In this document: piece by piece, positions 1 through 64,000 of the stretch
How positions within the stretch are numbered: position 1 is the stretch's first letter
How the letters are laid out: every line of letters begins with the position of its first letter
IMG/VR virus record: IMGVR_UViG_3300045988_085724
Location: 33,123-97,122 of that record
Strand: one strand, 5' to 3'
Source: a virus
Length of the DNA: 64,000 nucleotides
The notes under the pieces: model-generated
The model's input: only the letters and a program-made list of their open reading frames with translations
The model's database searches: none
What the model was told of the DNA's origin: nothing
Position numbers and translations under genes: made by a program

Positions 1-28
1 TTGGTCCTTTATAACTAATTGTTGCCAT
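1..28 (-). CDS. 5' end of a further late gene that continues off the window
   Basis: ATG at 28-26 lies 8 nt after the TAA (36-38) of the upstream gene. It reads MATISYKGP.. and runs off the left edge. Confidence 0.35.
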
Positions 29-35
29 AATTATT

Positions 36-1574
36 TTATTTTACATTAGTAGCTTGTCTTTTATCCATTGTAGGCATATATGGAGCTGTACCCTATTCTG
101 TATCCTAATAGTATACTATATTATCTTTATTCGACCTCTATAAGAAGTATCTGTCAAGAATTGGTTTATGAGTTTTATCATCAATCTAAATTTCTCCATT
201 TTTCTTCCTAGGTGCACGGAACCATATATTCACAGCTTCACCTCTAAATCTTTTATTTACTCCATCTTGTTTATAATCTTTAGATTTTAGTTCACCTAAT
301 GCGTAAGTTCCGACTTGAGCAATTTCACTTTCATCTACGCCAGCCTATGCTGCCATCATTTTCAGTAAATTATTACTAGTACTGCGATGTTTGTGTGGCC
401 CGTCAGTAAAACCTTTATCGTTTGTATACATCCATCTTTTACTAACAAGTACGCTTCCAAGTTCATCCTTTGGAACATTATAATAACCTGTAAACCGGCC
501 GCTATTATCGTATACTCTAGTTATTCCTCTTCCAGATGGCGGATTTACTCTGTATGCAGGACCATTATGTACAGGGAATATGGCACCAGTATTTGTACCA
601 ATTCTACGATCCGCATCCTCAAATATATCTACACGTACTCCACCACCATTTCCATCTACATCGTATTTTTGATCAATTATCTTTTTCTGTTCATACGCAT
701 TGAGATCTAATGCATTATTAAAACTTGCTAGCTTAAACGGATCAGCCTCGTACTCTTTCTTCTTTAATTTATTTCGATTTGTAGATACTATTTCATCCAA
801 TAACTTATTATTTGCTTCTTCTGTTAATTGTTTATCGGACAATATTGGATTAGCTTTCCTAAGTTCTTCTTTAATTTTATGTAGTTGGAATTTGCCTTGC
901 GCACTACTAAGATATACAGGCATCTGCGCTTTAGCTATATTTTTTAAGTCATCAGAATTTAATTCGTACACTCTATTGCCACCTTCCATACCTTTATATA
1001 TAGGCTCTACGTCTTTAAACCATCCTTCAGTATCTCCACGTATTCCGGTATATTTATGCGCAACACCGTTCCATGCTCGACCAGATTTCAATGTGTCATA
1101 ATCTTTAAACGGACTATTTCCTTCTAATGCATTAGCATATTCATCGAATTCACGATCATATTGACCAGCCTTCTGAAGGTCACGTACATCTTTCATATAC
1201 TCTTTAGCGGCTTCTGCAGAACGTTTTAAGTTAGCTAAATCCTAATAAGGTCTACTATAAATGTAGTCATATATTGCACTTCTACCTTCGATACTTCTCA
1301 TTGGGTCTATTCCCTATCTACGTAAATCATCATATAATTTAGATGCTCCGCCTAAAGTAAGATTATAATACGCATCATTATCTTTAGCAAAAGGGCTTGA
1401 AAAACTTCGTGTATCTTTTACATACTCTTTTAAATCTTGCATTCCTTGCATATAATCTTGGCGCACAGCATTTGCATAATTCTACTGTGCTGCCAAGAAT
1501 AATTGTGCAGTTGCAGGATCAAACATGTCATCCATCTTATAGATAACAGGTTGTTCTTGTCCTAATATATTCAT
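36..1574 (-). CDS. virion/tail-associated protein (512 codons, TAG-recoded)
   Basis: One frame runs from ATG 1574 to TAA 36-38. It is interrupted only by 8 TAG (CTA on + at 1482, 1314, 1242, 345, 186, 138, 105, 93). Track ORFs 1482..1757 and 345..1196 are fragments of it. Confidence 0.75.
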
Positions 1575-1581
1575 TATTATA

Positions 1582-3726
1582 TTATTTATATAATGTTCTA
1601 TTAAATCTTCTTTCTTCCAGATCTGCTTTGCGATCGTATAAGTTAATAAGTCTATTATTATAATCTTGTGCGCTTGCAAATTGTTGCTGCTAAAATAAAT
1701 TCTTTCCAAGTGCTCCAAGCATATTAAGTCTACCTTGGTTAGCATTCTCCATACCAAGCAATCTACGTGCTATAGCCTCTCTATAAGCTTGCTGTTGTTG
1801 AGCAAGAGCAGTCTGTCGTCTAGTAGCATCTCTATCGCCAGCCTCCATTAATGCTTGTGCATAAGCTTGTTTATACTTATTATTTATGTCATTAGCTTCT
1901 CCGTACAATTTGGCCATATTCATCATATAGTTGTTACCATGCGCAGCTAACATCTTAGTACGTTGTCCAGCACTAAGTCCACCTTGTTGATTTATATTAT
2001 AAATACCTTGTCTATATGCATCACGTATCTATTGAGCTTGTTGATACGGATCAAAATACATTTGTCCAAGTATACTTAATGCTCTATCAGCATTGCTATT
2101 ACGGACATAGCTATTAGCAGCTTGTGGAGCAGAATTTTTATAATAGTTGTATTGGCTGTTAGGTATTCCGTATGCTCCAGCATATATTAATGGCTATAGC
2201 CAATTTAAATTAAATTTACCTTTATCATACTGAGGCATTGTACCGTCATATATATTCTATATCTTATGTTGCATTTCTTGTCTGTTTAATGGTTCTTTCG
2301 TGCTTTCTACAAGCTGCTATTGCATCAAGTCTAACTGCTTGAGGTTAAGCTCTTTAGTTTTGCTATCAGCATTTTTATTAGACTCAATCAACTTACGCAG
2401 TTTTTCATTCTTAGCGTACTATTTAGACATAGGAGCTACTTGGTCTGCAAATGATTTTCCATTAGTCCAATCTATATCATTACCTGCAATATAGTTATTG
2501 TCACCTTCCTGTACCGAACTATATTGATCATCTGCACGTTTCTTTCCTTTATCTATATAGGTCATCTTACCTTCATCGAAGTTTACAATAGTCTCTCCTT
2601 TACCAACCTTAGAGTTTATCGGGCCAAGATGATATCCATCTTTATCGAATACCATTCCATATCTACTTTTGCTAGGTTGATCTATTAAGTTATAATTTAC
2701 AGCTGTTTTTCCTCTATCGGCATTATATAAAGATGTACCAGTATAAGTATCATTATCGAATTCATTTCTAAGTCCTTCTGATGCTGCTACAGATTCAGCT
2801 TGCTTATTCTGATTAGCGTAACTTGAAATCAAAGCTTCTTTTCTGCGTCGTAATTCACGCTTACGTCTGTCACGTCCAAATAATGATCCTAAACCACCTA
2901 CGAGGCCACCAATTAATCCACCACCTATAATTCCAAGCGGACCGAGCGATGTACCAAGCAACGATCCTACTGCTAATGCAGATCCTACACCAGCTCCTAC
3001 TCCAGAAATACTATTGGATAATACTCTGTTATTTTCTCCGTACTTCAGCATTCTATCGTACGCAGAAGTATCTCCGAGGTTTTTAGTAGTATAATCAACT
3101 CCATTTACAGATTGAGTGATTTCATTGTGACTTTGGTCTATCATGCCTGAAGTTGGAATACTCGGACCTTTTGCAAAGCCACTTCCGAGATTATATAATC
3201 CGTACGCAGCACCTACTGCACTTAATGCAGTTCCAACAGTACCTCCTAAAGCTGATGTTGCTTGTTTTGTAGTTTCTTGTATAGCTTTTTTGCTAGCTTC
3301 TTCTCCGGCCTATTTTGCACCGGCAGACATTGCCTATCCGAGTGTATTATTTGCAGCAGCTTTCAACATCTGATCTGTAGACATCTTCGATATATTTGAC
3401 ATCATAGTTTTTGTAGAGGCCTATAATGCTGCATTAGAAGCTTTTTGACCTAGCCCGCCCATTATTGATGAATATTTAAATGCACCAGTCAATGGTTGTT
3501 TTAACATGGTAACATAAGGCGTGCCTGTACTTACAGCACCTTGCAATGATGGTTTATACATTCTGGCCTCTGCAGACATATCTTGTCCCTACTATATTGA
3601 AGGAGTACCTACATTAAAGTTATCACTTTGCTAATAACCAGATGCAGTCTATTTTGCTGCTAAATCATATCTAGGTAGTCCGTTTCGTATTTGTTTATAT
3701 TGTAATAATCTATCTCTTTTATTCAT
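1582..3726 (-). CDS. large structural protein with a glycine-zipper/TM-like block (ejection- or tape-measure-like), TAG-recoded
   Basis: Runs from ATG 3726 to TAA 1582-1584. Track pieces 2419..3144 and 1690..1953 join through TAG only (e.g. 3649, 3631, 3592, 3589, 2419, 1690). Contains GVGAGVGSALAVGSLLG..GGLIGGLVGGLG followed by RRKRELRRRK. Confidence 0.7.
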
Positions 3727-3728
3727 AA

Positions 3729-6700
3729 TTAATTGTATGATTGTCTAAATTTGGTTATTATATGTGATATTGCATGATCATTGTCATTACTATTCATCAA
3801 CAGTTCTTCTATCATCCATTTACCGCGTAATCTACGAATTCCATCTGCACACCTTGGTATCGGGAAGCATATATTTCCTTCTCTATTTGTATATTTATCG
3901 ATCATTCCAGCTTCATCTAAATCTGTATAGAGATTGCAGTTGAAATTATCGTAATCAGCAGTTTGTTTAGTATGACTAGAAGTCGTATTATATAATTGCG
4001 GGAAGACTATTTGCTGATTATCAAATACTTTTGTAACTGATGCATTTGGATTTACTACAAAGTTCAATCTGGCTGTATCATCAGTTGTTGGAGTTTCGCC
4101 ATCATTACACCAACGTGTATATGATGCAAAATTAGATCTTATCGAAATTGCATCAGTCTGATTTGTTAAATTATTATATACTGTAGCTAATTGTCCATTT
4201 AACACATCATACATAGACTACGCTATACCTAATTTGCAGTTAAATGCTAATGTCATTTCCTCACTTAAAATAGCGTTATTTTTAATTGGGTGAAACAATA
4301 ATTCATCGTTAATTGTGTCGTATGTAATTGTAGGTACTTGAGTATCGCCATTAATGTTTATCTACATTAGTGTCTTTACATTACAATTTTCCGTAAAGTC
4401 TAATACTGACATTTTAGTGCTACCATATGCGCCAGATGTAGCTTTGTATGCTGCAATACATTTATTGCCGTAATCAAACCAATATATATCGTTATCGACA
4501 TTTACTTTACACATATCTTGTGCCCTCATTCCAAACTTGGTACTTAAGTAGTCAGATCTCTGCAATACAGTTCCTTGTCCCAGTTGTATAAGGTTACTAT
4601 TTTCATCTTTAACAAGTGAACGCTCATTAACAGATAACTTACCAAATGCTTTAGTTTGCCAGAAATACAATGTATCTTGTGTAGTAAATAAATCAGTTAA
4701 TTCTCCGTATATTGGGTTAACGTCTATGTAATCCACAGGTTTAAATATATTCCAACTATTTAAAAGTTCTCCGTTAGTCTTTAGTTGTGAATAACATATT
4801 CTTTGTGTATAAGTATTCTACAGATATGTAGTGCTCTATGGAGAATATAAATCGTTACTGGTTCCGTTGTCAGAATAAATAAGGTTATATTGATGTACTG
4901 GTCTATCTTGTGAAGTTACACCCTTTATTTCACCAGCTTCAGCTTGTAAGTTAGCGTTATTTGTATTACGATAATTCATTCCATAATCGAAATACTGATT
5001 GATAGTACTTTCCATCGGAATATAATGTATTGTCTGCATAGACTGCAATGAACTCTTATCGTCATTAAAGTCATACGCTTTATACATGCCTTCGATCTCA
5101 TATATCTGTGTATACATATCACCTGTAAATACGCTCATCTTATTGATGTCATTTTCTCCTAAAGAACATGCTTTATAATCACCAAATCCATAATACGTAT
5201 CATATTGCTTAGACGACATATCTTTACCAGAATAGTGTATAGCAGGATGTGTGATCTCACATAGAAGTGTTCCCGGATAACTATTTAATTTAGATACTTC
5301 TTCCGGATCTTTAGAATTTACTTGAGGGTCGAATGATGGTATTAAAATTCCACCTAAAGCCGATGGACTGTAATAATTTGTTATAGGATTGGTCGTTATT
5401 ACTTCTCCAAAAATATATTTTAGACTGTGAGATTTTATTATTCCCCCGTTCTACGAATCTATTAATTTGCCCAATTGTTCTCTATCATCAGATAACTATA
5501 TTATCAAACACCTTGCGGCAGGACCGATTGGCCCAATAGAAGGGAAACTCCTGTGTTCATGGTTACCTGAATTCTCAACGTTTGTAAATTCAACGACATC
5601 CTTCCATGTACCTTCTGTCCATCCGAATTCATTATTTGTCCCTACAGGAATATCATATTTACTACTACAAACCCAATTCAAATAACTAGACGTAGATATA
5701 TTTTTAGCATATGATTTATATTTCTTTACAGCGTTACTTATTTTACTTCCATCCATGACATGATTAGAAAAACCATCCTCCCAATTAAGCATTCTTACGT
5801 TTGATATTTCACGTATCTACATAGAATAATTATTTTGGTTCAGATTAAATTTGGTATCTTTTGTAAACTAAACATTATCTATGTCTACTTTGTATCCGGA
5901 ATTTATATTGTTAGGCCTCAATACTGGCTCACCGTTGTCATATACAATTTTATTATCAGAATCTAGCATGAAAAATCGCCTAGAATATACAGTATTTGCT
6001 GAGTATAAGTACGACAATTTATTTACCTTATTGGATTTGTCTGATTTTGAATAACTTAACGCTTTATAATTTACATTTGTATATTTGCCAAATGTATAGC
6101 TGTATTTATCAAACCCGTCACTACTAAAATCTATAACAGGAACAAAACTTAACGAAAATATATGTGTTTTTTGTATCTAGTATGAGGCGACAGCACACTT
6201 AGACGTATAATCATCATATGCATCATCATTTGTAAATCTTACTATATCTGTTTCGGTTGGAGAATACAAATACAAAGCGGGCGTTAATGATATTTGATTT
6301 GTTTTAAGTTTGTTTAACGTGTCATCCACATACGTCTGTATCTCAGGGCAATATACCTAATATAGTCTATTATCAGACGCACCACTAGTCATTTGTTCTG
6401 GCCATTGTGTTGCATTGCCATTCGGATATGGAGTATATCCTATATACTAAGGATTACTTATAATAAATCCTGTAGGATAATATGGAGAGTACGTACCATC
6501 AACAAGTTTCTGTCTAACGGTACTTGCTATTACAACCTGTTGCAGTGATCTAGAATATTCATCTGTACGTTGACAACGTACTATTTCGTATCCGCATATG
6601 TGGTTTGTATTAGCAAAATCTTTAAATGCATCATTTAATGTAAATTCTATACCGATTTGTATTGTGCCTAATTCGTTTAATTTAATTATGCCCGGATGCG

Positions 6701-8438
6701 GAATTCGTATATCACCTATCCATATTACGTCACTTCTTGTACCGTCGTTCTTATACAATACTATGCCGTATCGGTATACTTCACCACGTTTAAGAGATTT
6801 GATACAACTACTTGTAATAGCATCATTATGAGTCACCTTATCTGGACGTGGAAACCCACAATCAGAAATAATATCATACGCATTCGGTAGAGGTACATTT
6901 TCTTCTTGGTCTTGAGGTATTTTGGGCTTGATATCAAAAACAGGTACAAATCTATCATCGGACAAATCGTACTGTAGATAATACGAATTATTTGTATCTA
7001 TCGCCTCATCGTCATCAATCTAAAGTAACTATAACCTCCATGAGATATAAACACCGCTACCTCCAATATAATTATTATAATCAAACATGGCGTTACTGTA
7101 CTGATTATCAAAATTATGATTTACATCGGCATATGGGTTTGAATAATCAGCATTGTTGAACATCTTATCGCTTATAAAAGCCTAAACTGCTTTATCACCA
7201 TTGTCAACCTAGTCAGGAGATTTAGACTCTGGTTTGTTATATGTATTTACATCTAGATACGGAATATTATACTTATTACCGCTAACCGGAGTAAACTATA
7301 TAGCCCAGAACTTTTTAAGATCTTCTCTATCTAATTGAAATATAGTATCATCCTTTACATTTCCAGCGAATAAATAGCCTTGATTTTGTTCAAGTAATTT
7401 AGGTATAATGTCCTGTCCATGTATCTAAGCGAACTCTTCAACGGATATAGTCTGTAAAGTCTTACGCCCGTTATCTATAACACTAATGTTTGTGCCTGTA
7501 AACTCACCGTCATATATCAGATCAATCTAAGCATTCTAATTAGGTTTTATATATTGTATTCTATATACCTATAGCCTATCGAATTGATCTATCTTCTCAT
7601 CAACTGCTATTCCTAACTATAAACCTATTGACGTAACTGTATCTTCAGCACAGCCAACTTCAGTATCACGAGAAGGATTTATGACTTGATATTTACGACT
7701 TAATGGTGCTAATTTACTAGTTACTCCATATTTCTTATAGAATCTATAAGTATATTGTACCTATGAAGTTTTAAGTTGTCCTCCTACGATTGCCTTATAT
7801 GTAATAGCATGTTTTGGGAAATACCTATTTTGACTAATTAAATCTATATCAATTTCTCCATCTGTTTTATGGGTTGTTTCATCTATTTTATACAGACTTT
7901 TAATATAATCAGTATCCTTTACATTGATCATCATTATCTTATGCTCGCCGTCTGCAATATATAGATTTACTACTTTGTCAGTTTCATACTGTAATACTGC
8001 CGAAACATTTCGCAAGTCAACTGCATCTTCTACTTTTTCTCGAATTTTTATTTTGCACAAGAATGCCCATCTGTATCTTGGTAATTCATCAGAAGCCTCT
8101 ACTTTATACAAATATATGTAATTATTATGTAGCTTAATTAAGATATTAGTGTCTCCTGACGTAATTATTTTTATTATCCGCTGAGTTTTATCGTCGTCGA
8201 ATTTAGGTACAATCTAAGTCGTATAAGTAATGTCTTCATTTAACGCTTTAACTGGAGTCATTACTCCGTATTTTCCATATGCAGCGATATCATTGTAGCT
8301 ATTTATTTTTGACGTACCGTACGGCCGCAAATTAACAGCATATATGTACTGGTTATTTTTAATAGTGTCATACGCAGAATCAGTATTCATACCACCAGTA
8401 AAAGTATTTATAAACGTATTATTCTGTTCAGTAGCCAT
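3729..8438 (-). CDS. giant tail/structural protein (1569 codons, TAG-recoded)
   Basis: Runs from ATG 8438 to TAA 3729-3731. Seven track pieces (8214..8501 down to 3729..4214) share one frame. I checked 6966-7340 codon by codon and found 5 TAG and no TAA/TGA. Confidence 0.75.
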
Positions 8439-9336
8439 AGTAATAATCATTATATAAAGACTGTTGTTTACCAATATTACTGAAGAATGTTTCATCTCCA
8501 TCCCAATCTGGTATTAACTTATTCCAGTCTCTCTTTATGTTCTGCATATCATCTGCTGTAGGCATCATAGCTTCTGCATATGCTTGATTTCTATAAAAAT
8601 TCCACTGTTGCTGTAAGTAAGAATAAACAGCACCGTTATTATTCACGCCTTTACCGCCGAGCTTTCCTTTAAGGTATTTTGAGAAATTTATTTTCATTAC
8701 TACATACCAATATATTGCCTCTTGATACGATGTCGTATCTGGGATAAGTGGATACCCACGCTCATCTGTAGCGATTGCTTTATATTGTAATTTAATGTAC
8801 CCATCTCGCATATTAGTAGCAATCCAACCTGGCTTAATAAAATATTCTGGTTTTTCATTAAGTCTATTGCGCAAATACTTCATTCCGTTTACTGTTGCAA
8901 ACTGTGATTGAGTGGTTGGATATTTATACTTCATCTCCTCGTGTTCGGGCTTAATTTCTTGCCTTTCTGCGGCTAAATTATTTGGGTCTGTAGGAAGTAC
9001 GTATTCTTCTTGAGCCTTAGGTATTTGTTTGCTTTTAAACAACCCTGTAGCAGTACTCATTGGCTGCCATGGTCCATTTTCATTCTTAGAATATGCCACA
9101 CCATCTAATACAATTAAATCGGCAGGCATCGGTATTTGATAGTCTTGTATTTTAAATATAGGTACGCCATCTATGCCAGACTCTCTAACTATATATTGCA
9201 TAGGTGCGCCTATCTTTTCAGTAGCTTCAAATATCCATTCTCTAATATCCTCAATACGCTATCTTACCTCAGACGAATCTAGGTCTGCCATAATCTTAGC
9301 TATGACAGCCTCACACTTAGTATACTTGTATATCAT
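8428..9336 (-). CDS. structural protein (about 300 aa)
   Basis: Runs from ATG 9336 (alternative 9291) to TGA 8428-8430, with one in-frame TAG at 9259. This extends track ORF 8428..9201 upstream. Confidence 0.6.
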
Positions 9337-9721
9337 TGATATCTATATAATCTTGTTTGTTGAATATTAACTAAGCTAGTTTACGTTTATTAGCGCGTAC
9401 TAAATTAAGTTGATATCTATATCTGTCTGGGAACGTCCTAGGTATCTTAGACCAATATAATCTAAATTTATACCCATCTGAATGTTCATTTAAATAATAT
9501 ATTCGCTTATTGTACTCTTTACTAGCTTTATAATCTACAGATAGAGACTTGCCATCATAGTTCTTAGGTCTATATTTACCAACCTATATCATACCTAATC
9601 CATAAGGCATTTTAAAGCCTTCTGAGCGCATGAATACGTGTTCTAGTATAATCTAGCACATACACTCTAATATGCGCTTATACGTAACGTAATCAATCTC
9701 TATTGGCATTCCTTTGTACAT
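9317..9721 (-). CDS. small basic protein, possibly HU/IHF-like DNA-binding
   Basis: Runs from ATG 9721 to TAA 9317-9319 (134 codons, 3 in-frame TAG). It is absent from the ORF track. The ..SEGFKMPYGLGMIQVGKYRPKN.. segment is weakly HU/IHF-like. Confidence 0.45.
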
Positions 9722-9740
9722 GTCTCTAAATGTAATTGAT

Positions 9741-10451
9741 TTACTATTGTTCATCTTGTGGTCCATGTGGTTTAACACTGGCTAATGTAGCATTGTTACT
9801 ATCATCGCTAGGTCTATTTAACATAAACGACAATTCGTTTTTAAGTATATTATTCTTGATTGGAGGAACTAACCATGCGGGTATCTTTACTTCATCCTCA
9901 TCGATATCATCTCCATCTTCAGCATCTTCTATATCTTCGTATATAGCCATTACCCAAATATACTTAAATTTACTATCATCAGGCAATCCTTGTACGTATA
10001 TATAGCCTCCATCATAGTAAGCAGTAATAGCATTACCTGTGTACTTTCTAAATGCTTGGTAATGTTTACGTACGTGATTCATGTACTGTATTATACAACC
10101 ATTTTGATCATGCACGCTAAGTATGCTTGATTCGTCGTTATTATATATACCTTCTAATTTTTCCTTGGTACGCTTAGTGTTGTTTGGCCAATGATCATCG
10201 TCTGTAGGATTTATTAACTCTAAGGGACCTTTTTCTCTAATAAATATATCATCTATATAGTCCTCAAGCAGTTCGTCGTCGACAGCCTACTCCTTCTATT
10301 TATCAAGCCTGTCTTTAAGGATCATCTACTTATAAGCTCTAATCCAAACGGCTATTTGATGTCTTGACAAATCTTCACTTTCACTAATATTGTTATTGCG
10401 TACTATTAAAAGTATATCATCTATAAATTCTCTTAGTGAAATATATGTCAT
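9741..10451 (-). CDS. hypothetical late protein (236 codons)
   Basis: Runs from ATG 10451 to a terminal TAG-TAA pair (9744/9741), with 3 further in-frame TAG near 10,300. Track ORF 9744..10115 is its C-terminal part. Confidence 0.65.
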
Positions 10452-10456
10452 AATTA

Positions 10457-11113
10457 TTAATTGTTTGATTCAACTATTCTTACATCTTTACTTTTAAGTA
10501 AGTCGTTTGTATTTACTATGTTGTATTTATACTTAGTAACTTTCTTAAAGTCCAATGTAAATAATCGTTTAAAGAAATTCTTTTTATTTTTATATTCTCT
10601 TTTAGTATATACGTATAGATATTGTTCATTTTGTAAGTCTATTGCTATATTTACAGTATCGTTACCTATAGTATATTTAACTTTAGTTAGAGGGTTATAT
10701 AATATACTATCTGTATATATACTATCTTTAACTATAATATTACCCCCTACCCCCTTGCTGCCTATAACGTTTAATACCTAGGTTTGAGTTGCTGCAGTAT
10801 GTAGCTGCTTTGGTTTTATTTTTAATTCTTTACGTACACTATCTAATTTATGAAGTACAGAATCCTTTGAATTCTGTAATTGTTCGACTGTAAGCTTTAA
10901 TACATTAGAAGCCTACTAAGAGTCGCTAAGCAACCCCTAATAGGCTTCAATGTTGTTCTAAGCTGTTTCTAAGCTCTGTGACAGCTTTTTATTCTAATTG
11001 TGAAGAATTACTCCCCAGCACAATAAAAGTCCAACACAAAGCCCGGAAATGGCCTTAAATAGAGTCTTACGATTGTTGAACAGATACTTCAGTATTGTTT
11101 TTATCGTCATCAT
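10457..11113 (-). CDS. spanin-like protein (N-terminal TM anchor + coiled coil), heavily TAG-recoded
   Basis: ATG 11113 lies inside the 3' end of the holin gene; the stop is TAA 10457-10459 (218 codons, 6 in-frame TAG). Reads MMTIKTILKYLFNNRKTLFKAISGLCVGLLLCWGVIL, then a heptad-like Q/L/K-rich region. It is completely missing from the ORF track. Confidence 0.6.
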
Positions 11114-11609
11114 GTTTTTTCAATTCAATTTCTACTCCAGTATAAGCCTCCCCTTTCTTCTTTAAGAATTTACTTAAAGCTCTCCAAGGACCGTTTGGAT
11201 TCAATGTATTTAAATTTTCAAGTATTGACCATATTTCAGTTAATGTTATAATAACTGTCGCGCCACCTGTCAATACAAATACGCCTTCGGTACCAAGAAC
11301 TGCATATTCAAGCATTCGTGCTAAACATATTATAGCGAACTCAGCTTTTATTTTATTCCATGTACCATGCCTAGTATGGTCACTAGTAATTTTGCAATGC
11401 TATTTCTTTGCAACAGCTATTCCATAGAACATATCTACAGTAGATGCAGTGAAACAACATGCGAGTAAGCCTATAATAGGAGTAAAGTAAGCAGTAATAA
11501 GTGCTCCAGCAGCAACACAAATCTTTCCTAGTATTGTGTTACCACTTATTGTATTTATAACTTCATAGATACTTGAGCATACTTTTATTATAGACTATCC
11601 TAAACTCAT
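11067..11609 (-). CDS. holin (Phage_holin_4-like), TAG-recoded
   Basis: ATG 11609 overlaps the TGA of the upstream gene (ATGA); the stop is TAA 11067-11069. There are 2 in-frame TAG (codon 5 and mid-gene). It has several hydrophobic helices, and ..TLTEIWSILENLN.. resembles the E-S-x-S-I-x-EN holin motif. Confidence 0.65.
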
Positions 11610-12034
11610 TGTATTGTAATATTAATTTTACCTTCTTTATAAGCTTTTTCTAATAACGGAAATAATTTGTCGTATGTAATCTTTGATTCGACCACTTTAC
11701 CGACAACTTTATTTTTACCTACTATTATACATCCTAGAGAATCCTTGGCTGTATTTCCAGTATGAATCCTTATACCTTCATAGCCTGGCACATTCAATAT
11801 GTGTGCCATTCTACGTTTAAATCTATTACTGTAATCAATGATTAATGAATATGTACCTGTAGGTATTGCTGTTTCACCGTACACTTTCTTTTTCTTTATG
11901 TCATTGATTGACATGTTTTGATTTAATCCACGATCTTTATCTTCAATCGTGTCGCAGAAATACACATTGTCAATATATAACTTGCCAATAGTATATGTTT
12001 CTTTCTTGGCTATACGTTTCAGTAATATATTCAT
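11606..12034 (-). CDS. putative cell-wall hydrolase (DUF5675 / YkuD-like His-Cys motif), candidate endolysin
   Basis: Runs from ATG 12034 to TGA 11606-11608 with no TAG. Motif ..VPGYEGIRIHTGNTAKDSLGCIIVG.. sits immediately upstream of the holin. Confidence 0.5.
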   Translation of the reverse strand: MNILLKRIAKKETYTIGKLYIDNVYFCDTIEDKDRGLNQNMSINDIKKKKVYGETAIPTGTYSLIIDYSNRFKRRMAHILNVPGYEGIRIHTGNTAKDSLGCIIVGKNKVVGKVVESKITYDKLFPLLEKAYKEGKINITIQ

Positions 12035-12038
12035 ATCA

Positions 12039-13160
12039 TTAATCCTCCCAACTACCAGGGTCACTAGTAATAGTTATTGTAATATTGTTCTTTGTAATAG
12101 GACTATATATCCAGAACGTGCGATTATCATTAGTATTAACAGTACACCCGTCACCTTGAGCACCAGTAACATCTCCTACAGATGCACCTGGGGTTTTAAA
12201 TGCTTCAAACTAAATTATCTGTTTAGGGTCACCTGACAGACAATTATTGTTTACAAATATTTCGGAAGGGCCTTCAACAGTAACAGTACTCTCATGAACG
12301 TATTTAACAGTATGCCATTTTCCAGAACTAACTACCTTCATTGTCGCATTTATAGCTACATTGTCCCTCAATAAATATGTAATCTCTGTATTCACATCAC
12401 TATATTTATCAATTCTATTAATTTGCCCGTTTTCACCTACAGCTATAGCAGATGGACCTCCATGCATGGCAACAGTAAACAATTCATTGAATTCATCCGG
12501 AGTTACTTCTTTAGATGCACCGTTCGAGTAATGAAGCTCTATACTATATACAACATGGTTATAATCCTCATCTCCAATATTAAATACTTGCTATGTTTCA
12601 AGTGTTAATGTGTTAGGAATACTTATGCTTGTTATATATGGAGTATCTAAGTCGATTACTGTATCTGTGTCAATATCTTGGTCATTACTGGTTAATGCAA
12701 ATACTACGCCTTTATCTATAGTATACGTACGTAAGTTATCTGCGCCCCATCCTGTTTGATACAGTGTAAGTACAATAACTACACGATATTCTCCTAATAG
12801 CTTCTAGTCTACAGCAGGAAAATAAGCCTCTATCTTATTCTGTTCGGCCAACAGTCTAGACGGTGCTAAATATTCCTTCTTAATGCTCATAAAAGGCGTA
12901 GAATTTACGCCAAAACCATTGTATCCAGGAAACCAGTGAGGAGCGTCTATATTGCATGGGAATACATTGTACATCGGTTTGCCACAGTTACATATATTAT
13001 ATTGTGCAGGATCATATGTTTGAGGAAACGGATTAACGTTGCTATCAGATTCAGGTATGAAATAACATCTCAACTGTTTGATCATCGTAGCATCAAAATC
13101 CGTTAATTCATGTAATGTAGTCTATACACGAATATCATTGCCTATTCTTATTCTTTTCAT
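12039..13160 (-). CDS. structural protein (373 codons, TAG-recoded)
   Basis: Runs from ATG 13160 to TAA 12039-12041. It joins track ORFs 12804..13085 and 12210..12482 through TAG (at least 4). Confidence 0.65.
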
Positions 13161-13170
13161 ATTATTCGTG

Positions 13171-13215
13171 TTAAAACAATAAAAGCTAGAATGGGTAAAT
13201 CCCCACCCTAGCTTT
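13171..13215 (-). terminator. rho-independent terminator after the abundant structural gene
   Basis: The minus strand reads AAAGCTAGGGTGGGGATTTACCCATTCTAGCTTT followed by TATTGTTTT. Confidence 0.6.
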
Positions 13216-13235
13216 AGTGTTTGTTAATATTTAAA

Positions 13236-14330
13236 TTAAGCAGCTTTATATGCAATCTCTTCAAGATTTACTCCAACATTTGTAAATTCGTCTTTAAGAG
13301 CTTTAATATCTGTTTCTGCAGGAGTTCCTGCAGCAGAAACATAAATCTCAATAGCTTGTTTTGTATGACGCTGAATATCATCAGCAGCACGATACTTTGT
13401 CTCAAATTCGATAGTAATACCATCGTACTTCTTAGAAAGATCGGTAATCATAGCAGGCTTGATGATAGGATCTGTGCAGCAGTCACGATTGAGAATTCCC
13501 TCATAACCCATAGCTTGTGCCTCACGGTCACGTACATTCTTAGCGCTCATAGGATCGTTATAACCCTCTTTCTTATTGATAGTAAGACCTGTGGGGAAAT
13601 ACTTATTCTTAGAAGCAAAACCGGCTGCCTGAGGATTAGTGTAGTATACGTTTGCATTGAAACGGACCTTATTGGCTACGTTAAGTGTATCTACGCTATT
13701 GTCATCATCATAAGGCATTGCGGTAAGAATAAGTTTGCCTTTAGCATCGTCAGCTTCAGCAGAAACATTAGTGCCGGCTTTTGCCTCTACACGAGCACGC
13801 TTATACTGATCTGTAATTATTGTAGCAAAAGCTTTGGCAACATCATCAGCGGTATCACCTTTCTTCGTAAGATATTCATAAGACTCTGTCCACTTACGGA
13901 AACGAGTAGGCATATCTTTGAAAGTAAGACGTACTACAATACGACGATTGCCCTGTGCAAACTCATTTTTATCATCAGTAAAAGCACCGTTGAAATTAAT
14001 AGTTATAGTATCCTCTTCAGCAAGTTTTGTGTTCTTTTTGTAAGCATCTGCAAGCATAAACGTTGCAGACTTGATATAATTCTTATCAATCCAGTTAGAC
14101 CACTTTACGATATTGGTATAGGTTTCGGTTTTTGCACCATGTACGCGAAGTACACCATCTTTAACAAGACCGATACGGAATTCATCAGAATTCTTCTCAT
14201 TCTTTTCAAATACGAACTTACCAACATTTCCAGCAACATTCGTTTCAGTTCCTTTAAGAGTCTTAGTTCCTTCTATTACACCTGGATTGTTTGTGTTACT
14301 AACAAACACTGTATTTACATATGTAATCAT
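13236..14330 (-). CDS. abundant virion protein (364 aa, TAG-free), function unassigned
   Basis: Uninterrupted ORF ending in TAA. It has locally elevated GC and strong codon bias like the MCP gene, and is flanked by hairpins/terminators. Confidence 0.8.
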   Translation of the reverse strand: MITYVNTVFVSNTNNPGVIEGTKTLKGTETNVAGNVGKFVFEKNEKNSDEFRIGLVKDGVLRVHGAKTETYTNIVKWSNWIDKNYIKSATFMLADAYKKNTKLAEEDTITINFNGAFTDDKNEFAQGNRRIVVRLTFKDMPTRFRKWTESYEYLTKKGDTADDVAKAFATIITDQYKRARVEAKAGTNVSAEADDAKGKLILTAMPYDDDNSVDTLNVANKVRFNANVYYTNPQAAGFASKNKYFPTGLTINKKEGYNDPMSAKNVRDREAQAMGYEGILNRDCCTDPIIKPAMITDLSKKYDGITIEFETKYRAADDIQRHTKQAIEIYVSAAGTPAETDIKALKDEFTNVGVNLEEIAYKAA

Positions 14331-14412
14331 AATTTATTATGTTTTAAATTTTCTACTTTCCCTATTAAATAAAATGCTAGACCCAACTAGCTGGGATTTC
14401 CACGTTAATTTA

Positions 14413-15108
14413 TCACTCTTGAGTATTCACTTCATTAGAAATAGTCTGATAGCGTTGCTGCATAGGTATCTAGCTTTCTATGTACATCTATGCTGCCATC
14501 TTGATTATCTCTGGCATTATTACATCTGGAAAATCGGAATACTCTTCTTTTGGATTATCCAGACTTATTTTATTTGGATTTCTAAGATAACCTAATGTGT
14601 ATTTAGTTATCTTATATTTCTTATCAGTTAAGAGATCGCATCCATTTTGTGTCTTAATACGCAATGGCCTAGCTTTATAATGACGATAATGGAAGTCAGT
14701 AAGTGTATTATTTACACGATACATAAAGCTATCTGCAGTACATTCAAATACTGACGTATCGAGTTCATGTCCATCATCAATCGAATCTATAACTACATCC
14801 TCATTTAGTACAAACATCATATTTTCAGGATAAGTTACTGTATACTTATTATACGTAGCGCGACTTTCATCCACACTACTTAAATCTAAATTGCTTGATA
14901 CAAATAGGTTTATTAAATCTTTAGTACGTTTCTCATTCTACTCATATGATGTGAAATGTGGTGCATTGCCATTAAATCTAGTTTTACAGAATTTATAAAC
15001 AGCCTGATTTAACCAATACAAAGAATCGTCAGTAGCAGGCTTATTGAGAGTATCATCTATTTGGTTTATCTCTCGCTCAAATGCGGCTAATATCTATATA
15101 TTTGTCAT
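14413..15108 (-). CDS. head-tail connector-size protein (231 codons, TAG-recoded)
   Basis: ATG 15108 overlaps the upstream TGA (ATGA); the stop is TGA 14413-14415, with at least 4 in-frame TAG. It contains track ORF 14488..14874. Confidence 0.65.
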
Positions 15109-15854
15109 CATTCATCCTCCTATTCATCTTGTTGGTTATTCTATTGATTAGATTGTCTCTAAGGCTATTTAGAAGCTGTCTAAGGCTATGAAGCACCTCC
15201 GCGCTTATAGTTTATAAATAACTAAACAGCGCCGCTTACAAGCTCATTAAAACACTCGTACGGAAGTTCACAAGCAACGCCATCGCCAAGTATAGTAAAG
15301 TTTGCCGGTATCTTGATATACCTAATGTCTATAGCTATTATTTTAGTATATTCATCTGTAATTACTTCAAACGTAGTTCCTTTTCCAGCATTCTTCATAA
15401 CTAGTAATGGTCTACGAAGTATTTTACCTTTATTATAAGGATCTCGCATTATTTGGTTATATTGCTGTGAATTTATATAATCATTGCCAACCCAAACCTA
15501 AGTTTGCGAATCTTCTTCGTCATATGGTTTTGCATAAGAACCTTCTATTAAAGAAGTAGAATCAATATACATATTGAAATCATCCAACTTAAACAGATTA
15601 TATTCATCCGGGACACATTCTCCCCAAACAATAAGTGTTTTGAGATAATCATCAATACGATTAGAAGCATTTGAATTAGGCTAAACGCGATCTTTTGTTA
15701 TATATAACTCTTTAACGAACTGATTTTGATATTCATTTAAGAATGCATAAATATCTTCAGTATCAATCTTATCAACTGTTTTAGTTGACGGAAGTATAGT
15801 TTGAATTCTACGTTCAAATTCTATCCCCAATTGTCTTGTCTATTCTAATGTCAT
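15108..15854 (-). CDS. head-tail connector-size protein (248 codons) with a Q-rich tail made largely of TAG codons
   Basis: ATG 15854 overlaps the upstream TGA; the stop is TGA 15108-15110. With TAG=Q the C-terminus reads GASQPQTASKQPQRQSNQQNNQQDEQEDE. Confidence 0.65.
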
Positions 15855-16636
15855 GCCTCTAATGATTTAGTTTGTACTACTGTTGCTAATCTAGGATCTT
15901 GTACATTTCTACAAGCAAATATTACAGCAAGATTAATAAGCTCTTCACACACAGTATTTGATAATGGGAACTTCTCAGTGTTTGTTTTCTATTGTGCAAA
16001 ACTGGTCGGCATCATAATTCCACGTATGTGCAATGAGCTATTAGTTATTTTACCTTTACTACTATCTATAAGTATGTGTATACACGTACCTTCTTTTGAA
16101 GTAGTATTTTCACTATTTTCTTTTGAAGTAGTATTTTCGCGCTATACATACATTATAGGTTCTTTTATCCAAGGTTTATTGTGAACAGTTTCCTTAAATT
16201 TATCCGCTATTACACTTGTTAATAACTAAACCGTTTCTTCATATTTATTTGTATCTTTTGAGCCTTCCGCTTTGCCGGTTTCTTTCTGTTTATCTGTATA
16301 TGTTATCTTACCACCTAATATATAAACAGGCGGTGTAACACCGTTATCATATACATATACAAACTCATTGCTTGCAATACTTGGATCTGTAGTATTTGTA
16401 GATTGGGTGAGAGTCCATATATCTATTAATGGAGCTATATCTGACATAGCTTTAGAATCCATATCTAACGCTACTTTACGAGGATTATTTCCTGTTACTT
16501 TTTGAGCTATTAAAGCATACATTGCTTTATCTAAGATAACTGCAATCTCTTCTTTTGTAAGTGAAGGATATGACGAAGATACATCAGCCTTGTCATATTC
16601 AATCAAAAAATTTTTGTATATATCATTATACGTCAT
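15851..16636 (-). CDS. head-tail connector-size protein (261 codons, TAG-recoded)
   Basis: Runs from ATG 16636 to TGA 15851-15853, with in-frame TAG at 16226, 16142 and 15989. Confidence 0.65.
16091..16140. repeat. in-frame tandem duplication (27-nt period)
   Basis: TTCTTTTGAAGTAGTATTTTC occurs twice, encoding ENTTSKE..ENTTSKE on the minus strand. Confidence 0.8.
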
Positions 16637-16651
16637 ATCTCATTCTAAATA

Positions 16652-17404
16652 TTACTTATTCTTAGTTTCGTTTATGATTGCAAGCTTAAGGTCTTGGTTC
16701 TTTTTGTTATCCAAATATGCGATTGCATCATTGAGTGAATCGGCAATCATCTCAGTACCATAATAGTACTATGTACGCTGCTTACGGATAACACCTTTAG
16801 CGATAGCTTCCTCAAGTATAAACTGAGTATCCTTAGACTTATTGTTTACCCACAAATCAAAAAATTTCTTAGGCTGCTTATCTACAAGATTAAATAATGT
16901 AGACTCAACAAGCTCATTAGACATACGCTCACCGTTAATACCAAACAGACGCAGACACTTACGCATCTGATCAAGAGTAAGCTTACCGAACTCGATAATA
17001 GCCTCTCTACGCTGCTTGTTAATCTTATTAGCTTCAATAGCTTCAGCCTGACGATTAATCAGAAGATAATCCTTACCTTCAGTAAATTTGTCAAGTGATG
17101 TAGCTACACGCTTATGTCCACTAAGGAATTTAATTGCCAAAGCCTAACTAGGAATTGAATCATCAAGTATAAGTGTGCGAGCACCTATTTTTACAGCATA
17201 ATTAATCCAGAAATCGCTAGAACGTGAAAGTCTACCTTTTTCATAACCTAAAGCTTTTTCAAAATATTCTTCATCTTCTGGCGTAAGACCAGTATATCTC
17301 ATCCCAGAACGAGTCCAATACGGACTAATATAATCAACGCATCCTTTATATTTAAGAAGACCTGCCCAGGGGTTTTTCTTTTTAATCTTTAATTCAACTA
17401 CCAT
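16652..17404 (-). CDS. capsid-associated protein (250 codons, TAG-recoded)
   Basis: Runs from ATG 17404 to TAA 16652-16654. Track ORFs 17144..17404 and 16769..17140 are in the same frame, separated by TAG 17144. A second TAG is at 16769. Confidence 0.7.
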
Positions 17405-17436
17405 AATTTTAAATTAGTATGTTGTAATGTCGTACA

Positions 17437-17454
17437 CCGGGGAACACTCCCCGG
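17437..17454 (-). terminator. GC stem-loop between the MCP and the next gene (attenuator/processing hairpin)
   Basis: CCGGGGA-ACAC-TCCCCGG is a perfect 7-bp stem. No clear U-tract follows. Confidence 0.4.
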
Positions 17455-17485
17455 CTCGAACATTATTTATATTTATTGTTTAATA

Positions 17486-18997
17486 TTAAGCACCAACTGT
17501 AGTCATGCCATTATTAGTATGCTCAGCGTCATCTGCATCGCAGTACATAATACCACAAGACAGCGGATTACGGAGCATAATACCCTCCTCACCGAGGAAG
17601 TGTACCTGATAACCATCACGGCTGTTAGAACGTACAGTATTGATGTTGTTAGCGTATCCAGCAGGAGTTACTGAACCAGCAGTACACCACTGAACAAATT
17701 CACGACCCTTGCGGCAAACCTTAACAATGTTAGCCTGGCCATCACGCTGACCAAGATCAATGAACAAGAATGTGTATGACATCAAAGGTTTACCTGACAG
17801 AGGATGAAGCTTACGGAACATTTCCATGTTATCAAACATAGCGCAACGCTTTACAGTAAGTTCAATACCATTAGTCATCTTATAAGTTGTAAACTGTCCG
17901 CCAAGAGTAAGCTCCTGACCAGAACCAGTAATGAAGTGTGTATCAATCATCTGGAAGCTAGCTACCTTATCTTTCATGATACGGTCGAATTCACGGATAC
18001 CCATTTCTCCTGTCAAAGCCATAAATTTACGCTCATTAGTACCAAGCAGATTATAGCACAGATCGAAAAGGAATTCCTCGAACAACTCACATGTCAGAGT
18101 TGTATAGTAACGTATGTTAGCGGGCGAAATCTGCTCGAACAGACCTGCTGAAATAGCTACAGGACGTCCGTTTGAACCTTTAAGGTTGTATGTACCATCA
18201 GCATTACGGTTAGACTTAGAGAACAGAAGAGCCTTCTCTTCACGTTTCTTCCACTCACGAAGAGCCTTCCAGTACTGATAATCTGACCACAAATAAGACT
18301 TCTTACCAGTCTCAGGATCAGTCAGAGCAATAGCAAGTACTGTAGAATAAGCATCACCAGTAATATCATAAGTAAGACGCAGAGTCATAAGATTATTGCG
18401 CATCTTAAACGGCGTCTGATAGTTGATGATATCAGCCTCATCACTGTACTCTTCGTAAGCTGAACCTACGCGGTCTACCTGACGACCTGGTAGCAGATAT
18501 ATACCAGGAATATAAGAGTTAGCAAAACCCTCAGCTACATAGCACTCGTATACCCAAGCGTTACCATCCTGATAAGGCATACCCTTTACGCGTACCTGGA
18601 AGTTGATGTCATCGAATGCGAGGATTGCACCAGGACCGTACCATTTCTCTTCGAGAGCGATATAGATAGGAGTACCATTAAGACCAGCTGCGGTATTTTC
18701 ATTTACATCTACACCGTCACACTTAGCCCACATAATATTAACTGCGTGGTCACCATCAATCATCACAGACCACTCATACTCACGATTATCAATAATCATA
18801 GTCTTGCCGAGACCACCGGTAATCATGTCAATGGCAGTAGATACGCCATCATCCTTTGTACCAAATACAAGTGAAAGCAGACCTGAAACCTGATGAGGAT
18901 TTGTCAGCAAAGCGTTAGAAATCATATTCTCGTCTACCAGATCAGAAAAACGCTTACCGCGATAGAGCTGGAGACCATTAAGCAAATTGTTATTCAT
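17486..18997 (-). CDS. major capsid protein (503 aa, TAG-free)
   Basis: Uninterrupted ORF ending in TAA. It has the highest GC and codon bias in the arm and lies directly downstream of the scaffold-like gene. Its size and position fit a crAss-like HK97-fold MCP. Confidence 0.75.
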   Translation of the reverse strand: MNNNLLNGLQLYRGKRFSDLVDENMISNALLTNPHQVSGLLSLVFGTKDDGVSTAIDMITGGLGKTMIIDNREYEWSVMIDGDHAVNIMWAKCDGVDVNENTAAGLNGTPIYIALEEKWYGPGAILAFDDINFQVRVKGMPYQDGNAWVYECYVAEGFANSYIPGIYLLPGRQVDRVGSAYEEYSDEADIINYQTPFKMRNNLMTLRLTYDITGDAYSTVLAIALTDPETGKKSYLWSDYQYWKALREWKKREEKALLFSKSNRNADGTYNLKGSNGRPVAISAGLFEQISPANIRYYTTLTCELFEEFLFDLCYNLLGTNERKFMALTGEMGIREFDRIMKDKVASFQMIDTHFITGSGQELTLGGQFTTYKMTNGIELTVKRCAMFDNMEMFRKLHPLSGKPLMSYTFLFIDLGQRDGQANIVKVCRKGREFVQWCTAGSVTPAGYANNINTVRSNSRDGYQVHFLGEEGIMLRNPLSCGIMYCDADDAEHTNNGMTTVGA

Positions 18998-19027
18998 ATA
19001 ATATATTAATTGATTTTAAATTTATTG

Positions 19028-20206
19028 TCAAAAGAATCTTGACGCAAGATCTACGACTGATTTAGGTTTATCTTCGACATTATAGGCTGTATGATTTTTA
19101 GCCTGATGTCTTAACATTTTTCTAAGTTTTTCTGTAGCGGATGACTCTCCGTCACGTTTAGCAGTAGACACGAACGAATCTCCCTTCATTGTAATATATG
19201 CAGTAGTAAGAAGATTATTGATAAAGTTATCCTTGTTGTTATAATCTCTTTGGAACTTTGATATTCCGTTTTGATCAACATTAAAGATATAATCAGCAAG
19301 TTTAGCTCTATCTTCTTTTGGTATCTGTACACCTCTAATGCTTGAAAGTGACTTGATTTGATTCATGCAGTCATTATAGAACTGTTTAGATTGCTCTTCT
19401 TGTTGCTGCAAATATGCGGCCTGTTGCTGTTGAGCCATTTCAAGCTCATGCTGTTTAATCTATTTGAGCCTATCGAGAGCATCAGCAGATTCCTCTTCAA
19501 GCATATCGGCGTCTTCGTAACGTGATATTTTGTTTTTTATTTGATCATCTGTATATCCACTATAGCGTAGAAGTTCGCTTACAACAGCTTTCTGGTTATC
19601 TTCATCTTCCATATCCATATTATCGTATGAAATAGACTGCTGTTGTTTACCATAAAAGTCTTCAAACTTACCGCCATTTTTAACATATTCATCGAGCTAC
19701 TATATTCGCTCATCTGCGTATTGAGGTACAGAGTTTTGCTGTACAACTTCACGCATGTAATTTGTCAAATCATCTACTGTTAAAGGACGATCTTCTTCTT
19801 TTATATCATCCATGTTCCAACCAAATGATTCGCCAATTGCGTCAAACAAGAGACCTACTTGTTGTGCTTCATGTACATCTGCATCAGATGGTTCTTGCAC
19901 ATCTTCAGTATTATCTACTGTAGCATTAGCAGGTTCCTGAACTGGTTCTTCTTTTGGTTTTCCGTCCATTCTATCAAGGACGTCCTGTGGAATCTCACTA
20001 TCATCGTCATTAATATTAGACGGATTAGTGTCATCCGCACTATTATCCTCAGCAGGTTTATCTGCTGGTTTATCGTCATCCTCAACGACGTTTATAAATG
20101 AATCTTGTGTATCCATATTGGTAGTTTCAGGCATGTTACCTTCATTACCATATACACTATTCAATAGATCATCAAACGGCGTTGGAGTAGTATTCTTTTT
20201 TGCCAT
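19028..20206 (-). CDS. putative scaffolding protein (392 codons, TAG-recoded)
   Basis: Runs from ATG 20206 to TGA 19028-19030. It has a very acidic N-terminal half and a Q-rich coiled-coil C-terminal half. Two consecutive TAGs lie at 19700/19697 and one near 19,46x. It sits immediately upstream of the MCP. Confidence 0.55.
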
Positions 20207-20264
20207 AAATTATTATAATAATTTAATTTGTTATACTTATTTTATTCACTGTTCATTCAGTGTA

Positions 20265-21452
20265 TTAGTGTTTCCATTTACGAGCGTTTAGTGCAAACTA
20301 TGCTCTTTTTCTTGTCAAAGGATTCTTAGAATGACTAAGTTCCTCTGTAGTCTTACCTGTACGTTTTTTAGTAGCATTAAACTTACCACGATTAGCTGGA
20401 TTTATATATATTCCAGATTTACCGTGATCAAAAGAGCCATCTGGTTTCTGATCGGGATATAACATAGGTTTTAATGGTATGTTTATGTATGGATTTAACA
20501 CTGTACGTATGTCTTGTGACATTGGTACGTGTACAGTACTTATGTTATAATCAGGACTCATTGGTATTTGTATATTATTAGACGGTACCTATTGCACAAT
20601 ATTACCGTTCACAACACCTGTAGGCTGAAGGCCTTTCATAAACAAATCCTGCTCATATAATCTACGCTTACGTAGGCCAGATAATTTTTTATTATTCATA
20701 CCTACATTTATGGTATCTCTAATGGCAGACAAATCGTCATATTTCATTCCATTTGCAGCCCATTGTCGTATTGCGTTCAATGTTGGATTAAAACTAGATG
20801 GCTTTATATTATAGTAATATGAAGTAAGCGCATCGCGCTGATTTTGTGTCAATGCGTCCCACGCATCATTTCCTATAATATTTCCCAATCTTTTGTAGAA
20901 CGTTCCTACTGCATCACCTCCCCATCTACGATTCTACCCGGCAAAATGCGAACCTTCAGCACTAGCTATATATTTACGAATAGATCGTGATGGACCGCCT
21001 TTTCCAGTATAATATTCAGGCAAGTTTATCTTTACTGGATGGTCTTCTGCATGATCTAAATAATCTCTAGTTCTGTTATAATTCCAGTAGTTAGCTAACT
21101 AAGACATACTAGGTGTATATTCAGTACCAGCTTCGTTCCAGCTACCACCAACTATTCCATACGGATTATAATCACTTACTTTTCCGCTATATATAGACTA
21201 ATTAGAAAAAGTAGGATGATACATAGTTTTTGCATAATCGTCAAAATGTGCAAATGCAGGAGCATATAACATAGCATTGGCCATAAAAGGACGTCCTTCA
21301 TAAAACTCATTATAGTTATACGTAGGATCGTTCAACATCTCTGTATATACTTCATCTGTAGACAAGGGCTTCATTGGAGCTTGTGTCCATTCTTGTGCTT
21401 TCTTATCAGCTATCTAATCTAGCCAAGTATAAAAATCATTTTTCTTTTTCAT
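20265..21452 (-). CDS. protein with a lysozyme-like (muramidase) segment, TAG-recoded
   Basis: Runs from ATG 21452 to TAA 20265-20267 with 6 in-frame TAG. ..WDALTQNQRDALTSYYYNIKPSSF.. resembles the GH24 lysozyme helix motif. It joins track ORFs 20589..20888 and 20298..20561. Confidence 0.45.
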
Positions 21453-21483
21453 ATGCAGTTTTTCATATAATTATCTATACGGT

Positions 21484-22764
21484 TTACAACGGCTGCAAAC
21501 TTTTTGTCCTAGAGTCTACAAACTTTAATAACTAGTCATAATCTTCAGCTTGATCAAATGTAATTCCAGGTTGAACATACCCAGTTCTCTAAGTATTAAA
21601 ATCTCGCCTACGCCAAAAAGGACCGTTTTTCTCCCAGTAATTAAATTCAGATGCTGGTGCACTTGCATGTTTAGGACTTCCATTTTCTATCAATACGACT
21701 GGAGTTCCTTTATACATAGGAGCTTTTGTATCGTAGCTACCATGCATTCCTTTTGCAAATCTAGAAGCGTTTGTACCATCTATAATATAATCGGTATTTG
21801 TTGGATCATAAAAATACTCACCTTTTACAAAACCAACAGTGCCTTCATGATTAGTAGAAGGGCGATATCCTAGGTTAATCCCCGATTTACTCGTTCTTTC
21901 GGGCCTTCCAAACGAATTCCAATCTAAACCTAAGTCTTCTAAAGCCTATTCTAAATTTACTGGGTTCATGTTCGATAATTCGTCTCTGGTAAAATATTTC
22001 AATAACTGTGGATGATGCTCAATAGCTTTATCTAAAGCACCATGATACCAACCTGTTCTAGATCTTATAATTCCTGTATTAACAGCATCATCAATCATCG
22101 GAGAAGAACCTACCCTATAAAAATGTCCTGCTTGATTAGGCGGCAGTATAGTTCTATTAAAGATTGGATGTTTTGCTTGCCACTGTAAAGCAGAGTTTAA
22201 AGCGTCTCTTCCTGTATCATTGAGTATTCTATATACCTATGAATGTGGTACTTTAGATAGGACTCGCCCTGCTCCAGAAATAGGAACTTTCGATGCACCC
22301 AAATCAAACAACAAGTTAAGTTGTTTATCTCCGTAACTATCACCAAACCCAGGATTCTTTTCATCCCACATAGGTATTCCTGTGCGTAATGTACCAATCC
22401 AATTACTTGGTGTAAACGTTCTTAACACGGGCATTGCTCCAGGGATTTTACTAACCGGCTCCATTACTTTACCTACAGTATTTCCAAGTGCATATTGTAT
22501 ACCTTCTGTTAAAGCGTACGGATTAAATGCTGATTGATACGGATATTGTTTCTTGCCTATAACTTCTACATCAGGTGTAGTAACCTCAAGATTACGTGCA
22601 TCAATTGCGCTAGGGTCTACATTAAATACACTACCGTCGTCAGTGACCACTGTGTTCTTATCTCCAGTATCATACCTAGGCAAATCAATACCTCTTATAT
22701 CCCAGTAACGTTCACCATTCTTCCATCTATCATAGCGTGCTTGAAAATCTTTAATGTTTCTCAT
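21484..22764 (-). CDS. virion protein (426 codons, TAG-recoded)
   Basis: Runs from ATG 22764 to TAA 21484-21486. I translated it codon by codon from 22237 down. TAGs are at 22237, 21946, 21589 and 21532, with no other stops. Confidence 0.7.
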
Positions 22765-24190
22765 ATAATCGTCTGTTTAAATCTTCAGCTGCTTTGCGCA
22801 AAAAATCAGCGTCATATCCTTTTTTTGTTGCAGTTTCAGCACTTATTCCACTGGATCCAATCCCTAACTCTTTTCTTAACTGTGCTTCAATTGGAGTCGC
22901 TCTATTATAAAACAACATATTACCACCAACAACTTTTTCTAGTGGTGTGTTTGGCACCTATGTAGCTTCTCTACTTACAGTAATTGGTAATCCAGTCTAT
23001 TCAGATTGATACATATAATCTTTATAAGTTGGCTATCCACGTTTCTACAGTAGTTTTCTTAAAGTTTCAGTATAATTTATATCCTCATCAGAATATCCAG
23101 CTTTTCTAAAGCTCAAAGCTCTCATTATATTAGACTAGCTAGTTTGCTCAAACGTTTCCTATTCTGCATCTCTTGCGGCCTACATTTCTGCAAATCGCTT
23201 TCTTAGTTTTGGAGTACTTAGCGTTTCATATCCTGCACTTTTGGCTGCTCGTAAAAGATCAGTATTGCCACTTACAATAGTATAATTGGACAGATTAAAC
23301 GGGTCATTATTAAAACCTTGTAATATAAATGTGTCGGAAGGCTACGTACTTAAATACGCTTTTGGATCATACATAGCTGGATTTTTTACAATAACATCAC
23401 TACCTGACCAATGTGCTTTTGGGTGGTCTCTGACAACTGTATCTGTAGTAGTATTCTACCATGGAAATCTTACCATCCTACCATTTTCATATGTCGGCAT
23501 GTTATATATATCTATTCCTTTTTTCTCAGCTCTAAATAATTCTGGCATCCTAGGTTTGGTTGGCAAATGAAGTCTTCTTCCAAAAGTTCCTAAGACTCTA
23601 TCAGATAATGAATTTCCGTAATAACCAAGAGATCCTCTAAATGTTGTATAAGGATCAAATAGCCCAGGCATAGAATTTTGTAAAAACTCAGTACCAGCTC
23701 CAATGCCATCTTTTAACATAAAAGGACTAGCTACATCAAAAATAACATTAGCAGTCATATTATTAAAGCCAGTTCCTCCAACAAGATTATCTCCAAAAGT
23801 ACCATCACCTGTTAAACTTCTTGCAGCAGCTCCAACATATGTAGACGGACTAATTAATTTACCAATTGCAGAAACTCCCTCTGCAGCATTCTAATAATTC
23901 TGCTATTCGTGTATTCGTCTTTTGACATTCTATAGCGCAATATCATCCTACCTCTTCTAATAACTAGATCTATTGTCTTGCGATACAACTTCTTGTTTGC
24001 TTTTGACAATACCTGTAGGAAAACGCAATCCTTTTTTATATTTATATATAACAGTTTCTCCTTGATTTATTTTTCTATTTACAGGTAATATTGGATGAGA
24101 TATTCGTGTATTGTCTGACGTAGCAGAGTTGTTAGTATTTAATAGCGTAGATAATCTACGATATGATAATCGTTTATTTGGTTTTGTCAT
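22751..24190 (-). CDS. virion protein (479 codons, very TAG-dense)
   Basis: Runs from ATG 24190 to TAA 22751-22753. I located 14 in-frame TAGs (23957, 23948, 23930, 23903, 23891, 23456, 23342, 23180, 23159, 23135, 23045, 23033, 22997, 22958) and found no TAA/TGA in the checked gaps. Confidence 0.7.
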
Positions 24191-24192
24191 AA

Positions 24193-26679
24193 TTAACGCT
24201 CTCCTACCGTTTTATTCCGCAAAGCGGTCTTAGCTTTAAGTTGTTCTCTTTCCATAGCAGCTTTATCTTTTTGCGCTTGAAGTTGCGATTCATGTTTCAT
24301 CTTATCTTTCTCAAGCTGTATTTTAGCATCTTCGATCTCTTTCTTCTGTTTAGATTCGTAGCGCTTAGAGTACGCATCTTCACGTATCTTCATTTGTGCA
24401 GTAGCATCTTTAGCTATTTCCATAGGATCTGGTATACCATTCTGATTAGCATCTTTATCTTCAGTTCCGCGATATGCAGATATCTCAGCTACAGTAATCT
24501 TAGTGGCATTGTCTTGATCTATCTTATATCTATCAAGATCCATTTGAGCTTCTTGAAGCATGAGCTCTTGTTGTTTAGCTTCATTCTGCATCTGTTGAAG
24601 CTGTTGCTGTGCTTGTGCTTCAGCTTGTTGCTGTTGTTGTGCTTGTTCTTCTTGACGTTTTTGCATGGCTGCAAGTTTCTGTTTAATGATATTAAAGTTA
24701 TCATTAGTGAGTATTTCAGCTGCTTCAAGTAGACTAGCACCATTCTGCATAGCAGGTTGTATAAGCTGTTGGAGCTTCTGTATGTTCTCAAGATCTTTAG
24801 AAGTATCGCTTACGAATACATCCATATCTTCATAGTAGAATTTGTCAGCTATATCGAGAAATGCACGTTCGCCATTGTCAAATATGTACGATAATTTCTT
24901 TTTACCAGTCTATTGCCAAGCACCTTTAGCTGTATTCAAAAGCATATTTAATACATGACGTTTACATTGAGCATGCGCCCAGAATAAAGGCTCTGTGATA
25001 TGTGAAGATTGTACAACAGAACGCTCAACATTACCAACAAGTTCTGAAGAACTGATAGCACCTTGTCGTTGTTCTGTAATACCAGATATAGTTCCAGCAA
25101 GTTGTTCAATCTTATCCATCAACTGAATATATTCAGATATAACATTAGACATTGTAAGATCTAATGCTGTAATCTGATTAAATGAAGCAGGCTTTCCGCC
25201 TTCACGTCCAGGAACATTCCAGCCTTCTTCATATGGATTTATGAAGTTAACACCAACACTAGAAAGATAATGCATCCAACGTTCTGGTGTAATGTTCATA
25301 GACTTAGGTATCTGCGTAATATCCATGTTGATAACTTTACCTTTGTCACGAGCGATAGCCAATTCAAGTCTATACCATAATACAATATACATATACTGTA
25401 ATGGTTTAAGAATACTTACAAGTGATCTAGGTTTGCTATTAGTATTACTATATACACAACCACAATATGGCAGCTTTTGACTATTAGGATTATCAATACT
25501 TACATGTTGATACTCAATAGGCTATATTCCAAAATACAAATCATTTCCTGCACGATATCCTTCCCATACTTCTACAATCCAGTCTGGTTCCACAGATAAT
25601 TCGTTGCCTATCTTTTTATACGACTCATCGGCAATTTGTACCTGAGGAGTGCCTGTCTCATCCATGACTGTTACGTAAAATATCTTTTTAAAAGACTTCC
25701 AGCAACAATGCCACACATTTATACAGTATCTACTTTTCTGATCGAATTCTGGATTATCGTATATATGCAATTGTATTCCTCCGCCTGTATCTACAGGATC
25801 GCCTTCTCGCATATCACCCATTGGTTTTCCAGTGAGCATTTCATTGAGTTTATTTAGATCTTTTTCATCTAATTTATTATAATACCTATCATACACTTCT
25901 GCTACGGGCAGTCTCATCTTACGGCAACACCATGAACCATCTTCAATAAATTCTAGATCGGGACTTTTGTCATATGAAAAATATAACGGATTAACACGTT
26001 CCATATATGGCTCATCATTCTAAACACCTATATAGTATATCTCATTACCGGAGATAAGTGCATCTTTCCATCCTTTTATAAATTCATTGTCTAGATTAAG
26101 CTTTTCTCTTAAGTAGACTAGCGTATGATACGCTGTATTTTCAACAACATCTTTATACGTACTATCCATATATTTAGCAATTTGTTCAGGAGGCATTATT
26201 TCGCCATTTTGTAATTGCTGTTGAAATTGCTATTGTTGTTCGGGATCCATTTTGGCCATTATTGCGGACATCATATATTGGATCAGCATATCTTTTTCCT
26301 TATCCATTAAATCAGACGCTGCTTCCTAAGATGTACGCACTACTCTAAAGTTCATGGGTCTCTTTGTTTCCTCACCAATGAGTAGGTCAATCTTAGGGCG
26401 TATGATATTAAAATCCTAAGGTGTTGCTGGGAATCCATCGTCTACTTTAAATGGGTTTGTTATACGTTTAAAATCTTTTTCGTCGAAAATACTATTATAT
26501 AGATTATAATAAGTCTGCAGCTCCCCGAATTGTGTATTCTATCTTCCGCCGGATACAATATTACCTTCTCCGATAATATAATTCACACAACTGTGTTGCC
26601 AATCCTCATTCTTCTTTGATAGAGGTAACTTCTGTTGCGGAAATGTTGCATTGTATAAATTATCTTCTATTCTAACCAT
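24193..26679 (-). CDS. portal protein (828 codons, TAG-recoded)
   Basis: ATG 26679 lies 2 nt after the TerL TAA; the stop is TAA 24193-24195. Track ORFs 25522..26004, 24910..25392 and 24193..24825 share one frame, with at least 7 TAG. It has a Q/E-rich coiled-coil C-terminus. Size and position match a portal. Confidence 0.75.
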
Positions 26680-26681
26680 CG

Positions 26682-28739
26682 TTAAAAACTAAATATCGGT
26701 ATATCATCTTGTACGCTATTGTCCTAGAACCACTGTGTTCCGAACAATGGCAATTCAAAGAGTTCAACCTATTTATTCTATTCTTGTGATTTGCTAACCT
26801 TCACCTAGTACAACTCTTCTCGATATATCATAACCATGCATAATGCTATAACACGGTCTACGTTCTTAACGCCATCATTTTCTATAAGTTCTTCTATTAA
26901 AGGTTCGCTATATACTCTCTCTACGTTAGGATGCCCAGGTTCGTATTCTTCAAGTAACCATTCTAGAATAAGACCTTCTCCATATGCTCTAATCTATTTA
27001 GTCATATGACATCCTTTACGTCTTTGTACCTTACTGTCCTTAAAGACCTCAGAAATAATCTTATCGGGCTAATCTGCGAGTAAGTAATCACAGTGTTTGT
27101 TTGTGAAATAAGGATATATACCCTTACGTTCATTCTCAAATAATAATCTAGCATTATAGAACACTAATAGTTTTCTGACGTTCTCATAATACTCTTCTGC
27201 TGTATCAGGTCTACCTGAATATTCTGCTACTATTACATCATTCCAAGCTTCTCCAGCTTTTACACGTTTGAATATGAATACTGATCCTAATGAATTCGTA
27301 AATGAATCGTCGTGGTCGTAGGGATCACACCCTCCGATATACAATCCGAATGGCGGATCTTTTATAGGATATTCCCATATTACTATAGATCCATGTGGTT
27401 TATCTCCTTTCTTAAGTGGGTATTCAGTAATATCTCCAGACTTCTTTTCTGTAGCTATTATCTAACCGTTACCATCCCAATTGAGATCTACTATATGTTT
27501 CATATTACGTAACTTAGTGTTTGTACGTATACGTGTTAATTGATCCATTAGAAGTTTTCTTGGAAATATATTCTTACCTAATTCAAGTACAGCCTCTCTT
27601 GGCTTAATAGGACGTTCTGATATAAATCTATCTATGGACTATTGTGAAGCTCCTCCATCTTTAATCTTATTACGCTACTCTATTAGATTCTCAATAGCTT
27701 TCTCACGAAGACTATTTCCATCTTTATCCATATAGATATAATTTCCATCTTTGTCAAAAGATTCTAGATTACTCCATGAAGGAACAAAGAATCCACAATT
27801 AGTTTGCTCAGCATTATCATCCCATATGTTAGGGAATGCCAGTACATTATATGCTTCAGGTTTATAGAACAGTTCCTTTAGACCAGTAAATGAAGCGCCC
27901 TCTGTACCACCTGTACCATAAGCTATCATTAATCCAAAAGCTACACCGTCGTCAGTTTCTACAGACGGCTGTTCTATTCGCCACGCATCTAACAAGCCAG
28001 GGAACTTACCTCCCTCCTCCCATAGTACTAATTTACCACGAGTACCACGAATACGTTCTGGGTCGTTCTTAAGTGTTATTCCACTAATAGATGACATATA
28101 ACCTTGTTCAGTCTATTTACCGAATTCATCAGTTACCTTATAACCAGCTACGCGTTCCATACGAGTAGATACAAGTCTTTGTTTAGCCCATGCTGTATTC
28201 TTGTCTATAAAATCCATGATTTGCCAAGCTTTTGTTAGTAAACCGTCTCCTATTAAGAACTTTTGTTCTGATGCTACAGCAAAGTTTTTAGATCCAGGTA
28301 TCAATTCATAATTACGTACTAGCATTGATGCTCCTTTAAAGGAATACCCACGCTATCTGCTCTTAATCACCGACATGTGTTTACCTTGATCTTCCGCTTC
28401 TTCTATAGCGTTGTAGTAATAGTAATCATAGTCCCAAAATCTAGGAAAGTCTAATATACGTTCACGTCTTGTACGTACATTTCCATTTCTATCAGTATAC
28501 TTAACTTCTTCTAGTTTCATAATAGGACTATAGTTTAGATAGAAATAATGATATCCAGTAATATAATCACCATCTGGCGCTATATAACCATTTAAACATC
28601 TATCTGTTTCTTGCTCCCAATATGTATTATAATCAGTAGTCCCTCTGGGAGCTAAAGTATAGCATTTATGCTTCTTAAAAAACTCAGCAGCAGGACTGAA
28701 TTTTATAGAATTATAAATGCGTTTATTGAAATCTACCAT
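26682..28739 (-). CDS. terL: terminase large subunit (685 codons, TAG-recoded)
   Basis: Runs from ATG 28739 to TAA 26682-26684. Four track pieces share one frame. TAGs are at 28353, 28113, 27675, 27639, 27462, 27069 and 26724. I checked 27345-27675 and 26682-26760 codon by codon. ..RGTRGKLVLWEEGG.. (ATPase) and ..GGCDPYDHDDS.. (nuclease) are TerL-like. Confidence 0.8.
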
Positions 28740-28741
28740 GT

Positions 28742-29035
28742 TTAATTTTTATCTTCGTAAGTATTGAATAATTCTGAATCTCCAGTCTACGTATTTACGC
28801 CAATAGATGCTTTTAACGGATGAACATGTGTTACACTATCAGGAATCCCTGCAAATATATGCACCATTATGTTGTCGTCATTTTTAATACCGCCAGTACA
28901 CCACGTGTGTTCTTTAAGAAATTCATCAATATTACCATTATACTAGTCGTTGATGAAATCTGTCATCATCTATTTTTTTGAGTAATCGCTACTCGTGAGC
29001 TTCTCAAAAGCAATTTTTGTAAAATTCATCATCAT
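28742..29035 (-). CDS. small late protein (97 codons)
   Basis: Runs from ATGATGATG at 29035 to TAA 28742-28744 with 2 in-frame TAG. It is not in the ORF track. Confidence 0.5.
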
Positions 29036-29038
29036 TCG

Positions 29039-29557
29039 TTATCTAGGATTTTCGTAAAGACCTATTACACCTCCACCTTTAACTCTACCGGTTTCAGCCT
29101 GTTCAGCCTTTGCTTGTTTCATCGCCATATCAAGCGATTTAATTATTCCACTTATATCCTTGAGAAGCTTAGACACTTTAGTAGCACTATCTATATCTAA
29201 ATCTGTCTCAGAATAACTATTCATTACACTCATAATCGCCTCTGCTGCATGTTTCGACGAAGTAAGCAAACGAGTCATCGGAGTTTCTTGAAACTCGTTA
29301 AACCGTTTTGCCAACTCCATCATCTATGCATCAGGTTTAAAATTCTCATCCTTAAAGACATCCTTAGCTACTCTCCACGTACGCTCCTTTTCTGGATATG
29401 CCTCATATGGAGTATTCCATTTATATCGCCATACTATAAATTCGATTTTCTTCAACGCTTCTTGTTTATCTTTAGCGTTATTATAGTAATCTTTAAATGG
29501 AGGTATAGCTAATTCATCAGTCTTTAGTATTATCTTATTTCCCTATATATCAAACAT
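29039..29557 (-). CDS. small late protein (172 codons), possible small-terminase position
   Basis: Runs from ATG 29557 to TAA 29039-29041, with TAG at 29543 and 29324. Translated codon by codon. Track ORF 29039..29323 is its C-terminal half. Confidence 0.6.
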
Positions 29558-29985
29558 TATGTTAGTTTAGTTAATGCGCCATGCATAATAAATGTAACTT
29601 GGCTATTATTTGCAGATAACTTACGCACAATCGCTGTAATAATGTACATGTTATTATTTGCAGTATTATAATAATTAGTAGTATAATATAACGTCATACT
29701 GTTGTCTGCACTCGTCTCACGCTATAAATTAAATATAAGCGTTGGGAAATCATTTACTCCGACTGGTCCAAATGCATCTTGTACACCATTCCAAATAATA
29801 TATTGAGGTGGGTATCCATTTCCAAGAGCATCTCCTCTCTATGTAAATATTAGTTTTTGCTAGTCTTCTGGTATACTGTACGAGTACGTATCCGTTGTTT
29901 TACTACCTAAAGTAATCGATATAGGATGAGCAAATTTTGTCCAGTCTTTTAGGCGAACAAGTCCAGATCTGTCTAATGTTTCCAT
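29557..29985 (-). CDS. small late protein (142 codons)
   Basis: Runs from ATG 29985 to TAA 29557-29559 (TAATG overlap with the next gene), with 3 in-frame TAG. Confidence 0.55.
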
Positions 29986-29991
29986 AGGTTA

Positions 29992-31284
29992 TTATATTAA
30001 TATTTTAGTTAATTCGTCATTAGAAATAGCTCTAAGCGTAGATTCATCCCAAACAGCTGCACCATCTATTGATAATGTACTATGATCTGCACTATATTGG
30101 TACGTTAGAGAATCAACAAGTGTACCAACCTCATTAGTTTCAGAATCACATTCTCCAAGGATGCTGTATGTATTTCCTATAGCAGTTGATGATAAATTGC
30201 TATTAGTCAGCTTGTGCGTATTAATAGCGTCATAGACAGCTTTGCCACTTACTGCATCAGTACCAGTACTTTCTACTTTATTCACGACTGTATTCCTAGT
30301 GGCACCATCTGCTATTCCATTCAACTTAGTCAACAGCGTAGGTGACATCAAACCGTTCGTATTAGTCGTTACAGTAGGTATTGTAGTAGGACCTACATTT
30401 GCGCCCTGATACTCAGTTAATTTCAATTGGAGATCACTAGAGCCATCTGTAGCTGGAACAAATCCTATAGTCTCAATGCGATGCTTGTTAATCTCACTAG
30501 CGATTTTCTTGTCTGCGTCAGTCTTAGTATAATAACCACTTAGATCAAATGAAGCAGTAACCTCGCCAAGTTTCTCCCATTTAGTAGCATCATATGTAGC
30601 AGTAAGATCACCAGTGTAAATATATTCGGCATAATTATTCTTGTCTCCAGTAGTTCCTACAGCCTTCAAATAAATATGCTTCTTAATAGTAGCAATAGTA
30701 CTGGGTAATTCAGTCACAACTTCAAACAATGTAGTATCGAGATTACCAAGTTGACTCAATGGTATAAATCCTTTAGTATCAAGTGTAGCAAATCCATTTG
30801 GTAAACCAAATGTATTTAATTTGTCAGCAACTGCTCCACTCCAAAGGTTAAGACTCTCAAATTTAGCATCAGAATCAGTTTTAAAAGAATTTAAATCAGA
30901 CGTAACGGAATTTAAATTATTTTCAAATGTTTCGTCTTTTTCTTTTAATTCCTCGAGAATTGGAGTAATCTCGTCACTAACCACGGTAATGATTTCATCA
31001 GCAGTAGGAACCTTTTCCCAACCTGCAGCTTTACCACGGCTGGCCCAATTGATTAATCTGTAATCCTCATTACTTTCTTGTACGTGCCAAATCTGACCTA
31101 CAGCATCAGCGCCAGTAGTTGTACCATCACCATATGAAGATGACAGGACACAAGCTGCGATCGAATAAAGGTCTGCCTGTGTAGCAACTGTTCTAAAACC
31201 AGATATCTGGTTGGCGTCAACAATTCCCCAAGATGCTGGGTTAGCAGACACCACTTTCGCCATTCTATATAATCTTCCTGCCAT
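29992..31284 (-). CDS. tail fibre protein (430 aa, TAG-free)
   Basis: Uninterrupted ORF. It shares the ..LPxT...IYL...EYIY....DLSxYYTK.. module with the 32572-34479 fibre gene and has a T/S/G-rich beta-like sequence. Confidence 0.65.
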   Translation of the reverse strand: MAGRLYRMAKVVSANPASWGIVDANQISGFRTVATQADLYSIAACVLSSSYGDGTTTGADAVGQIWHVQESNEDYRLINWASRGKAAGWEKVPTADEIITVVSDEITPILEELKEKDETFENNLNSVTSDLNSFKTDSDAKFESLNLWSGAVADKLNTFGLPNGFATLDTKGFIPLSQLGNLDTTLFEVVTELPSTIATIKKHIYLKAVGTTGDKNNYAEYIYTGDLTATYDATKWEKLGEVTASFDLSGYYTKTDADKKIASEINKHRIETIGFVPATDGSSDLQLKLTEYQGANVGPTTIPTVTTNTNGLMSPTLLTKLNGIADGATRNTVVNKVESTGTDAVSGKAVYDAINTHKLTNSNLSSTAIGNTYSILGECDSETNEVGTLVDSLTYQYSADHSTLSIDGAAVWDESTLRAISNDELTKILI

Positions 31285-31286
31285 AA

Positions 31287-32078
31287 TTATTCAAATTTAA
31301 GAGTACAACTAGAATTCAGTGCACCATTGCCAGTATAATATACATTATACGAAATTGCAGCAGCACCTGAACCATTATCATGATTAACAGTCGTTTTAGT
31401 AAATGCAGTAAGCACAGCATCTACACCATCCTTAGAGATGGCTTTAAGATCTCCCCAAGCAGTAGGATAAGCATATACATACATCTGTGATACAGATGTA
31501 GCGCTAGCATTAACCTGCTTAGTCTTTGATGTAGTTATCTCACTTGTGAGACCGCTGATTAATGCATCTGTAATAGTACCTGCAGTAGCTACACCATAGA
31601 ATATCTTGTTACCAAAAGAAGCACGAGCTGTACATGAAGTAGTATCCACAGCAGTAGCACTAGCCTGATGAATCTTTCCATTCTCATATACAAGGCCTGC
31701 CTGAGGAGCTGTAATGCTCTGTGTAATATTGGTAGTAGTTGAAATCAAATCTGATGTATATGAAGCACTGGCCGATGACGGATCTGGTAGTGTTGTGCCC
31801 CATGAACCGCTTGTTTTTGTAGGAAGTTTCTTAGCACTGTCTGCAGTATACATCCACCTACCTGTGAATTTTACTTTGTAACCATTTTCTACAGAAACGT
31901 TGGTAGTTGTAATCGGAGAGCCAACAGCAGTTGTTCCATCATTCTTATATATCTGCCAACTTGGAGAAACAATTACAGGGGTTACAAGAGGTTTATCGCC
32001 TGTAAGAATACCGTCATATCTACCTTTGATTTTGTTCCAAAAAGCAGTAACGCCGGCCTTATCTAAAAATTCTGCCAT
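31287..32078 (-). CDS. tail fibre/receptor-binding-associated protein (263 aa, TAG-free)
   Basis: Uninterrupted ORF with S/T/A-rich composition, lying between the fibre genes. Confidence 0.6.
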   Translation of the reverse strand: MAEFLDKAGVTAFWNKIKGRYDGILTGDKPLVTPVIVSPSWQIYKNDGTTAVGSPITTTNVSVENGYKVKFTGRWMYTADSAKKLPTKTSGSWGTTLPDPSSASASYTSDLISTTTNITQSITAPQAGLVYENGKIHQASATAVDTTSCTARASFGNKIFYGVATAGTITDALISGLTSEITTSKTKQVNASATSVSQMYVYAYPTAWGDLKAISKDGVDAVLTAFTKTTVNHDNGSGAAAISYNVYYTGNGALNSSCTLKFE

Positions 32079-32079
32079 A

Positions 32080-32388
32080 TTATAAATCTTCTATAAATTG
32101 TTTAGATATACTTTCGACATTTATAATTCCGTTATGTATATTAAGATTGTCTCCGCACTGTACTATGCCAGGTCTCTATTTAGATGCTATATTGTTAAAT
32201 GTAACAACATTGTCAAGTCCAGACAGATATTTTATATACATTTTTATACTATTCGCATCTAATAAATCACCTTCCTCAAAATTGATATTAGACAGGCCTT
32301 CATACTTATTTAGAATGATAACCGACGGTATTTTAGGTATCTTTACATTTTCAATTAGTTTAGTACCAAATAGTTTTGATTTATTCAT
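32080..32388 (-). CDS. small protein (102 codons)
   Basis: Runs from ATG 32388 to TAA 32080-32082, with one TAG at 32176. This extends track ORF 32176..32388. Confidence 0.55.
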
Positions 32389-32431
32389 GCTATATTTATG
32401 TATATCTGTAATTTTATAAGTAATACAATAT

Positions 32432-32542
32432 GGACTAGGACTAGATACATCCTAGTCCACGATAATTAAAATATAAGACCTACCTTTTTCATATTTAAAT
32501 ATGCGGTAGATTCTGTTGCACTAGGCGGGGTAGCGAACCCCG
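32432..32542 (-). promoter_or_regulatory. two intergenic GC hairpins after the fibre gene
   Basis: The hairpins are GGACTAGGA-N9-TCCTAGTCC (32432-32458) and CGGGGT-AGCGA-ACCCCG (32526-32542). No clear U-tracts follow. Confidence 0.35.
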
Positions 32543-32571
32543 TAATGCTTACATTAAGACCTAGTTAAGTT

Positions 32572-34479
32572 TTATGCAGGAGTATTAGCAGCTTCAAGAG
32601 CTCTTACCTTAGTTTCTAATTGTTCAATACGTGATGTTAAATCTGCTATTACTTCTTGAACTGATTTATAAGTAGTATTGTCTGTGCTAATACCGTCATA
32701 TCCACCTACGCCTATAAGGTATTTGTATCCGTTTTTAGGATCGTCAGTTAAACCAGTACCATTTTCGTTATTTTTAGCATAGATATATTCAGCATTTTTT
32801 CTAGTTGTATCATTACCTATACCGACTGAATGAATAGCATTTTTGTTATCAACGTTATAAATACCCTAAGCGTGAGAACAATACCCACTAGCTTTTGTAT
32901 TATTTCCTTCTGAATGAGATGAGTATCCATTGCTATACGTATTGCTTCCTTCAGCATGTGAAAAATCATCGCTTGCAATTGTATTTAGTCCTTCGGCATG
33001 AGAAGAGTTACCAAGAGCTTTCGTGGTTTGTCCTTCTGCATGTGAATAAGGTCCACTAGCTTTTGTACTATTACCTTCAGCGTGAGAACCAGTGCCGGCA
33101 GCTTCTGTAGAATATCCTTCAACGAATGAATAATATCCACTAGCAGCACATGAACCATTAGCAGTAAAAGCTTTCAATCCTAACGCTTTACGACTCTCTT
33201 CAATATAATAACCACCACTAGCACTCTTCTTTAACAATACATCAGAAGCATTAGCTTTAGTAGCTAAATCAGCAACATTAGCCTTAGTAGATAAATCTAC
33301 AGTAGAGCCATCAGTAGCCCATGCTTTAGTAGCAGAGGGATTAGCGAAAGCTGCTATACTTTTTACACCTGTTATAGTAGCTCCTTCGGTACCATTTATA
33401 GGACGAGATATTTTAAATTTAGGGTTATTATATTGTCCAAAAATTATTGAACATTCATCATTAAAGGTTGTTAAGTTAATAGCTGTATCGTCATCTACAT
33501 CCAGCTATATAGAATTGTTAATAACATGTGAGGAATAATTTGCACCATATATACGTAATCCATATTTATCAAGTCTACCACTATAGTTTCCATTGTCTTT
33601 TAAAAAAAGACCATAGATAGCATTAATCCTTACATTATTGGCGCCGTCATCTAAAGACAGCTCTACTGGAGAATACCCATACTCTTGTTCTTCCTCTGTA
33701 AGGTCTTTATTGGTATTTATTTCAATACTACCGTTAATATTATAGTTATACATATACATATAACCGTCATATACATGAGCACTCTGGCCTCTACTTTCAA
33801 TATCCAGACCACCACTGTAAAGATTACCATAACATCCGTTGTCATCACTATGTCTAAAACCATCGGAAGCATTAATATCAATAGTACTGCCATCATTGTG
33901 GTCAGTTAAAGATACATTTACCGGACTACCGTAATCTTCACCAGCCGCAGTATCATTGATGTCTAGTTTTATAGATTTGGTATCGTCTTCATTATGTATA
34001 TTAATAGCACTATTCTTTGCTATCTATATCTAATTATCAGTTTCTTCTTTAGTATAGTAGTCTGACAAATCTACTTTGGCCTGTATTCTACCTACTTCCT
34101 CAAATGTATTCTTTGACTCTACATAGATATACTCAATGAATACATTATTGCCTTCACCATCCTTATTTGGTACAAGATATATACAATTCTTATCTATATC
34201 TGTAGTAGGAAGCTCTGTAACTATCTTAATCAAGTTATGATCTATAAGCTGTTTAATAGACTCATTAATCTTATTAATCTTATCAGTTTGAGCATCAAGC
34301 TCATTAGATATATCCGAATCCAGTGCATTCAGATATGCCACAATGTCTTTAGCAAGCAATATATCAGATGTACCAAACTCAGTATCTTTACTGTCGGCCG
34401 GAACAGCAATATTAAGATTAGTCATCTGGTTAGTTTGTGGGGATAAGTACTTAGCCCCAGTTATTTGTGTTTTTAACAT
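32572..34479 (-). CDS. tail fibre with Hep_Hag-like repeats (635 codons, TAG-recoded)
   Basis: Runs from ATG 34479 to TAA 32572-32574. It joins track ORFs 34030..34479, 33505..33759 and 32866..33237 (same frame) through TAG. It ends in a C-terminal coiled coil. Confidence 0.7.
32869..33138 (-). repeat. about 14-residue protein repeats (xSHAEGxxTxAxGx)
   Basis: Reads GYYSFVEGYSTEAAGTGSHAEGNSTKASGPYSHAEGQTTKALGNSSHAEGLNTIASDDFSHAEGSNTYSNGYSSHSEGNNTKASGYCSHA. Confidence 0.8.
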
Positions 34480-34508
34480 GTTAATTTAATTTTTAGTTAG
34501 TATATATA

Positions 34509-34544
34509 CAAATAAAGGGGTAGCCCTATGTAGGACACCCCCTT
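34509..34544 (-). terminator. terminator after dUTPase
   Basis: The minus strand has AAGGGG..CCCCTT stem arms followed by TATTTG. Confidence 0.45.
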
Positions 34545-34564
34545 CCTCGGATTTTATACCGGTA

Positions 34565-35095
34565 TTATTTATCCGACTCAGAACCGTTTGTTGGTTCAGC
34601 CGCTTGATCTGGTGCAGTCTCAGTATTCTGAGATCCTGTATCCGCGCTAATATCTTTCTTATCTGAAGAACCATAGCCATCTTCTCCACGCTCAGACTCT
34701 GAAAGATTATCTGCAAAAACAGGTTCAATTTCAGGATAAGGCATGATGACCAACTGCGCAATCCTATCACCAATACTATATACAGCAGGAATAGAATCAC
34801 CACTAGTGTTCTTAAACTTTAGAAGGATTTCTCCACGATAGCCTGAATCTATTACACCCACAGCGTTAGTAAGAGTAAGAGATTTCTTATATACGCTAGA
34901 TCGTTGGAACAAAAGACCAACATGACCAACGGGAATTTCGGCAGCAATACCTGTATGATATACTAAAACAAACTGACCACACTCGTTAACCTCACTTGTA
35001 ATATTTACACACGTAAGATCCAAACCTGCATCTGTAGAATGTGCTTTACTAGGCAATACTGCTTTATCTGATAATTTCTTAAATTTAACTTCCAT
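34565..35095 (-). CDS. dut: dUTP diphosphatase
   Basis: Carries dUTPase motifs AGLDL, GVIDSGYRGEI, RIAQLVI and a C-terminal ERGEDGYGSS. It is TAG-free and ends in TAA. Confidence 0.85.
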   Translation of the reverse strand: MEVKFKKLSDKAVLPSKAHSTDAGLDLTCVNITSEVNECGQFVLVYHTGIAAEIPVGHVGLLFQRSSVYKKSLTLTNAVGVIDSGYRGEILLKFKNTSGDSIPAVYSIGDRIAQLVIMPYPEIEPVFADNLSESERGEDGYGSSDKKDISADTGSQNTETAPDQAAEPTNGSESDK

Positions 35096-35096
35096 A

Positions 35097-35720
35097 TTAT
35101 TGTATGTTTATAAAATCTATAAATAAATAATCTTTAGAACCCGATTGTTTATGTTCTTCTATGTTCTGATGGTTCTTCAATTTAGCATATAATATAGGAC
35201 ATAGGTCGTCAATTATACGTAAGAACTTATTATCATTCTTAAATAAAGATGTAGTACTAGAGTACTTATCAACCAGTGTAGGTATGTCTTTATTCTTAAA
35301 CTCGTACAATACTTTCCAATCGTACTTTCTATTGCCTCCGAAAAACTTTATGTTCTTATATTGCGTCTCGTAAGTTTCACAGTCGTAAATAAATTCGTGC
35401 TCCTTATTTACAGCTAAAGGATCATGTTTGGCAAAAGAATCTTCTTCGCATAATACTCGTACATAGCAATCTCCTTTCTTGTCGAGGAATTTAAGCATTT
35501 CCCGTAATACCCTCCATGAATTATCGTATGCTATTCTACCATGACGAATTTCTTCACACATCATATCGTTATACCACAATCGTATATCAAATACTCTTGC
35601 TCCAAGTTCATATTGTTTTTCGTAATCTATTGATTGACATCTAGCGGTAAATTTAAGTAACTTACCCCACCATGTTTTAGGTGTAAGATATGTCAATGAG
35701 TTATGTGTTCCTATATTCAT
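35097..35720 (-). CDS. PI-PLC X-domain-like phosphodiesterase
   Basis: N-terminal IGTHNS, then ARVFDIRLWY..IRHG. This is the same order as the GTHDS / FDIR / HHG catalytic motifs of bacterial PI-PLC. Confidence 0.5.
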   Translation of the reverse strand: MNIGTHNSLTYLTPKTWWGKLLKFTARCQSIDYEKQYELGARVFDIRLWYNDMMCEEIRHGRIAYDNSWRVLREMLKFLDKKGDCYVRVLCEEDSFAKHDPLAVNKEHEFIYDCETYETQYKNIKFFGGNRKYDWKVLYEFKNKDIPTLVDKYSSTTSLFKNDNKFLRIIDDLCPILYAKLKNHQNIEEHKQSGSKDYLFIDFINIQ

Positions 35721-35738
35721 ATGTCTATATTTAATTAG

Positions 35739-36000
35739 TAGCCCATGTAGGTATCGATCCCACTCCTTCGGGGTTCTTCCAACATCATGTCACCATGACC
35801 GTAAAACGTTGTTGGCTGGACTTTGTCTTCACCATGCTTTCGTTTAGGTGTCTCGTATAAAGTCTCTACACTCGGTATTTAAACCTAGCTCGGCGTTATC
35901 TACTAGAGACGTTCGCCGACTTAGCGAGATGTTCATCTAAATGTTTCCAAATAGAGCTCCACCAAAGAGCCCGACGTGCTAGCCAGTACACAAATGGGCA
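35739..36000 (-). tRNA. amber-suppressor tRNA(CUA), Gln-like body, interrupted by a group I intron
   Basis: Exon 1 (36000-35966) is TGCCCAT-TT-GTGT-ACTGGCTA-GCAC-G-TCGGG-CTCT. Exon 2 (35775-35739) is AAC-CCCGA-AGGA-GTGGG-ATCGATA-CCTAC-ATGGGCT-A. Joined, they form a 72-nt cloverleaf with anticodon loop CTCTAAC (anticodon CTA). Confidence 0.8.
35776..35965 (-). ncRNA. group I intron (190 nt, no ORF) between anticodon positions 35 and 36
   Basis: P1 pairs exon GCUCU with intron GGAGC, with a U.G at the splice site. P10 pairs GGU, adjacent to the internal guide sequence, with ACC of exon 2. The intron ends in G. It has R-like GUAGAGACUUUA and S-like GAAGACAAAGUCC elements (P7 GACUUU/AAAGUC) and GAAA- and GUGA-capped hairpins. 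Confidence 0.75.
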
Positions 36001-36216
36001 ATAATGTTGACATTTGTATCCCTCTGCCAACGAAGGGTGTAATTTATGCATCATTACAAAGCCGGACCTCATTCGTGTCGTTGTCTTCGCAGGACAATTA
36101 ACCGATCCTGTGCAATCGGTTTGATTATTTCGTAATCAACGCATATTTTATAAACTATCGTTTACTAAATATGAAAGTAATATAACCTCCTTTCTTAAGG
36201 GAGATTAATATTTGGG

Positions 36217-36435
36217 TTATACAAATAAAGATATGACTATTATTTGTAAAGCTTGGCCGATTACTCCGCCAATTTCACCAGCGGCTATGTCTAACCAATC
36301 AAACTTACCGCCATTTTGTTTATCTTTAAATTCCATACCGAATGCCAATCCTGTACTAAACAGTATTGTGCCAATGAAGGCTGCTGGTATAGAATATAAA
36401 AGATGTTTTGGTCTGTTACTTTCTTTTAACCACAT
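36217..36435 (-). CDS. small two-TM membrane protein (72 aa)
   Basis: Intact ORF with two hydrophobic helices. Confidence 0.5.
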   Translation of the reverse strand: MWLKESNRPKHLLYSIPAAFIGTILFSTGLAFGMEFKDKQNGGKFDWLDIAAGEIGGVIGQALQIIVISLFV

Positions 36436-36500
36436 ATTATTTGTATATTTATGTTTAAATAAAAAATTTACATTATGAAAATTCTCATCATTATGGATAG

Positions 36501-36570
36501 AACCTTATGCCGGAATCGAACCGACCTAGTAGCTTTGTATCGCCTGACTCCACCAGTTGTCTTATAAGGT
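36501..36570 (-). tRNA. tRNA-like gene with an unresolvable anticodon arm
   Basis: It has a perfect 7-bp acceptor (ACCTTAT/ATAAGGT), a D arm (GAC..GTC) and a T arm (GTCGG-TTCGATT-CCGGC). I can pair no 5-bp/7-nt anticodon arm in GGCGATACAAAGCTACTAG. Confidence 0.35.
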
Positions 36571-36607
36571 TACATTTGTTAATATGAGCTCAATTATAAG
36601 TATGGAG

Positions 36608-36689
36608 CGCAGAGCCCAGGATTTGAACCTTGATTCTTCTGATAATCACCAAAGGTTAATCAGATGTTTTACCTTATAAACTACTCCGC
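36608..36689 (-). tRNA. tRNA-like gene with a 27-nt anticodon arm (10 extra nt)
   Basis: Acceptor is GCGGAGT/GCTCTGC, D arm GTTT-ATAAGGTA-AAAC, T arm CAAGG-TTCAAAT-CCTGG. The anticodon position is TCTGAT-N15-ATCAGA. Confidence 0.35.
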
Positions 36690-36717
36690 GAGGAATTTCT
36701 TAACTGTGTTCATGTCG

Positions 36718-36792
36718 TGGGCGCTGATGGATTCGAACCACCGACCACCTACTTGTAAGGCAGGTGCTCTAAACCAGCTGAGCTAAGCGCCC
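36718..36792 (-). tRNA. tRNA-Val(UAC)
   Basis: GGGCGCTTAGCTCAGCTGGTTTAGAGCACCTGCCTTACAAGTAGGTGGTCGGTGGTTCGAATCCATCAGCGCCCA forms a canonical cloverleaf with anticodon loop CTTACAA. Confidence 0.85.
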
Positions 36793-36841
36793 AAAGTACA
36801 GTGTTTGAGGTACACCGTAAAACCTAGTTTTAGTAACCAAC

Positions 36842-37144
36842 TTATTTCTTTCGTGTGATCCAATCCCAGAAACGAGCAAAGATGTTCTTTTTCTTAGGAG
36901 TCTCTTTCTCTGTCTCATTAGCAATAGGAGCAAATGCCTTTGTAAGTGCTTCTGTAACAAGAGCACTAATTCTTTCAGTTGAAAGAATTGCCTCACTTAC
37001 TGCATGACCAACAGTAGCGTTGTATTCAAATTTAGTGATAGGTACACCAGCATTAACTTTCTCTTTTGCTATTGCTACAAATACATCAACATCATCGATG
37101 CATTCTGTAAGATCTACTACAAATGTATATTTATTCTTTTTCAT
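36842..37144 (-). CDS. hypothetical protein (100 aa)
   Basis: Runs from ATG 37144 (MKKNKYTFVV..) to TAA 36842. The track start at 37174 is a non-ATG extension. Confidence 0.55.
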   Translation of the reverse strand: MKKNKYTFVVDLTECIDDVDVFVAIAKEKVNAGVPITKFEYNATVGHAVSEAILSTERISALVTEALTKAFAPIANETEKETPKKKNIFARFWDWITRKK

Positions 37145-37164
37145 AATACCGATATTAATTATTT

Positions 37165-37548
37165 TTACTCGCATTTACAACAGTCACAGCTACATGATCC
37201 TTTGCAGATAGAATAAGCTGCGTCAATCATTGCATCATTCTTTTTTGCCTCTTCTCGTTTGATATAAGCAAGAACGTTCTCCTTCCAGTCTTTGTTCTTT
37301 ATTACAATCACAGGATAAATAATCCAATCTTCATCGTAGAACGTTACGATAATATCACCTTTATCTGCCTTGAGTACCACATCTTTTCCGTTCTTTTTAT
37401 AACGAATCTCCATGTCCTCTGGTGCAATATAACATTCATTGACGCTGCATCTAAACGGAGCAATTGTTTCGACTGTCTGCTTATTAAAATCTATGAATAC
37501 CGGACGTTTTACGTATTTACCGGTTCCAATAAAACTAAGTGTCTTCAT
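37165..37548 (-). CDS. hypothetical protein with a Cys-rich C-terminus (CKGSCSCDCCKCE)
   Basis: Intact 127-aa ORF ending in TAA. Confidence 0.6.
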   Translation of the reverse strand: MKTLSFIGTGKYVKRPVFIDFNKQTVETIAPFRCSVNECYIAPEDMEIRYKKNGKDVVLKADKGDIIVTFYDEDWIIYPVIVIKNKDWKENVLAYIKREEAKKNDAMIDAAYSICKGSCSCDCCKCE

Positions 37549-37751
37549 CTGTACGTTTGTTTTTTATTTGTTTTAAATCTGGTTTTCAGCTTAAACTTAA
37601 ATAGCGTATTGAATAGTATGTCTTTAGTTTCATCTCCTTTCATTAAGTTTACTGTCTGTTTAAAAGGATGTTTACATACACTACTTACAATCTATTCATC
37701 TATGTTAAGTTTTTTAGATACTTCTTTTACGACATCATCTATATCAATCAT
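37545..37751 (-). CDS. small protein (68 codons) with one in-frame TAG
   Basis: ATG 37751 overlaps the upstream TGA (ATGATTGA); the stop is TGA 37545-37547, overlapping the next ATG (ATGA). It is not in the ORF track. Confidence 0.5.
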
Positions 37752-38151
37752 TCTTTACAGCTACAATATCGAAATATCTGATAAGTCTACTATCTTTAAG
37801 TAGATCAAAAGGCATTGTTCTAGTCTGTTTGTAAAGAATAACATCTCCAACTTTTATTTCCATCAAAGTTGAATGGTTATTAGTTTCTTTGTATGTAATA
37901 GGAACTTTAATTACAACACCTTGCTGATAATCAGATTCTACTTCTTTTACCTCGGTTTTAGGGGTTCCTTCAATGGCTTCTACGCCATCAGCATCCTTAA
38001 CCGGTTTACTATTTGGAAGTTCTGTAACTTCCTTCTTTACCATAATCTTGTCCAGCGGTTTTACAAGAAAGCAATCGTGAAATGTATAAGGGATCTTTTC
38101 AGCAACGCTCTCTGCTAACTGCGACTGATTTATCAATTTCTCTTCGTTCAT
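37744..38151 (-). CDS. GroES/gp31-like co-chaperonin candidate
   Basis: 135 aa. The C-terminal ..GVVIKVP..IKVGDVILYKQ..IRYFDIVAVK.. matches the GroES beta-barrel pattern. Confidence 0.45.
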   Translation of the reverse strand: MNEEKLINQSQLAESVAEKIPYTFHDCFLVKPLDKIMVKKEVTELPNSKPVKDADGVEAIEGTPKTEVKEVESDYQQGVVIKVPITYKETNNHSTLMEIKVGDVILYKQTRTMPFDLLKDSRLIRYFDIVAVKND

Positions 38152-38549
38152 TTTCTAAGGTTCTTTAGGTAGTTAAGAGTCTTAATGAGATTTTTAAGTA
38201 CAGTAGTCTTTTCTACTTTAAGGCATTCGGGAGCATTATTCATATCAGAGTCAATGTTCTTGAGATCGCTTGTGTATGTATTAAGCATCTTATCAATCTC
38301 ATCGAATACATTCACGAAAGGCTTCTTAGGTTCGTCCATATCAACAATTCCCTCTTCTGCCATTTCCTTCATATAATCGGCGGATACTGTAAATTCTGAT
38401 GTAAGCGATGATTTAAAATCGCCAGAATCATCAGTACGAGTAAACTCATCATGCTGCTTAGCAGTATAACTCCCATCTTCATTCAGCTCAAATGTATCAC
38501 CAGGAACCAAATGCATAAACGGTTTAATAACATTTAATGTTTTTGTCAT
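38148..38549 (-). CDS. hypothetical protein (133 aa), first gene of the minus arm
   Basis: Runs from ATG 38549 (MTKTLNVIKPF..) to TGA 38148. Upstream lies the divergent intergenic region. Confidence 0.6.
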   Translation of the reverse strand: MTKTLNVIKPFMHLVPGDTFELNEDGSYTAKQHDEFTRTDDSGDFKSSLTSEFTVSADYMKEMAEEGIVDMDEPKKPFVNVFDEIDKMLNTYTSDLKNIDSDMNNAPECLKVEKTTVLKNLIKTLNYLKNLRK

Positions 38550-38732
38550 AGCTTCTATTTTTGTTTTACGCCGCCTTAACGTAATGACATATACATTTGG
38601 TTGCAATAGGTAAATATTTTTATAATTTTGCAACTTTTTCGTGTATTTTACGTTATGTCGGCATAAGAAGGGGGACTATAGGGGGTTAATAAACTTATAT
38701 AGTCTATATTAACATAAGACTAATAGATTTGT

Positions 38733-39071
38733 ATGAATGATATAGAATTAAATGCTATTTTATACTACGCTGATCTTCTAAGTCTAAAAGAAACTTCTAC
38801 GCCAGTAACAGATAACTGTAAGTGGTATTTCGTACATAACATGCCTATGAATAGTGCATGTATAGTAAATCTAATGCCTACATATGATGAAAATAATAAA
38901 TATTTCATACAGGCTAAAGAAGATTACTATAGACTAAAAGAGAAGTTCTTAGACGATGGGGTTGAAAGTATTGTAGGACACATATGCAATTTGGATGCTC
39001 TTGGTTGTATAAATGCAGAGCAAATGCTCAAGTGTATACACCAATATAGTTCCCGTAGGGAACGAGCATAG
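38733..39071 (+). CDS. hypothetical protein, first gene of the plus arm; ends in TAG with a 46-codon stop-free extension to 39212
   Basis: Intact ORF. The stop is TAG 39069-39071, and the next in-frame stop is TAA 39210-39212. Confidence 0.6.
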   Translation: MNDIELNAILYYADLLSLKETSTPVTDNCKWYFVHNMPMNSACIVNLMPTYDENNKYFIQAKEDYYRLKEKFLDDGVESIVGHICNLDALGCINAEQMLKCIHQYSSRRERA

Positions 39072-39286
39072 TCATTCAGTAAATACTATAATTGGAAGAA
39101 TAATCAAATATTTACGCATAAAACAATCAATGAGAACGGAGATGTAGTAGAACAAGAATGTACAAAATATGTGTTACACGCTGAAATAGGCCGCAGAGGA
39201 CATACGCTTTAAGAAAGCAGTAGAATGGCTAAAAAAGGATTAGAAAGCCCGGTTAAAAAACGGGTATTACGATAAAGATAATTTAT

Positions 39287-39649
39287 ATGGGAAAGATTTG
39301 TAAATACGCTAATATATATAGCAAAGAGTGCACTTCTTATAATTGTAAAGACCACATTATACGTCATGTAGACGATAATGGCGTACTTAAGGGCTATACA
39401 ATGGAAGAGCTCGAACAATTAGTAGACAACCTTGGTAACGATAAAGATGAGAACGGTAAAATACGTAACATTGAAGCTTTCAATAACGCATCATCTATAC
39501 TGTTACAGTACTATCAGAAATACGGATATCCGCACAAAGACGAGTTGTTAAATATGTTAAGTAAAGCAAAACAACGTCCGATTGAAGAACAAGTAACTGA
39601 CGCACTAAACGATACATACGATGAATACGAAGAAATTAAAAAAGCCTAA
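39287..39649 (+). CDS. hypothetical protein (120 aa)
   Basis: Intact ORF ending in TAA. Confidence 0.6.
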   Translation: MGKICKYANIYSKECTSYNCKDHIIRHVDDNGVLKGYTMEELEQLVDNLGNDKDENGKIRNIEAFNNASSILLQYYQKYGYPHKDELLNMLSKAKQRPIEEQVTDALNDTYDEYEEIKKA

Positions 39650-40052
39650 CGTATATTCGTATAAATGCGATATATATCCAACCAAATTAGACATAATGTT
39701 TGATATAAATTGCATAGAATATTTAAACGATACATACGGCTGGGCAGCTGCTCCAGATGCACTATTTGTACAAGATGACGATGATCACTATGGTTCTACA
39801 TATGATCTATTATACAATAAACTCGATATGTACAAAACAATATTAGTTGTATTCGATGGAATACCATCTTCTCCACAAATGGCGCATGAAGCATTTCACG
39901 TAGCAAATGGTATCCTAAAGAGCGTAGATCTCGAATTTAATTACAGTAAAAATACAGGCAACGAGCATTTAGCTTACATAATAGAATGGGCAGTTAAATG
40001 TATGTGCGATGCTATAGAAAAAGAAAAGAAATGCAAAAAGAAGACAAAGTAA
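39621..40052 (+). CDS. putative zinc metallopeptidase (HExxH)
   Basis: Carries the HEAFH motif in ..PQMAHEAFHVANGIL.. Confidence 0.4.
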   Translation: MNTKKLKKPNVYSYKCDIYPTKLDIMFDINCIEYLNDTYGWAAAPDALFVQDDDDHYGSTYDLLYNKLDMYKTILVVFDGIPSSPQMAHEAFHVANGILKSVDLEFNYSKNTGNEHLAYIIEWAVKCMCDAIEKEKKCKKKTK

Positions 40053-40279
40053 ATCACCCGTCACATTATCTTTGGCTAAAAGATAAAGCGGGTATTGAAG
40101 TAATAGATATTACCAGACATATGGATTTTGACCTCGGTAACGCTATAAAATACATTTTAAGGGCTGGTCATAAAACTGAAGAAGGATACGACGATAAAGC
40201 TAAGACCGTAGAGGATCTTAAGAAAGCAGTTTGGTATATTAACGATAAAATTAAAACATTAGAAAATGAAACTAATTGA
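40031..40279 (+). CDS. DUF3310-family protein
   Basis: Reads ..VNHPSHY..IEVIDI..GNAIKYILRAGHK..EDLKKA.WYI.. from ATG 40031. Confidence 0.65.
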   Translation: MQKEDKVNHPSHYLWLKDKAGIEVIDITRHMDFDLGNAIKYILRAGHKTEEGYDDKAKTVEDLKKAVWYINDKIKTLENETN

Positions 40280-41057
40280 GCAATCAGCAGAGATTTGTAA
40301 AACACACGGTTATACATTACAAGATATCTATAAAGATATAGAGCGTGCTGCTAGAGTATCGTATAAATCTGAAGACAAGATAACTGAAGATAGTGCTGAA
40401 AAGATGGTTGAACGCCTCATAAATATGAAGCATTATAGTCCATTAGAGTTTGGTACTGTATATCTTGAAATTGACGACATAGATAAGGTTCAAAAATACA
40501 TAAATAACCCATATTCAAGAGTAAGCGGAAATTGCTATGTAACAACTAACTATAGAGTTATAATAGAAAATCATTGGCAACAAGATCTTAAATACTTAGT
40601 AGAACCTACTAGATTTCATATGCGTCGTATAACAGCTCATTTCATAACAAACAGAGCTGTATCACATGAATTGGTGCGTCATAGATCTATGTCGTTTATG
40701 CAAGAATCACAACGCTACTGTAACTACTCTAAGGGTAAGTTCAATAATGAATTGACATTCATATATTCTGTATCAATGTACAGTGAAACTATATCACTGC
40801 ATAGTGAAAATAGTTACGTAGATTTTCTTACTGCAGCAGAAAATAAATACATGGATCTTATAGATAAAGGATGGAAACCACAACAAGCACGTATAGTATT
40901 ACCAAATGCTACTAAAACAGAGCTATATATGTGTGGATTTGAGGATGATTGGGATCATTTCTTTGACTTAAGAGATAAAGACGTAGTAGATCCTCAGATG
41001 TATGATTTAGCACATAAATTACATTTAGAATTCATAGAGAAAGGTAAATGCAAATGA
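40266..41057 (+). CDS. thyX: FAD-dependent thymidylate synthase ThyX
   Basis: Carries the ThyX signature RHRSMSFMQESQRY. Confidence 0.85.
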   Translation: MKLIEQSAEICKTHGYTLQDIYKDIERAARVSYKSEDKITEDSAEKMVERLINMKHYSPLEFGTVYLEIDDIDKVQKYINNPYSRVSGNCYVTTNYRVIIENHWQQDLKYLVEPTRFHMRRITAHFITNRAVSHELVRHRSMSFMQESQRYCNYSKGKFNNELTFIYSVSMYSETISLHSENSYVDFLTAAENKYMDLIDKGWKPQQARIVLPNATKTELYMCGFEDDWDHFFDLRDKDVVDPQMYDLAHKLHLEFIEKGKCK

Positions 41058-41221
41058 AAAAACAATTAGATGAAACTGAGCGTAATAGAATGCTCAAGTT
41101 AATTGATGAAGCTAAGAAACGTGGAGAAGACGGAATAGCTAGTATGCTACAATTAGCTATAGATCTTAGTGATAAAGGGGAATACGATAAATTCATACAA
41201 ATATTTAGTGAAAATGATTGA
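41054..41221 (+). CDS. small protein (55 aa)
   Basis: ATGA overlap with the thyX stop. It is below the track cutoff. Confidence 0.4.
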   Translation: MKKQLDETERNRMLKLIDEAKKRGEDGIASMLQLAIDLSDKGEYDKFIQIFSEND

Positions 41222-41417
41222 AACGTTATTACAATTGTCGGTCATAATTGGTATAGGTTTCTTTGTCGCCTGGGTAGTATCTCCAGATAAAAACGTAGAA
41301 ACATATAGGAAATATATTAAAAATATAATCGAATCTATCATAACTGACGCATTTAGTTTATATCCAGACCAGAAAGATGCGATAATATATATTAGAAAGA
41401 GATTATTGGGTAATTAA
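41214..41417 (+). CDS. small membrane protein (67 aa)
   Basis: ATG 41214 overlaps the previous stop. Hydrophobic segment LLQLSVIIGIGFFVAWVV. Confidence 0.45.
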   Translation: MIETLLQLSVIIGIGFFVAWVVSPDKNVETYRKYIKNIIESIITDAFSLYPDQKDAIIYIRKRLLGN

Positions 41418-41421
41418 TATA

Positions 41422-41460
41422 ATCCGGGTTAGCCTAGCTAGCTCGGATTTTTTATTTTTA
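41422..41460 (+). terminator. rho-independent terminator closing the thyX block
   Basis: ATCCGGGTTAGC-CTA-GCTAGCTCGGAT followed by TTTTTTATTTTTATTTTTT. Confidence 0.7.
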
Positions 41461-41484
41461 TTTTTTAAAATTTTTTATTTTACA

Positions 41485-41537
41485 GGCATATAAAGAGGAA
41501 ACAAAAAATTTATTTTATGGACATAAAAAGAGGAAAC
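41485..41537 (+). repeat. direct repeat GGCATATAAAGAGGAAAC / GGACATAAAAAGAGGAAAC
   Basis: Two copies lie 34 nt apart, immediately after the terminator. Confidence 0.6.
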
Positions 41538-41639
41538 TCTATTGGTTAGTCCCCCGGGATGTTTTAGCGGATGGAAGCACCCCCACCTAAACGTTCCAGA
41601 CTCCGAATACTGAACCAAGTCAGATTAAAACTTAAAATT

Positions 41640-41816
41640 ATGAGTAGATTGGATTCTTTCTTGTTTGTAGTGATAGCATTCGGCATATTGCTGATGTATG
41701 TAATCACAATGATAGACATCGTTGGATTTGGGGATAAGATATTATTCACAATTGTCTTCTTGCCAATGATTGTGGTTTGCCTATACATACTAAAAGAAGT
41801 ATGGAGTAACAAATAA
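41640..41816 (+). CDS. small membrane protein (58 aa)
   Basis: ATG 41640; MSRLDSFLFVVIAFGILLMYVITMIDIVGF.. Confidence 0.45.
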   Translation: MSRLDSFLFVVIAFGILLMYVITMIDIVGFGDKILFTIVFLPMIVVCLYILKEVWSNK

Positions 41817-41857
41817 GCTGTGTGGTGTGCACGTCATTTGGCGTGTGCACTTCACAC

Positions 41858-41873
41858 TTAAACTGTCCATACA
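41858..41873 (+). promoter_or_regulatory. early-cassette motif TTAAACTGTCCATACA (copy 1)
   Basis: Lies 8 nt after a 9-bp hairpin (41825-41850) and 50 nt before ATG 41924. Confidence 0.55.
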
Positions 41874-41923
41874 TACTACTCTAATCACATGCAATATTGC
41901 ACTAACATTAAATTAACAAACAT

Positions 41924-42244
41924 ATGCTTACATTACATCAATTCACAGCCTATTGCAAACGTCATAACCTCACTGCCGTAGTCATGTCGGCAACGTTCAT
42001 GATACATAACGACGAATGCATTGGCGAAAGTATAAAACTCTCACAAGACGACCCCAATTCGTATAAAAAGCATCAAGAAGGTTTGCTCACATACGACACT
42101 GTTCGCATGCTGTCTCCAGCTGATGCATACGACAAATTGCAGTATGCATTCTCAACTCCCGAAGATCTCGTAAAAGCACACATGCATTCATTAATGCCTA
42201 AGCGTGCCGTATTCTCAAACAACGTCGAAGACCTTCCGTTCTAA
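41924..42244 (+). CDS. early hypothetical protein (106 aa)
   Basis: Intact ORF ending in TAA, in a GC-richer block. Confidence 0.6.
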   Translation: MLTLHQFTAYCKRHNLTAVVMSATFMIHNDECIGESIKLSQDDPNSYKKHQEGLLTYDTVRMLSPADAYDKLQYAFSTPEDLVKAHMHSLMPKRAVFSNNVEDLPF

Positions 42245-42287
42245 CTACACAACAAGCGGCGCACCTTGCGTGCGTTGCTTTGTGTTC

Positions 42288-42303
42288 TTAAACTGTCCAT
42301 ACA
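42288..42303 (+). promoter_or_regulatory. early-cassette motif TTAAACTGTCCATACA (copy 2)
   Basis: Identical 16-mer, after hairpin GCGGCGCAC-CTTG-CGTGCGTTGC and 40 nt before ATG 42344. Confidence 0.55.
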
Positions 42304-42343
42304 AAGTCAGCTCTATCATAATGCATAACTAAAACATACAATT

Positions 42344-42541
42344 ATGGAAAAGACAAAGATGAAACCGATAGAGGTTTGGCGTGTCGGTATACAAAATGGC
42401 GCTAACTGTGGTTATAATTGGACATGGTCTCCTGAGTTCCCAAGCTTTGACGCAATAATAGCAGCCTATCACGATTGGTTTGTTGCTAATCCTATGCGTC
42501 GCATACAATTCCGCAAGGAAACCAAGTTCATACCAGCGTAA
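42344..42541 (+). CDS. early hypothetical protein (65 aa)
   Basis: Intact ORF ending in TAA. Confidence 0.55.
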   Translation: MEKTKMKPIEVWRVGIQNGANCGYNWTWSPEFPSFDAIIAAYHDWFVANPMRRIQFRKETKFIPA

Positions 42542-42614
42542 CTACATGGGCATTGGTGCAGCTTTGCTGTGCCTTTGCCCTTTTCTTTTGCAATCTTTTA
42601 AACACATTATACAT

Positions 42615-42908
42615 ATGAAACATTTGTTCGTACTCTTCATGTTGTCATTCACACTGACAGCAGCTGTAGCCACACAGCGAGACACAGTTGGCATTACAGA
42701 CAACGTTACTAAAACTATCGTAGACCAACAACTTGTCAATGGCAAGCATGTCACACGATACTATGTTATTGCTGGAGGTAGACTCATTCCCTCTAATAGA
42801 GAGACTGTACATGCTATCGAACTTTGCCGTAAATACAACGCTAAATGCGCTCTTGCGGCTGTTGTGAACACCAAGACTAAGCGTGTATTGCGCATTATTC
42901 TTGATTAA
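42615..42908 (+). CDS. early secreted/anchored protein (97 aa)
   Basis: ATG 42615; signal-like MKHLFVLFMLSFTLTAAVA. Confidence 0.5.
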   Translation: MKHLFVLFMLSFTLTAAVATQRDTVGITDNVTKTIVDQQLVNGKHVTRYYVIAGGRLIPSNRETVHAIELCRKYNAKCALAAVVNTKTKRVLRIILD

Positions 42909-42947
42909 TCAATGGGCTAATTGGGTCACTTTGTGACCCTTTTGGCC

Positions 42948-42963
42948 CTAAACTTTCCATACA
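42948..42963 (+). promoter_or_regulatory. early-cassette motif CTAAACTTTCCATACA (copy 3)
   Basis: Follows hairpin GGGTCAC-TTTG-TGACCC and lies 36 nt before ATG 43000. Confidence 0.55.
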
Positions 42964-42999
42964 CACGGCTTAATTTATATGCACTAAAAATACACAATT

Positions 43000-43251
43000 A
43001 TGAAAAATTCAGCATTATTTATCGTTCTGGCCTTTGCATTAGGCCTTGGTGTTGGTCTCTATTCAGGTTATCGTAATGGTATGCGCAATCCTGACTTCTG
43101 TAACTACGTTGAGAACCTTGAACGTGTGGACAGCTGTTCACGTGTTCTTGTCGATAGGCATGATTTACCTGACATTGATGGTTCAGATGAAATGTCTGAT
43201 TTGCTTCAGGCATATCATGATATTGACGAGTTCTTGGATGACAACATCTAA
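43000..43251 (+). CDS. early membrane-anchored protein (83 aa)
   Basis: Starts MKNSALFIVLAFALGLGVGLYSGY. Confidence 0.55.
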   Translation: MKNSALFIVLAFALGLGVGLYSGYRNGMRNPDFCNYVENLERVDSCSRVLVDRHDLPDIDGSDEMSDLLQAYHDIDEFLDDNI

Positions 43252-43396
43252 GCACAATTCCACTGAGCACCGCGCAAGCGGTTGCTCTCTGGAACATATG
43301 CATTGCAAACGTTATTTTGCACTATGGATATATGCTTTGCAAATATCGGAAACAATCCCAACGTAGCCTGTATATTTTAGCGAATCATTTTTGCCC

Positions 43397-43411
43397 CTAA
43401 ACTTCCCATAC
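43397..43411 (+). promoter_or_regulatory. early-cassette motif CTAAACTTCCCATAC (copy 4)
   Basis: Lies downstream of hairpin GCACCGC-GCAA-GCGGTTGC and 45 nt before ATG 43457. Confidence 0.5.
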
Positions 43412-43456
43412 TTCGACTACTTGAGGAACATGCATTAACAACTAAATTTTACAAAT

Positions 43457-51530: not shown

Positions 51531-51983
51531 ATGGCAAAAGAAACTAAAAAAGTAGAGGTAGCAAAAACAGTAGTTGACGAAAACAATGTTCTTGATACAA
51601 TCAAGAATGGTAACAAAATGCCAGATGGCTTGGCTGATGAGGTAAAGAACGAAATCGCCGAAGAGGAGAAAAAGAAGAAGAAGAGTATCCTCAAGGAGAA
51701 GATCTTGAAGGCCGGCTATTGGAACAAGAAGGAACTACTGCAACTGCGCCAGCGTCGTCGCGAGGAGAAGGCGACAAAGGAAGCTCTGACTCGCTCAAAA
51801 GAGCAGTTAGATAATTTGGCAAGTGGCAAAATCACGCCTGTCGAGTACGAAGAAGAGCTTAAGAAGTCTCAACAAGAGAAGGATAAGGCCATTCGTGAGA
51901 GTAACGAGGCATATCGCAAGGAATTGCGTGAACTTCAGAATTCTCTCGAAGGCGACTACGTCTGGGATTGGGACCGCTACTAA
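51531..51983 (+). CDS. K/E-rich coiled-coil protein (150 aa)
   Basis: Intact ORF ending in TAA. Confidence 0.6.
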   Translation: MAKETKKVEVAKTVVDENNVLDTIKNGNKMPDGLADEVKNEIAEEEKKKKKSILKEKILKAGYWNKKELLQLRQRRREEKATKEALTRSKEQLDNLASGKITPVEYEEELKKSQQEKDKAIRESNEAYRKELRELQNSLEGDYVWDWDRY

Positions 51984-52494
51984 AAGCTCGATTCATAAAT
52001 TGAATTCAGATCATAGAACCTTTGAGTCACATGATTACGTGGAGGGGGAAGTTAACGCTTGGGATCTGGCATTATGCTTCAGTTGCGGAACACCACGAGA
52101 CATGAATTGACATGTCATACAGAGCCTAGAGCCAGTTATGAATTCAGATGCCGAACTTACGGTAGTTTAAATATAAGTCACATGATCAAAAGAATTGAAT
52201 CTTAGCGAGTCATTGGAGCCTCGACAAGGTTAGCATTGGTTAACTACGTCGACTGAGATGTAAATCAAAAATGTTGAAAGCGACATGCAAGAGTCTTAGA
52301 ACCAGTCATATCACCGCTTGTATTAAGCCAAATAAAGCCGTTTTAAAGCGTTATTAATCGATTGTGAAGTAGCTAATCACATGAGACCAAATAACGTCTT
52401 AAAACGGCTTAAAACAGGCTTAAATCAAATGTTCTATCTGATCAATAGAACATTTACAAAGAATAATAGCATGTATGAGGTAATTTACGAAGAC

Positions 52495-52539
52495 GAGGGT
52501 TCGAATCCCTCATGGTCCACGTCTACATAGACATTTTTT
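52495..52539 (+). other. tRNA 3'-half-like module + terminator
   Basis: GAGGG-TTCGAAT-CCCTC-ATGGTCC-A, then GTCT-ACAT-AGAC-ATTTTTT. No matching 5' acceptor strand was found within about 130 nt. Confidence 0.45.
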
Positions 52540-52559
52540 CATAATAAGGAAAACTATCG

Positions 52560-52592
52560 CCAATGTGGTTCGTGAGAATAGCATTGGTTTTT
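52560..52592 (+). terminator. hairpin with conserved loop GGTTCGTGAGAATA + T-run (copy 1)
   Basis: CCAATG-TGGTTCGTGAGAATAG-CATTGG-TTTTT. Confidence 0.5.
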
Positions 52593-52735
52593 AACAAGGG
52601 CCATACTGGATTTGATTCGTAAAGGAAGTAAATACGTTAAGTGCTACTATATAAATTCAACTGGCAACTATAATGTTGTAGATTACACACATGTAGCATG
52701 AGTGTAATCTGAGTGTTTCCTACTAAAGTGGAGGA

Positions 52736-52793
52736 AGATGTAATACGATAGGCGTACATTGTGGTTCGAGTCCACTACATCTACGAAATTTAT
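52736..52793 (+). other. mini tRNA-like element (acceptor + T arm + one short hairpin)
   Basis: AGATGTA..TACG-ATAGG-CGTA..GTGG-TTCGAGT-CCAC-TACATCT-A. Confidence 0.4.
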
Positions 52794-52829
52794 TTGTCTA
52801 TTGTTTATGAAAAGTTATTAGAGTAGTAG

Positions 52830-52858
52830 TGCACGGTTCGTGAGAATAGTGCATTTTT
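52830..52858 (+). terminator. hairpin with conserved loop GGTTCGTGAGAATA + T-run (copy 2)
   Basis: TGCAC-GGTTCGTGAGAATA-GTGCA-TTTTT. The stem differs from copy 1 while the loop is identical. Confidence 0.5.
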
Positions 52859-52867
52859 AATTTGATT

Positions 52868-53320
52868 ATGAGTAATACAGGATATAAAGCTATGTTACGA
52901 GACAGAGTCCCGTACGTAGTAAATCTAGCATTACTATGGTGTAATTCCAAAGGAAGCTGGATTAATCATGTCTATGAAACGCAAATCGCTATTTATGTGA
53001 ATAAAAAAGATCGAGACGATGCCACACGAAACGTATTAGGTCTTAAAAAGCATAATAAAGGATTTAACTTTCATAAATCTATTGATTGGGGTAACCTAAG
53101 TGTAGATGATAAAACCAAATGGGAAAACATCGAAGCATGGGTTACTTGGTTCCAAGTTCATCATATGTATATCAAATATATATGTGATTGTGCTTTAGCG
53201 AAAGGTGAAAAAGTAGACACTATCAAAGAAAGTGTCAAAAAATATCTTTCGTCCTCTGTTGATCCCAGTTTATGGGATAAGTTGGTAACATTCTTAATTA
53301 ATAATTTAGTTTATGAATAG
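52868..53320 (+). CDS. hypothetical protein (150 aa); TAG-terminated
   Basis: Runs from ATG 52868 to TAG 53318-53320, overlapping the next ATG. Confidence 0.55.
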   Translation: MSNTGYKAMLRDRVPYVVNLALLWCNSKGSWINHVYETQIAIYVNKKDRDDATRNVLGLKKHNKGFNFHKSIDWGNLSVDDKTKWENIEAWVTWFQVHHMYIKYICDCALAKGEKVDTIKESVKKYLSSSVDPSLWDKLVTFLINNLVYE

Positions 53321-53759
53321 TTTCCCCTATATTTTAACACAACGTCTAATGTTAGAAAAACTAAGATTGGGCGTAAATGTTGATGTTTCTAATGTAAATA
53401 CTATGAGTGAAACTTTGACGGCGTTGCGTATCGCAAGCAATCAAGGCGTTAATGCTGGAAAAGTGTATATACCAGAAGTATTTATTAGAGGCATTTCGTG
53501 GTCAAAACAAAATCAAAGAATCTTAGAATATTTAGCTTCAAGTAAGATATTTCAAAATAGAGCAATATGGGTATATCGTAATATAATCATAACTTGTAAC
53601 ACAGATGAGTGGACTACAGGTGATGTCAAAATACGAATAGCCTCCAGCGCTATGAGATGTTTGTTTGACAAAGATGATTACATATACATATGTGATTCTC
53701 TTTTAGCCAATATTAAAGATTTGAGAGAATGTTTGATAAACGAATCGCTGCCATTTTGA
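53313..53759 (+). CDS. hypothetical protein (148 aa)
   Basis: Intact ORF ending in TGA. Confidence 0.55.
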   Translation: MNSFPYILTQRLMLEKLRLGVNVDVSNVNTMSETLTALRIASNQGVNAGKVYIPEVFIRGISWSKQNQRILEYLASSKIFQNRAIWVYRNIIITCNTDEWTTGDVKIRIASSAMRCLFDKDDYIYICDSLLANIKDLRECLINESLPF

Positions 53760-53868
53760 GCAGCACCCGTGTCTCCAAAGAGAGTAGTGTTTAATCACAA
53801 CACGGGACATTATGAGCACCGTCTCTTACGTCAGTGACAGACTAATAACCGGTTAAAATTTGTTGATT

Positions 53869-54423
53869 ATGAAGAATCCTAAGATTACCCAAGAGGAGAT
53901 TCGTCTAATCAAGGACGCAAAGGCTGGAAATATACTAGCCTTTAATAAACTTTTTTATCGCTATAAAGGCTTCGTAGACAATGTGCTGTATCAGTACATT
54001 AAAGACTACGATGAAGCGAAGGACATTACTAATATAGTATTCCTTAAAGTTTATGAAAAACTCTCGACTTTCGTAGATTATGACTCTTTTGGAGGATGGC
54101 TACGAATTATTGCTAATAGAACGGCTATAGATTACCTGCGTAAAATCGGGGACAAAAACAGAATGCTTGGAGATAACGACAACAAAGTGTCACTGGAACA
54201 AATAGATTCTACGGAGCACGATGCGGTCAATCGAATTACGTATGAACAACTATTGAAAGAGTTTGACCGACTCAATCCAGTTCACAAGCAAATATGCCTG
54301 TTATTCTATAAAGATAATCTAACGGTTGATCAAATTAGCAAAACTTTAAACATTTCACCTGGTACGATTAAGTCTATACTTTCTCGTACGAGAACAAAAA
54401 TCATTAAACGCTTTAAACAGTAA
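53869..54423 (+). CDS. ECF-type sigma-70 family RNA polymerase sigma factor
   Basis: Region 2 reads ..FNKLFYRYKGFVDNVLYQYI..AKDITNIVFLKVY..GGWLRIIANRTAIDYLRK. The region 4.2 helix-turn-helix reads LTVDQISKTLNISPGTIKSILSRTRTKI. Confidence 0.8.
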   Translation: MKNPKITQEEIRLIKDAKAGNILAFNKLFYRYKGFVDNVLYQYIKDYDEAKDITNIVFLKVYEKLSTFVDYDSFGGWLRIIANRTAIDYLRKIGDKNRMLGDNDNKVSLEQIDSTEHDAVNRITYEQLLKEFDRLNPVHKQICLLFYKDNLTVDQISKTLNISPGTIKSILSRTRTKIIKRFKQ

Positions 54424-54424
54424 A

Positions 54425-54853
54425 ATGGCATTATTTTGGTTCATTTGCGGGATATTGTTAATATGCGGAATCGCCCGATATAACGAATCCAACAAATTGT
54501 TCTGGACATTGCTGGTATCCTTCGTAGGTACCTTTGCTGCTGCAAGCATCGTTATTGCAACATGTAATAACGACACGAAGAACGTTAAGACTAATGTTAG
54601 CCCCACACAGTTGTATGTAAGCACACAACTTCCGTCGCTTTATGCCATGGACATGACTTACGATACCACTTACGATGTACCTACAAGTACATCAGTCACT
54701 GTGAGTAAGGATTACTACATTAGTAACGACGTTCTCTCGGACAGCAGAGTAAGTAACTTAGAAGATAAACCACCACAATCCAAACAATTATGTTACAATA
54801 TTTCGATACCTCTTAAATTAAGTAAGTTTAATCCAATTAAAGATTCATCGTGA
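54425..54853 (+). CDS. two-TM membrane protein, candidate anti-sigma factor
   Basis: It starts 1 nt after the sigma gene stop. N-terminus MALFWFICGILLICGIA...LFWTLLVSFVGTFAAASIVIA. Confidence 0.4.
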   Translation: MALFWFICGILLICGIARYNESNKLFWTLLVSFVGTFAAASIVIATCNNDTKNVKTNVSPTQLYVSTQLPSLYAMDMTYDTTYDVPTSTSVTVSKDYYISNDVLSDSRVSNLEDKPPQSKQLCYNISIPLKLSKFNPIKDSS

Positions 54854-54886
54854 ACTACTTGTATACCACAATGAGTTCACAAGTTA

Positions 54887-54911
54887 TTAACATTAAAAAC
54901 ATTTATCAAAA
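54887..54911 (+). promoter_or_regulatory. conserved leader TTAACATTAAAAACATTTATCAAAA-ATG
   Basis: See 50385-50410. Confidence 0.5.
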
Positions 54912-56279
54912 ATGGCAAACAAAAATAAAAAGAGCGTTATTCCTACCGCTCCTAGAACTAAGAAGGAAGAGAGCGTAAACAGCGGTGAGAAGACAAACAC
55001 CACCGTAGAAGTAATTGATGCAAAATCGCTGAAGAACTTGACTCAGCCTAAACAGCAAGCAGGTCTTGATGCAAACCATCAAGTAGACGTGCTGATGGGC
55101 CTTAAGGCCTATTTCCACGACGATCCGTCTGCAGAGGCTAAGTTCGGCAAAGACCCTGTTGATAAGATCAACCGTCTGACAGCGATTGGTTTCGCCACGG
55201 CATTCGTACAAGAGGCCTTTAACGGTGATAACAACTGGGCAGCTACTATGCGTACAGCACAGTTAGAGGAACTTAAGGCAGTAGCCCCGATGATCGGTTT
55301 TACGATCGATACGAAACTGCTTCCAAAGCCTGACGAGGCGGGTAACGTAGTTGTCCCTGCAAAAGCTGTAAAGGTAACTAAGGAGACCAAGAAAAAGCTA
55401 GAAGCAGAGAAGAAGATTATCAACTCTAAGCCGATCATCGATCCTACTAAGATCGAAAACGAAGATCAGCTGAAACAGAGTTTGACCTTCATGTTGTCCG
55501 ATCCGTCTGTACGTCGTCCCTATGACAGAATCGTACGCGCAACTGAGTTTCTTCGCTCCTATCAGCTTTTACAGGCCAATGGTAACGAGGATACCACTAC
55601 TTCCACTAACAGTAAGTCCATATCAGATCTTCTTGAGGAAGTACGTGTGCTAGTCGGAGAAATCCCCTTCTCTACTGTAGGCCTCAGTCACTTCATTTAC
55701 CTCAAAACTTTAGAGTCAAAGAGCCCAATATTCGCATTCTGTCTGTTACGCAATGCGTCTAAGAATAAGGAAACTGATGTTGTTCCTGTAAACGACAATG
55801 TAATTGCAGCAATGGTTCGTACTCTGGTAAACTGGACAAACGAGCCTAAGCTTATTGAAGATACTAAGAATCTTGAGCGTGCTAAAACAGAACTTGCTGC
55901 TGGTAACGTAAATCAAGACTACGTTGATGCTGTACAGCACAATGTAGATTATCGCAAAGAACTGTTTGAAGCAGTTACAAACTGTCCGACAGACTTTGCA
56001 GACAACTTGCTTGACAACCTTAATAGCGAGGATAAAGAGCTGCGTAAAGCTGCATGTCTGGCAGAAAGTGGCATACTTAAGTCATACTATCCTTCATTGG
56101 AGAGTGTTGACGCAGCTGGAGAACAGAAGGATCAGCTCATGCATGACATACAGCAGCGTGCGGGTATCATCACCAACCTGTTCCGCGATCCTCTCTCACA
56201 GGATATCCGATACAGTGAGACAAACCTCTCTTATGAGGCACCTAAAACTGAAGAAAAGAAGACTGAAGAAAAAAACTGA
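54912..56279 (+). CDS. abundant-looking middle protein (455 aa), function unknown
   Basis: Intact ORF with GC-richer codon usage, a basic N-terminus and an acidic/K-rich C-terminus. Confidence 0.7.
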   Translation: MANKNKKSVIPTAPRTKKEESVNSGEKTNTTVEVIDAKSLKNLTQPKQQAGLDANHQVDVLMGLKAYFHDDPSAEAKFGKDPVDKINRLTAIGFATAFVQEAFNGDNNWAATMRTAQLEELKAVAPMIGFTIDTKLLPKPDEAGNVVVPAKAVKVTKETKKKLEAEKKIINSKPIIDPTKIENEDQLKQSLTFMLSDPSVRRPYDRIVRATEFLRSYQLLQANGNEDTTTSTNSKSISDLLEEVRVLVGEIPFSTVGLSHFIYLKTLESKSPIFAFCLLRNASKNKETDVVPVNDNVIAAMVRTLVNWTNEPKLIEDTKNLERAKTELAAGNVNQDYVDAVQHNVDYRKELFEAVTNCPTDFADNLLDNLNSEDKELRKAACLAESGILKSYYPSLESVDAAGEQKDQLMHDIQQRAGIITNLFRDPLSQDIRYSETNLSYEAPKTEEKKTEEKN

Positions 56280-56374
56280 TTCAGTCCACTAAAGAGAAAA
56301 TCTCAGCTTTAGGAGGACGAGTGAAACAATGGTGGGACAATGTTAAACCATATTAGAGATTATCAAAATCAACT

Positions 56375-56809
56375 ATGCGAAAGTTAACAACAATCCTATG
56401 CAGCATTGCCTTTGCATTATCAGGTATTTGCCTGGCAAAGATAACAACTGCTAATTCTTCAACATCATCTCAAGTTATGGCAGCTACTATGCCTGATATT
56501 AACTTGAATGATATAAAGTTGCCTAAAGACCTTACATTAGATCTACAGCAACAGGATAGTATTCGTTCACCCGGCAAACCGGATACTGTCTACTTAGAAA
56601 AGCCGGAAGTAAAAACCAAAAAATCTAAGAAGGTTCGCGCACCTCGAAGAGTAGCAACGAAGACAGTCCACGTCCCAGTTGTCTATCTAATAACGCGTAT
56701 GGATAACAAGGAAGACTCCATTGGTCATGATAGCCTACCGATCTACAAAGTAGAAAAAGTAGGAAAAATTGATCTAAAAAAGTTCAATTCCTCCATAGAT
56801 ATTAATTAG
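56375..56809 (+). CDS. secreted/anchored protein (144 aa); TAG-terminated
   Basis: Signal-like MRKLTTILCSIAFALSGICLA; the stop is TAG 56807-56809. Confidence 0.55.
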   Translation: MRKLTTILCSIAFALSGICLAKITTANSSTSSQVMAATMPDINLNDIKLPKDLTLDLQQQDSIRSPGKPDTVYLEKPEVKTKKSKKVRAPRRVATKTVHVPVVYLITRMDNKEDSIGHDSLPIYKVEKVGKIDLKKFNSSIDIN

Positions 56810-58982
56810 TATTTTAGTTTTGGATTGTGCAGTTATGCGCTACATGATCCAAAACCTATGGGTAAGTACTTATAGTAGGTCTCATTAGCCTATGTACGAA
56901 ATTTATACTTGATCCGAGAATATGTTAGCCGTCTCAAACGGTGAGATCACTCAAAAGGTAGGATGAAATGCATTGTATACTGAAAATATATAATGTAAGT
57001 AGGATTAGCGCTGTATCAGATCCTAGAAACTATATAACTGGACTTGTGAGAACCGATTGGAGACAAGCTGGATGAAGAAGTATGGTTTTGAAACGCATAA
57101 GTCTCAAAAAGAGCATAATGAACCGTATCGGAATTATATTCAATGATACTAAGAATATACGAACGACACACGAGATGAAACATATCTATTAATATCGAAA
57201 ACTTATATTGTGGGAAACTATATACATGGTATGGTATAGTTTGCAATGATATCAGTATAAGACGAGAGTAGATGACCAACCGTAGATATGAGTATCACAA
57301 AAATAGCTGTAGCATAGTGTTCCTTGGTTCCAACCCAAGTATGAAGGTGTGAAGAAAATACACAGATTGTTCTATATCATAAGGATAATACTTATGAAGT
57401 GTATCGTAAATATGCTGTCTATGTAAATCCCTGCTGTTAGATTCAGCACATCTCCGTTGAAGGGGAGCCAGTGATGGGGTAAAACGACTGATACAAGATG
57501 AAGTGTGACCGACAGGCTTTTGTAGTTTATCGGTATATAAAAGAGAAACTACCAGGAGGGTAGGGCAGACCCTTAGTTAGGTTATGATGATTGTATATCA
57601 TAATCTATGCGCGATACGAGGCCGCGAACAAAGTCTGATATGAATACACTAAGTTCAGTAAGCAGAATGATGTGTATTGGACATAGTATAAAAAACTATG
57701 CCGATTCCGGTGATTACGTTATAATCGAAAAACTCTTGATCAGAGAACAGATCATTTACGTAAGTCGATTCGACACTGTACACACCAGTACTGCATGAGA
57801 TCGCTTTCGTTTCAAGACAGATGATAGTTAGAAGGTTCAACTATGTATACATATATTACAGTCCCTGTGGGATAGAATCCGTTATACTGTAACTGCGTAT
57901 GCATTTTGAAATAAGGTACTTCTTACAAAGATAAGTCAGCGATAAAATTAAGAATTAACATGTTTAACAAAAATTAGGTGTCCCCAGATAGCGAAAAACC
58001 TACGTTGTAAGTAGGGAGTAGTGAAGTCTGAAGCCTGAGTACCAACCGTTATATGTAACCAGAACTAAAGTATGGACAGCAAATCCATGCGTAAACTCTA
58101 AAGGTAGGCATAATACATGGAAATGATGGGCAGCTTTAAGGAGCTATGAGACGCAGTGCAATAGCGTATGCAGGTGATGTATCGAAAACATCTCTTACTA
58201 TCCACTGTCTCTGGATGTGTAAGAAACTCTTAAAGTGGGTGACAAGTGAAAGTGTATGAGTTGAAATCTCAATATTCGTGTACTATAAATAAATGAGGTA
58301 GAAACACCAAGAACAGAAAGTCCGTAGGATCGCAGATACCCCCTGAAGGCATAGATCGTTCGATAACGAAACGCACTCCTTGCGTAAACAGCTACACACG
58401 CACGTAGTAAATAGGAAAACCGTCAACAGGACATCCTCAGACGTAAAATTCAGGATGCGCGAGCAAGCGGCTACAGCTTGTATGAATAGATTTGTAGTTA
58501 AAATAGGGAAACTGTCAAAGATATTCAAAGACATTGTGGGTTAAGATACATATTGCGCATTAGTCCAATTGGAAATTTTGCCGATTGTCTAACAATCAGT
58601 ATCAAGAAGCGTACGGAAGATCTTCGTACAATATTTATCTATAAATAAATATGACATCATACATAAACGTAGATGTCTAAAACAAGATTGATTTCTTCAT
58701 AGCAGCATTCAAAGCTTTACCAAAATACAGACGATGGGCTTAGCTAATCATACCGTTTGATTCCCGTTGCGCAATTGAGCTTCATTTTAAGGAATATAAA
58801 ACACAACTATATCTGTATAAAGCGTGGTTCCCATTAGCACACCAACTGTATGCAAGCAATATATTTAACATAAATACACCTAAGTGACTCTCCGAAGCAG
58901 TGTATTTTCTTTTTTTAATTAACATTATTAACAAAAAATATCGTTGGTTTAATCAAAAACGATATCAAAAAGGATATTTTTT
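56810..58982 (+). other. 2.2-kb ORF-free, GC-enriched, purine-rich region (candidate large structured RNA)
   Basis: All six frames are dense in all three stop codons. It has many local hairpins (e.g. CTCC-GTTGAAG-GGGAG and GTACGGAAG-AT-CTTCGTAC), and its GC is visibly above the flanks. Confidence 0.45.
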
Positions 58983-59591
58983 ATGGCAACAACAACAATT
59001 AACGTAAATGTACAAAACGCCCTGTCGGGCAATCGTAACCCTATCTCATTGATGGGTGCTAACCTTGGTAAACAATTCTTCACAACAGAGGTCCGCGACT
59101 GTTGGCCCAACTTTGAGAAGGAAAAGAACGCTATCCAGATGAACGAGCAGAAGACGCTGATCACTAATCGTTCACCTCGTCGCTATCGTATTAACGCTAA
59201 AGATATCTATGGTATCATAATCGATACCGATATCAATAACAATCCGGTGATCAAGATCAATCCCCATAAGGACGGTCTTGCTGATGCCATCATCGCAATC
59301 TCTTCAGACATGAAGGATTACGGTGTAGTAACCGAAGAGGCTGTCAAGGAGGCATTGAAAAATGCCAATGATCCTAACTCGACGGCGACACACGCATTCA
59401 AGGATCCGCAGAAGCTGATCCAGTTTATGAATGCGCTTAATCAGAGTGAGTACGAAAGTATTCAGACTCTGATCGATGCTCTCTGCAAAATGCAACAGAG
59501 TATCAAGTCAGCTATGGCTGATAACACAAAGAAAGTAAACGACTATATGGAACAACTCAATAGTCGTGTGGACATTAATGTTCATGACTAA
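58983..59591 (+). CDS. hypothetical protein (202 aa)
   Basis: Intact ORF with GC-richer codon usage. Confidence 0.65.
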   Translation: MATTTINVNVQNALSGNRNPISLMGANLGKQFFTTEVRDCWPNFEKEKNAIQMNEQKTLITNRSPRRYRINAKDIYGIIIDTDINNNPVIKINPHKDGLADAIIAISSDMKDYGVVTEEAVKEALKNANDPNSTATHAFKDPQKLIQFMNALNQSEYESIQTLIDALCKMQQSIKSAMADNTKKVNDYMEQLNSRVDINVHD

Positions 59592-60166
59592 TGAAACGCT
59601 GCTTGTCACCTGGTTCGGTAGCACTCATCAAGTATTTGTTGAGTGACGAACGAATCTCTGACAAGGTATTTAACAACACTAAAGATAAAGCTAAGTATAA
59701 ATCGATAACTATCCGAGAAGATGGTACGATTATACTTGGCAAAACAAGTTGTCTTTGGTGGAATCAGTTATTGGCTTGTCAGGATAAAATTCCATTCAAC
59801 GATTTTGCGTTGAAAGTATGGGACGCTTTGGTAAACCTCTCTACAGGAGGTAATTCTGAAGCACTTGAACACGGACTTAGTACTGAGATTGCGAACTTAT
59901 CACAACGCGAAGGCGATTACGATAATTTAGTTCATCGTTTGGTGGACTGCTATGAACATGTATGTAATAATAAGGGAAAACTGCCTCTCGAGGGAGGCTC
60001 GGAGAAGTCGGATCTGGAAGGGACTCTTAAAAAGCATATTAATGTTCCGAGCAATATCGTGATCAACGTCGATGGAGTGAAAAAGAAAACTCTCTCTTTC
60101 AACGATAGTTTTGGTGATAAATGGATTGATGTAGATTTGGGAGTGACAGGAGTAAGTATTCGATAG
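59591..60166 (+). CDS. hypothetical protein (191 aa)
   Basis: ATG overlaps the previous TAA (TAATG). It ends in TAG-TAA. Confidence 0.6.
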   Translation: MKRCLSPGSVALIKYLLSDERISDKVFNNTKDKAKYKSITIREDGTIILGKTSCLWWNQLLACQDKIPFNDFALKVWDALVNLSTGGNSEALEHGLSTEIANLSQREGDYDNLVHRLVDCYEHVCNNKGKLPLEGGSEKSDLEGTLKKHINVPSNIVINVDGVKKKTLSFNDSFGDKWIDVDLGVTGVSIR

Positions 60167-60473
60167 TAATTAAGGTAATTATATAAATCTTGCGGGATTT
60201 CGTGCTGTATTACCGAGGTATTTATAGCACATCTTACTAAGATTATTAAAGAGTATTTATAAATGTTATAACTGATCTATATTACCATATATCAGCAAAA
60301 TAGCGGCGTATCTATCCTAAACGATTTGTATTACAAATCAGAGCATTGTATCTGCGGATTTCAATGTTCAAGGGTAGATATGTCAATTTATTATACAGTT
60401 GTACGTATAATAAATACAGGTAGATGATGAACTCGAATTCAACTAACTGAAGTTTAATTTAAATCAAAACTAT

Positions 60474-61019
60474 ATGAATAAGACATCAATGAAATTGAAT
60501 TCAAGTAACATTATTAACATTCGTAAAGATCTTTGTGAGAAGATAACGAAGTATTGGCGAACTATTCGTAACGAAAACGTTATGTCAACTAAAGCGATTA
60601 AGGCAGGACTCGGTTCGGGTTGTGACCTTAAATCTTTGCATAATGAGATTACTCAGATGGCAGAAAAGCGTATCATAGTTAAAGGTATGCTAATGTATCT
60701 TAATATGGGCCTAAAGTTTGACTTGGCCGCATTTAAGAAGAGCAATAACTATGCTATTTTTGCAGCATGCGAGGCAAAAGAAGCAATTGCTCAACTCAAA
60801 ATGATTCCTACTATCAACCCTGTAGAAAAATCGCAAAAAGGGCTAAAGGGTACTGGAAAGAAGGAAACATTCACTAGTGCAAAAATTGCACAATTGATAA
60901 AGAATCTTCAGTTGAAGGCGAATAAATATGACTCTCAATTGGAGAAATTTAATACAGAGACTACAATCGATATTCCCGAAAGCTTATCTAATATGTTTAA
61001 GGACGATATCGCTGTATAA
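60474..61019 (+). CDS. hypothetical protein (181 aa)
   Basis: Intact ORF. Confidence 0.6.
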   Translation: MNKTSMKLNSSNIINIRKDLCEKITKYWRTIRNENVMSTKAIKAGLGSGCDLKSLHNEITQMAEKRIIVKGMLMYLNMGLKFDLAAFKKSNNYAIFAACEAKEAIAQLKMIPTINPVEKSQKGLKGTGKKETFTSAKIAQLIKNLQLKANKYDSQLEKFNTETTIDIPESLSNMFKDDIAV

Positions 61020-61115
61020 AATAACTCTGACTCGGTGTGAAGGACCTTATAGGTAACTATAATTACAGATCGTGGCTGTAACGAGTCACTTCCCTTTTTC
61101 TCTAAGTAATAACAT

Positions 61116-61139
61116 GTTTAATTAAAAATCATTATCAAA
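61116..61139 (+). promoter_or_regulatory. conserved leader GTTTAATTAAAAATCATTATCAAA-ATG
   Basis: See 51505-51530. Confidence 0.5.
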
Positions 61140-61973
61140 ATGAAAAAGAAAACTAAAAATATAAAGGCAAAGAAGTCTGTAACATTGAACAAGTCTAATA
61201 AGACAGTGAATAAAACTGAAGTAGCTAAAGCGAAACAGGAAAAGGCAGACAAACTTAAAAAAGAAAAGAACGAACGGAAAGAACAAAATATAGCAAACAA
61301 TCAATTAGCTTTAGATAAGTTAAGTAAAGCCGCTATAGATAAATTAAGCAAGGCATTGTTGTCGATGGGTGGGGTTAAGAAAACAGAACTAACTCCGAAA
61401 GACAAGGAACTTGTTAAAAAGAAGACAGAAGAACTGCGTGAGCTACGAAAACAGCAATACGAGCAACGTAGATTGCGATCACTAAAACGTCGACTTAAGC
61501 TAGGCGAAAAATCCGAAGAAGAGATGAAAAAGTCTCTCGAGGAACTAAAGAAAGAAATGGCAGAACAAAAGCGCTATGACGTGCTACTATTGTTCAATCC
61601 AAAAGAGAAAGAACCTATTTCTGCAGCATTAGCGGAAAACAAAATAACAGCGACTTATATAAGCAATGATTATCTGTGGATAAAGAACACAGATATCCAC
61701 ATTGTCAATAAACTGCGTGGTCTGCCATTGAAGTTCAATTTATGGCCATACAAAGCAGTAGAACCTAAAGATCCAAAAGAAAAAGCCTCGAAAAAGCCTA
61801 CTGTTAGCAAGACTGTAAAAAAGCCTACTGCCAATACTGTACAAGTACGTAGAGCAGCAAAAACGCGTAGAAAAACTACGAATTTAGCTAAATTTATGGC
61901 TAAACACGCTCATGCTGTAGCTAAAATAGCTGAACGTAAAACCATCAACCAAACCGTTAAACAAGCAGCTTGA
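61140..61973 (+). CDS. lysine-rich protein (277 aa), possible nucleic-acid binding
   Basis: Intact ORF with K/E-rich N- and C-termini. Confidence 0.6.
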   Translation: MKKKTKNIKAKKSVTLNKSNKTVNKTEVAKAKQEKADKLKKEKNERKEQNIANNQLALDKLSKAAIDKLSKALLSMGGVKKTELTPKDKELVKKKTEELRELRKQQYEQRRLRSLKRRLKLGEKSEEEMKKSLEELKKEMAEQKRYDVLLLFNPKEKEPISAALAENKITATYISNDYLWIKNTDIHIVNKLRGLPLKFNLWPYKAVEPKDPKEKASKKPTVSKTVKKPTANTVQVRRAAKTRRKTTNLAKFMAKHAHAVAKIAERKTINQTVKQAA

Positions 61974-61975
61974 TT

Positions 61976-62710
61976 ATGAAAAAGACTATAAATAAACAAA
62001 AGTTAGCGCAAGAGCGCAGCTATAACCGCAAATATAACGTTAATAACAACTGTGTGCCTCCTGTTGTAAAGAATCCGTATAAAACGACGGATAAAGAAGG
62101 AAACACACATATAGAATGGAAAGCTCTTAAGGTTACCATTCCAAAAGGTCTAACGCGTACGTCACGTTATGACAAAGTTGACGGTAAAAAAGTAAAGATT
62201 CCATCGGAACAGGGTGAATTTCACAAAAAATACACCATAAAAGGTATAGTGAAAAACTCTAAAGAGTACATTGAGGCATACGCCAAATATAAATTGGCTA
62301 AATGGGAGAAGAAGAATCCTTGCCCAATAAAATTGGATGGAATTCAGCAGGATATGTTTGAAACCGAGTTCCTTATTCCTTGGCAAGAAAAGCGAAAGGA
62401 AGCTGAGAAGAAAGCATATGCCCATGCTGTACGAGTGTACGGACAATTTTCATTAGTCGGACGATTTAAAACAGATCGAGAAGGCAAATATGAAGAACAT
62501 ACAATCGGAAAATTACGCGATATAGATGGTAGTACTGCCAAATATGGTGGTATTAACCATTGTCCCGAGAAAGTACCGATTATTCAAGCTGCTACGCTAA
62601 TAGCAAATACAACAAAAGCTAAAATAAAGACTCTTGTATCAATAGTGGTAAAAGATTCTTACAACACACAAGGCCGAATAATTCTGCCTAAGTTGTCAGA
62701 AGCAGCTTAA
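61976..62710 (+). CDS. hypothetical protein (244 aa)
   Basis: ATG 61976 lies within track ORF 61970..62710. Confidence 0.6.
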   Translation: MKKTINKQKLAQERSYNRKYNVNNNCVPPVVKNPYKTTDKEGNTHIEWKALKVTIPKGLTRTSRYDKVDGKKVKIPSEQGEFHKKYTIKGIVKNSKEYIEAYAKYKLAKWEKKNPCPIKLDGIQQDMFETEFLIPWQEKRKEAEKKAYAHAVRVYGQFSLVGRFKTDREGKYEEHTIGKLRDIDGSTAKYGGINHCPEKVPIIQAATLIANTTKAKIKTLVSIVVKDSYNTQGRIILPKLSEAA

Positions 62711-62721
62711 TAATTTTTCCA

Positions 62722-62812
62722 TGCAGTGAAGTCTATGTGCGCATAGCTCCTGAAGAGAGATGACATCGTAGCGGATAACGTCTCTTAGTGGGTTCGAGTC
62801 CCACCACTGCAA
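62722..62812 (+). tRNA. 91-nt tRNA-like gene with a non-canonical D arm and an oversized central arm
   Basis: Acceptor is TGCAGTG/CACTGCA (U1:A72), T arm GTGGG-TTCGAGT-CCCAC, D position CTATG-TGCG-CATAG (5 bp / 4 nt). The central region is either AGAGA-N20-TCTCT, or an imperfect arm with loop CTGAAGA (GAA) plus a 26-nt extra arm. Confidence 0.4.
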
Positions 62813-62838
62813 CTATATTAACTAAGAACCTTTGAGTC

Positions 62839-64000
62839 ATGATAATACGAAATTCCGTCGTAATAGTATACGACATAGAAATCTTCCCAAACGTATTTCA
62901 TTGTACTTGTAAAGACACAGAGGAAAATAAATTGTACTTTTTTGAAATATCAGATCGTAAAAATCAGCTAACAGAATTAGTTGATTTTTTCTTTTATAAG
63001 AATATAGGCGATAAGATGTTTTGTGGGTATAATAACAAACACTATGATGATGTAGTAATAAACTATCTTATAGATTTTTATTATAAAATGGATACATTGT
63101 CATATGATAAAGTTTGTACGTCTTTGTATAATCTTTCAAATACGATAATTACGGCAGAAGAAGGTGATACTAGTAAATTTAAGCGATGGAAATATGCAAA
63201 GTATTTCTACTCGATGGATTTGCTAACAATGTTGTTTAGTTCTAAGTTACGCGTAGGTCTTAAAGAAATGCAAGTAACTATGCACTACAAAAATGTAGAA
63301 GAATATTCTGGTGACTTTAGTCAGTTTCTACCAGATTCAGAAATAGATAACATGATAAAATATAATATAAACGATGTAGAGTCAACAACTGAACTTCTAA
63401 ATAGGTTGAAAGACGATGTACAACTACGTCTGTTTATAGAAAAAGAATACGGTATTGATGCCTTATCGATGGATAGTGTAAAATTCGGAGAGACACTTCT
63501 ATTGAAAAAGTATTGTGAACAAACAAAACTTAGTGAACAATATGTGAAAACATTGCGTTCACCTATGGATTACATTCCATTAAAAGACGTCATATTACCA
63601 TTCATATCGTACAAAAATCCAAAATTACAAGACGTTCTTGAGGATATGAAGAGTCAAGTAGTATATTCTAAAGAACGCAAAGGCTATGAGAAGAAGTTTG
63701 TTCTCTCAAACGTACGCTATTCTGTAGGTGTAGGAGGTATACATTCCCTACATACACCACAAATCTTCGTTCCTAATGACAATGAATACATAGGCCATTC
63801 AGATGTGGCTAGTATGTACCCTTCGTTTATCATAAAGTATAAATGGATTCCACGTCATTTAGGTAAAGAATTTTGGCAAGTATATTCGCAAATATATAAA
63901 GAGCGAATAGAAGCAAAACATAGTGGACAGAAATTAAAGAACTTAGCTCTAAAGTTAACTTTAAATTCTGTTACCGGGAAAATGCAACAAGAAACCAGTT
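62839..64000 (+). CDS. family B DNA polymerase (N-terminal 387 codons, continues off window)
   Basis: Motifs are ExoI VYDIEIF, ExoII GYNNKHYDDVVINYL, ExoIII KYNINDVESTTEL, motif A SDVASMYPSFI and motif B KLTLNSVTGKM. There is no in-frame stop to the window edge. It is absent from the ORF track because it is open-ended. Confidence 0.85.
   Translation, partial: MIIRNSVVIVYDIEIFPNVFHCTCKDTEENKLYFFEISDRKNQLTELVDFFFYKNIGDKMFCGYNNKHYDDVVINYLIDFYYKMDTLSYDKVCTSLYNLSNTIITAEEGDTSKFKRWKYAKYFYSMDLLTMLFSSKLRVGLKEMQVTMHYKNVEEYSGDFSQFLPDSEIDNMIKYNINDVESTTELLNRLKDDVQLRLFIEKEYGIDALSMDSVKFGETLLLKKYCEQTKLSEQYVKTLRSPMDYIPLKDVILPFISYKNPKLQDVLEDMKSQVVYSKERKGYEKKFVLSNVRYSVGVGGIHSLHTPQIFVPNDNEYIGHSDVASMYPSFIIKYKWIPRHLGKEFWQVYSQIYKERIEAKHSGQKLKNLALKLTLNSVTGKMQQETS

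What the first reader, a model, noticed from the sequence alone, without database searches (positions are those of the whole stretch)
1..37751. TAG is a sense codon across the minus-strand late arm but never occurs inside plus-strand genes
Adjacent ORF-track fragments on the minus strand lie in the same frame and are separated only by TAG.

- **TerL:** at least 7 in-frame TAG.
- **Portal:** at least 7.
- **Gene 22751-24190:** 14.
- **Gene 36-1574:** 8.
- **Gene 3729-8438:** dozens.

Every re-joined gene ends at TAA or TGA, often with classic ATGA/TAATG junctions to the next gene. TGA and TAA therefore remain stops.

All plus-strand genes (about 21 kb of coding sequence, including ThyX, the sigma factor and 387 codons of PolB) lack internal TAG. 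The reassignment is thus partitioned by strand and temporal class. This fits the alternative-coding lifestyle described for some gut phages, in which late genes are unreadable until a suppressor is made.

Standard-code gene calling shreds or loses about 35 kb of this window.
Basis: partly seen in the sequence, partly recalled or inferred. Interest (0 to 1): 0.8.

Follow-up and report, generated by a model that had tools for sequence, protein, structure and literature searches.

The report
Amber-recoded crAss-like phage late genes
This is a crAss-like gut phage that reads the stop codon TAG as glutamine in its late genes, which is already well documented for this lineage; what seems unreported is that its own suppressor tRNA gene is in the window, split by a self-splicing intron that hides it from tRNA finders.

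Summary
On the minus strand, 25 of 36 genes carry 140 in-frame TAG codons. Examples are TerL (11), portal (7), 22751-24190 (14), 36-1574 (8) and 3729-8438 (23). All of these genes end in TAA or TGA.

TAG means glutamine. Where the window and two relatives differ at a TAG site, the partner codon is CAA or CAG in 35 of 58 and 53 of 164 cases. TerL and portal profiles align in one stretch through every TAG.

The split is not by strand:
- The first seven minus-strand genes have no TAG, nor do five others including the major capsid protein.
- Three plus-strand genes appear to end at TAG.
- One plus-strand gene (38733-39212) has a conserved in-frame TAG with conserved coding sequence after it.

The phenomenon is already known. 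The window is about 94% identical to RefSeq CrAssphage cr131_1, whose annotated genes read through TAG, and the literature covers code 15 in crAss-like phages.

It is interrupted by a 190-nt group I intron in the anticodon loop. Near-identical phages carry no intron, or a different 988-nt intron, at the same site.

The parts
36..1574 (-). Late gene (orthologue of cr131_1 gp51), 512 aa, 8 in-frame TAG, ends in TAA
1582..3726 (-). Late gene (gp52 orthologue), 714 aa, 13 TAG
3729..8438 (-). Virion structural protein (gp53 orthologue), 1569 aa, 23 TAG
8428..17404 (-). Block of 12 late genes (gp54-gp65 orthologues) with 0-10 TAG each. 15108-15854 has 10. 11606-12034 and 13236-14330 have none.
17486..18997 (-). 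Major capsid protein, 503 aa, no TAG although it has 15 CAG. It is uninterrupted here, whereas in cr131_1 it is split by an HNH-bearing insert.
   Evidence: Crass_capsid Pfam label on the orthologue
19028..22764 (-). Three late genes (gp69, gp70 and gp71-like) with 3, 6 and 4 TAG
22751..24190 (-). Window-specific late gene, 479 aa, 14 TAG. TAG makes up 61% of its Gln-type codons, the strongest enrichment (p = 4.6e-4). No family match.
24193..26679 (-). Portal protein, 828 aa, 7 TAG (TAG under-used, p = 0.001)
   Evidence: PHROG portal profile aligned in one stretch, residues 10-800, E 2e-158
26682..28739 (-). Terminase large subunit, 685 aa, 11 TAG
   Evidence: PHROG TerL profile aligned in one stretch, residues 25-660, E 4.9e-145
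28742..34425 (-). Eight further genes (gp75-gp81 orthologues) with 0-4 TAG each. 32572-34425 is the first TAG-bearing gene of the arm. 29992-31284 and 31287-32078 have none.
34565..35720 (-). dUTPase (34565-35095) and a 207-aa protein of unknown function (35097-35720). Both are TAG-free and lie directly downstream of the suppressor tRNA.
35966..36000 (-). Suppressor tRNA(CUA), 5' exon (35 nt), ending in anticodon-loop ...CUCU
35776..35965 (-). 190-nt group I (IC3-like) intron inserted between anticodon nucleotides 35 and 36 (CU|A)
35739..35775 (-). Suppressor tRNA(CUA), 3' exon (37 nt). No CCA is encoded.
36501..36792 (-). tRNA-Val(UAC) 36717-36792, plus two conserved tRNA-like RNAs of unknown role. 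36608-36689 has a 17-nt anticodon loop. 36501-36571 has an acceptor stem and T arm but no normal anticodon arm.
36217..38549 (-). TAG-free head of the minus-strand arm. It holds a lipoprotein (36217-36435), 36842-37144, 37165-37548, a Cpn10-like protein (37744-38151) and DUF7399 (38148-38549).
38733..39212 (+). Plus-strand gene with a conserved in-frame TAG at 39069-39071. It gives 112 aa if TAG stops and 159 aa if TAG is read as Gln.
52868..53320 (+). Early gene that appears to end at TAG (53318-53320), overlapping the next gene's start by 8 nt
56375..56809 (+). Early gene that appears to end at TAG. The 'read-through' tail annotated in RefSeq has 2 more TAG in 44 codons and is not conserved in cr130_1.
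59591..60169 (+). Early gene ending in TAG-TAA. The orthologue in cr130_1 stops at the TAG position.
39287..63999 (+). Remaining plus-strand genes with no in-frame TAG, including ThyX 40266-41057, sigma factor 53869-54423 and DNA polymerase 62839-63999 (cut by the window end)

Best explanation
The window is about two thirds of a crAss-like phage genome (order Crassvirales, family Suoliviridae, close to Cacepaovirus simiae cr131_1). It uses genetic code 15 for its late genes, so UAG is decoded as glutamine.

Shown:
- The plus-strand early or replication genes and the first seven minus-strand genes contain no in-frame TAG, with one exception. A standard-code host ribosome can read them, and three of them even seem to use TAG as their terminator.
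- The suppressor tRNA with anticodon CUA is encoded at 36000-35739. This is exactly at the boundary between the TAG-free and TAG-bearing parts of the minus-strand arm.
- Its gene is interrupted by a 190-nt group I intron after U35.

Inferred:
- The precursor must self-splice, be trimmed, and receive CCA from host enzymes.
- It is then charged with glutamine, probably by the host GlnRS.
- Only after that can ribosomes traverse the 1-23 UAG codons in each late mRNA and make portal, terminase, tail and other virion proteins.
- The most abundant virion protein, the capsid protein, avoids TAG altogether. This fits a cost of imperfect suppression.
- Late genes are therefore untranslatable until the suppressor accumulates. 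This couples their expression to the progress of infection.
For: Recoding:
- 139-140 in-frame TAG lie in 25 minus-strand genes, and none of these genes has an internal TAA or TGA.
- TerL and portal profiles align end to end in a single stretch across all TAG positions.

Glutamine:
- At sites where TAG is present in only one genome, the partner codon is CAA or CAG in 35 of 58 cases against cr131_1 and 53 of 164 against cr130_1. Glu is a distant second. These alignments scored TAG neutrally as X.
- RefSeq labels the orthologous tRNA as tRNA-Gln.

Partition:
- There are 0 TAG in 950 codons at 34565-38549, and 1 internal TAG in about 5,200 plus-strand codons.
- Among plus-strand genes, stops are TAA 18, TGA 9 and TAG 3.

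Suppressor tRNA:
- Joining the exons gives a 72-nt cloverleaf with loop CUCUAAC, which ARAGORN calls tRNA(cta).
- It sits in the same place as the intron-less tRNA(cta) of cr131_1, cr130_1 and L159.

Intron:
- A 7-bp P1 helix forms between exon GGGCUCU and intron GGAGCUC, with U.G at the splice site. The last intron nucleotide is G.
- Rfam Intron_gpI gives a full-length match of 26.9 bits, E 1.4e-4 in a 1-kb search.
- In an alignment of 26 phage tRNA introns of this type, 40 of 53 predicted pairs show compensatory changes. These include the anticodon stem across the intron and helices P2, P3 and P8.
- The guide sequence co-varies with the anticodon: CUGU/GCAG, CUCU/GGAG and CUUU/GAAG.

Literature:
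- Late-gene TAG-to-Gln recoding with suppressor tRNAs in crAss-like phages is described in PMC7886860 and bioRxiv 10.1101/2021.08.26.457843.
- It was confirmed by metaproteomics in PMC9523058.
Against: - No expression data exist for this phage. 'Early' and 'late' are assigned by gene content and by analogy with other crAss-like phages.
- Splicing, aminoacylation with Gln and timing are all inferred.
- The Rfam score for the intron is below the curated threshold (26.9 against 50 bits).
- The window covers only 64 kb of a roughly 96-kb genome, so a second, intact suppressor tRNA outside it cannot be excluded.
- Translating 23 UAG in one mRNA needs very efficient suppression. In the relative cr131_1 one gene has 53. 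No release-factor inhibitor or other helper was identified among the window's proteins.
- The plus-strand gene 38733-39212 with a conserved TAG does not fit a simple early/late split.
Confidence: 0.9

Rival explanations
1. The recoding is real, but the early/late partition is a passive constraint, not a regulatory device. TAG drifted into genes that happen to be translated after the suppressor is present. This would be codon capture of a rare stop in an AT-rich genome. On this view the switch gives no timing benefit. It may instead harm the host by read-through of host stops, or act as a barrier to competing elements.
For: - TAG use varies widely among late genes with no obvious functional logic. 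Its share of Gln-type codons is 0% in the capsid gene, 10% in portal, 44% in TerL and 61% in 22751-24190.
- TAG and CAA/CAG interchange freely between 94%-identical genomes.
- TAG positions within genes are not clearly biased towards the 5' end (KS p = 0.08).
- The anti-host idea is raised in PMC7886860, and the codon-capture route in bioRxiv 10.1101/2021.08.26.457843.
Against: - The exclusion of TAG from about 6,000 early codons is very strong.
- The suppressor sits exactly at the boundary.

Both fit either view, so sequence alone cannot separate constraint from adaptation.
Confidence: 0.3
2. The in-frame TAG codons are true stops. On this view the late arm is a set of fragmented genes or pseudogenes, or the TAG codons are sequencing or assembly errors.
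For: Under the standard code the arm breaks into short ORFs. A standard-code ribosome would make only 4,031 of 12,158 codons before the first TAG.
Against: - Fragments are always in the same frame.
- Profiles align through the TAG positions in one stretch.
- About 85 TAG positions are conserved in an independent assembly, and the rest swap with Gln codons.
- Thousands of near-identical full-length TerL sequences come from many samples.
- A cognate suppressor tRNA is encoded.
Confidence: 0.01
3. TAG is decoded as an amino acid other than glutamine, for example pyrrolysine (ARAGORN's label for a CUA anticodon), tyrosine or glutamate.
For: - ARAGORN prints 'tRNA-Pyl' for the spliced tRNA.
- Glu (10 of 58) and Tyr (3 of 58) are the next most common partners of TAG.
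Against: - Gln codons are the partner in 60% of discordant sites against cr131_1, including many TAG/CAA pairs that need two substitutions.
- No Pyl synthesis or charging genes turned up among the proteins scanned.
- Proteomics of related phages found Gln (PMC9523058).
Confidence: 0.03
4. The split tRNA gene in the window is a dead allele, disrupted by a mobile element. Suppression would then be provided by another tRNA, either elsewhere in the phage genome or from the host.
For: - About 32 kb of the genome lies outside the window.
- The T loop (AUCGAUA) is unusual.
- The intron scores below Rfam's threshold.
Against: - Both exons are intact and fold into a perfect cloverleaf.
- cr131_1 has only one suppressor tRNA, at this same locus.
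- The same intron-split suppressor recurs in at least 8 other metagenome contigs and 1 IMG/VR contig, including contigs of 96-99 kb.
- Sister genomes L161 and L162 keep identical exons around a different intron. This is expected only if the spliced product is under selection.
Confidence: 0.07

Closest known systems
CrAssphage cr131_1 (NC_055902.1; Cacepaovirus simiae, Suoliviridae, Crassvirales)
   Same: - 93.6% and 95.1% nucleotide identity over two 12-kb test segments, with the same gene order.
- The same TAG-rich late arm. The RefSeq genes read through 221 TAG on that strand.
- The same tRNA-Val, tRNA-Met, tRNA-Gln(UUG) and permuted tmRNA.
- A suppressor tRNA(CUA) at the same locus.
   Different: - The suppressor tRNA of cr131_1 has no intron and is followed by a free-standing GIY-YIG homing endonuclease. 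The window has an intron-split, 72%-identical tRNA allele and no endonuclease.
- In cr131_1 the capsid gene is split by an HNH-bearing insert, TerL is 147 aa longer, and an HNH gene replaces the window's 22751-24190.
- The RefSeq gene models also read through TAG codons that look like real stops in three early genes.
Code-15 (TAG to Gln) alternatively coded gut phages, as described by Ivanova 2014, Yutin 2021, Borges 2021/2022 and Peters 2022
   Same: - In-frame TAG is confined mostly to structural, packaging and lysis genes.
- Replication genes are compatible with the standard code.
- A phage-encoded suppressor tRNA lies upstream of the recoded block.
- TAG is equivalent to Gln (PMC7886860; 10.1101/2021.08.26.457843; PMC9523058).
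   Different: [quoted passage not shown] Here the suppressor is present but invisible to ARAGORN because of a group I intron.
Bacterial and plastid group I (IC3) introns in tRNA anticodon loops, such as cyanobacterial tRNA-Leu(UAA) and Azoarcus tRNA-Ile
   Same: - A small ORF-less intron of about 190-250 nt in the anticodon loop.
- It follows a U that forms a U.G pair in P1, and it ends in G.
- It shares core sequence motifs (AACGCCGAGC, GUGUAGAGACU, AAGACAAAGUCC). The likeness to the Azoarcus sequence is from my memory, not a test run here.
   Different: - The host gene is a phage amber-suppressor tRNA, and the insertion lies between anticodon positions 35 and 36.
- A 2014 review stated that all phage introns then known were in protein-coding genes (PMC3984707).
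- The only phage tRNA introns I found in the literature are the 'enigmatic' ones of Lak megaphages. Those are in Phe, Gly, Thr and Tyr tRNAs and are not classed as group I (10.1101/356790).

Membership tests
Code-15 alternatively coded phage (TAG to Gln) | Conserved, homology-supported genes contain in-frame TAG, and homologue alignments continue through them | tested here: met
   There are 140 TAG in 25 genes. TerL and portal PHROG profiles align in one stretch.
Code-15 alternatively coded phage (TAG to Gln) | TAG positions correspond to glutamine in homologues | tested here: met
   CAA or CAG is the partner codon at 35 of 58 discordant sites (cr131_1) and 53 of 164 (cr130_1).
Code-15 alternatively coded phage (TAG to Gln) | TAA and TGA remain stops | tested here: met
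   No internal TAA or TGA occurs in any orthologue-anchored gene. All genes end in TAA or TGA, or in TAG for three early genes.
Code-15 alternatively coded phage (TAG to Gln) | A block of early or replication genes readable in the standard code | tested here: met
   There is 1 internal TAG in about 5,200 plus-strand codons and 0 in 950 codons at the head of the minus arm. The exception is 38733-39212.
Code-15 alternatively coded phage (TAG to Gln) | A phage-encoded suppressor tRNA with anticodon CUA | tested here: met
   It lies at 36000-35739 and is recognised only after in-silico removal of the intron.
Code-15 alternatively coded phage (TAG to Gln) | Peptides with Gln at TAG positions | not testable with these tools
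   Reported for two other crAss-like phages (PMC9523058), not for this one.
Group I self-splicing intron | A P1 helix between the 5' exon end and an internal guide sequence, with a U.G pair at the 5' splice site | tested here: met
   GGGCUCU pairs with GGAGCUC over 7 bp. The guide sequence co-varies with the anticodon across the family.
Group I self-splicing intron | A terminal G at the 3' end of the intron, and exact exon ligation restoring the host gene | tested here: met
   The intron ends ...GGAAG. The joined exons form a cloverleaf orthologous to intron-less alleles.
Group I self-splicing intron | A conserved catalytic core (P3-P8 and P4-P6) recognised by the curated covariance model | tested here: inconclusive
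   Rfam RF00028 gives a full-length alignment of 26.9 bits against a gathering score of 50 (E 1.4e-4 in a 1-kb search). RNAalifold on 26 family members supports P2, P3, P4/P6, P8 and P9 with compensatory changes. P7 is invariant.
Group I self-splicing intron | Self-splicing with a guanosine cofactor | not testable with these tools
   Needs an in-vitro splicing assay or RNA data.
Crassvirales / Suoliviridae / genus Cacepaovirus | High nucleotide identity and shared gene order with the exemplar genome | tested here: met
   Identity is 93.6% (77% of the segment covered) and 95.1% (100% covered) in two 12-kb segments. 64 of the 85 cr131_1 proteins have orthologues in the window, in the same order. 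Identity of about 94% is close to the usual species line, which I did not compute for the whole genome.

The most novel reading that the evidence does not exclude
The tRNA that executes the code switch is itself an intron-containing gene.

- In this phage lineage the anticodon loop of the amber suppressor is a hot spot for mobile group I introns. Near-identical genomes carry no intron, a 190-nt ORF-less intron, or a 988-nt insert with an HNH endonuclease ORF, all at the same CU|A site.
- Standard tRNA finders miss such genes. Intron-split suppressors could therefore account for part of the long-noted 60% of TAG-recoded phages 'without' a suppressor tRNA.
- The need to splice could add an RNA-level delay or checkpoint before late genes become readable.
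Probability: 0.45. Interest if true: 0.6.

Novelty: already known. Interest (0 to 1): 0.35.

Why it matters
The recoding itself matters mainly in practice. Standard-code gene callers lose most of the late arm of this very abundant gut-phage lineage. Blanket use of table 15, on the other hand, wrongly extends early genes that really end in TAG, as in the RefSeq record of the nearest relative.

The added observation could matter more. If suppressor tRNAs are often split by self-splicing introns, the reported absence of suppressors in many recoded phages is partly a detection artefact. Surveys of phage tRNAs would then need intron-aware models. It would also put a ribozyme in the pathway that unlocks late gene translation, and that is directly testable.

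Tried and rejected
- ARAGORN in default mode, and with its intron option (-i10,400), did not find the split suppressor tRNA. With the option it only re-labelled the odd tRNA-like RNA at 36608-36689.
- Rfam at gathering thresholds, and an E-value scan of 29 kb, missed the intron. It appeared only in a 1-kb search.
- The large protein search with TerL returned only near-identical sequences (96-98%) that were already translated through TAG. It gave no independent evidence on which residue sits at TAG.
- An exact-junction search in IMG/VR gave one chance hit (L008), and 22 of the 31 metagenome hits were unrelated.
- My automated P1 scoring on alignment A2 mis-indexed the CUA examples. Its summary statistic (3.64 against 3.02 bp) should not be leaned on. 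Only the per-sequence exon/guide pairs for the GUU and UUU tRNAs were used.
- blastn of the pre-tRNA and of the intron against 50,697 GenBank phage records found nothing, even at E = 1.
- Folding the two tRNA-like RNAs together with cr130_1 failed, because that genome has no homologous stretch there.
- Pfam and PHROG searches gave no family for 22751-24190, 38733-39212, 35097-35720 or most early proteins. No release factor, aminoacyl-tRNA synthetase or amidotransferase was found in the window.
- Pyrrolysine, assembly error and pseudogenisation were considered and rejected (see the rival explanations).

Full report
**What the window is.** The window has 36% G+C, and its strand skews flip near 38 kb. 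Two 12-kb test segments match RefSeq NC_055902.1, 'CrAssphage cr131_1'. This is Cacepaovirus simiae (Suoliviridae, Crassvirales), from rhesus macaque faeces, 96.7 kb. Identity is 93.6% and 95.1%. The next relative, cr130_1, is about 81% identical. Of the 85 annotated cr131_1 proteins, 64 have orthologues in the window, in the same order. The window therefore holds about two thirds of a genome of this lineage. It comprises a minus-strand arm (36 to 38549) and a plus-strand arm (38733 to the end), diverging from 38549/38733.

**Checking the observation.** With TAG read through, stop-to-stop ORFs tile the minus strand from 36 to about 35,789. The longest ORF grows from 509 to 1594 codons. I anchored starts on the cr131_1 orthologues and counted in-frame TAG codons:
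- TerL: 11
- Portal: 7
- 22751-24190: 14
- 36-1574: 8
- 3729-8438: 23

The total is 139-140 in the 29 genes between 36 and 34425. That is 12.4 per 1000 codons, or 26% of all Gln-type codons. No gene has an internal TAA or TGA. A standard-code ribosome would complete only 4,031 of the 12,158 minus-strand codons before meeting a TAG.

**Are the TAG codons sense, and which amino acid?** The re-joined TerL and portal match the PHROG terminase and portal profiles in a single stretch. TerL aligns over residues 25-660 (E 4.9e-145) and portal over 10-800 (E 2e-158). Homology therefore does not stop at TAG.

Codon-by-codon comparison with cr131_1 shows 84-87 TAG positions shared by both genomes. Where only one genome has TAG, the other has CAA or CAG in 35 of 58 cases, with TAG scored neutrally. 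Glu follows with 10 and Tyr with 3. Against cr130_1 the partner is Gln in 53 of 164 cases, again the top class. Many pairs are TAG/CAA, which need two substitutions, as expected for synonymous exchange. TAG = Gln is therefore well supported. The conservation of TAG sites in an independent assembly argues against assembly error.

**The partition is not by strand.**
- The seven minus-strand genes at 34565-38549 have no TAG in 950 codons (p = 2e-5 against the rest of the arm). They are a DUF7399 protein, a Cpn10-like protein, two unknowns, a lipoprotein, a 207-aa unknown and dUTPase.
- Five genes deeper in the arm also have none. Among them is the major capsid protein, with 0 TAG against 15 CAG (p = 0.016). 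Portal under-uses TAG (10% of Gln-type codons). Gene 22751-24190 over-uses it (61%, p = 4.6e-4).
- On the plus strand, three genes seem to end at TAG. For 59591-60166 the cr130_1 orthologue has its stop at the aligned position. For 52868-53320 the orthologue ends within a few codons. For 56375-56809 the sequence after TAG loses all similarity and has two more TAG in 44 codons. The RefSeq record of cr131_1 reads through these. I take that to be a side effect of translating the whole genome with TAG as a sense codon.
- One plus-strand gene is a true exception. Gene 38733-39212 has TAG as codon 113 in the window, cr131_1, cr130_1 and L159. The 42-46 codons after it are conserved at protein level, with 7 synonymous against 8 non-synonymous changes relative to cr130_1. 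This gene may be made in a short form early and a long form late. That is an inference.

**The suppressor tRNA.** ARAGORN and Rfam report four tRNAs and a permuted tmRNA in the window. The tRNAs are Val, Met, Gln(UUG) and an odd Val-like one. None has anticodon CUA.

cr131_1 has a tRNA(CUA) between its lipoprotein gene and the gp83 orthologue. At the same place in the window I found the two halves of such a tRNA, 190 nt apart. They span 36000-35739 on the minus strand. Joining them gives a 72-nt cloverleaf with anticodon loop CUCUAAC, which ARAGORN then calls tRNA(cta).

The insert has the marks of a group I intron:
- It follows a U that forms a U.G pair in a 7-bp P1 helix (exon GGGCUCU, intron GGAGCUC).
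- It ends in G.
- It aligns over the full length of Rfam's group I model. The score of 26.9 bits is below the curated 50 bits (E 1.4e-4 in a 1-kb search).

**A family of tRNA introns.** A scan of IMG/VR with two core motifs returned more than 120 loci. In at least 25 of them the intron sits in the anticodon loop of a phage tRNA. The anticodons are GUU, UUU, UCU, CAU, UGU and UAA, plus CUA in three further contigs.

I aligned 26 of these. In that alignment 40 of 53 predicted pairs show compensatory changes. These include the tRNA anticodon stem that closes over the intron, and intron helices P2, P3 and P8. The guide sequence changes with the anticodon: CUGU/GCAG, CUCU/GGAG and CUUU/GAAG.

**Distribution and variation of the split suppressor.** The same exon-intron junction occurs in 8 metagenome loci, including contigs of 95.9 and 99.0 kb. 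There it often lies directly upstream of dUTPase.

Near-identical phages differ at this one site:
- L159 and L160 (TerL 97% identical) have an intron-less tRNA(cta).
- cr131_1 has an intron-less allele followed by a free-standing GIY-YIG homing endonuclease.
- L161 and L162 (TerL 98% identical) have exons identical to the window's. At the same CU|A position they carry a different 988-nt insert with a 300-aa HNH endonuclease ORF. I did not establish whether that insert is a group I intron.

Exons kept intact around two unrelated inserts argue that the spliced tRNA is needed. No GenBank phage record matches the window's intron.

**How it most likely works.**

Shown:
- Early genes and the head of the minus arm are readable in the standard code.
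- The suppressor gene lies at the boundary.
- TAG-bearing genes begin 1.3 kb downstream of it.

Inferred:
- The precursor self-splices and is matured by host enzymes, which also add CCA (no CCA is encoded).
- It is then charged with Gln. Its D arm resembles that of the phage's own tRNA-Gln(UUG), although overall identity is only 54%.
- It then competes with release factor 1 at UAG.
- Genes with up to 23 UAG need very efficient suppression. How that is achieved is unknown. I found no release factor, synthetase or obvious inhibitor among the window's proteins.
- The TAG-free capsid gene fits selection against the cost of imperfect suppression in the most abundant product.

Whether the partition is an evolved timer or only a constraint cannot be decided from sequence.

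**Comparison with what is known.**
- Late-gene TAG-to-Gln recoding with suppressor tRNAs in crAss-like phages, notably the delta group (now Suoliviridae), was described by Yutin et al. (PMC7886860).
- It was generalised and given the timing model by Borges et al. (10.1101/2021.08.26.457843).
- It was confirmed by metaproteomics by Peters et al. (PMC9523058).
- The nearest RefSeq genome is already annotated with TAG read through. Public protein collections hold thousands of full-length TerL sequences of this lineage.

The finding is therefore already known. What I could not find in the searchable literature is a suppressor tRNA split by a group I intron. Related points from the literature:
- A 2026 preprint still reports a recoded Crassvirales genome with no suppressor.
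- A 2014 review states that all phage introns then known were in protein-coding genes.
- Lak megaphages were reported to have 'enigmatic' introns in other tRNAs.

**Verdict.** The recoding itself is ordinary for this lineage. The intron-split suppressor and the variation at its locus are the parts worth following up.

Noticed in passing
window 35739-36000 (-); L161 505-1564; L159 3366-3439; L001 9258-10135: The suppressor tRNA locus varies among near-identical phages. The states seen are: no intron; no intron plus a neighbouring GIY-YIG homing endonuclease; a 190-nt ORF-less group I intron (the window); and a 988-nt insert with an HNH endonuclease ORF at the same CU|A site, flanked by exons identical to the window's.
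   Followed up: yes
IMG/VR loci L007-L127 (e.g. L113, L120, L122, L013, L019, L035): Small IC3-like group I introns of about 180-245 nt sit in the anticodon loops of many phage tRNA genes. The tRNAs include Asn, Lys, Arg, Met, Thr, Leu and amber suppressors. A 2014 review said no phage tRNA introns were known.
   Followed up: partly
window 36608-36689 (-) and 36501-36571 (-): Two conserved tRNA-like RNAs lie between tRNA-Val and the lipoprotein gene. The first has a 17-nt 'anticodon loop', and its anticodon stem shows a compensatory change against cr131_1. The second has an acceptor stem and T arm but one long hairpin instead of D and anticodon arms. Both are also present in cr131_1 and L159. 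Their function is unknown.
   Followed up: partly
window 38733-39212 (+), TAG at 39069-39071: This is the first gene of the plus-strand arm. It has an in-frame TAG conserved in four genomes, with a conserved C-terminal extension after it. It may be made as a 112-aa protein before the code switch and a 159-aa protein after it.
   Followed up: partly
window 45353-45459 (+) and 47758-47827 (+): Two RAGATH-1 hammerhead ribozymes score above Rfam's gathering threshold (67.7 and 66.9 bits). Each lies about 110-140 nt upstream of a tRNA gene: tRNA-Met at 45599 and tRNA-Gln(UUG) at 47938. They may process the early transcript around the tRNAs.
   Followed up: no
window 52430-52792 (+): This is a phage-encoded permuted (two-piece) tmRNA with tag peptide GNYNVVDYTHVA, ending in TGA. 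It is also annotated in cr131_1 and cr130_1. It might rescue ribosomes that read through TAG-terminated mRNAs once the suppressor is active, but that is speculation.
   Followed up: no
window 56945-58982: A 2-kb stretch has no ORF longer than 134 codons with TAG read as sense (at most 210 under any single stop reassignment). It is 97.7% identical to cr131_1 and 76% identical to cr130_1, both of which also leave it unannotated. It has no Rfam match and no notable repeats. It could be a large non-coding RNA or a replication region.
   Followed up: partly
NC_055902.1 gp25, gp30, gp32 (orthologues of window 52868-53320, 56375-56809, 59591-60166): The RefSeq gene models of the nearest relative extend these early genes past a TAG that comparison with cr130_1 indicates is their real stop. 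Reading TAG as sense across the whole genome over-extends early genes.
   Followed up: yes
window 17486-18997 (-) and 26682-28739 (-) versus L001 27379-29758 and 17336-19834: The capsid gene is uninterrupted in the window but split by an HNH-bearing insert in cr131_1. TerL is 685 aa here against 832 aa in cr131_1. Content of mobile inserts therefore differs between these 94%-identical genomes.
   Followed up: no
window 40266-41057 (+): ThyX is only 54% identical to the cr131_1 protein, although the flanking genes are 90-95% identical. This suggests replacement of the allele by recombination.
   Followed up: no
window 44845-47462 (+): The window has about 1.7 kb more than cr131_1 here. The stretch holds five small TAG-free ORFs with no family match in those tested (45729-46088, 46145-46393, 46466-46750, 46752-46967, 46980-47465), together with the first hammerhead and tRNA-Met.
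   Followed up: no

What the first reader, a model, noticed from the sequence alone, without database searches (positions are those of the whole stretch)
10457..12034. A lysis cassette hidden by recoding: TAG-free hydrolase, holin with 2 TAG, spanin-like gene with 6 TAG
Three overlapping or abutting genes form a canonical lysis module.

- **11606-12034:** YkuD/DUF5675-like His-Cys hydrolase with no TAG.
- **11067-11609:** a holin whose fifth codon is TAG.
- **10457-11113:** a protein with an N-terminal TM anchor and a coiled coil. It starts inside the holin gene, contains 6 TAG, and is completely invisible to standard ORF calling.

The membrane-disrupting components cannot be completed without the suppressor, whereas the enzyme can. 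This matches the proposal that stop-codon recoding guards against premature lysis. Here it is coupled to an intron-gated suppressor.
Basis: partly seen in the sequence, partly recalled or inferred. Interest (0 to 1): 0.7.

Follow-up and report, generated by a model that had tools for sequence, protein, structure and literature searches.

The report
Recoded lysis genes of crAss-like phage
Three adjacent late genes of a crAss-like gut phage (a cell-wall enzyme, a holin and a membrane-anchored spanin-like protein) are real and readable only if TAG means glutamine, but they are already annotated in a 95%-identical published genome, and relatives do not support recoding as a lock aimed at the membrane-breaking parts.

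Summary
On the minus strand, 11606-12034 encodes a TAG-free DUF5675 protein. 11067-11609 encodes a Phage_holin_4_1 holin with TAG at codons 5 and 70. 10457-11113 encodes a 218-aa protein with six TAGs, made of an N-terminal TM helix, a helical stalk and a beta-rich basic C-terminal domain.

The window is a crAss-like phage, 94.9% identical over 9700-13200 to CrAssphage cr131_1 (Suoliviridae). That record already annotates all three genes with recoding, as "putative transpeptidase", "holin" and "hypothetical protein". TAG-recoded lysis cassettes in crAss-like phages are also published (Borges et al.).

The lysis-cassette reading holds. The third gene belongs to a conserved family of 292 clusters that always sits beside holins or an amidase. 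It has only weak Rz-like profile hits and no o-spanin partner, so it is spanin-like and not a demonstrated spanin.

The "enzyme free, membrane parts locked" design is not supported:
- In this genome the hydrolase has only two Gln codons (P=0.55).
- In 30 relatives the holin is usually TAG-free and the hydrolase often carries TAGs.
- Only the spanin-like gene is consistently TAG-rich, including a conserved tandem TAG-TAG.

The suppressor tRNA does carry a group-I-like intron, but cr131_1 has an intron-less version at the same site.

The parts
11606..12034 (-). Putative endolysin. A 142-aa DUF5675 protein with no TAG, no signal peptide and no hydrophobic segment. His91 and Cys102 are invariant (motif H-x10-C, ending G-C).
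   Evidence: Pfam PF18925 E=2.9e-32, and Tlde1_dom at 20.9 bits, below its cut-off. phrog_1501. Invariant columns. No TM segment. Orthologue cr131_1 gp59 is annotated 'putative transpeptidase'.
11067..11609 (-). Holin, 180 aa, Phage_holin_4_1 family, with 3-4 hydrophobic segments. In-frame TAG at codons 5 and 70. The start overlaps the hydrolase stop (ATGA).
   Evidence: PF05105 at 36.3 bits against a 22.2 gathering score. phrog_199 holin. TIGR01593 at 27.2 bits, below its cut-off. Hydropathy. cr131_1 gp58 is annotated 'VOG0641; holin'.
10457..11113 (-). Spanin-like protein, 218 aa. TM helix at about residues 17-39, helical stalk at about 40-95, and a basic beta-rich C-terminal domain at about 103-200. 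Six in-frame TAGs. It overlaps the holin gene by 47 nt.
   Evidence: Translation. Hydropathy. AF2 model with pLDDT 92.5. Weak Rz-like spanin PHROG hits. 292 family clusters. BFVD matches named 'Lysis regulatory protein(-like)' in cr6_1 and cr111_1.
10913..10918 (-). Tandem TAG-TAG (codons 66-67 of the spanin-like gene). These are the most conserved amber positions in the family clade.
   Evidence: Alignment columns 67 and 68 are TAG in 19/28 and 26/28 dereplicated sequences (the window plus relatives of 50-69% identity), while nearby synonymous sites are mixed.
10937..10996 (-). Three further TAG codons just after the TM helix: codon 40 at 10994-10996, codon 52 at 10958-10960 and codon 59 at 10937-10939. 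Without suppression the product ends after 39 residues, leaving only the TM helix.
   Evidence: Columns 53 and 60 are TAG in 15/28 and 21/28 aligned sequences and Gln (CAA/CAG) in most of the rest.
11595..11597 (-). Holin TAG at codon 5. No alternative in-frame ATG, GTG or TTG occurs before codon 60.
   Evidence: Sequence read directly..
11400..11402 (-). Holin TAG at codon 70, inside the Phage_holin_4_1 domain match (residues 37-150).
35738..36000 (-). Suppressor tRNA(CUA) interrupted in the anticodon loop by a group-I-like intron of about 190 nt (about 35776-35965). It lies at the head of the TAG-containing late block on the same strand.
   Evidence: ARAGORN with introns allowed. Rfam Intron_gpI at 26.9 bits, E=1.7e-4, below the gathering score. 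The spliced sequence folds as tRNA(cta). The 5' exon GCUCU pairs with GGAGC of the intron with a U.G at the splice site, and the intron ends in G.
13182..13215 (-). Terminator-like hairpin with a 14-bp stem and a T-rich tail. It lies between the TAG-free 364-aa virion gene and the transcription stretch that holds the 373-aa gene and the lysis cassette.
   Evidence: Consensus scan. Function is inferred only.

Best explanation
This is the lysis cassette of a TAG-to-Gln recoded crAss-like phage, a strain-level relative of Cacepaovirus simiae / CrAssphage cr131_1. It is embedded in the late virion operon between the tail-ring genes.

**Proposed mechanism (inferred from family knowledge)**
1. The cytoplasmic DUF5675 enzyme accumulates without harm. 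It is a putative L,D-peptidase of the YkuD/Tlde1 type with a His-Cys pair.
2. The multi-TM Phage_holin_4_1 holin permeabilises the inner membrane and releases the enzyme to the peptidoglycan.
3. The inner-membrane-anchored 218-aa protein acts in the periplasm at the last step. Most likely it disrupts the outer membrane as a single component without an o-spanin. Alternatively it regulates the holin.

The holin and the 218-aa protein, like 24 of the 31 late genes, can be translated only once the phage's own tRNA(CUA) is made. So recoding ties lysis to the late programme as a whole. It is not a lock specific to lysis.

**Shown:** the gene models, family memberships, recoding, synteny and TAG distribution.

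**Inferred:** the enzymatic activity, hole formation, outer-membrane disruption and timing.
For: - **Gene models and TAG positions:**
- **Family hits:** DUF5675 at E=2.9e-32 and Phage_holin_4_1 above the gathering score. Holin and Rz-like spanin PHROGs.
- **No export signal on the enzyme, so it depends on a holin:**
- **Identity of the phage and prior annotation of the same three genes:**
- **Genome-wide late-gene recoding:** 144 TAG in 11,815 codons, with the early genes TAG-free.
- **TAG aligns with Gln:**
- **Suppressor tRNA(CUA) upstream on the same strand:**
- **Synteny of the third gene.** In 30 IMG/VR relatives it always lies directly downstream of either the Phage_holin_4_1 holin or a non-orthologous 88-101-aa protein with one or two predicted TM segments (phrog_8278), and upstream of Ring2.
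- **Context of distant family members.** They lie next to Phage_holin_4_1 (L004), Amidase_2 (L037) or small multi-TM proteins (L038).
- **Other lysis genes.** No other lysin or spanin is annotated in the whole cr131_1 genome.
- **Published precedent.** TAG-recoded crAss-like lysis cassettes with a TAG-rich spanin are described in bioRxiv 10.1101/2021.08.26.457843.
Against: - No biochemical or genetic data exist for any of the three proteins.
- The YkuD-like fold of DUF5675 could not be confirmed. The AF2 model reached only pLDDT 73, and neither Foldseek against the PDB nor a profile search of PDB sequences gave a significant match. Tlde1_dom scores below its threshold.
- The third protein has only weak Rz-like hits (E=8e-4) that cover the TM and coiled-coil part, which is prone to compositional matches. 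It has no Pfam or NCBIfam family, no o-spanin partner and no structural analogue in the PDB.
- The cassette sits among tail-ring genes, so a virion-associated role for the hydrolase is not excluded.
Confidence: 0.8

Rival explanations
1. One reading: recoding is a lysis-specific safety lock. The membrane-disrupting components (holin and spanin) are deliberately TAG-gated, the harmless enzyme is left ungated, and release is controlled by splicing of the intron in the suppressor tRNA.
For: - In this genome the pattern is literally true: 0, 2 and 6 TAGs.
- The spanin-like gene is TAG-rich in all 31 loci examined, at 2.4 TAG per 100 codons against 0.3-1.1 for its neighbours. Its TAG/Gln fraction is 0.44 against 0.30 for Ring2 (paired Wilcoxon p=0.005). 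It also has a conserved tandem TAG-TAG.
- Borges et al. report the same bias for a crAss-like spanin.
- The suppressor does contain an intron.
Against: - Within the genome none of the three counts departs significantly from the late-gene background (P=0.55, 0.28 and 0.09). Twenty-four of the 31 late genes, mostly virion genes, are equally gated.
- Across the window and its relatives, the holin has zero TAG in 12 of 21 loci and the hydrolase has 1-5 TAGs in 6 of 12.
- In Borges et al. the endolysin itself was TAG-enriched.
- cr131_1, 95% identical, has an intron-less tRNA(CUA) in place of the intron-bearing one.
- Retention of TAG can also arise from AT-biased mutation, because leaving TAG needs a T-to-C change. 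Other codons also show position-specific conservation, for example AAC 25:1 at column 55.
- The relatives are not phylogenetically independent.
Confidence: 0.15
2. The 218-aa protein is not an outer-membrane disruptor. It is a lysis-timing regulator, an antiholin-like type II membrane protein whose periplasmic domain binds the holin or senses the envelope, comparable to T4 RI.
For: - It is always encoded next to a holin and overlaps the holin gene.
- Homologues in cr6_1 and cr111_1 are named 'Lysis regulatory protein(-like)'.
- No o-spanin partner exists.
- The helical stalk is short and the globular beta domain is unlike the Rz coiled coils.
- In L040 a family member is followed by a separate 117-aa TM-plus-coiled-coil protein that itself looks Rz-like.
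Against: - The 'lysis regulatory protein' name probably derives from P2 LysB, which is itself an Rz equivalent (my own knowledge, not tested here).
- Twelve of 53 family members hit the Rz-like phrog_739, the best at E=9e-8.
- The partner holin is replaced by a non-orthologous small TM protein (phrog_8278) in many relatives while this protein stays conserved. That is harder to reconcile with a specific holin-binding regulator.
- A Gram-negative host needs some outer-membrane step, and no other candidate is present.
Confidence: 0.25
3. The cassette genes, or at least the DUF5675 enzyme, are virion or tail components used at entry. They would pierce peptidoglycan during DNA and cargo ejection instead of causing end-of-cycle lysis.
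For: - The genes lie inside the tail-barrel gene cluster, between Ring3/4 (14413-15111), Ring2 (9741-10451) and Ring1 (8428-9336).
- In cr60_1 the DUF5675 homologue lies next to a receptor-binding protein gene.
- In many relatives the DUF5675 gene is absent from this position.
Against: - A multi-TM holin and a strongly hydrophobic N-terminal TM anchor are not expected in virions.
- A sequence-profile search for the third protein's family, single-sequence and profile searches for the hydrolase, and Foldseek with models of both found no significant match among PDB chains. I did not check that the crAss001 virion chains are in that copy, and crAss001 belongs to a different family, so this is weak.
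- The hydrolase gene is translationally juxtaposed to the holin through an ATGA overlap.
Confidence: 0.1

Closest known systems
CrAssphage cr131_1 (NC_055902.1; Suoliviridae, Oafivirinae, Cacepaovirus simiae) genes gp59, gp58 and gp57
   Same: - 94.9% nucleotide identity over window 9700-13200.
- Same three genes, with the same lengths (429, 543 and 654 nt), order and overlaps.
- Already translated with TAG read-through and labelled 'putative transpeptidase', 'VOG0641; holin' and 'hypothetical protein'.
   Different: - The window's third gene starts one ATG earlier (218 against 217 codons).
- The suppressor-tRNA locus differs. The window has an intron-bearing tRNA(CUA). cr131_1 has an intron-less tRNA(CUA) plus a free-standing homing endonuclease.
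- By coordinate arithmetic, the window also lacks the HNH insertion that splits cr131_1's major head protein gene.
TAG-recoded crAss-like lysis cassette described by Borges et al. (bioRxiv 10.1101/2021.08.26.457843; later Nat Microbiol 2022)
   Same: - Late structural and lysis genes are recoded TAG to Gln.
- A phage suppressor tRNA is present.
- The spanin gene is preferentially TAG-rich.
- The same proposal is made that recoding prevents premature lysis.
   Different: - Their cassette has a lysozyme-type amidase that is itself TAG-enriched. Here the enzyme is a TAG-free DUF5675 protein.
- I could not verify that their 'spanin' family is the same as this one.
Two-component spanins (lambda Rz/Rz1; P2 LysB/LysC)
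   Same: - The third gene of a holin-endolysin-spanin cassette.
- An N-terminal TM anchor with N-in/C-out topology expected.
- A helical periplasmic segment.
- Weak profile similarity to Rz-like PHROGs.
   Different: - No o-spanin lipoprotein gene is embedded, overlapping, adjacent or elsewhere.
- The helical stalk is short, about 55 residues.
- The C-terminal half is a conserved basic beta-rich domain with 18-22-residue strands, not a second coiled coil.
Unimolecular spanin (phage T1 gp11)
   Same: A single polypeptide proposed to bridge both membranes, with a beta-rich periplasmic portion (my own knowledge of T1 gp11).
   Different: The topology is opposite. T1 gp11 has an N-terminal lipobox and a C-terminal TM. 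This protein has an N-terminal TM, no lipobox and no C-terminal TM.
YkuD / L,D-transpeptidase fold enzymes (MEROPS C82), including the T6SS effector Tlde1
   Same: - A small domain with invariant His and Cys in an H-x10-C motif that ends G-C.
- A sub-threshold Pfam Tlde1_dom match spanning that motif.
- A 2026 preprint classes DUF5675 lysins as C82-like.
- Related crAss genomes label it 'L,D-carboxypeptidase/transpeptidase'.
   Different: The match is below the Pfam threshold. My model and Foldseek search did not recover the fold. The activity is untested.

Membership tests
Phage_holin_4_1 (PF05105) holin | Profile score at or above the Pfam gathering threshold | tested here: met
   36.3 bits against 22.2, E=6.9e-9, residues 37-150 of 180. 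Also phrog_199 'holin' at E=5.5e-7. TIGR01593 is below its cut-off, at 27.2 against 40.2.
Phage_holin_4_1 (PF05105) holin | Small protein with multiple TM segments and a charged C-terminus, encoded next to the lysin | tested here: met
   Hydrophobic segments lie at about 25-67 (two helices) and 103-130, and the tail is rich in K, D and E. The ATGA overlap with the DUF5675 gene is read directly from the sequence.
Phage_holin_4_1 (PF05105) holin | Forms lethal inner-membrane lesions that release the endolysin | not testable with these tools
   Needs expression in a host that carries an amber suppressor, or a TAG-to-CAA recoded construct.
DUF5675 (PF18925) | Profile score at or above the gathering threshold over the full domain | tested here: met
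   111.3 bits against 26.7, profile positions 2-113 of 114. 6,703 database homologues, and all 120 listed carry PF18925.
YkuD / L,D-transpeptidase-like (C82) peptidase | Conserved catalytic His and Cys motif | tested here: met
   H91 and G101-C102 are invariant in 21 homologues of 67-95% identity. They are also conserved in the IMG/VR orthologues.
YkuD / L,D-transpeptidase-like (C82) peptidase | Significant sequence-profile match to YkuD or Tlde1 families | tested here: not met
   Tlde1_dom scores 20.9 bits, below its 30.1 cut-off. The PDB L,D-transpeptidase hit at E=0.037 aligns outside the catalytic domain motif. A profile search against PDB gave nothing significant.
YkuD / L,D-transpeptidase-like (C82) peptidase | YkuD beta-sandwich fold | tested here: inconclusive
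   The AF2 model has pLDDT 73, with residues 34-54 and 94-99 below 50. Foldseek against the PDB found no match with E<=0.001.
i-spanin (Rz-like) of a two-component spanin | N-terminal TM domain followed by a periplasmic helical or coiled-coil domain | tested here: met
   TM at residues 17-39, peak hydropathy 2.06. Helices at 14-62, 75-79 and 84-95 in a model with pLDDT 92.5.
i-spanin (Rz-like) of a two-component spanin | Cognate o-spanin (a small outer-membrane lipoprotein with a lipobox) encoded embedded, overlapping or adjacent | tested here: not met
   The other frames of 10300-12100 hold no lipobox ORF. The late region of the window has none. The whole cr131_1 genome has none, apart from a 160-aa early-region lipoprotein candidate.
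i-spanin (Rz-like) of a two-component spanin | Significant profile similarity to known Rz families | tested here: inconclusive
   phrog_739 at E=8.1e-4, phrog_214 at 2.3e-3 and phrog_89 at 8.7e-3 for this protein. Twelve of 53 family members hit phrog_739, the best at 9.1e-8. The matches cover only the TM and coiled-coil part. There is no Pfam or NCBIfam spanin hit.
Unimolecular spanin (T1 gp11 type) | N-terminal lipoprotein signal plus C-terminal TM domain | tested here: not met
   The only TM is N-terminal. There is no lipobox and the C-terminus is hydrophilic.
TAG-to-Gln recoded late-gene block of crAss-like phages | In-frame TAGs confined to late genes, TAG aligned with Gln in homologues, and a phage-encoded tRNA(CUA) | tested here: met
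   144 TAGs in the 31 late genes, while most early ORFs listed have none. Columns 53, 60, 68, 111, 113 and 170 mix TAG with CAA and CAG. tRNA(cta) at 35738-36000.
Group I intron in a tRNA anticodon loop | Rfam Intron_gpI at the gathering score; a U.G pair at the 5' splice site in P1; a terminal G | tested here: inconclusive
   26.9 bits against a gathering score of 50, E=1.7e-4. P1 pairing (GCUCU with GGAGC, with a U.G) and a 3'-terminal G are present. Splicing was not tested.

The most novel reading that the evidence does not exclude
The 218-aa family would be a new class of outer-membrane-disrupting lysis protein in phages of Bacteroidota. It comprises 292 clusters at 50% identity. Its parts are an N-terminal inner-membrane anchor, a short helical stalk and a conserved basic beta-rich C-terminal domain with 18-22-residue strands and no PDB analogue. 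It would act as a single inner-membrane-anchored component, with no o-spanin lipoprotein and with the opposite topology to T1-type u-spanins. Its expression would be held under an unusually tight amber lock: a conserved tandem TAG-TAG plus two or three further conserved TAGs just after the TM helix. That lock would be under selection and not a product of mutational drift.
Probability: 0.25. Interest if true: 0.55.

Novelty: already known. Interest (0 to 1): 0.25.

Why it matters
The practical lesson is that standard-code gene callers shred this cassette, as the Dulem virus 42 record shows, so lysis genes of recoded gut phages go missing from annotations.

Scientifically, the general phenomenon is already published and this locus is already annotated. 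The open part is the third gene. Bacteroidota phages lack well-characterised spanins. This large, conserved, holin-linked family with no lipoprotein partner is a concrete candidate for how crAss-like phages breach the outer membrane. Its consistently TAG-rich coding gives a tractable test of the idea that recoding controls lysis.

Tried and rejected
1. **Embedded or separate o-spanin.** All frames of 10300-12100 read with TAG=Gln, a lipobox scan of the whole window and of the full cr131_1 genome found none. The only lipoprotein-like ORF is a 160-aa early-region gene (window 50411-50893).
2. **Structural analogues of the spanin-like protein.** Foldseek against the PDB gave nothing significant. 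It returned only low-probability hits to pore-former beta-hairpins, which I do not rely on. A profile search of PDB sequences found only coiled-coil noise.
3. **YkuD fold for DUF5675.** The mediocre AF2 model, Foldseek against the PDB and a profile search of PDB sequences found nothing.
4. **Tail-hub identity for the cassette proteins, or for the neighbouring 364-aa and 373-aa proteins.** There were no PDB sequence hits and no Pfam hit.
6. **Literature on DUF6549,** which 8 of 53 family members hit weakly. None was found.
7. **The search of protein representatives with the TAG=Gln translation.** I used the identical database protein P0001 instead.
8. **In-genome significance of the TAG pattern.** It is not significant.
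Full report
**What is there**

All genes in this part of the window run on the minus strand. With TAG read through, three ORFs tile 10457-12034.
- **11606-12034:** 142 codons, no TAG.
- **11067-11609:** 180 codons, with TAG at codons 5 and 70.
- **10457-11113:** 218 codons, with TAG at codons 40, 52, 59, 66, 67 and 112.

The holin start overlaps the hydrolase stop (ATGA). The third gene starts 47 nt inside the holin gene. Under the standard code the region yields only fragments of 82 aa or less. The only correction is that the second holin TAG is at codon 70.

**Genomic setting**

The window is a crAss-like phage.
- Region 9700-13200 is 94.9% identical to CrAssphage cr131_1 (NC_055902.1; Suoliviridae, Oafivirinae, Cacepaovirus simiae).
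- That RefSeq record already annotates the three genes with TAG read-through. They are gp59 "putative transpeptidase", gp58 "VOG0641; holin" and gp57 "hypothetical protein".
- The minus-strand block 36-35720 holds 31 tiling late genes with 144 in-frame TAGs in 11,815 codons. Most of the plus-strand early ORFs listed have none.
- The cassette is embedded among tail-barrel genes: Ring3/4 at 14413-15111, Ring2 at 9741-10451 and Ring1 at 8428-9336.
- A strong terminator-like hairpin at 13182-13215 precedes the stretch that contains the cassette.

**The three proteins**

*Hydrolase.* It is a full-length DUF5675 domain (E=2.9e-32) with a sub-threshold Tlde1_dom match. His91 and Cys102 are invariant, and there is no hydrophobic segment. 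It is therefore a cytoplasmic, holin-dependent enzyme. I could not confirm the YkuD-like fold. The AF2 model reached pLDDT 73, and Foldseek and PDB profile searches were empty. Related crAss genomes call it an L,D-carboxypeptidase/transpeptidase, and a 2026 preprint classes DUF5675 lysins as C82-like.

*Holin.* It passes the Pfam Phage_holin_4_1 threshold, hits the holin phrog_199 and has 3-4 hydrophobic segments.

*Third protein.*
- It has one strong N-terminal TM segment.
- A confident AF2 model (pLDDT 92.5) shows a long helix through residue 62, two short helices, and then a beta-rich domain with 18- and 22-residue strands.
- The C-terminal domain is basic, with 19 K+R against 10 D+E.
- Its family is large, at 292 clusters of 50% identity, and keeps this full architecture.
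- Sequence similarity to Rz-like spanin PHROGs is weak for this protein (E=8e-4). It is better for some members (9e-8) but is limited to the TM and helical part.
- There is no Pfam or NCBIfam spanin hit and no PDB analogue.
- BFVD matches include crAss proteins named "Lysis regulatory protein(-like)" and a Flavobacterium phage protein.

**Context evidence for a lysis role**

In 30 IMG/VR relatives of 50-69% identity, the third gene always lies just upstream of Ring2. It also lies immediately downstream of one of two genes: the Phage_holin_4_1 orthologue, or a non-orthologous 88-101-aa protein with one or two predicted TM segments (phrog_8278). This looks like a replacement in the holin slot.

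A 33%-identical standard-code homologue follows a Phage_holin_4_1 gene. More distant members lie next to an Amidase_2 gene or next to small multi-TM proteins. The DUF5675 gene is present next to the cassette in only some relatives, so the enzyme component is exchangeable.

**Spanin membership**

No lipobox ORF is embedded in or adjacent to the third gene. None occurs elsewhere in the late region. None occurs in the entire near-identical cr131_1 genome, apart from a 160-aa early-region lipoprotein candidate. The protein also has the wrong topology for a T1-type unimolecular spanin. I therefore describe it as spanin-like by position and N-terminal architecture, but I do not file it as an Rz/Rz1 or u-spanin member. 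An antiholin-like regulator remains a live alternative.

**Recoding and the "guard" idea**

TAG = Gln is supported by the alignment. At conserved Gln columns TAG alternates with CAA and CAG.

- The hydrolase has only two Gln codons, so P(0 TAG)=0.55.
- The holin has 2 of 4 (P=0.28).
- The third gene has 6 of 13 against a 26% background (P=0.09).
- Twenty-four of the 31 late genes carry TAGs.

Counting the window and its relatives, the holin has no TAG in 12 of 21 loci, and the hydrolase has 1-5 TAGs in 6 of 12. In Borges et al. the crAss endolysin was itself TAG-enriched. The differential-gating design is therefore not a conserved feature.

What is consistent is the TAG richness of the spanin-like gene.
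- It has 2-8 TAGs in every relative, or 2.4 per 100 codons against 0.3-1.1 for its neighbours.
- Its TAG/Gln fraction is 0.44 against 0.30 for Ring2 (p=0.005, sequences not independent).
- TAG positions are conserved, including the tandem pair at columns 67 and 68 (19/28 and 26/28 dereplicated sequences, window included), while neighbouring synonymous sites are mixed.

This agrees with the published spanin bias. AT-biased mutation and shared ancestry could contribute, and some ordinary codons are equally frozen.

**The suppressor**

With introns allowed, ARAGORN finds a tRNA(cta) at 35738-36000 with a 190-nt insert in the anticodon loop. Rfam gives a sub-threshold group I intron match (26.9 bits, E=1.7e-4). 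The 5' exon end GCUCU can pair with GGAGC in the intron with a U.G at the splice site, and the insert ends in G.

The flanks of this locus align to cr131_1 at 92-97% identity. There, however, the middle is replaced by an intron-less tRNA(CUA) plus a free-standing homing endonuclease. The intron therefore behaves as a dispensable mobile element. "Intron-gated" is unsupported.

**Verdict**

This is a genuine TAG-recoded lysis cassette that was correctly read by eye. The locus and the concept are already in the literature and in RefSeq. The residual novelty lies in the atypical, partner-less spanin-like family and its conserved amber codons.

Noticed in passing
window 36217-36435 (-): A TAG-free 72-aa protein with two hydrophobic stretches (by eye), of family phrog_38535. 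cr131_1 annotates it as 'putative lipoprotein' gp85. A homologue in relative L032 (2024-2257) sits inside the lysis cassette, between the DUF5675 gene and a small holin-like (phrog_8278-type) gene. A similarly placed 'putative lipoprotein' gene, not compared by sequence, abuts the L,D-carboxypeptidase in cr60_1. It may be an additional lysis membrane protein encoded away from the cassette, just upstream of the suppressor tRNA.
   Followed up: partly
window 35737-36043 (-) compared with L035 (cr131_1) 9189-10130: The suppressor-tRNA locus is a mobile-element swap site. The window has a tRNA(CUA) split by an ORF-less group-I-like intron of about 190 nt. cr131_1, 95% identical, has a divergent intron-less tRNA(CUA) followed by a free-standing homing endonuclease gene.
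   Followed up: partly
window 45353-45459 (+) and 47758-47827 (+): Two RAGATH-1 hammerhead ribozymes above the Rfam gathering score (67.7 and 66.9 bits). Each lies about 110-140 nt upstream of a tRNA gene: tRNA-Met at 45599 and tRNA-Gln(UUG) at 47938.
   Followed up: no
window 52430-52792 (+): ARAGORN calls a permuted tmRNA with tag peptide GNYNVVDYTHVA, and cr131_1 annotates a tmRNA at the equivalent place. Rfam found nothing there at gathering thresholds.
   Followed up: no
window 17486-18997 (-) compared with cr131_1 27379-29758: The window's TAG-free 503-aa gene appears to be an uninterrupted version of cr131_1's 'major head protein', which there is split into gp68 and gp66 by an HNH endonuclease insertion (gp67). 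Coordinate offsets imply that the window lacks about 817 nt.
   Followed up: partly
L018, L019, L021-L026, L029, L032 (about 2215-2550 in each locus): Relatives that lack the Phage_holin_4_1 gene carry an unrelated 88-101-aa protein with one or two predicted TM segments (phrog_8278, function unannotated) in the same slot. This looks like a non-orthologous holin replacement and a candidate new holin family.
   Followed up: partly
window 50411-50893 (+): A 160-aa early-region ORF with a good lipoprotein signal (…LLHVTSC). It is the only lipobox candidate in the phage. It may act in superinfection exclusion and is unlikely to be an o-spanin, given its size and early location.
   Followed up: no
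window 36500-36571 (-): An odd tRNA-like element next to the tRNA cluster. ARAGORN gives 'tRNA-???' with a 2-nt anticodon, and Rfam tRNA-Sec scores 23 bits, below threshold. The neighbouring tRNA at 36607-36689 has an enlarged anticodon loop or mini-insert, called Val(aac) by default and Ile(aat) with a 10-nt intron when introns are allowed.
   Followed up: no
L002 (Dulem virus 42, PP511876.1) 1-7093: This related GenBank record was annotated with the standard code.
   Followed up: no

What the first reader, a model, noticed from the sequence alone, without database searches (positions are those of the whole stretch)
35739..36000. Amber-suppressor tRNA(CUA) whose anticodon is split by a 190-nt group I intron
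Two half-tRNA sequences lie 190 nt apart. Together they form a perfect 72-nt cloverleaf only if 35965-35776 is removed. The junction then creates the loop C-U-C-U|A-A-C, i.e. anticodon CUA.

The intervening sequence has group I hallmarks:
- **P1:** exon GCUCU pairs with intron GGAGC, with the U.G wobble exactly at the 5' splice site.
- **P10:** the contiguous guide extension GGU pairs with the first exon-2 bases ACC.
- **3' end:** a terminal G.
- **Core elements:** R/S-like core elements forming P7 (GACUUU/AAAGUC).
- **Peripheral hairpins:** capped by GAAA and GUGA.

The suppressor needed to read the late genes therefore exists only after self-splicing. That adds a possible RNA-level timer or checkpoint to code switching. 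tRNA finders tuned for bacterial genes may miss it because the anticodon is never contiguous in the DNA.

The T-loop is also unusual (A54 and A60: ATCGATA), and position 1:72 is a U.U mismatch.
Basis: seen in the sequence. Interest (0 to 1): 0.95.

Follow-up and report, generated by a model that had tools for sequence, protein, structure and literature searches.

The report
Intron-split amber-suppressor tRNA in crAss-like phage
A gut crAss-like phage that reads the stop codon TAG as an amino acid in its late genes carries its only detectable TAG-reading tRNA as two halves split by a 190-base self-splicing (group I) intron, which hides the gene from standard tRNA finders and explains at least one published "missing suppressor tRNA".

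Summary

- **The gene.** On the minus strand, 36000-35966 and 35775-35739 are the two halves of a tRNA(CUA). A 190-nt group I intron (35965-35776) splits them between anticodon bases U35 and A36.
- **Detection.** Default ARAGORN and the Rfam tRNA model miss the gene. ARAGORN calls the spliced sequence tRNA(cta) at default settings.
- **Intron features.** All the group I hallmarks are present: P1 with a U.G pair at the 5' splice site, P10, a terminal G, P3-P9, and a bulged-A/G-C site in P7. The Rfam RF00028 score is 26.9 bits, below the 50-bit cutoff, but a homologous tRNA(CUA) intron scores 58.2 bits.
- **Relatives.** I found 11 more distinct intron-split tRNA(CUA) genes, all split at CUCU|AA. 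Across 10 of the 12 genes, 94% of predicted pairs are standard pairs, against 36-45% when partners are slid. All five anticodon-stem pairs, which span the intron, show compensatory changes.
- **Splice junction.** An intron-free tRNA(CUA) in another viral contig carries exactly the predicted ligated junction.
- **Need for the tRNA.** The phage needs an amber suppressor: TerL has 11 in-frame TAGs and portal has 8.
- **Missed in the literature.** The published genome OFMT01000073 is tabulated as TAG-recoded with no suppressor tRNA, yet it carries this split gene.

The close relative cr131_1 has an intron-free tRNA(CUA) plus a free-standing GIY-YIG endonuclease at the same site, so the intron is dispensable and probably a mobile element. 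This is a new variant of a known kind.

The parts
35739..36000 (-). Whole split gene (262-nt pre-tRNA): tRNA(CUA) with intron
   Evidence: Sequence. ARAGORN -io -ps90 calls tRNA(cta) with a 190-nt intron at 35/36. The spliced product is called at default settings.
35966..36000 (-). Exon 1: acceptor 5' strand, D arm, anticodon stem 5' strand, and loop bases C32 U33 C34 U35
   Evidence: The acceptor, D and anticodon stems covary with exon 2 across 10 homologs.
35776..35965 (-). 190-nt ORF-less group I intron (compact tRNA-intron type)
   Evidence: RF00028 matches the full model at 26.9 bits, E 5.8e-5, over window 35977-35798, which overlaps exon 1. A non-CUA family HMM hits at E 7e-33. Covariation.
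35739..35775 (-). Exon 2: A36 A37 C38, anticodon stem 3' strand, variable loop, T arm (loop AUCGAUA), acceptor 3' strand, discriminator A
35954..35972 (-). P1 hairpin: exon GGGCUCU (35972-35966) pairs with the internal guide GGAGCUC (35960-35954), with the U35.G wobble at the 5' splice site. The loop UUGGU (35965-35961) carries the P10 guide GGU (35963-35961).
   Evidence: Sequence. The guide tracks the anticodon across the family: CUCU/GGAG, CUGU/GCAG, CUU/GAG. G-C changes to A-U in the L037 P1 extension.
35772..35774 (-). P10 target: exon-2 bases +2 to +4 (ACC) pair with intron GGU
   Evidence: One of the two counted P10 pairs shows a GC-to-UA compensatory change.
35938..35953 (-). P2 hairpin with GAAA tetraloop (35947-35944); two U.U mismatches in this copy
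   Evidence: 5 of 6 pairs (CUA set) and 6 of 6 pairs (29-sequence set) show compensatory changes. A GAAA L2 co-occurs with a receptor-like P8.
35925..35929 (-). P3 5' strand (UCUCG), pairs with 35855-35851
   Evidence: 4 of 5 pairs have compensatory changes.
35871..35919 (-). P4-P5-P6 domain: P4 UCGGCG/CGCCGA, P5 GUCU/AGAU, P6 CU.GG/CC.AG
   Evidence: P4 is invariant, partly because the search pattern fixed it. P5 has 2 of 4 and P6 has 3 of 4 pairs with compensatory changes.
35859..35866 (-). J6/7-P7 5' strand: G, bulged A, then GACUUU (the R element), including the presumed guanosine-binding G-C pair
   Evidence: Sequence. Invariant in all 29 relatives. Pairs with 35824-35818.
35851..35855 (-). 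P3 3' strand (CGAGA)
35830..35850 (-). P8 hairpin CACC...GGUG with an internal CCUAAA/CAUGG receptor-like motif and a GAAA loop
   Evidence: 3 of 4 pairs have compensatory changes. The receptor-like motif co-occurs with a GAAA L2.
35818..35824 (-). P7 3' strand AAAGUC plus C (the S element)
35779..35815 (-). P9 domain: CCAACA/UGUUGG stem enclosing the CAUG-GUGA-CAUG hairpin (P9b, 35797-35786)
   Evidence: P9 is 88% paired; P9b is 100% paired with 2 of 4 pairs compensatory.
35776..35776 (-). Terminal guanosine (omega G) at the 3' splice site
   Evidence: Sequence. Every family member kept after applying the U(-1)/terminal-G boundary rule ends in G by construction; 14 ARAGORN frames that fitted no such boundary were dropped.
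26682..28739 (-). Context (client gene): terminase large subunit with 11 in-frame TAG codons
   Evidence: One end-to-end match to the PHROG TerL profile when TAG is read as sense. Gln is the commonest residue opposite TAG in homologs.
24193..26679 (-). Context (client gene): portal protein with 8 in-frame TAG codons

Best explanation
This is the phage's amber-suppressor tRNA gene, anticodon CUA and most likely charged with glutamine. A 190-nt ORF-less group I intron of the compact tRNA-anticodon-loop type interrupts it between anticodon bases U35 and A36.

**Inferred mechanism (standard group I chemistry).**
1. The 262-nt transcript folds into P1-P10.
2. A free guanosine bound in P7 attacks after U35, which sits in a U.G wobble with the internal guide GGAG.
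3. The P10 pairing (GGU with ACC) brings up exon 2.
4. The 3'-OH of U35 attacks after the terminal G at 35776.
5. The exons ligate into a 72-nt tRNA with the loop CUCUAAC.

That tRNA reads the UAG codons that fill the late genes, such as TerL and portal.

**Shown here:** the split gene, the fold with covariation, the exact junction in an intron-free allele, the TAG dependence of late genes, and the failure of standard finders.

**Inferred:** actual self-splicing, Gln charging, and this being the only suppressor in the genome.

**What the intron is.** It is most likely a mobile or formerly mobile selfish element tolerated in the tRNA, not a device needed for code switching.
For: **Sequence anatomy:**

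**Group I identity:**
- RF00028 matches the full model at 26.9 bits, E 5.8e-5.
- The homologous tRNA(CUA) intron in L071 scores 58.2 bits, above the 50-bit gathering score.
- An HMM built without any CUA member hits 35961-35777 at E 7e-33.

**Relatives:** 12 distinct intron-split tRNA(CUA) genes counting the window, all split at CUCU|AA.

**Covariation:**
- CUA set: 94.3% paired against 36-45% when slid; 36 of 72 pairs compensatory. This includes 5 of 5 anticodon-stem, 5 of 7 acceptor and 4 of 5 T-stem pairs.
- 29-sequence set: 92.4% against 35-43%. P2 6/6, P3 4/5, P6 3/4, P8 3/4 pairs compensatory.
- The internal guide follows the anticodon: CUCU/GGAG, CUGU/GCAG, CUU/GAG.

**Junction:** viral contig L002 holds an uninterrupted tRNA(CUA) whose 17-nt anticodon stem-loop TCGGGCTCTAACCCCGA equals the predicted ligated junction.

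**Need for the tRNA:**
- TAG-containing reading frames tile the minus strand almost continuously from 36 to 28748. TerL has 11 TAGs and portal has 8, and each matches its profile in one stretch.
- Q is the commonest residue opposite TAG in homologs.
- No other tRNA(CUA) is in the window, nor in the part of cr131_1 that the window lacks.

**The intron is dispensable or mobile:**
- cr131_1 has an intron-free tRNA(CUA) plus a GIY-YIG endonuclease gene in the same slot, between 92-97% identical flanks.
- HNH ORFs sit in long family members.
Against: - No RNA data: splicing, ligated junction reads and charging are all untested.
- The window copy scores below the Rfam gathering threshold (26.9 against 50 bits) and is not reported in a standard whole-window scan.
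- The MFE of the pre-tRNA is not unusual (z = -1.5).
- P2 of this copy has two U.U mismatches. Position 1:72 is U.U and the T-loop has A54, so the tRNA is atypical.
- P4, P7 and the P1 core never vary, partly because the search patterns fixed them, so they add no covariation evidence.
- Relatedness inflates shuffle statistics.
- Global similarity to the phage's own tRNA-Gln(UUG) is not higher than to its tRNA-Val or tRNA-Met. Gln identity therefore rests on TAG/Q column statistics and on published proteomics for other crAss-like phages (PMC9523058).
- About 33 kb of the genome is unseen.
Confidence: 0.9

Rival explanations
1. Splicing of the suppressor pre-tRNA is slow or regulated, so the intron acts as an RNA-level timer that delays UAG decoding, and hence late-gene translation, until the right stage.
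For: - The only tRNA(CUA) seen must be spliced to work.
- Late genes are full of TAG.
- The intron-bearing cassette is kept at the same site in three diverged crAss-like lineages. It is more conserved (81-89%) than its flanks (64-78%).
Against: - cr131_1 has 92-97% identical flanks and the same TAG-rich TerL, and it manages with an intron-free tRNA(CUA) at this site.
- Within Yutin's delta_13 group, one genome has a detectable suppressor, presumably uninterrupted, while a sister genome has the split one.
- The same intron family sits in ordinary sense tRNAs (Asn, Leu, Arg), where no timing role is apparent.
- No regulatory element was found.
- From my own knowledge, bacterial tRNA group I introns splice constitutively.
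Confidence: 0.1
2. The intron persists because it protects the tRNA locus from a homing endonuclease. Relatives carry a free-standing GIY-YIG endonuclease next to an intron-free tRNA(CUA). If that enzyme cuts the tRNA gene near the insertion site, the intron would make this phage immune in mixed infections. The two cassettes would then be competing selfish elements. This is compatible with the main explanation; it concerns why the intron is kept.
For: - Sharp cassette swap: window 35737-36042 (intron-tRNA) is replaced in cr131_1 by about 940 bp holding tRNA(CUA) plus a GIY-YIG gene, with 96.7% and 91.7% identical flanks.
- L002 also has an intron-free tRNA, followed by sequence that aligns through cr131_1's tRNA and the start of its endonuclease gene at 78% identity.
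- From my own knowledge there are precedents: T4 SegB in the tRNA cluster (see also PMC13096335), and the free-standing F-CphI that cuts the psbA intron insertion site in cyanophage.
Against: - The endonuclease's target is unknown.
- No co-infection data exist.
- The exons of the two cassettes differ well beyond the insertion site (52 of 72 identical), so immunity could come from sequence divergence alone.
Confidence: 0.25
3. The locus is a dead gene: a tRNA disabled by an intron that no longer splices. Suppression would come from a host tRNA or an unseen phage tRNA.
For: The tRNA is atypical (U1.U72, A54/A60). P2 has two U.U mismatches. The Rfam score is sub-threshold.
Against: - Twelve distinct sequences keep both the tRNA and the ribozyme helices through compensatory changes.
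- The U.G pair, the terminal G and the P7 core are intact.
- The cassette is more conserved than neighbouring genes.
- Essential genes need UAG decoding.
- No second suppressor is found in the window or in the relative.
Confidence: 0.03

Closest known systems
Group I introns in bacterial and plastid tRNA anticodon loops: cyanobacterial/chloroplast tRNA-Leu(UAA), Azoarcus tRNA-Ile(CAU), alpha-proteobacterial tRNA-Arg(CCU), cyanobacterial tRNA-fMet (subgroup IC3)
   Same: - A compact ORF-less ribozyme sits in the anticodon loop.
- P1 is built from anticodon-loop bases, with a U.G pair at the splice site.
- The anticodon stem flanks P1/P10.
- The P2 GAAA loop is paired with a receptor-like P8.
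- The GUAGAGACU / GAAGA.A.AGUC core is shared.
- Sequence homology to tRNA-Leu(UAA), Asn and Arg introns is strong: an HMM without CUA members hits at E 7e-33.
   Different: - The host is a phage, not a cell or organelle.
- The host gene is a nonsense suppressor, tRNA(CUA).
- The insertion is between positions 35 and 36. From my own knowledge, the classical sites are 34/35 (Leu) and 36/37 (Ile, Arg).
- The length is 190 nt. From my own knowledge, the Azoarcus intron is about 205 nt.
- The specific subfamily pattern had no exact match in 185,579 reference bacterial and archaeal genomes.
Uninterrupted suppressor tRNA(CUA) genes of TAG-recoded crAss-like phages (code 15), e.g. cr131_1 KNV60_gt02, and 'Sup CTA' in Yutin et al. 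2021 Supplementary Data 1
   Same: Same genomic slot, same anticodon, same U1.U72 mismatch, and the same role of decoding in-frame TAG in late genes.
   Different: The gene here is split by an intron, so it is invisible to default tRNA finders. Exon sequences differ (52 of 72 identical). There is no adjacent GIY-YIG endonuclease gene.
'Enigmatic' introns in Lak megaphage tRNAs (Devoto et al. 2019, PMC6784885)
   Same: Phage-encoded tRNA genes interrupted in the anticodon loop. Those authors noted that introns in phage tRNAs had not been reported before.
   Different: The one Lak intron sequence I read (tRNA-Tyr GTA, Table S6) is about 93 nt. The authors tested the introns against Rfam and still call them enigmatic. 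At that length it is too short to hold a group I core.
Group I introns of phage protein-coding genes (T4 td, nrdB, nrdD; Twort; crAss-like MCP, PolB, primase)
   Same: [quoted passage not shown] They are dense in delta and zeta crAss-like phages (PMC7886860).
   Different: Those sit in protein-coding genes. The 2014 review PMC3984707 states that all phage introns known then were in protein-coding genes despite many phage tRNA genes. This one is in a tRNA.
Free-standing homing endonucleases next to tRNA or intron-target genes (T4 SegB; cyanophage F-CphI 'collaborative homing')
   Same: A free-standing GIY-YIG endonuclease gene sits directly beside the tRNA(CUA) gene in the sister phage. The intron and the endonuclease gene are alternative occupants of one locus.
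   Different: No cleavage data exist. Here the endonuclease gene and the intron are in different genomes.

Membership tests
Group I intron (Rfam RF00028) | P1 helix between the 5' exon end and an internal guide sequence, with a U.G wobble at the 5' splice site | tested here: met
   GGGCUCU pairs with GGAGCUC, with U35.G. The guide changes with the anticodon across the family.
Group I intron (Rfam RF00028) | Terminal guanosine at the 3' splice site, and P10 with the 3' exon | tested here: met
   G at 35776. GGU pairs with ACC at exon-2 bases +2 to +4. One counted P10 pair covaries, GC to UA.
Group I intron (Rfam RF00028) | Conserved core: P3-P8 pseudoknot with P7 (R/S elements, bulged A, G-C guanosine site) and the P4-P6 domain | tested here: met
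   All helices are present. Of the 29-sequence alignment, 92.4% of cells are paired against 35-43% when slid. P3, P6 and P8 covary. P4 and P7 are invariant.
Group I intron (Rfam RF00028) | Score at or above Rfam's gathering threshold (50 bits) | tested here: not met
   The window copy scores 26.9 bits (E 5.8e-5 in a local scan). The homologous tRNA(CUA) intron in L071 scores 58.2 bits; other relatives score 27-45 bits. The model under-scores this compact subfamily.
Group I intron (Rfam RF00028) | Guanosine-dependent self-splicing | not testable with these tools
   Needs in vitro transcription with GTP and Mg2+, or RNA-seq junction reads.
Compact tRNA anticodon-loop group I introns (IC3 type) | Inserted in a tRNA anticodon loop, with the anticodon stem closing the intron | tested here: met
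   All 5 anticodon-stem pairs span the intron and covary.
Compact tRNA anticodon-loop group I introns (IC3 type) | No P5abc extension, no ORF; P2 and P9 present; an L2 tetraloop with a P8 receptor | tested here: met
   190 nt with no ORF. L2 is GAAA and P8 carries CCUAAA/CAUGG. GAAA and the receptor co-occur in 10 sequences, both are absent in 17, and 2 are discordant. This is a sequence-level inference; the receptor sequence is recalled from my own knowledge.
Compact tRNA anticodon-loop group I introns (IC3 type) | Homology to tRNA-Leu(UAA)-type introns | tested here: met
   An HMM from Asn, Leu and Arg introns only hits the window at E 7e-33.
Compact tRNA anticodon-loop group I introns (IC3 type) | Insertion at one of the classical sites (34/35 or 36/37) | tested here: not met
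   The site is 35/36 in all 12 tRNA(CUA) genes and in the tRNA-Asn(GUU) members. The classical sites are from my own knowledge.
Compact tRNA anticodon-loop group I introns (IC3 type) | Formal subgroup assignment against reference IC3 structures | not tested
Phage amber-suppressor tRNA (code 15) | Valid cloverleaf with anticodon CUA | tested here: met
   ARAGORN at default settings calls tRNA(cta) on the spliced sequence.
Phage amber-suppressor tRNA (code 15) | The genome has in-frame TAG in essential, mostly late, genes | tested here: met
   149 in-frame TAGs lie in the 35 open frames of at least 200 codons, 26 of which hold at least one. TerL and portal each match their profile in one stretch.
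Phage amber-suppressor tRNA (code 15) | TAG corresponds to glutamine | tested here: inconclusive
   Q is the commonest residue opposite TAG in TerL homologs (44, then E 27 and K 18). The tRNA is not globally closer to tRNA-Gln(UUG) than to other tRNAs. Proteomic proof exists for other crAss-like phages (PMC9523058).
Mobile group I intron (intron plus homing endonuclease) | Intron-encoded endonuclease ORF | tested here: not met
   The 190-nt intron has no ORF. Longer family members in tRNA-Leu and tRNA-Arg genes encode HNH proteins.
Mobile group I intron (intron plus homing endonuclease) | Presence/absence polymorphism at one site among close relatives | tested here: met
   Window compared with cr131_1. 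L002 is an empty-site allele with an identical junction. OFMT01000073 has no detected suppressor whereas OJAW01000043 is tabulated with Sup CTA; whether the latter's gene is intron-free was not checked.
Protein-spliced (bulge-helix-bulge) tRNA introns of archaea and eukaryotes | Canonical 37/38 position, a bulge-helix-bulge motif, and a splicing endonuclease in the host | not tested
   The position is 35/36. From my own knowledge, Bacteroidota hosts lack the endonuclease. The group I fold accounts for the whole intron, so I set this aside.

The most novel reading that the evidence does not exclude
Self-splicing of the suppressor pre-tRNA is rate-limiting or conditional, for example on GTP/guanosine or Mg2+ levels or on a phage-made chaperone. 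It would then gate the phage's switch from the standard code to TAG=Gln, making a ribozyme the checkpoint for late-gene translation. The intron-free/endonuclease cassette of sister phages would be an alternative solution.
Probability: 0.1. Interest if true: 0.9.

Novelty: new variant of a known kind. Interest (0 to 1): 0.66.

Why it matters
**1. It gives a concrete answer to a recurring puzzle.** Many TAG-recoded phage genomes show no suppressor tRNA.
- Only 13% of 285 recoded genomes had a detectable tRNA(CUA) in PMC9610469.
- PMC7886860 and PMC12386605 make similar remarks.
- Here one published genome, OFMT01000073, is tabulated as TAG-recoded without a suppressor, yet it carries an intron-split tRNA(CUA).
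- Scanning with a split-tRNA plus group I model should recover more of these.

**2. It overturns an older generalisation.** The 2014 review PMC3984707 stated that phage group I introns are confined to protein-coding genes. In the viral contigs sampled here they also sit in tRNA-Leu, Asn, Tyr, Phe, Arg, Thr, Ile and Met genes.

**3. It adds a ribozyme step to phage code switching.** UAG decoding in this phage depends on RNA catalysis, which is directly testable in vitro.

**4. It shows how such an intron can retarget.** The family moves between anticodon loops by changing one or two guide bases.

**5. It exposes a contested locus.** An intron and a free-standing GIY-YIG endonuclease are alternative occupants of the same suppressor-tRNA site.

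Tried and rejected
- **ARAGORN intron mode at default threshold:** nothing found. It needed -ps90.
- **Whole-window Rfam gathering scan:** no intron and no tRNA at the locus.
- **MFE folding of the pre-tRNA:** z = -1.5, uninformative for a pseudoknotted ribozyme.
- **blastn of the locus and of the intron alone against 50,697 GenBank phage records:** no intron match even at E <= 1.
- **Subfamily pattern in 185,579 reference genomes:** 0 hits.
- **Generic core pattern in cellular genomes:** at least 120 loci, in tRNA-Arg, tRNA-Leu and other tRNA genes, but none with CUA in that capped sample.
- **Global identity of the mature tRNA to the phage's tRNA-Gln(UUG):** does not single out Gln (39/72, against 41-43 for Val and Met).
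- **L003 and L004 matches to the spliced stem-loop:** not tRNAs; chance matches in GC-rich contigs.
- **Lak megaphage 'enigmatic' tRNA introns:** I considered them possible relatives. The one sequence I read is about 93 nt, too short to hold a group I core.
- **ARAGORN's label of six relatives as tRNA-Ser(CGA):** rejected. That split would leave an intron ending in C or U. The U(-1)/terminal-G rule gives CUA.
- **Covariance model:** not built. HMM profiles and explicit pair counts were enough.
- **Literature:** nine full-text searches found no report of a group I intron in a phage suppressor tRNA.
Full report
**1. What the window is**

The window is a crAss-like phage. It is about 91% identical over 12 kb to NC_055902.1, 'uncultured phage cr131_1' (Suoliviridae, the delta group, from rhesus faeces).

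**2. The observation**

On the minus strand:
- 36000-35966 reads UGCCCAUUUGUGUACUGGCUAGCACGUCGGGCUCU.
- 35775-35739 reads AACCCCGAAGGAGUGGGAUCGAUACCUACAUGGGCUA.
- They are separated by 190 nt, 35965-35776.

Joined, they form a 72-nt cloverleaf:
- acceptor stem 7 bp, with U1.U72;
- D stem 4 bp;
- anticodon stem UCGGG/CCCGA;
- loop CUCU|AAC;
- T stem GUGGG/CCUAC.

Detection by standard tools:
- Default ARAGORN and the Rfam tRNA model find four other tRNAs in the window but not this one.
- ARAGORN's intron mode fails at its default threshold. At -ps90 it returns tRNA(cta) with a 190-nt intron at 35/36.
- The spliced sequence passes at default settings.

**3. Anatomy of the intron**

- **P1:** GGGCUCU pairs with GGAGCUC, with U35.G at the 5' splice site. 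The P1 loop is UUGGU.
- **P10:** the GGU of that loop can pair with exon-2 ACC. These are bases +2 to +4.
- **P2:** a GAAA loop.
- **P3:** UCUCG/CGAGA.
- **P4:** UCGGCG/CGCCGA.
- **P5 and P6:** present.
- **J6/7-P7:** G, bulged A, then GACUUU, pairing with AAAGUC-C. These are the R and S elements, including the usual G-C guanosine site.
- **P8:** CACC/GGUG, with an internal CCUAAA/CAUGG motif and a GAAA loop.
- **P9:** CCAACA/UGUUGG, enclosing a CAUG-GUGA-CAUG hairpin.
- **3' end:** a terminal G at 35776.

Rfam RF00028 aligns to this region over its whole length, but at only 26.9 bits (gathering score 50; E 5.8e-5 in a 451-nt scan). MFE folding is uninformative (z -1.5).

**4. Relatives**

*How they were found.*
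- A generic core pattern retrieved at least 120 IMG/VR loci. About half of them lie in tRNA anticodon loops.
- A subfamily pattern retrieved 19 viral and 68 metagenome loci.
- I placed boundaries with the rule that U precedes the 5' splice site and G ends the intron.

*What they are.*
- Counting the window, there are 12 distinct intron-split tRNA(CUA) genes: window, L037, L126, L140, L146, L186, L102, L162, L107, L168, L191 and L071.
- All are split at CUCU|AA.
- The same intron family sits in tRNA-Asn(GUU) at 35/36, and in tRNA-Leu(UAA) and tRNA-Arg(UCU) at 34/35.
- The internal guide follows the anticodon: CUCU/GGAG, CUGU/GCAG, CUU/GAG.

*Homology and group I membership.*
- An HMM built from the Asn, Leu and Arg members only hits window 35961-35777 at E 7e-33, and nowhere else in the window.
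- The L071 tRNA(CUA) intron reaches Rfam's own threshold (58.2 bits).

**5. Covariation**

*Ten distinct pre-tRNA(CUA) sequences, alignment A1, 72 pairs.*
- 94.3% of cells are standard pairs, against 36-45% when the partners are slid.
- 36 pairs show changes on both sides.
- The helices that bridge the intron show this most clearly: anticodon stem 5 of 5, acceptor 5 of 7, T stem 4 of 5.

*Twenty-nine family members, alignment A2.*
- 92.4% paired, against 35-43% when slid.
- Pairs with compensatory changes: P2 6/6, P3 4/5, P6 3/4, P8 3/4.

*Caveats.*
- P4, P7 and the P1 core never vary, partly by construction of the search patterns.
- The sequences are related, so shuffle counts are not probabilities.

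*A tertiary-contact signal.* L2 = GAAA co-occurs with the receptor-like P8: 10 sequences have both, 17 have neither, and 2 are discordant.

**6. The splice junction**

Viral contig L002 carries an uninterrupted tRNA(CUA). Its anticodon stem-loop, TCGGGCTCTAACCCCGA, equals exon-1 end plus exon-2 start of the window. It is an empty-site allele.

**7. Does the phage need this tRNA?**

- Reading TAG as sense tiles the minus strand from 36 to 28748 with long frames.
- TerL (11 TAGs) and portal (8 TAGs) each match their PHROG profile in one end-to-end stretch.
- In a TerL alignment, Q is the commonest residue opposite TAG (44, then E 27 and K 18). At the conserved LLAD-x-PDKI site, 4 of the 5 homologs that do not themselves carry TAG there have Q. 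This agrees with the published proteomics for code 15 in crAss-like phages (PMC9523058).
- The window holds no other tRNA(CUA).
- The part of cr131_1 that corresponds to the unseen ~33 kb holds only tRNA-Leu(UAA).

**8. Locus history**

*Comparison with cr131_1.*
- Window 34500-35736 is 96.7% identical to cr131_1, and window 36043-37300 is 91.7% identical.
- Between these flanks, the 306-bp intron-tRNA cassette is replaced in cr131_1 by about 940 bp.
- That stretch holds an uninterrupted tRNA(CUA), also U1.U72, plus a free-standing GIY-YIG endonuclease gene (Pfam 45 bits).

*More distant lineages.*
- In L192/L199/L037 and in L186/L166/L155, the intron-tRNA sits at the same place, between a small ORF (homologous to the gene cr131_1 annotates as a putative lipoprotein) and dUTPase.
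- There it is more conserved (88.6% and about 81.5%) than its flanks (64-78%).

*Mobile relatives.* Long family members in tRNA-Leu and tRNA-Arg genes encode HNH endonucleases.

*Reading.* The intron is dispensable for code switching and behaves like a mobile element. Whether it also shields the locus from the endonuclease is open.

**9. Literature**

- The 2014 review of bacterial group I introns says all phage introns known then were in protein-coding genes (PMC3984707).
- Devoto et al. 2019 reported 'enigmatic' tRNA introns in Lak megaphages. The one sequence I read is about 93 nt, too short to hold a group I core.
- Yutin et al. 2021, the Borges et al. preprint and later crAss papers do not mention introns in suppressor tRNAs. 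They repeatedly note recoded genomes without a detectable suppressor.
- Yutin's Supplementary Data 1 lists OFMT01000073 (my L186) as 'TAG|q, delta_13, 6 tRNAs', with no Sup entry. Its sister OJAW01000043 has Sup CTA. L186 carries the split tRNA(CUA).
- The intron has no blastn match in 50,697 GenBank phage records.
- The subfamily pattern has no match in 185,579 reference genomes. However, one metagenome member (L142, tRNA-Asn) lies beside 23S and 5S rRNA genes and so is cellular.

**10. Verdict**

The structural claim is right and well supported in silico. Splicing itself, Gln charging and uniqueness in the genome are inferred.

The timer/checkpoint idea is unsupported, and the intron-free sister allele argues against it, but kinetics were not testable.

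This is a new variant of a known kind: a classical tRNA-type group I intron in a new host (a phage), a new gene (a nonsense suppressor that underlies code switching) and a new site (35/36). It has a direct practical consequence for annotating recoded phages.

Noticed in passing
window 36607-36689 (-); L001 about 7560-7645 (-): An 83-nt tRNA-like gene (ARAGORN 'Val aac', Rfam tRNA 36.5 bits). It has a 6-bp anticodon stem and a 16-nt loop containing a mini-hairpin, ACC-UUU-GGU. It appears conserved in cr131_1 with base changes in the stems, where it is unannotated. Its nature is unexplained: an expanded loop, a mini-intron, or a decoy.
   Followed up: partly
window 45353-45459 and 47758-47827 (+): Two RAGATH-1 hammerhead ribozymes above the Rfam gathering score. 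They lie 140 nt and 110 nt upstream of tRNA-Met(CAU) at 45599 and tRNA-Gln(UUG) at 47938. This suggests ribozyme-linked processing of tRNA transcripts.
   Followed up: no
window 52430-52792 (+): ARAGORN calls a tmRNA (flagged '*', tag peptide GNYNVVDYTHVA). No Rfam family reaches gathering score there.
   Followed up: no
L005-L205 (IMG/VR and metagenome contigs): Group I introns interrupt the anticodon loops of many other tRNA genes on predicted viral contigs: Leu(UAA), Asn(GUU), Tyr(GUA), Phe(GAA), Arg(UCU), Thr(UGU), Ile(UAU) and Met(CAU). Lengths run from 171 to about 980 nt, and the long ones encode HNH endonucleases. This contradicts the older statement that phage group I introns occur only in protein-coding genes.
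   Followed up: partly
L001 6084-6863 (-) = cr131_1 gp84; window 35737-36042: A free-standing GIY-YIG endonuclease gene with an intron-free tRNA(CUA) in cr131_1 occupies exactly the slot that holds the intron-containing tRNA(CUA) in the window. The homology boundaries are sharp.
   Followed up: partly
NC_055902.1 17336-20672; NC_055895.1 99353-102714; window 26682-28739: TerL of cr131_1 and cr7_1 matches in two tblastn pieces spread over about 3.3 kb. This implies an insertion of about 1.3 kb (intron or intein). The window's TerL is contiguous.
   Followed up: no
window 35751-35757 (T-loop); L037; L001 6889-6961; L002; L126: The suppressors have unusual T-loops. The window and L037 have AUCGAUA/AUCGAAA (A54, A60). 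cr131_1, L002 and the L126 type have UUUGAUU (U56 instead of C56). Position 1:72 is unpaired in 6 of 10 tRNA(CUA) sequences.
   Followed up: no
L126, L140, L146, L155, L166, L186: ARAGORN labels these split genes tRNA-Ser(cga) because of a 1-nt boundary shift. That shift would leave an intron ending in C or U. Group I rules give anticodon CUA. This is a trap for automated annotation.
   Followed up: yes
L142 3449-3764: A tRNA-Asn(GUU) gene with an intron of this family lies next to 5S and 23S rRNA genes. At least one family member is therefore cellular, although the subfamily pattern found nothing in the reference genomes.
   Followed up: no
L107, L168, L191: Three of the intron-split tRNA(CUA) genes have long variable arms (91-93 nt mature, type II: Ser-, Leu- or Tyr-like). 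Amber suppressors that insert different amino acids may therefore carry the same intron at the same site.
   Followed up: no

What the first reader, a model, noticed from the sequence alone, without database searches (positions are those of the whole stretch)
51990..52860. 0.87-kb non-coding region built from tRNA-like modules, a 16-bp long-range helix and repeated terminator hairpins
The region contains:
- **Long-range helix:** GCCGTTTTAAAGCGTT (52337-52352) pairs with AACGTCTTAAAACGGC (52393-52408), 15 of 16 bp.
- **Short repeats:** tandem GCTTAAAAC(A)G.
- **Anticodon-arm-like hairpin:** TGTTCTAT-CTGATCA-ATAGAACA.
- **tRNA 3' half:** a perfect T arm plus 3' acceptor strand (52495-52519) with no 5' partner nearby, followed at once by a terminator.
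- **Mini tRNA:** 58 nt (52736-52793) with acceptor, T arm and one short hairpin only.

Such acceptor/T-arm minihelices are minimal substrates for RNase P, RNase Z and the CCA-adding enzyme. The region may encode one or more non-coding RNAs that use tRNA mimicry for processing or stabilisation. Alternatively it may hold decayed or split tRNA genes.
Basis: seen in the sequence. Interest (0 to 1): 0.65.

Follow-up and report, generated by a model that had tools for sequence, protein, structure and literature searches.

The report
Two-piece tmRNA gene of crAss-like phage
The "tRNA-like modules" are the parts of a circularly permuted (two-piece) transfer-messenger RNA gene carried by a crAss-like gut phage. 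It is a ribosome-rescue RNA that databases already label, but its unusual build and its link to a phage family that rewrites the TAG stop codon have not been described.

Summary
Together they form one gene: a circularly permuted tmRNA (ssrA) at about 52264-52856 (+).

- **tRNA 3' half:** 52495-52519 does have a 5' partner. It lies downstream (GGGCCAT, 52598-52604) and gives the alanine-identity pair G3·U70.
- **Tag frame:** 52663-52701 encodes GNYNVVDYTHVA*.
- **16-bp helix and "anticodon-like" hairpin:** both are conserved, covarying helices of a long acceptor piece.
- **"Mini tRNA":** 52736-52783 is a conserved acceptor/T-arm minihelix directly after the coding piece, probably a processing signal.

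ARAGORN calls the gene. Rfam tmRNA_permuted scores 40.5 bits here (cut-off 47) and 62-69 bits in relatives. I found 89 distinct homologues in viral contigs, and all are permuted.

The window is a Suoliviridae crAss-like phage, 94.8% identical to cr131_1. RefSeq annotates "tmRNA" at this spot in cr131_1 and at the matching place in seven other crAss-like genomes. The gene's existence is therefore known; its anatomy is not described in any paper I found.

It shares traits with the one-piece tmRNA of Bacteroidales hosts, which suggests a separate permutation event. All five fully tested tmRNA-bearing genomes recode TAG in late genes.

Interest is moderate.

The parts
52264..52276 (+). Conserved box ATCAAAAATGYTG. 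It is either a promoter element or the extreme 5' end of the acceptor piece; which one is undetermined.
   Evidence: Present in almost all close relatives at a constant 256-261 nt from the acceptor 3' end. It is not repeated elsewhere in the window above chance.
52278..52319 (+). 5' hairpin: AAGCG/CGCTT plus an inner stem, presenting the conserved loop AAGAGTCTTAGAACCAG.
   Evidence: Single-sequence folds in several clades give an analogous hairpin. On alignment A3 only 43-67% of cells are paired, so support is inconclusive. The loop motif recurs at 52015 and 62825.
52316..52428 (+). Long irregular hairpin of the acceptor piece.
   Evidence: Folds at -37.5 kcal/mol, z = -7.6. The main helix is 84.4% paired, and 9 of its 18 pairs show changes on both sides.
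52427..52455 (+). 11-bp hairpin whose 7-nt loop CUGAUCA is kept in nearly all close relatives.
   Evidence: 96.8% of cells paired and 8 of 11 pairs covary. z = -4.4.
52468..52491 (+). P2 stalk, acceptor-piece strands: AGCAT (P2c), GTAT (P2b) and TTTACGAA (P2a).
   Evidence: They pair with 52641-52645, 52632-52635 and 52616-52623. In P2a all 8 pairs covary (91.6% paired), P2b is 99% paired and P2c 77.5%.
52495..52519 (+). T arm (GAGGG-TTCGAAT-CCCTC), 3' acceptor strand ATGGTCC and discriminator A52519. No CCA is encoded; the next bases are CGT.
   Evidence: T arm and acceptor stem are 100% paired in 26 sequences. Rfam alignment. Host Bacteroidales genes also lack CCA.
52520..52597 (+). Intervening segment, predicted to be cut out. 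It holds a 4-bp hairpin plus U6 (52521-52539) and a GUGA-capped hairpin plus U5 (52559-52593).
   Evidence: Length varies from 14 to 180 nt among 89 homologues and reaches ~720 nt with an HNH endonuclease gene in cr56_1. The sequence is not conserved. Fold.
52598..52645 (+). Start of the coding piece: 5' acceptor strand GGGCCAT (52598-52604), D-loop analogue ACTGGATTTGA, then the P2a, P2b and P2c strands.
   Evidence: G3·U70 is kept in 26 of 26 sequences. The D-loop 11-mer is identical to that of Bacteroides tmRNA.
52663..52701 (+). Tag reading frame GGC...TGA, encoding (A)GNYNVVDYTHVA*.
   Evidence: ARAGORN call. The frame and the VDYTxVA end are conserved with many synonymous third-position changes. 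A hairpin starting at the second base of the resume codon (52664-52679) is 94.6% paired.
52680..52710 (+). Hairpin enclosing the last tag codons and the stop codon, the equivalent of P5.
   Evidence: 14-bp arms, 93% complementary (I6). z = -3.6. 74% of cells paired across clades.
52711..52735 (+). Conserved 3' tail of the coding piece (GTGTTTCCTACTAAAGTGGAG).
   Evidence: An exact 21-mer with one free position is found in 38 viral contigs.
52736..52783 (+). tRNA-like minihelix: acceptor 52736-52742 with 52776-52782, small hairpin 52744-52756, T arm 52761-52775, discriminator A52783. It is the likely RNase P / RNase Z processing signal that sets the 3' end of the coding piece.
   Evidence: An acceptor stem plus T arm occupies this position in most lineages examined, while the middle varies from 5 to 37 nt; none was found within 115 nt in L208 or L168. 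Not called as a tRNA by Rfam or by ARAGORN at default settings.
52828..52856 (+). Second GUGA-capped hairpin with the same GGTTCGTGAGAATAG core, followed by a U run. It is the probable end of the transcription unit.
   Evidence: z = -4.7. Conserved downstream of the minihelix in L002, L010, L016 and L038.

Best explanation
The locus at about 52264-52856 (+) is a functional, circularly permuted tmRNA (ssrA) gene of a Suoliviridae crAss-like phage.

**Shown here:**
- The gene order is acceptor piece, then a variable spacer, then the coding piece.
- The two halves can form a tRNA-Ala-like domain with G3·U70 and discriminator A, a T arm, a D-loop analogue and a P2 stalk.
- The tag frame is under coding selection.

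**Inferred mechanism:**
1. One precursor is transcribed rightward.
2. RNase P cuts at G52598 and at the 5' end of the trailing minihelix (about 52736).
3. RNase Z or exonucleases trim the acceptor piece back to A52519, and the host CCA-adding enzyme adds CCA.
4. The two pieces stay paired through the acceptor stem and P2.
5. Host AlaRS charges the RNA, and host SmpB and EF-Tu deliver it to stalled ribosomes.
6. Translation resumes at GGC 52663 and appends (A)GNYNVVDYTHVA.

The gene most likely descends from a Bacteroidota-type one-piece tmRNA that was permuted in the phage lineage.
For: **Detection**
- ARAGORN calls a permuted tmRNA at 52430-52792.
- Rfam RF04321 aligns 52462-52701 end to end at E = 1.9e-6.
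- Relatives L166, L003 and L018 pass the curated cut-off with 69.1, 63.3 and 62.2 bits against 47.

**Covariation on 26 diverse homologues**
- 89.9% of cells are paired, against 72.7% in shuffles and 33-47% when partners are slid.
- 27 of 43 pairs show changes on both sides.
- Acceptor stem and T arm are 100% paired, and G1-C72, G2-C71 and G3·U70 are invariant.
- Nine different acceptor stems all keep G3·U70.

**Tag frame**
- The frame is conserved with synonymous changes: GAT/GAC, TAC/TAT, ACA/ACT/ACC, CAT/CAC, GCA/GCG.

**Distribution**
- I found 89 distinct homologues in viral contigs; the 85 I could parse all have the permuted order.
- RefSeq annotates a tmRNA at this spot in cr131_1 and, in a similar context, in seven other Suoliviridae genomes.

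**Likeness to the host tmRNA**
- The D-loop analogue ACTGGATTTGA is identical, and UUUGA is invariant in the phage family.
- Both use GGC as resume codon, and neither encodes CCA.
- The un-permuted length is 390 nt against 395 nt in the host, with a collinear 99-nt match at E = 2e-4.
Against: - The window's own Rfam score (40.5 bits) is below the gathering cut-off of 47.
- The tag ends in ...HVA, not the usual ...LAA degron.
- I found no PK1-type pseudoknot before the resume codon.
- Terminator-like hairpins with U runs sit between the two halves in this lineage. They could block co-transcription of the coding piece.
- No expression, end-mapping or charging data exist, because no Suoliviridae phage has been cultured.
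- Descent from the host-type tmRNA rests on short shared motifs and a weak BLAST match. Convergence forced by using the host's AlaRS and SmpB is not excluded.
Confidence: 0.85

Rival explanations
1. The tRNA-like domain acts without tagging. The RNA would be a decoy that soaks up host SmpB or AlaRS and blocks host trans-translation, as proposed for the tRNA-like-domain-only tmRNA of mycobacteriophage DS6A. The "tag frame" would then be conserved only as RNA structure.
For: - A phage precedent is cited (DS6A).
- The tag lacks the LAA end.
- Much of the frame lies inside hairpins (52664-52679 and 52680-52710), so some conservation could be structural.
Against: - Third-position synonymous changes occur in codons whose paired partners do not compensate, and the peptide VDYTxVA is kept across clades with different nucleotides.
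- The stop codon is always in frame.
- Relatives keep canonical ends...RLAA...RIAA and ...QEAA.
Confidence: 0.07
2. The acceptor piece and the coding piece are two separately transcribed genes. The hairpins with U runs in the spacer would be true terminators and the coding piece would have its own promoter, rather than both coming from one processed precursor.
For: - The window's spacer has two hairpins followed by U runs.
- Unrelated lineages also place a hairpin plus U run just 5' of the coding piece: L178, L177 and L208, the last with GCCCCTTCGGGGGC plus TTTT.
Against: - Many homologues have spacers of only 14-17 nt, with no room for a terminator or promoter.
- In the window only 4 nt (AACA, 52594-52597) separate the U run from G52598, so any promoter would have to precede the hairpin.
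- The promoter scan found nothing in the spacer.
Confidence: 0.1
3. The region is a graveyard of decayed or split tRNA genes, and the ARAGORN tmRNA call is a false positive.
For: - ARAGORN tmRNA calls can be false, as the tmRNA database authors say.
- The trailing element is a borderline tRNA in some relatives.
- Other defective tRNA-like elements exist in the window at 62722-62812 and 36501-36571.
Against: - Covariation of the acceptor stem, T arm and P2 across 26 sequences.
- An invariant G3·U70.
- A conserved tag frame.
- Relatives above the Rfam gathering score.
Confidence: 0.02

Closest known systems
Two-piece (permuted) tmRNA of Alphaproteobacteria, some Betaproteobacteria and Cyanobacteria (Rfam RF01849, RF01850, RF01851; merged model RF04321)
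   Same: - Same permuted gene order: T arm and 3' acceptor strand first, then a discarded spacer, then the 5' acceptor strand, P2 and the tag frame.
- The tRNA-like domain aligns over the whole of RF04321.
   Different: [quoted passage not shown] - The acceptor piece appears long (up to about 240 nt, with three hairpin domains) and the coding piece short (about 138 nt). From my own knowledge, Caulobacter is the reverse (about 82 nt and 210 nt).
- No CCA is encoded.
- The hosts of this phage group use one-piece tmRNA.
Phage-encoded two-piece tmRNAs of marine phages, such as Melnitz and pelagimyophages (PMC9004378)
   Same: A phage-borne permuted ssrA found by ARAGORN and located in an early or regulatory region.
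   Different: - Those copies resemble the two-piece tmRNA of their own (or former) alphaproteobacterial or cyanobacterial hosts.
- This one resembles a one-piece Bacteroidales tmRNA instead.
- It comes from gut Crassvirales and has no riboswitch.
One-piece tmRNA of Bacteroidales (about 395 nt; tag GETNYALAA or GENNYALAA)
   Same: - D-loop analogue ACUGGAUUUGA(C).
- T arm GACGAGGGUUCGAaUCCCUC.
- GGC resume codon.
- A 3' end of ...UCCA followed by C but with no encoded CCA.
- Similar total length.
   Different: - The host gene is not permuted.
- The host tag ends in ALAA.
- The region corresponding to the host's pseudoknot-rich middle part is replaced here by long hairpins with no detectable sequence similarity.
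tRNA-like processing elements: mitochondrial tRNA punctuation and the MALAT1 mascRNA (from my own knowledge)
   Same: An acceptor/T-arm mimic placed at the end of another RNA, so that RNase P and RNase Z define that RNA's end.
   Different: - Here the role is only inferred from conservation.
- In some relatives the element is still a near-complete tRNA.

Membership tests
tmRNA (SsrA) | A 7-bp acceptor stem formed by the 5' and 3' ends, with G3·U70 and discriminator A (alanine identity). | tested here: met
   GGGCCAT (52598-52604) pairs with ATGGTCC (52512-52518), followed by A52519. The stem is 100% paired, and G3·U70 is present in 26 of 26 sequences with 4 covarying pairs. Nine stem variants all keep it.
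tmRNA (SsrA) | A T arm with a canonical T loop, a D-loop analogue, no anticodon arm, and a P2 helix that joins the tRNA-like domain to the rest. | tested here: met
   T arm 100% paired; P2a has 8 of 8 pairs covarying. TTTGA of the D-loop analogue is invariant.
tmRNA (SsrA) | An internal tag reading frame with a resume codon and an in-frame stop. | tested here: met
   52663-52701. The frame is conserved with synonymous substitutions across clades.
tmRNA (SsrA) | A tag that ends in a hydrophobic ...(L/V/I)AA degron. | tested here: not met
   The window tag ends in ...THVA. Relatives in other subfamilies end in ...RLAA...RIAA and ...QEAA.
tmRNA (SsrA) | Pseudoknot PK1 between P2 and the resume codon. 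| tested here: inconclusive
   Only 17 nt separate P2c from the resume codon. Neither RNAalifold nor my helix scan found a pseudoknot, but neither method is built to find one.
tmRNA (SsrA) | Alanylation, SmpB binding and trans-translation. | not testable with these tools
   Needs biochemistry or proteomics.
Rfam RF04321 tmRNA_permuted | A score at or above the gathering cut-off of 47 bits. | tested here: not met
   The window scores 40.5 bits, E = 1.9e-6, with a full-length alignment. Homologues L166, L003 and L018 score 69.1, 63.3 and 62.2 bits. Membership therefore rests on homology to sequences that pass.
Permuted / two-piece tmRNA | The T arm and 3' acceptor strand lie upstream of the 5' acceptor strand, separated by a dispensable spacer. 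| tested here: met
   The permuted order holds in all 85 of 89 distinct homologues that could be parsed. The spacer is 14-180 nt and unconserved, and about 720 nt in cr56_1.
Alpha, beta or cyano subtypes of permuted tmRNA | A match to the clade-specific model beyond the tRNA-like domain. | tested here: not met
   The beta model matches only at positions 76-172 of 331, with 24.4 bits against a cut-off of 84. There is no alpha or cyano hit.
tRNA (applied to the "mini tRNA" at 52736-52783) | A cloverleaf with D arm and anticodon arm, and an RF00005 score of at least 29 bits. | tested here: not met
   No RF00005 hit even at E up to 10, and no ARAGORN tRNA call at default settings. Only an acceptor stem, a T arm and a 4-bp hairpin are present.
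Intrinsic terminator (applied to the two GUGA-capped hairpins) | A GC-rich hairpin directly followed by a U run. | tested here: inconclusive
   Both hairpins fold with a U run after them. The scan's own criteria reported none. The shared 15-nt core suggests something more specific than a generic terminator.

The most novel reading that the evidence does not exclude
The Suoliviridae two-piece tmRNA may be part of the family's TAG stop-codon recoding strategy. When the phage turns on TAG read-through for its late genes, ribosomes run past TAG-terminated host and early-phage messages, or stall at TAG. The phage's own tmRNA would clear these ribosomes. It would label the products with a phage-specific tag which, in the Oafivirinae subfamily (...VA end), no longer carries the host's AA degron. 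The permuted layout, with a spacer that tolerates hairpins, tRNA-like inserts and even a homing endonuclease gene, would be a fourth, phage-born origin of two-piece tmRNA.
Probability: 0.25. Interest if true: 0.75.

Novelty: new variant of a known kind. Interest (0 to 1): 0.45.

Why it matters
Two-piece tmRNA has so far been treated as three bacterial lineages, plus phages that copied them. Here a distinct form appears in every Suoliviridae genome I examined. Suoliviridae is the "Delta" crAss-like group, the largest group of the human-gut crAss virome, and the hosts of crAss-like phages use ordinary one-piece tmRNA.

If this form arose independently, it is a fresh natural experiment in how a tmRNA can be cut and rearranged and still work.

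It always occurs together with TAG-to-sense recoding in the genomes tested. That gives a concrete, testable idea for an open question: how recoded phages cope with the translational disorder that stop-codon suppression causes.

In practice, the family is under-called. Rfam's cut-off misses the window copy, ARAGORN misses copies with long spacers such as cr56_1, and gene callers place false ORFs on it, as in Dulem virus 42.

Tried and rejected
1. **Rfam at gathering thresholds** gave no hit in the region. The sensitive scan was needed.
2. **Other Rfam families** in 51960-52340 and the rest of the region gave only chance-level miRNA or lncRNA hits. RAGATH-20, which lies upstream of the tmRNA in cr60_1, is not present here.
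3. **Promoter search.** The conserved box ATCAAAAATGYTG is not a recurring motif in the window, and the sigma-70 scan found nothing convincing. The transcription start remains unknown.
4. **5' hairpin and outer helix extension.** The hairpin 52278-52319 and the outer extension of the long helix were only 43-67% paired on alignment A3, so I do not claim them.
5. **Pseudoknots.** A helix scan for pairing between the coding-piece tail and the acceptor-piece 5' region found nothing convincing.
6. **Flanking ORFs** (51531-51983, 52862-53320, 53313-53759, 54425-54853) have no Pfam or PHROG match. No SmpB-like gene lies next to the tmRNA.
7. **Literature.** Searches for tmRNA together with crAss, Crassvirales or recoding found no description of this RNA. 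The tmRNA database paper lists only alpha, beta and cyano permuted classes.
8. **Negative controls.** NC_024711 (p-crAssphage) is not in the collection. Only half of phage crAss001 served as a control: it showed no tmRNA and no TAG signal.
Full report
**What the window is.** The 1.9 kb around the finding is 94.8% identical to crAssphage cr131_1 (NC_055902; Crassvirales, Suoliviridae, Oafivirinae). It matches four more Oafivirinae genomes at 67-74%. In four of these five records, including cr131_1, RefSeq annotates "transfer-messenger RNA, SsrA" under the match; the fifth, a Bohxovirus, has no annotation there. The existence of a tmRNA call here is therefore not new.

**Checking the observation.**
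- The 16-bp helix 52337-52352 with 52393-52408 has 15 pairs, one of them G·T.
- It is the core of a 113-nt irregular hairpin (52316-52428) that folds at -37.5 kcal/mol, z = -7.6.
- The GCTTAAAAC-type repeats are simply the 3' strand of that hairpin.
- The "anticodon-like" hairpin is an 11-bp stem with a 7-nt loop CUGAUCA (z = -4.4).
- The T arm plus 3' acceptor strand lies at 52495-52519.
- The 15-mer GGTTCGTGAGAATAG occurs exactly twice in 64 kb, in the two hairpins noted. Each folds as a stem capped by a GUGA tetraloop and is followed by a U run.

Two statements were wrong.
- The 3' half does have a partner, downstream at 52598-52604.
- The mini tRNA is 48 nt (52736-52783), not 58.

**What it is.**
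- ARAGORN reports a permuted tmRNA at 52430-52792 with tag GNYNVVDYTHVA*.
- Rfam's permuted-tmRNA model RF04321 aligns 52462-52701 over its whole length at 40.5 bits (E = 1.9e-6). This is below the curated 47 bits, which is why the default scan was silent.

Read in gene order, the locus is:
1. a long 5' part with hairpins;
2. P2 strands;
3. the T arm;
4. the 3' acceptor strand ATGGTCC, then A;
5. a 78-nt spacer;
6. the 5' acceptor strand GGGCCAT;
7. the D-loop analogue ACTGGATTTGA;
8. the complementary P2 strands;
9. the tag frame 52663-52701;
10. a hairpin enclosing the stop codon;
11. a conserved tail;
12. a tRNA-like minihelix;
13. a hairpin with a U run.

GGGCCAT paired with ATGGTCC gives G1-C72, G2-C71 and G3·U70 with discriminator A. 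This is the alanine identity set.

**Comparative test.**
- Two exact-pattern scans of viral contigs brought in 38 and 103 loci. One pattern was the conserved tail and the other the tag end.
- These gave 89 distinct tmRNA regions. In the 85 that could be parsed the T arm lies upstream, with spacers of 14-180 nt and nine different acceptor stems that all keep G3·U70.
- On a 26-sequence alignment the proposed structure has 89.9% of cells paired, against 72.7% in shuffles and 33-47% when partners are slid by 1-3 columns. 27 of 43 pairs change on both sides.
- Acceptor stem and T arm are 100% paired, and all eight P2a pairs covary. This holds even between the window and its 95%-identical relative (TTTACGAA/TTCGTAAA against TTTGCGTC/GGCGTAAA).
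- In the 5' part, the long helix (84% paired, 9 of 18 pairs with double changes) and the 11-bp hairpin (97% paired, 8 of 11 covarying) are supported. The most 5' hairpin is not.
- Relatives L166, L003 and L018 pass Rfam's gathering score for RF04321 with 69, 63 and 62 bits.

**The tag is translated, or at least evolves as if it were.** Across clades the peptide reads:
- (G/D)NYNV(V/I)DYTHVA
- GDYNIVDYTCVA
- GNFNVVDYTCVA
- (G/D)NVNNIVDYT(N/H)VA

Synonymous third-position differences are frequent and the stop is always in frame. More distant Suoliviridae have GNINVVDYTGLQEAA, GNTSYVMDYTRLAA and GNFYVTDYTRIAA. The ancestral tag therefore probably had the usual AA end, and the window's subfamily has moved to ...VA.

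**The mini tRNA.** Directly after the conserved tail, most lineages examined have an acceptor stem and a canonical T arm (GGTTCGAnTCC). The part between them ranges from 5 nt, a bare minihelix, to 37 nt. In two of the 35 representatives (L208, L168) no T arm was seen within 115 nt after the stop.
- In cr60_1 it is a borderline tRNA-Leu (31.5 bits).
- In cr7_1 ARAGORN calls a tRNA-Cys.
- In the window neither Rfam nor ARAGORN at default settings calls a tRNA.

Selection has kept exactly the part that RNase P, RNase Z and the CCA-adding enzyme recognise (established knowledge) and let the rest decay. I infer that the minihelix sets the 3' end of the coding piece and separates it from the downstream message. 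In the Burzaovirus clade the next ORF starts about 10 nt later. This step is inference and is not shown.

**The spacer and the twin hairpins.** The spacer is the least constrained part.
- It is 14 nt in some phages.
- In cr130_1 it holds what may be a tRNA-like insert.
- In L226 it holds a duplicated T arm.
- In cr56_1 it holds an HNH endonuclease gene, which is why ARAGORN misses that copy.

The window's spacer hairpins are specific to its lineage. A hairpin plus U run just before the coding piece does recur in unrelated lineages, once with the same GGTTCGTGAGAATAG core. I cannot tell whether these are leaky terminators, protective or processing hairpins, or protein-binding sites.

**Origin.** Bacteroidales genomes carry a standard one-piece tmRNA of about 395 nt with tag GETNYALAA or GENNYALAA. 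crAss-like phages infect Bacteroidetes. The phage RNA shares several traits with the host RNA:
- the D-loop analogue ACUGGAUUUGA, where the other permuted families have UUCGAC in the Rfam consensus;
- the T-arm sequence;
- a GGC resume codon;
- a 3' end ...UCCA followed by C but with no encoded CCA.

Joined back in standard order the window RNA is 390 nt, and its last 99 nt align collinearly with the host's (E = 2e-4). It fits none of the alpha, beta or cyano models beyond the tRNA-like domain. A separate permutation of a Bacteroidota-type tmRNA in the phage lineage is the simplest reading. The evidence is modest, and convergence on host enzymes is possible.

**Context.** The window's leftward late genes (36-34485) are TAG-recoded. 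Stop-free stretches of at least 200 codons total 6,212 codons under the standard code and 14,463 if TAG is sense. The tmRNA lies in the rightward, standard-code region upstream of an ECF-type sigma factor.

| Genome | Standard code (codons) | TAG as sense (codons) | Notes |
|---|---|---|---|
| window | 6,212 | 14,463 | no tRNA-CUA found in the window |
| cr130_1 | 5,318 | 15,644 | |
| cr124_1 | 2,879 | 12,923 | carries a tRNA-CUA |
| cr60_1 | 5,605 | 12,110 | carries a tRNA-CUA |
| cr125_1 | 5,291 | 14,674 | carries a tRNA-CUA |
| cr56_1 | 7,239 | 11,741 | less clear-cut; TAA-as-sense gives 10,750 |
| crAss001 (Steigviridae), first half | 12,839 | 13,060 | no tmRNA found |

TAG recoding of the Delta group is known. 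A link to tmRNA is not mentioned in the papers I could search. Work on recoded E. coli shows that UAG stalling is resolved by tmRNA and that tagging and degradation limit UAG-containing genes (abstract seen, PMC6207430). The co-occurrence here is complete but is confounded with phylogeny, so I rate the functional link at about 25%.

**Verdict.** The finding is a real, conserved RNA gene of a known kind, and close relatives already carry the automatic label. It has a distinct architecture and probably an independent origin. The parts that are new are the anatomy, the trailing processing element, the tag drift and the recoding context.

Noticed in passing
window 36-34485 (- strand): The late or structural genes are TAG-recoded. 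Stop-free stretches of at least 200 codons total 6,212 codons under the standard code and 14,463 if TAG is sense, including one stretch of 1,594 codons. No canonical tRNA-CUA was found in the window.
   Followed up: partly
window 45353-45459 and 47758-47827 (+): Two RAGATH-1 hammerhead ribozymes (67.7 and 66.9 bits). Each lies 110-140 nt upstream of a tRNA gene: tRNA-Met at 45599 and tRNA-Gln at 47938.
   Followed up: no
window 62722-62812 (+): A second defective tRNA-like element between two ORFs. It has a perfect 7-bp acceptor stem and T arm with an aberrant middle. The tRNA model scores 23.2 bits, below the cut-off of 29, and ARAGORN does not call it. It is followed by the motif AGAACCTTTGAGTCA.
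   Followed up: partly
window 36501-36571 and 36608-36689 (- strand): Two odd tRNA-like genes sit at the head of the recoded late block. One has an 8-9-bp acceptor stem and a T arm (tRNA-Sec model, 23 bits). The other is a tRNA with a 17-nt anticodon loop, which ARAGORN calls Val-AAC (36.5 bits). Either could be connected to TAG decoding.
   Followed up: no
window 52015-52030, about 52123-52140, 52290-52305 and 62825-62840: The motif AGARYCTTWGARYCA (two direct half-sites) recurs. It is usually presented as the loop of a short hairpin. Three copies also lie upstream of the tmRNA in Bohxovirus (L005 2220-2520). Its function is unknown.
   Followed up: partly
L240 (cr56_1, NC_055890) about 6800-7650: An unannotated permuted tmRNA whose spacer of about 720 nt carries an HNH endonuclease gene on the opposite strand. 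Its T loop is non-canonical (GGGGC-TATCGTAT-GCCCC). The tag is GNTSYVMDYTRLVA.
   Followed up: partly
L032, L188, L201, L231: Four viral contigs carry the coding piece, but the 5' half of the acceptor-piece T arm is replaced (TTTTGTCGAC...). They may be broken or recombinant tmRNA genes.
   Followed up: no
L233 (cr60_1) 227-328: A RAGATH-20 RNA (122 bits) lies about 200 nt upstream of the tmRNA gene.
   Followed up: no
L014 and L021 (both from IMGVR_UViG_3300045988_076858, 162 kb): One contig holds two tmRNA genes of different clades. It is probably a chimeric or concatenated assembly of two phages.
   Followed up: no
L234 (Dulem virus 42, PP511876) 269-784: A permuted tmRNA (tag GNDNNIVDYTHVA) is not annotated. 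Six short hypothetical CDS are called over that stretch instead.
   Followed up: no
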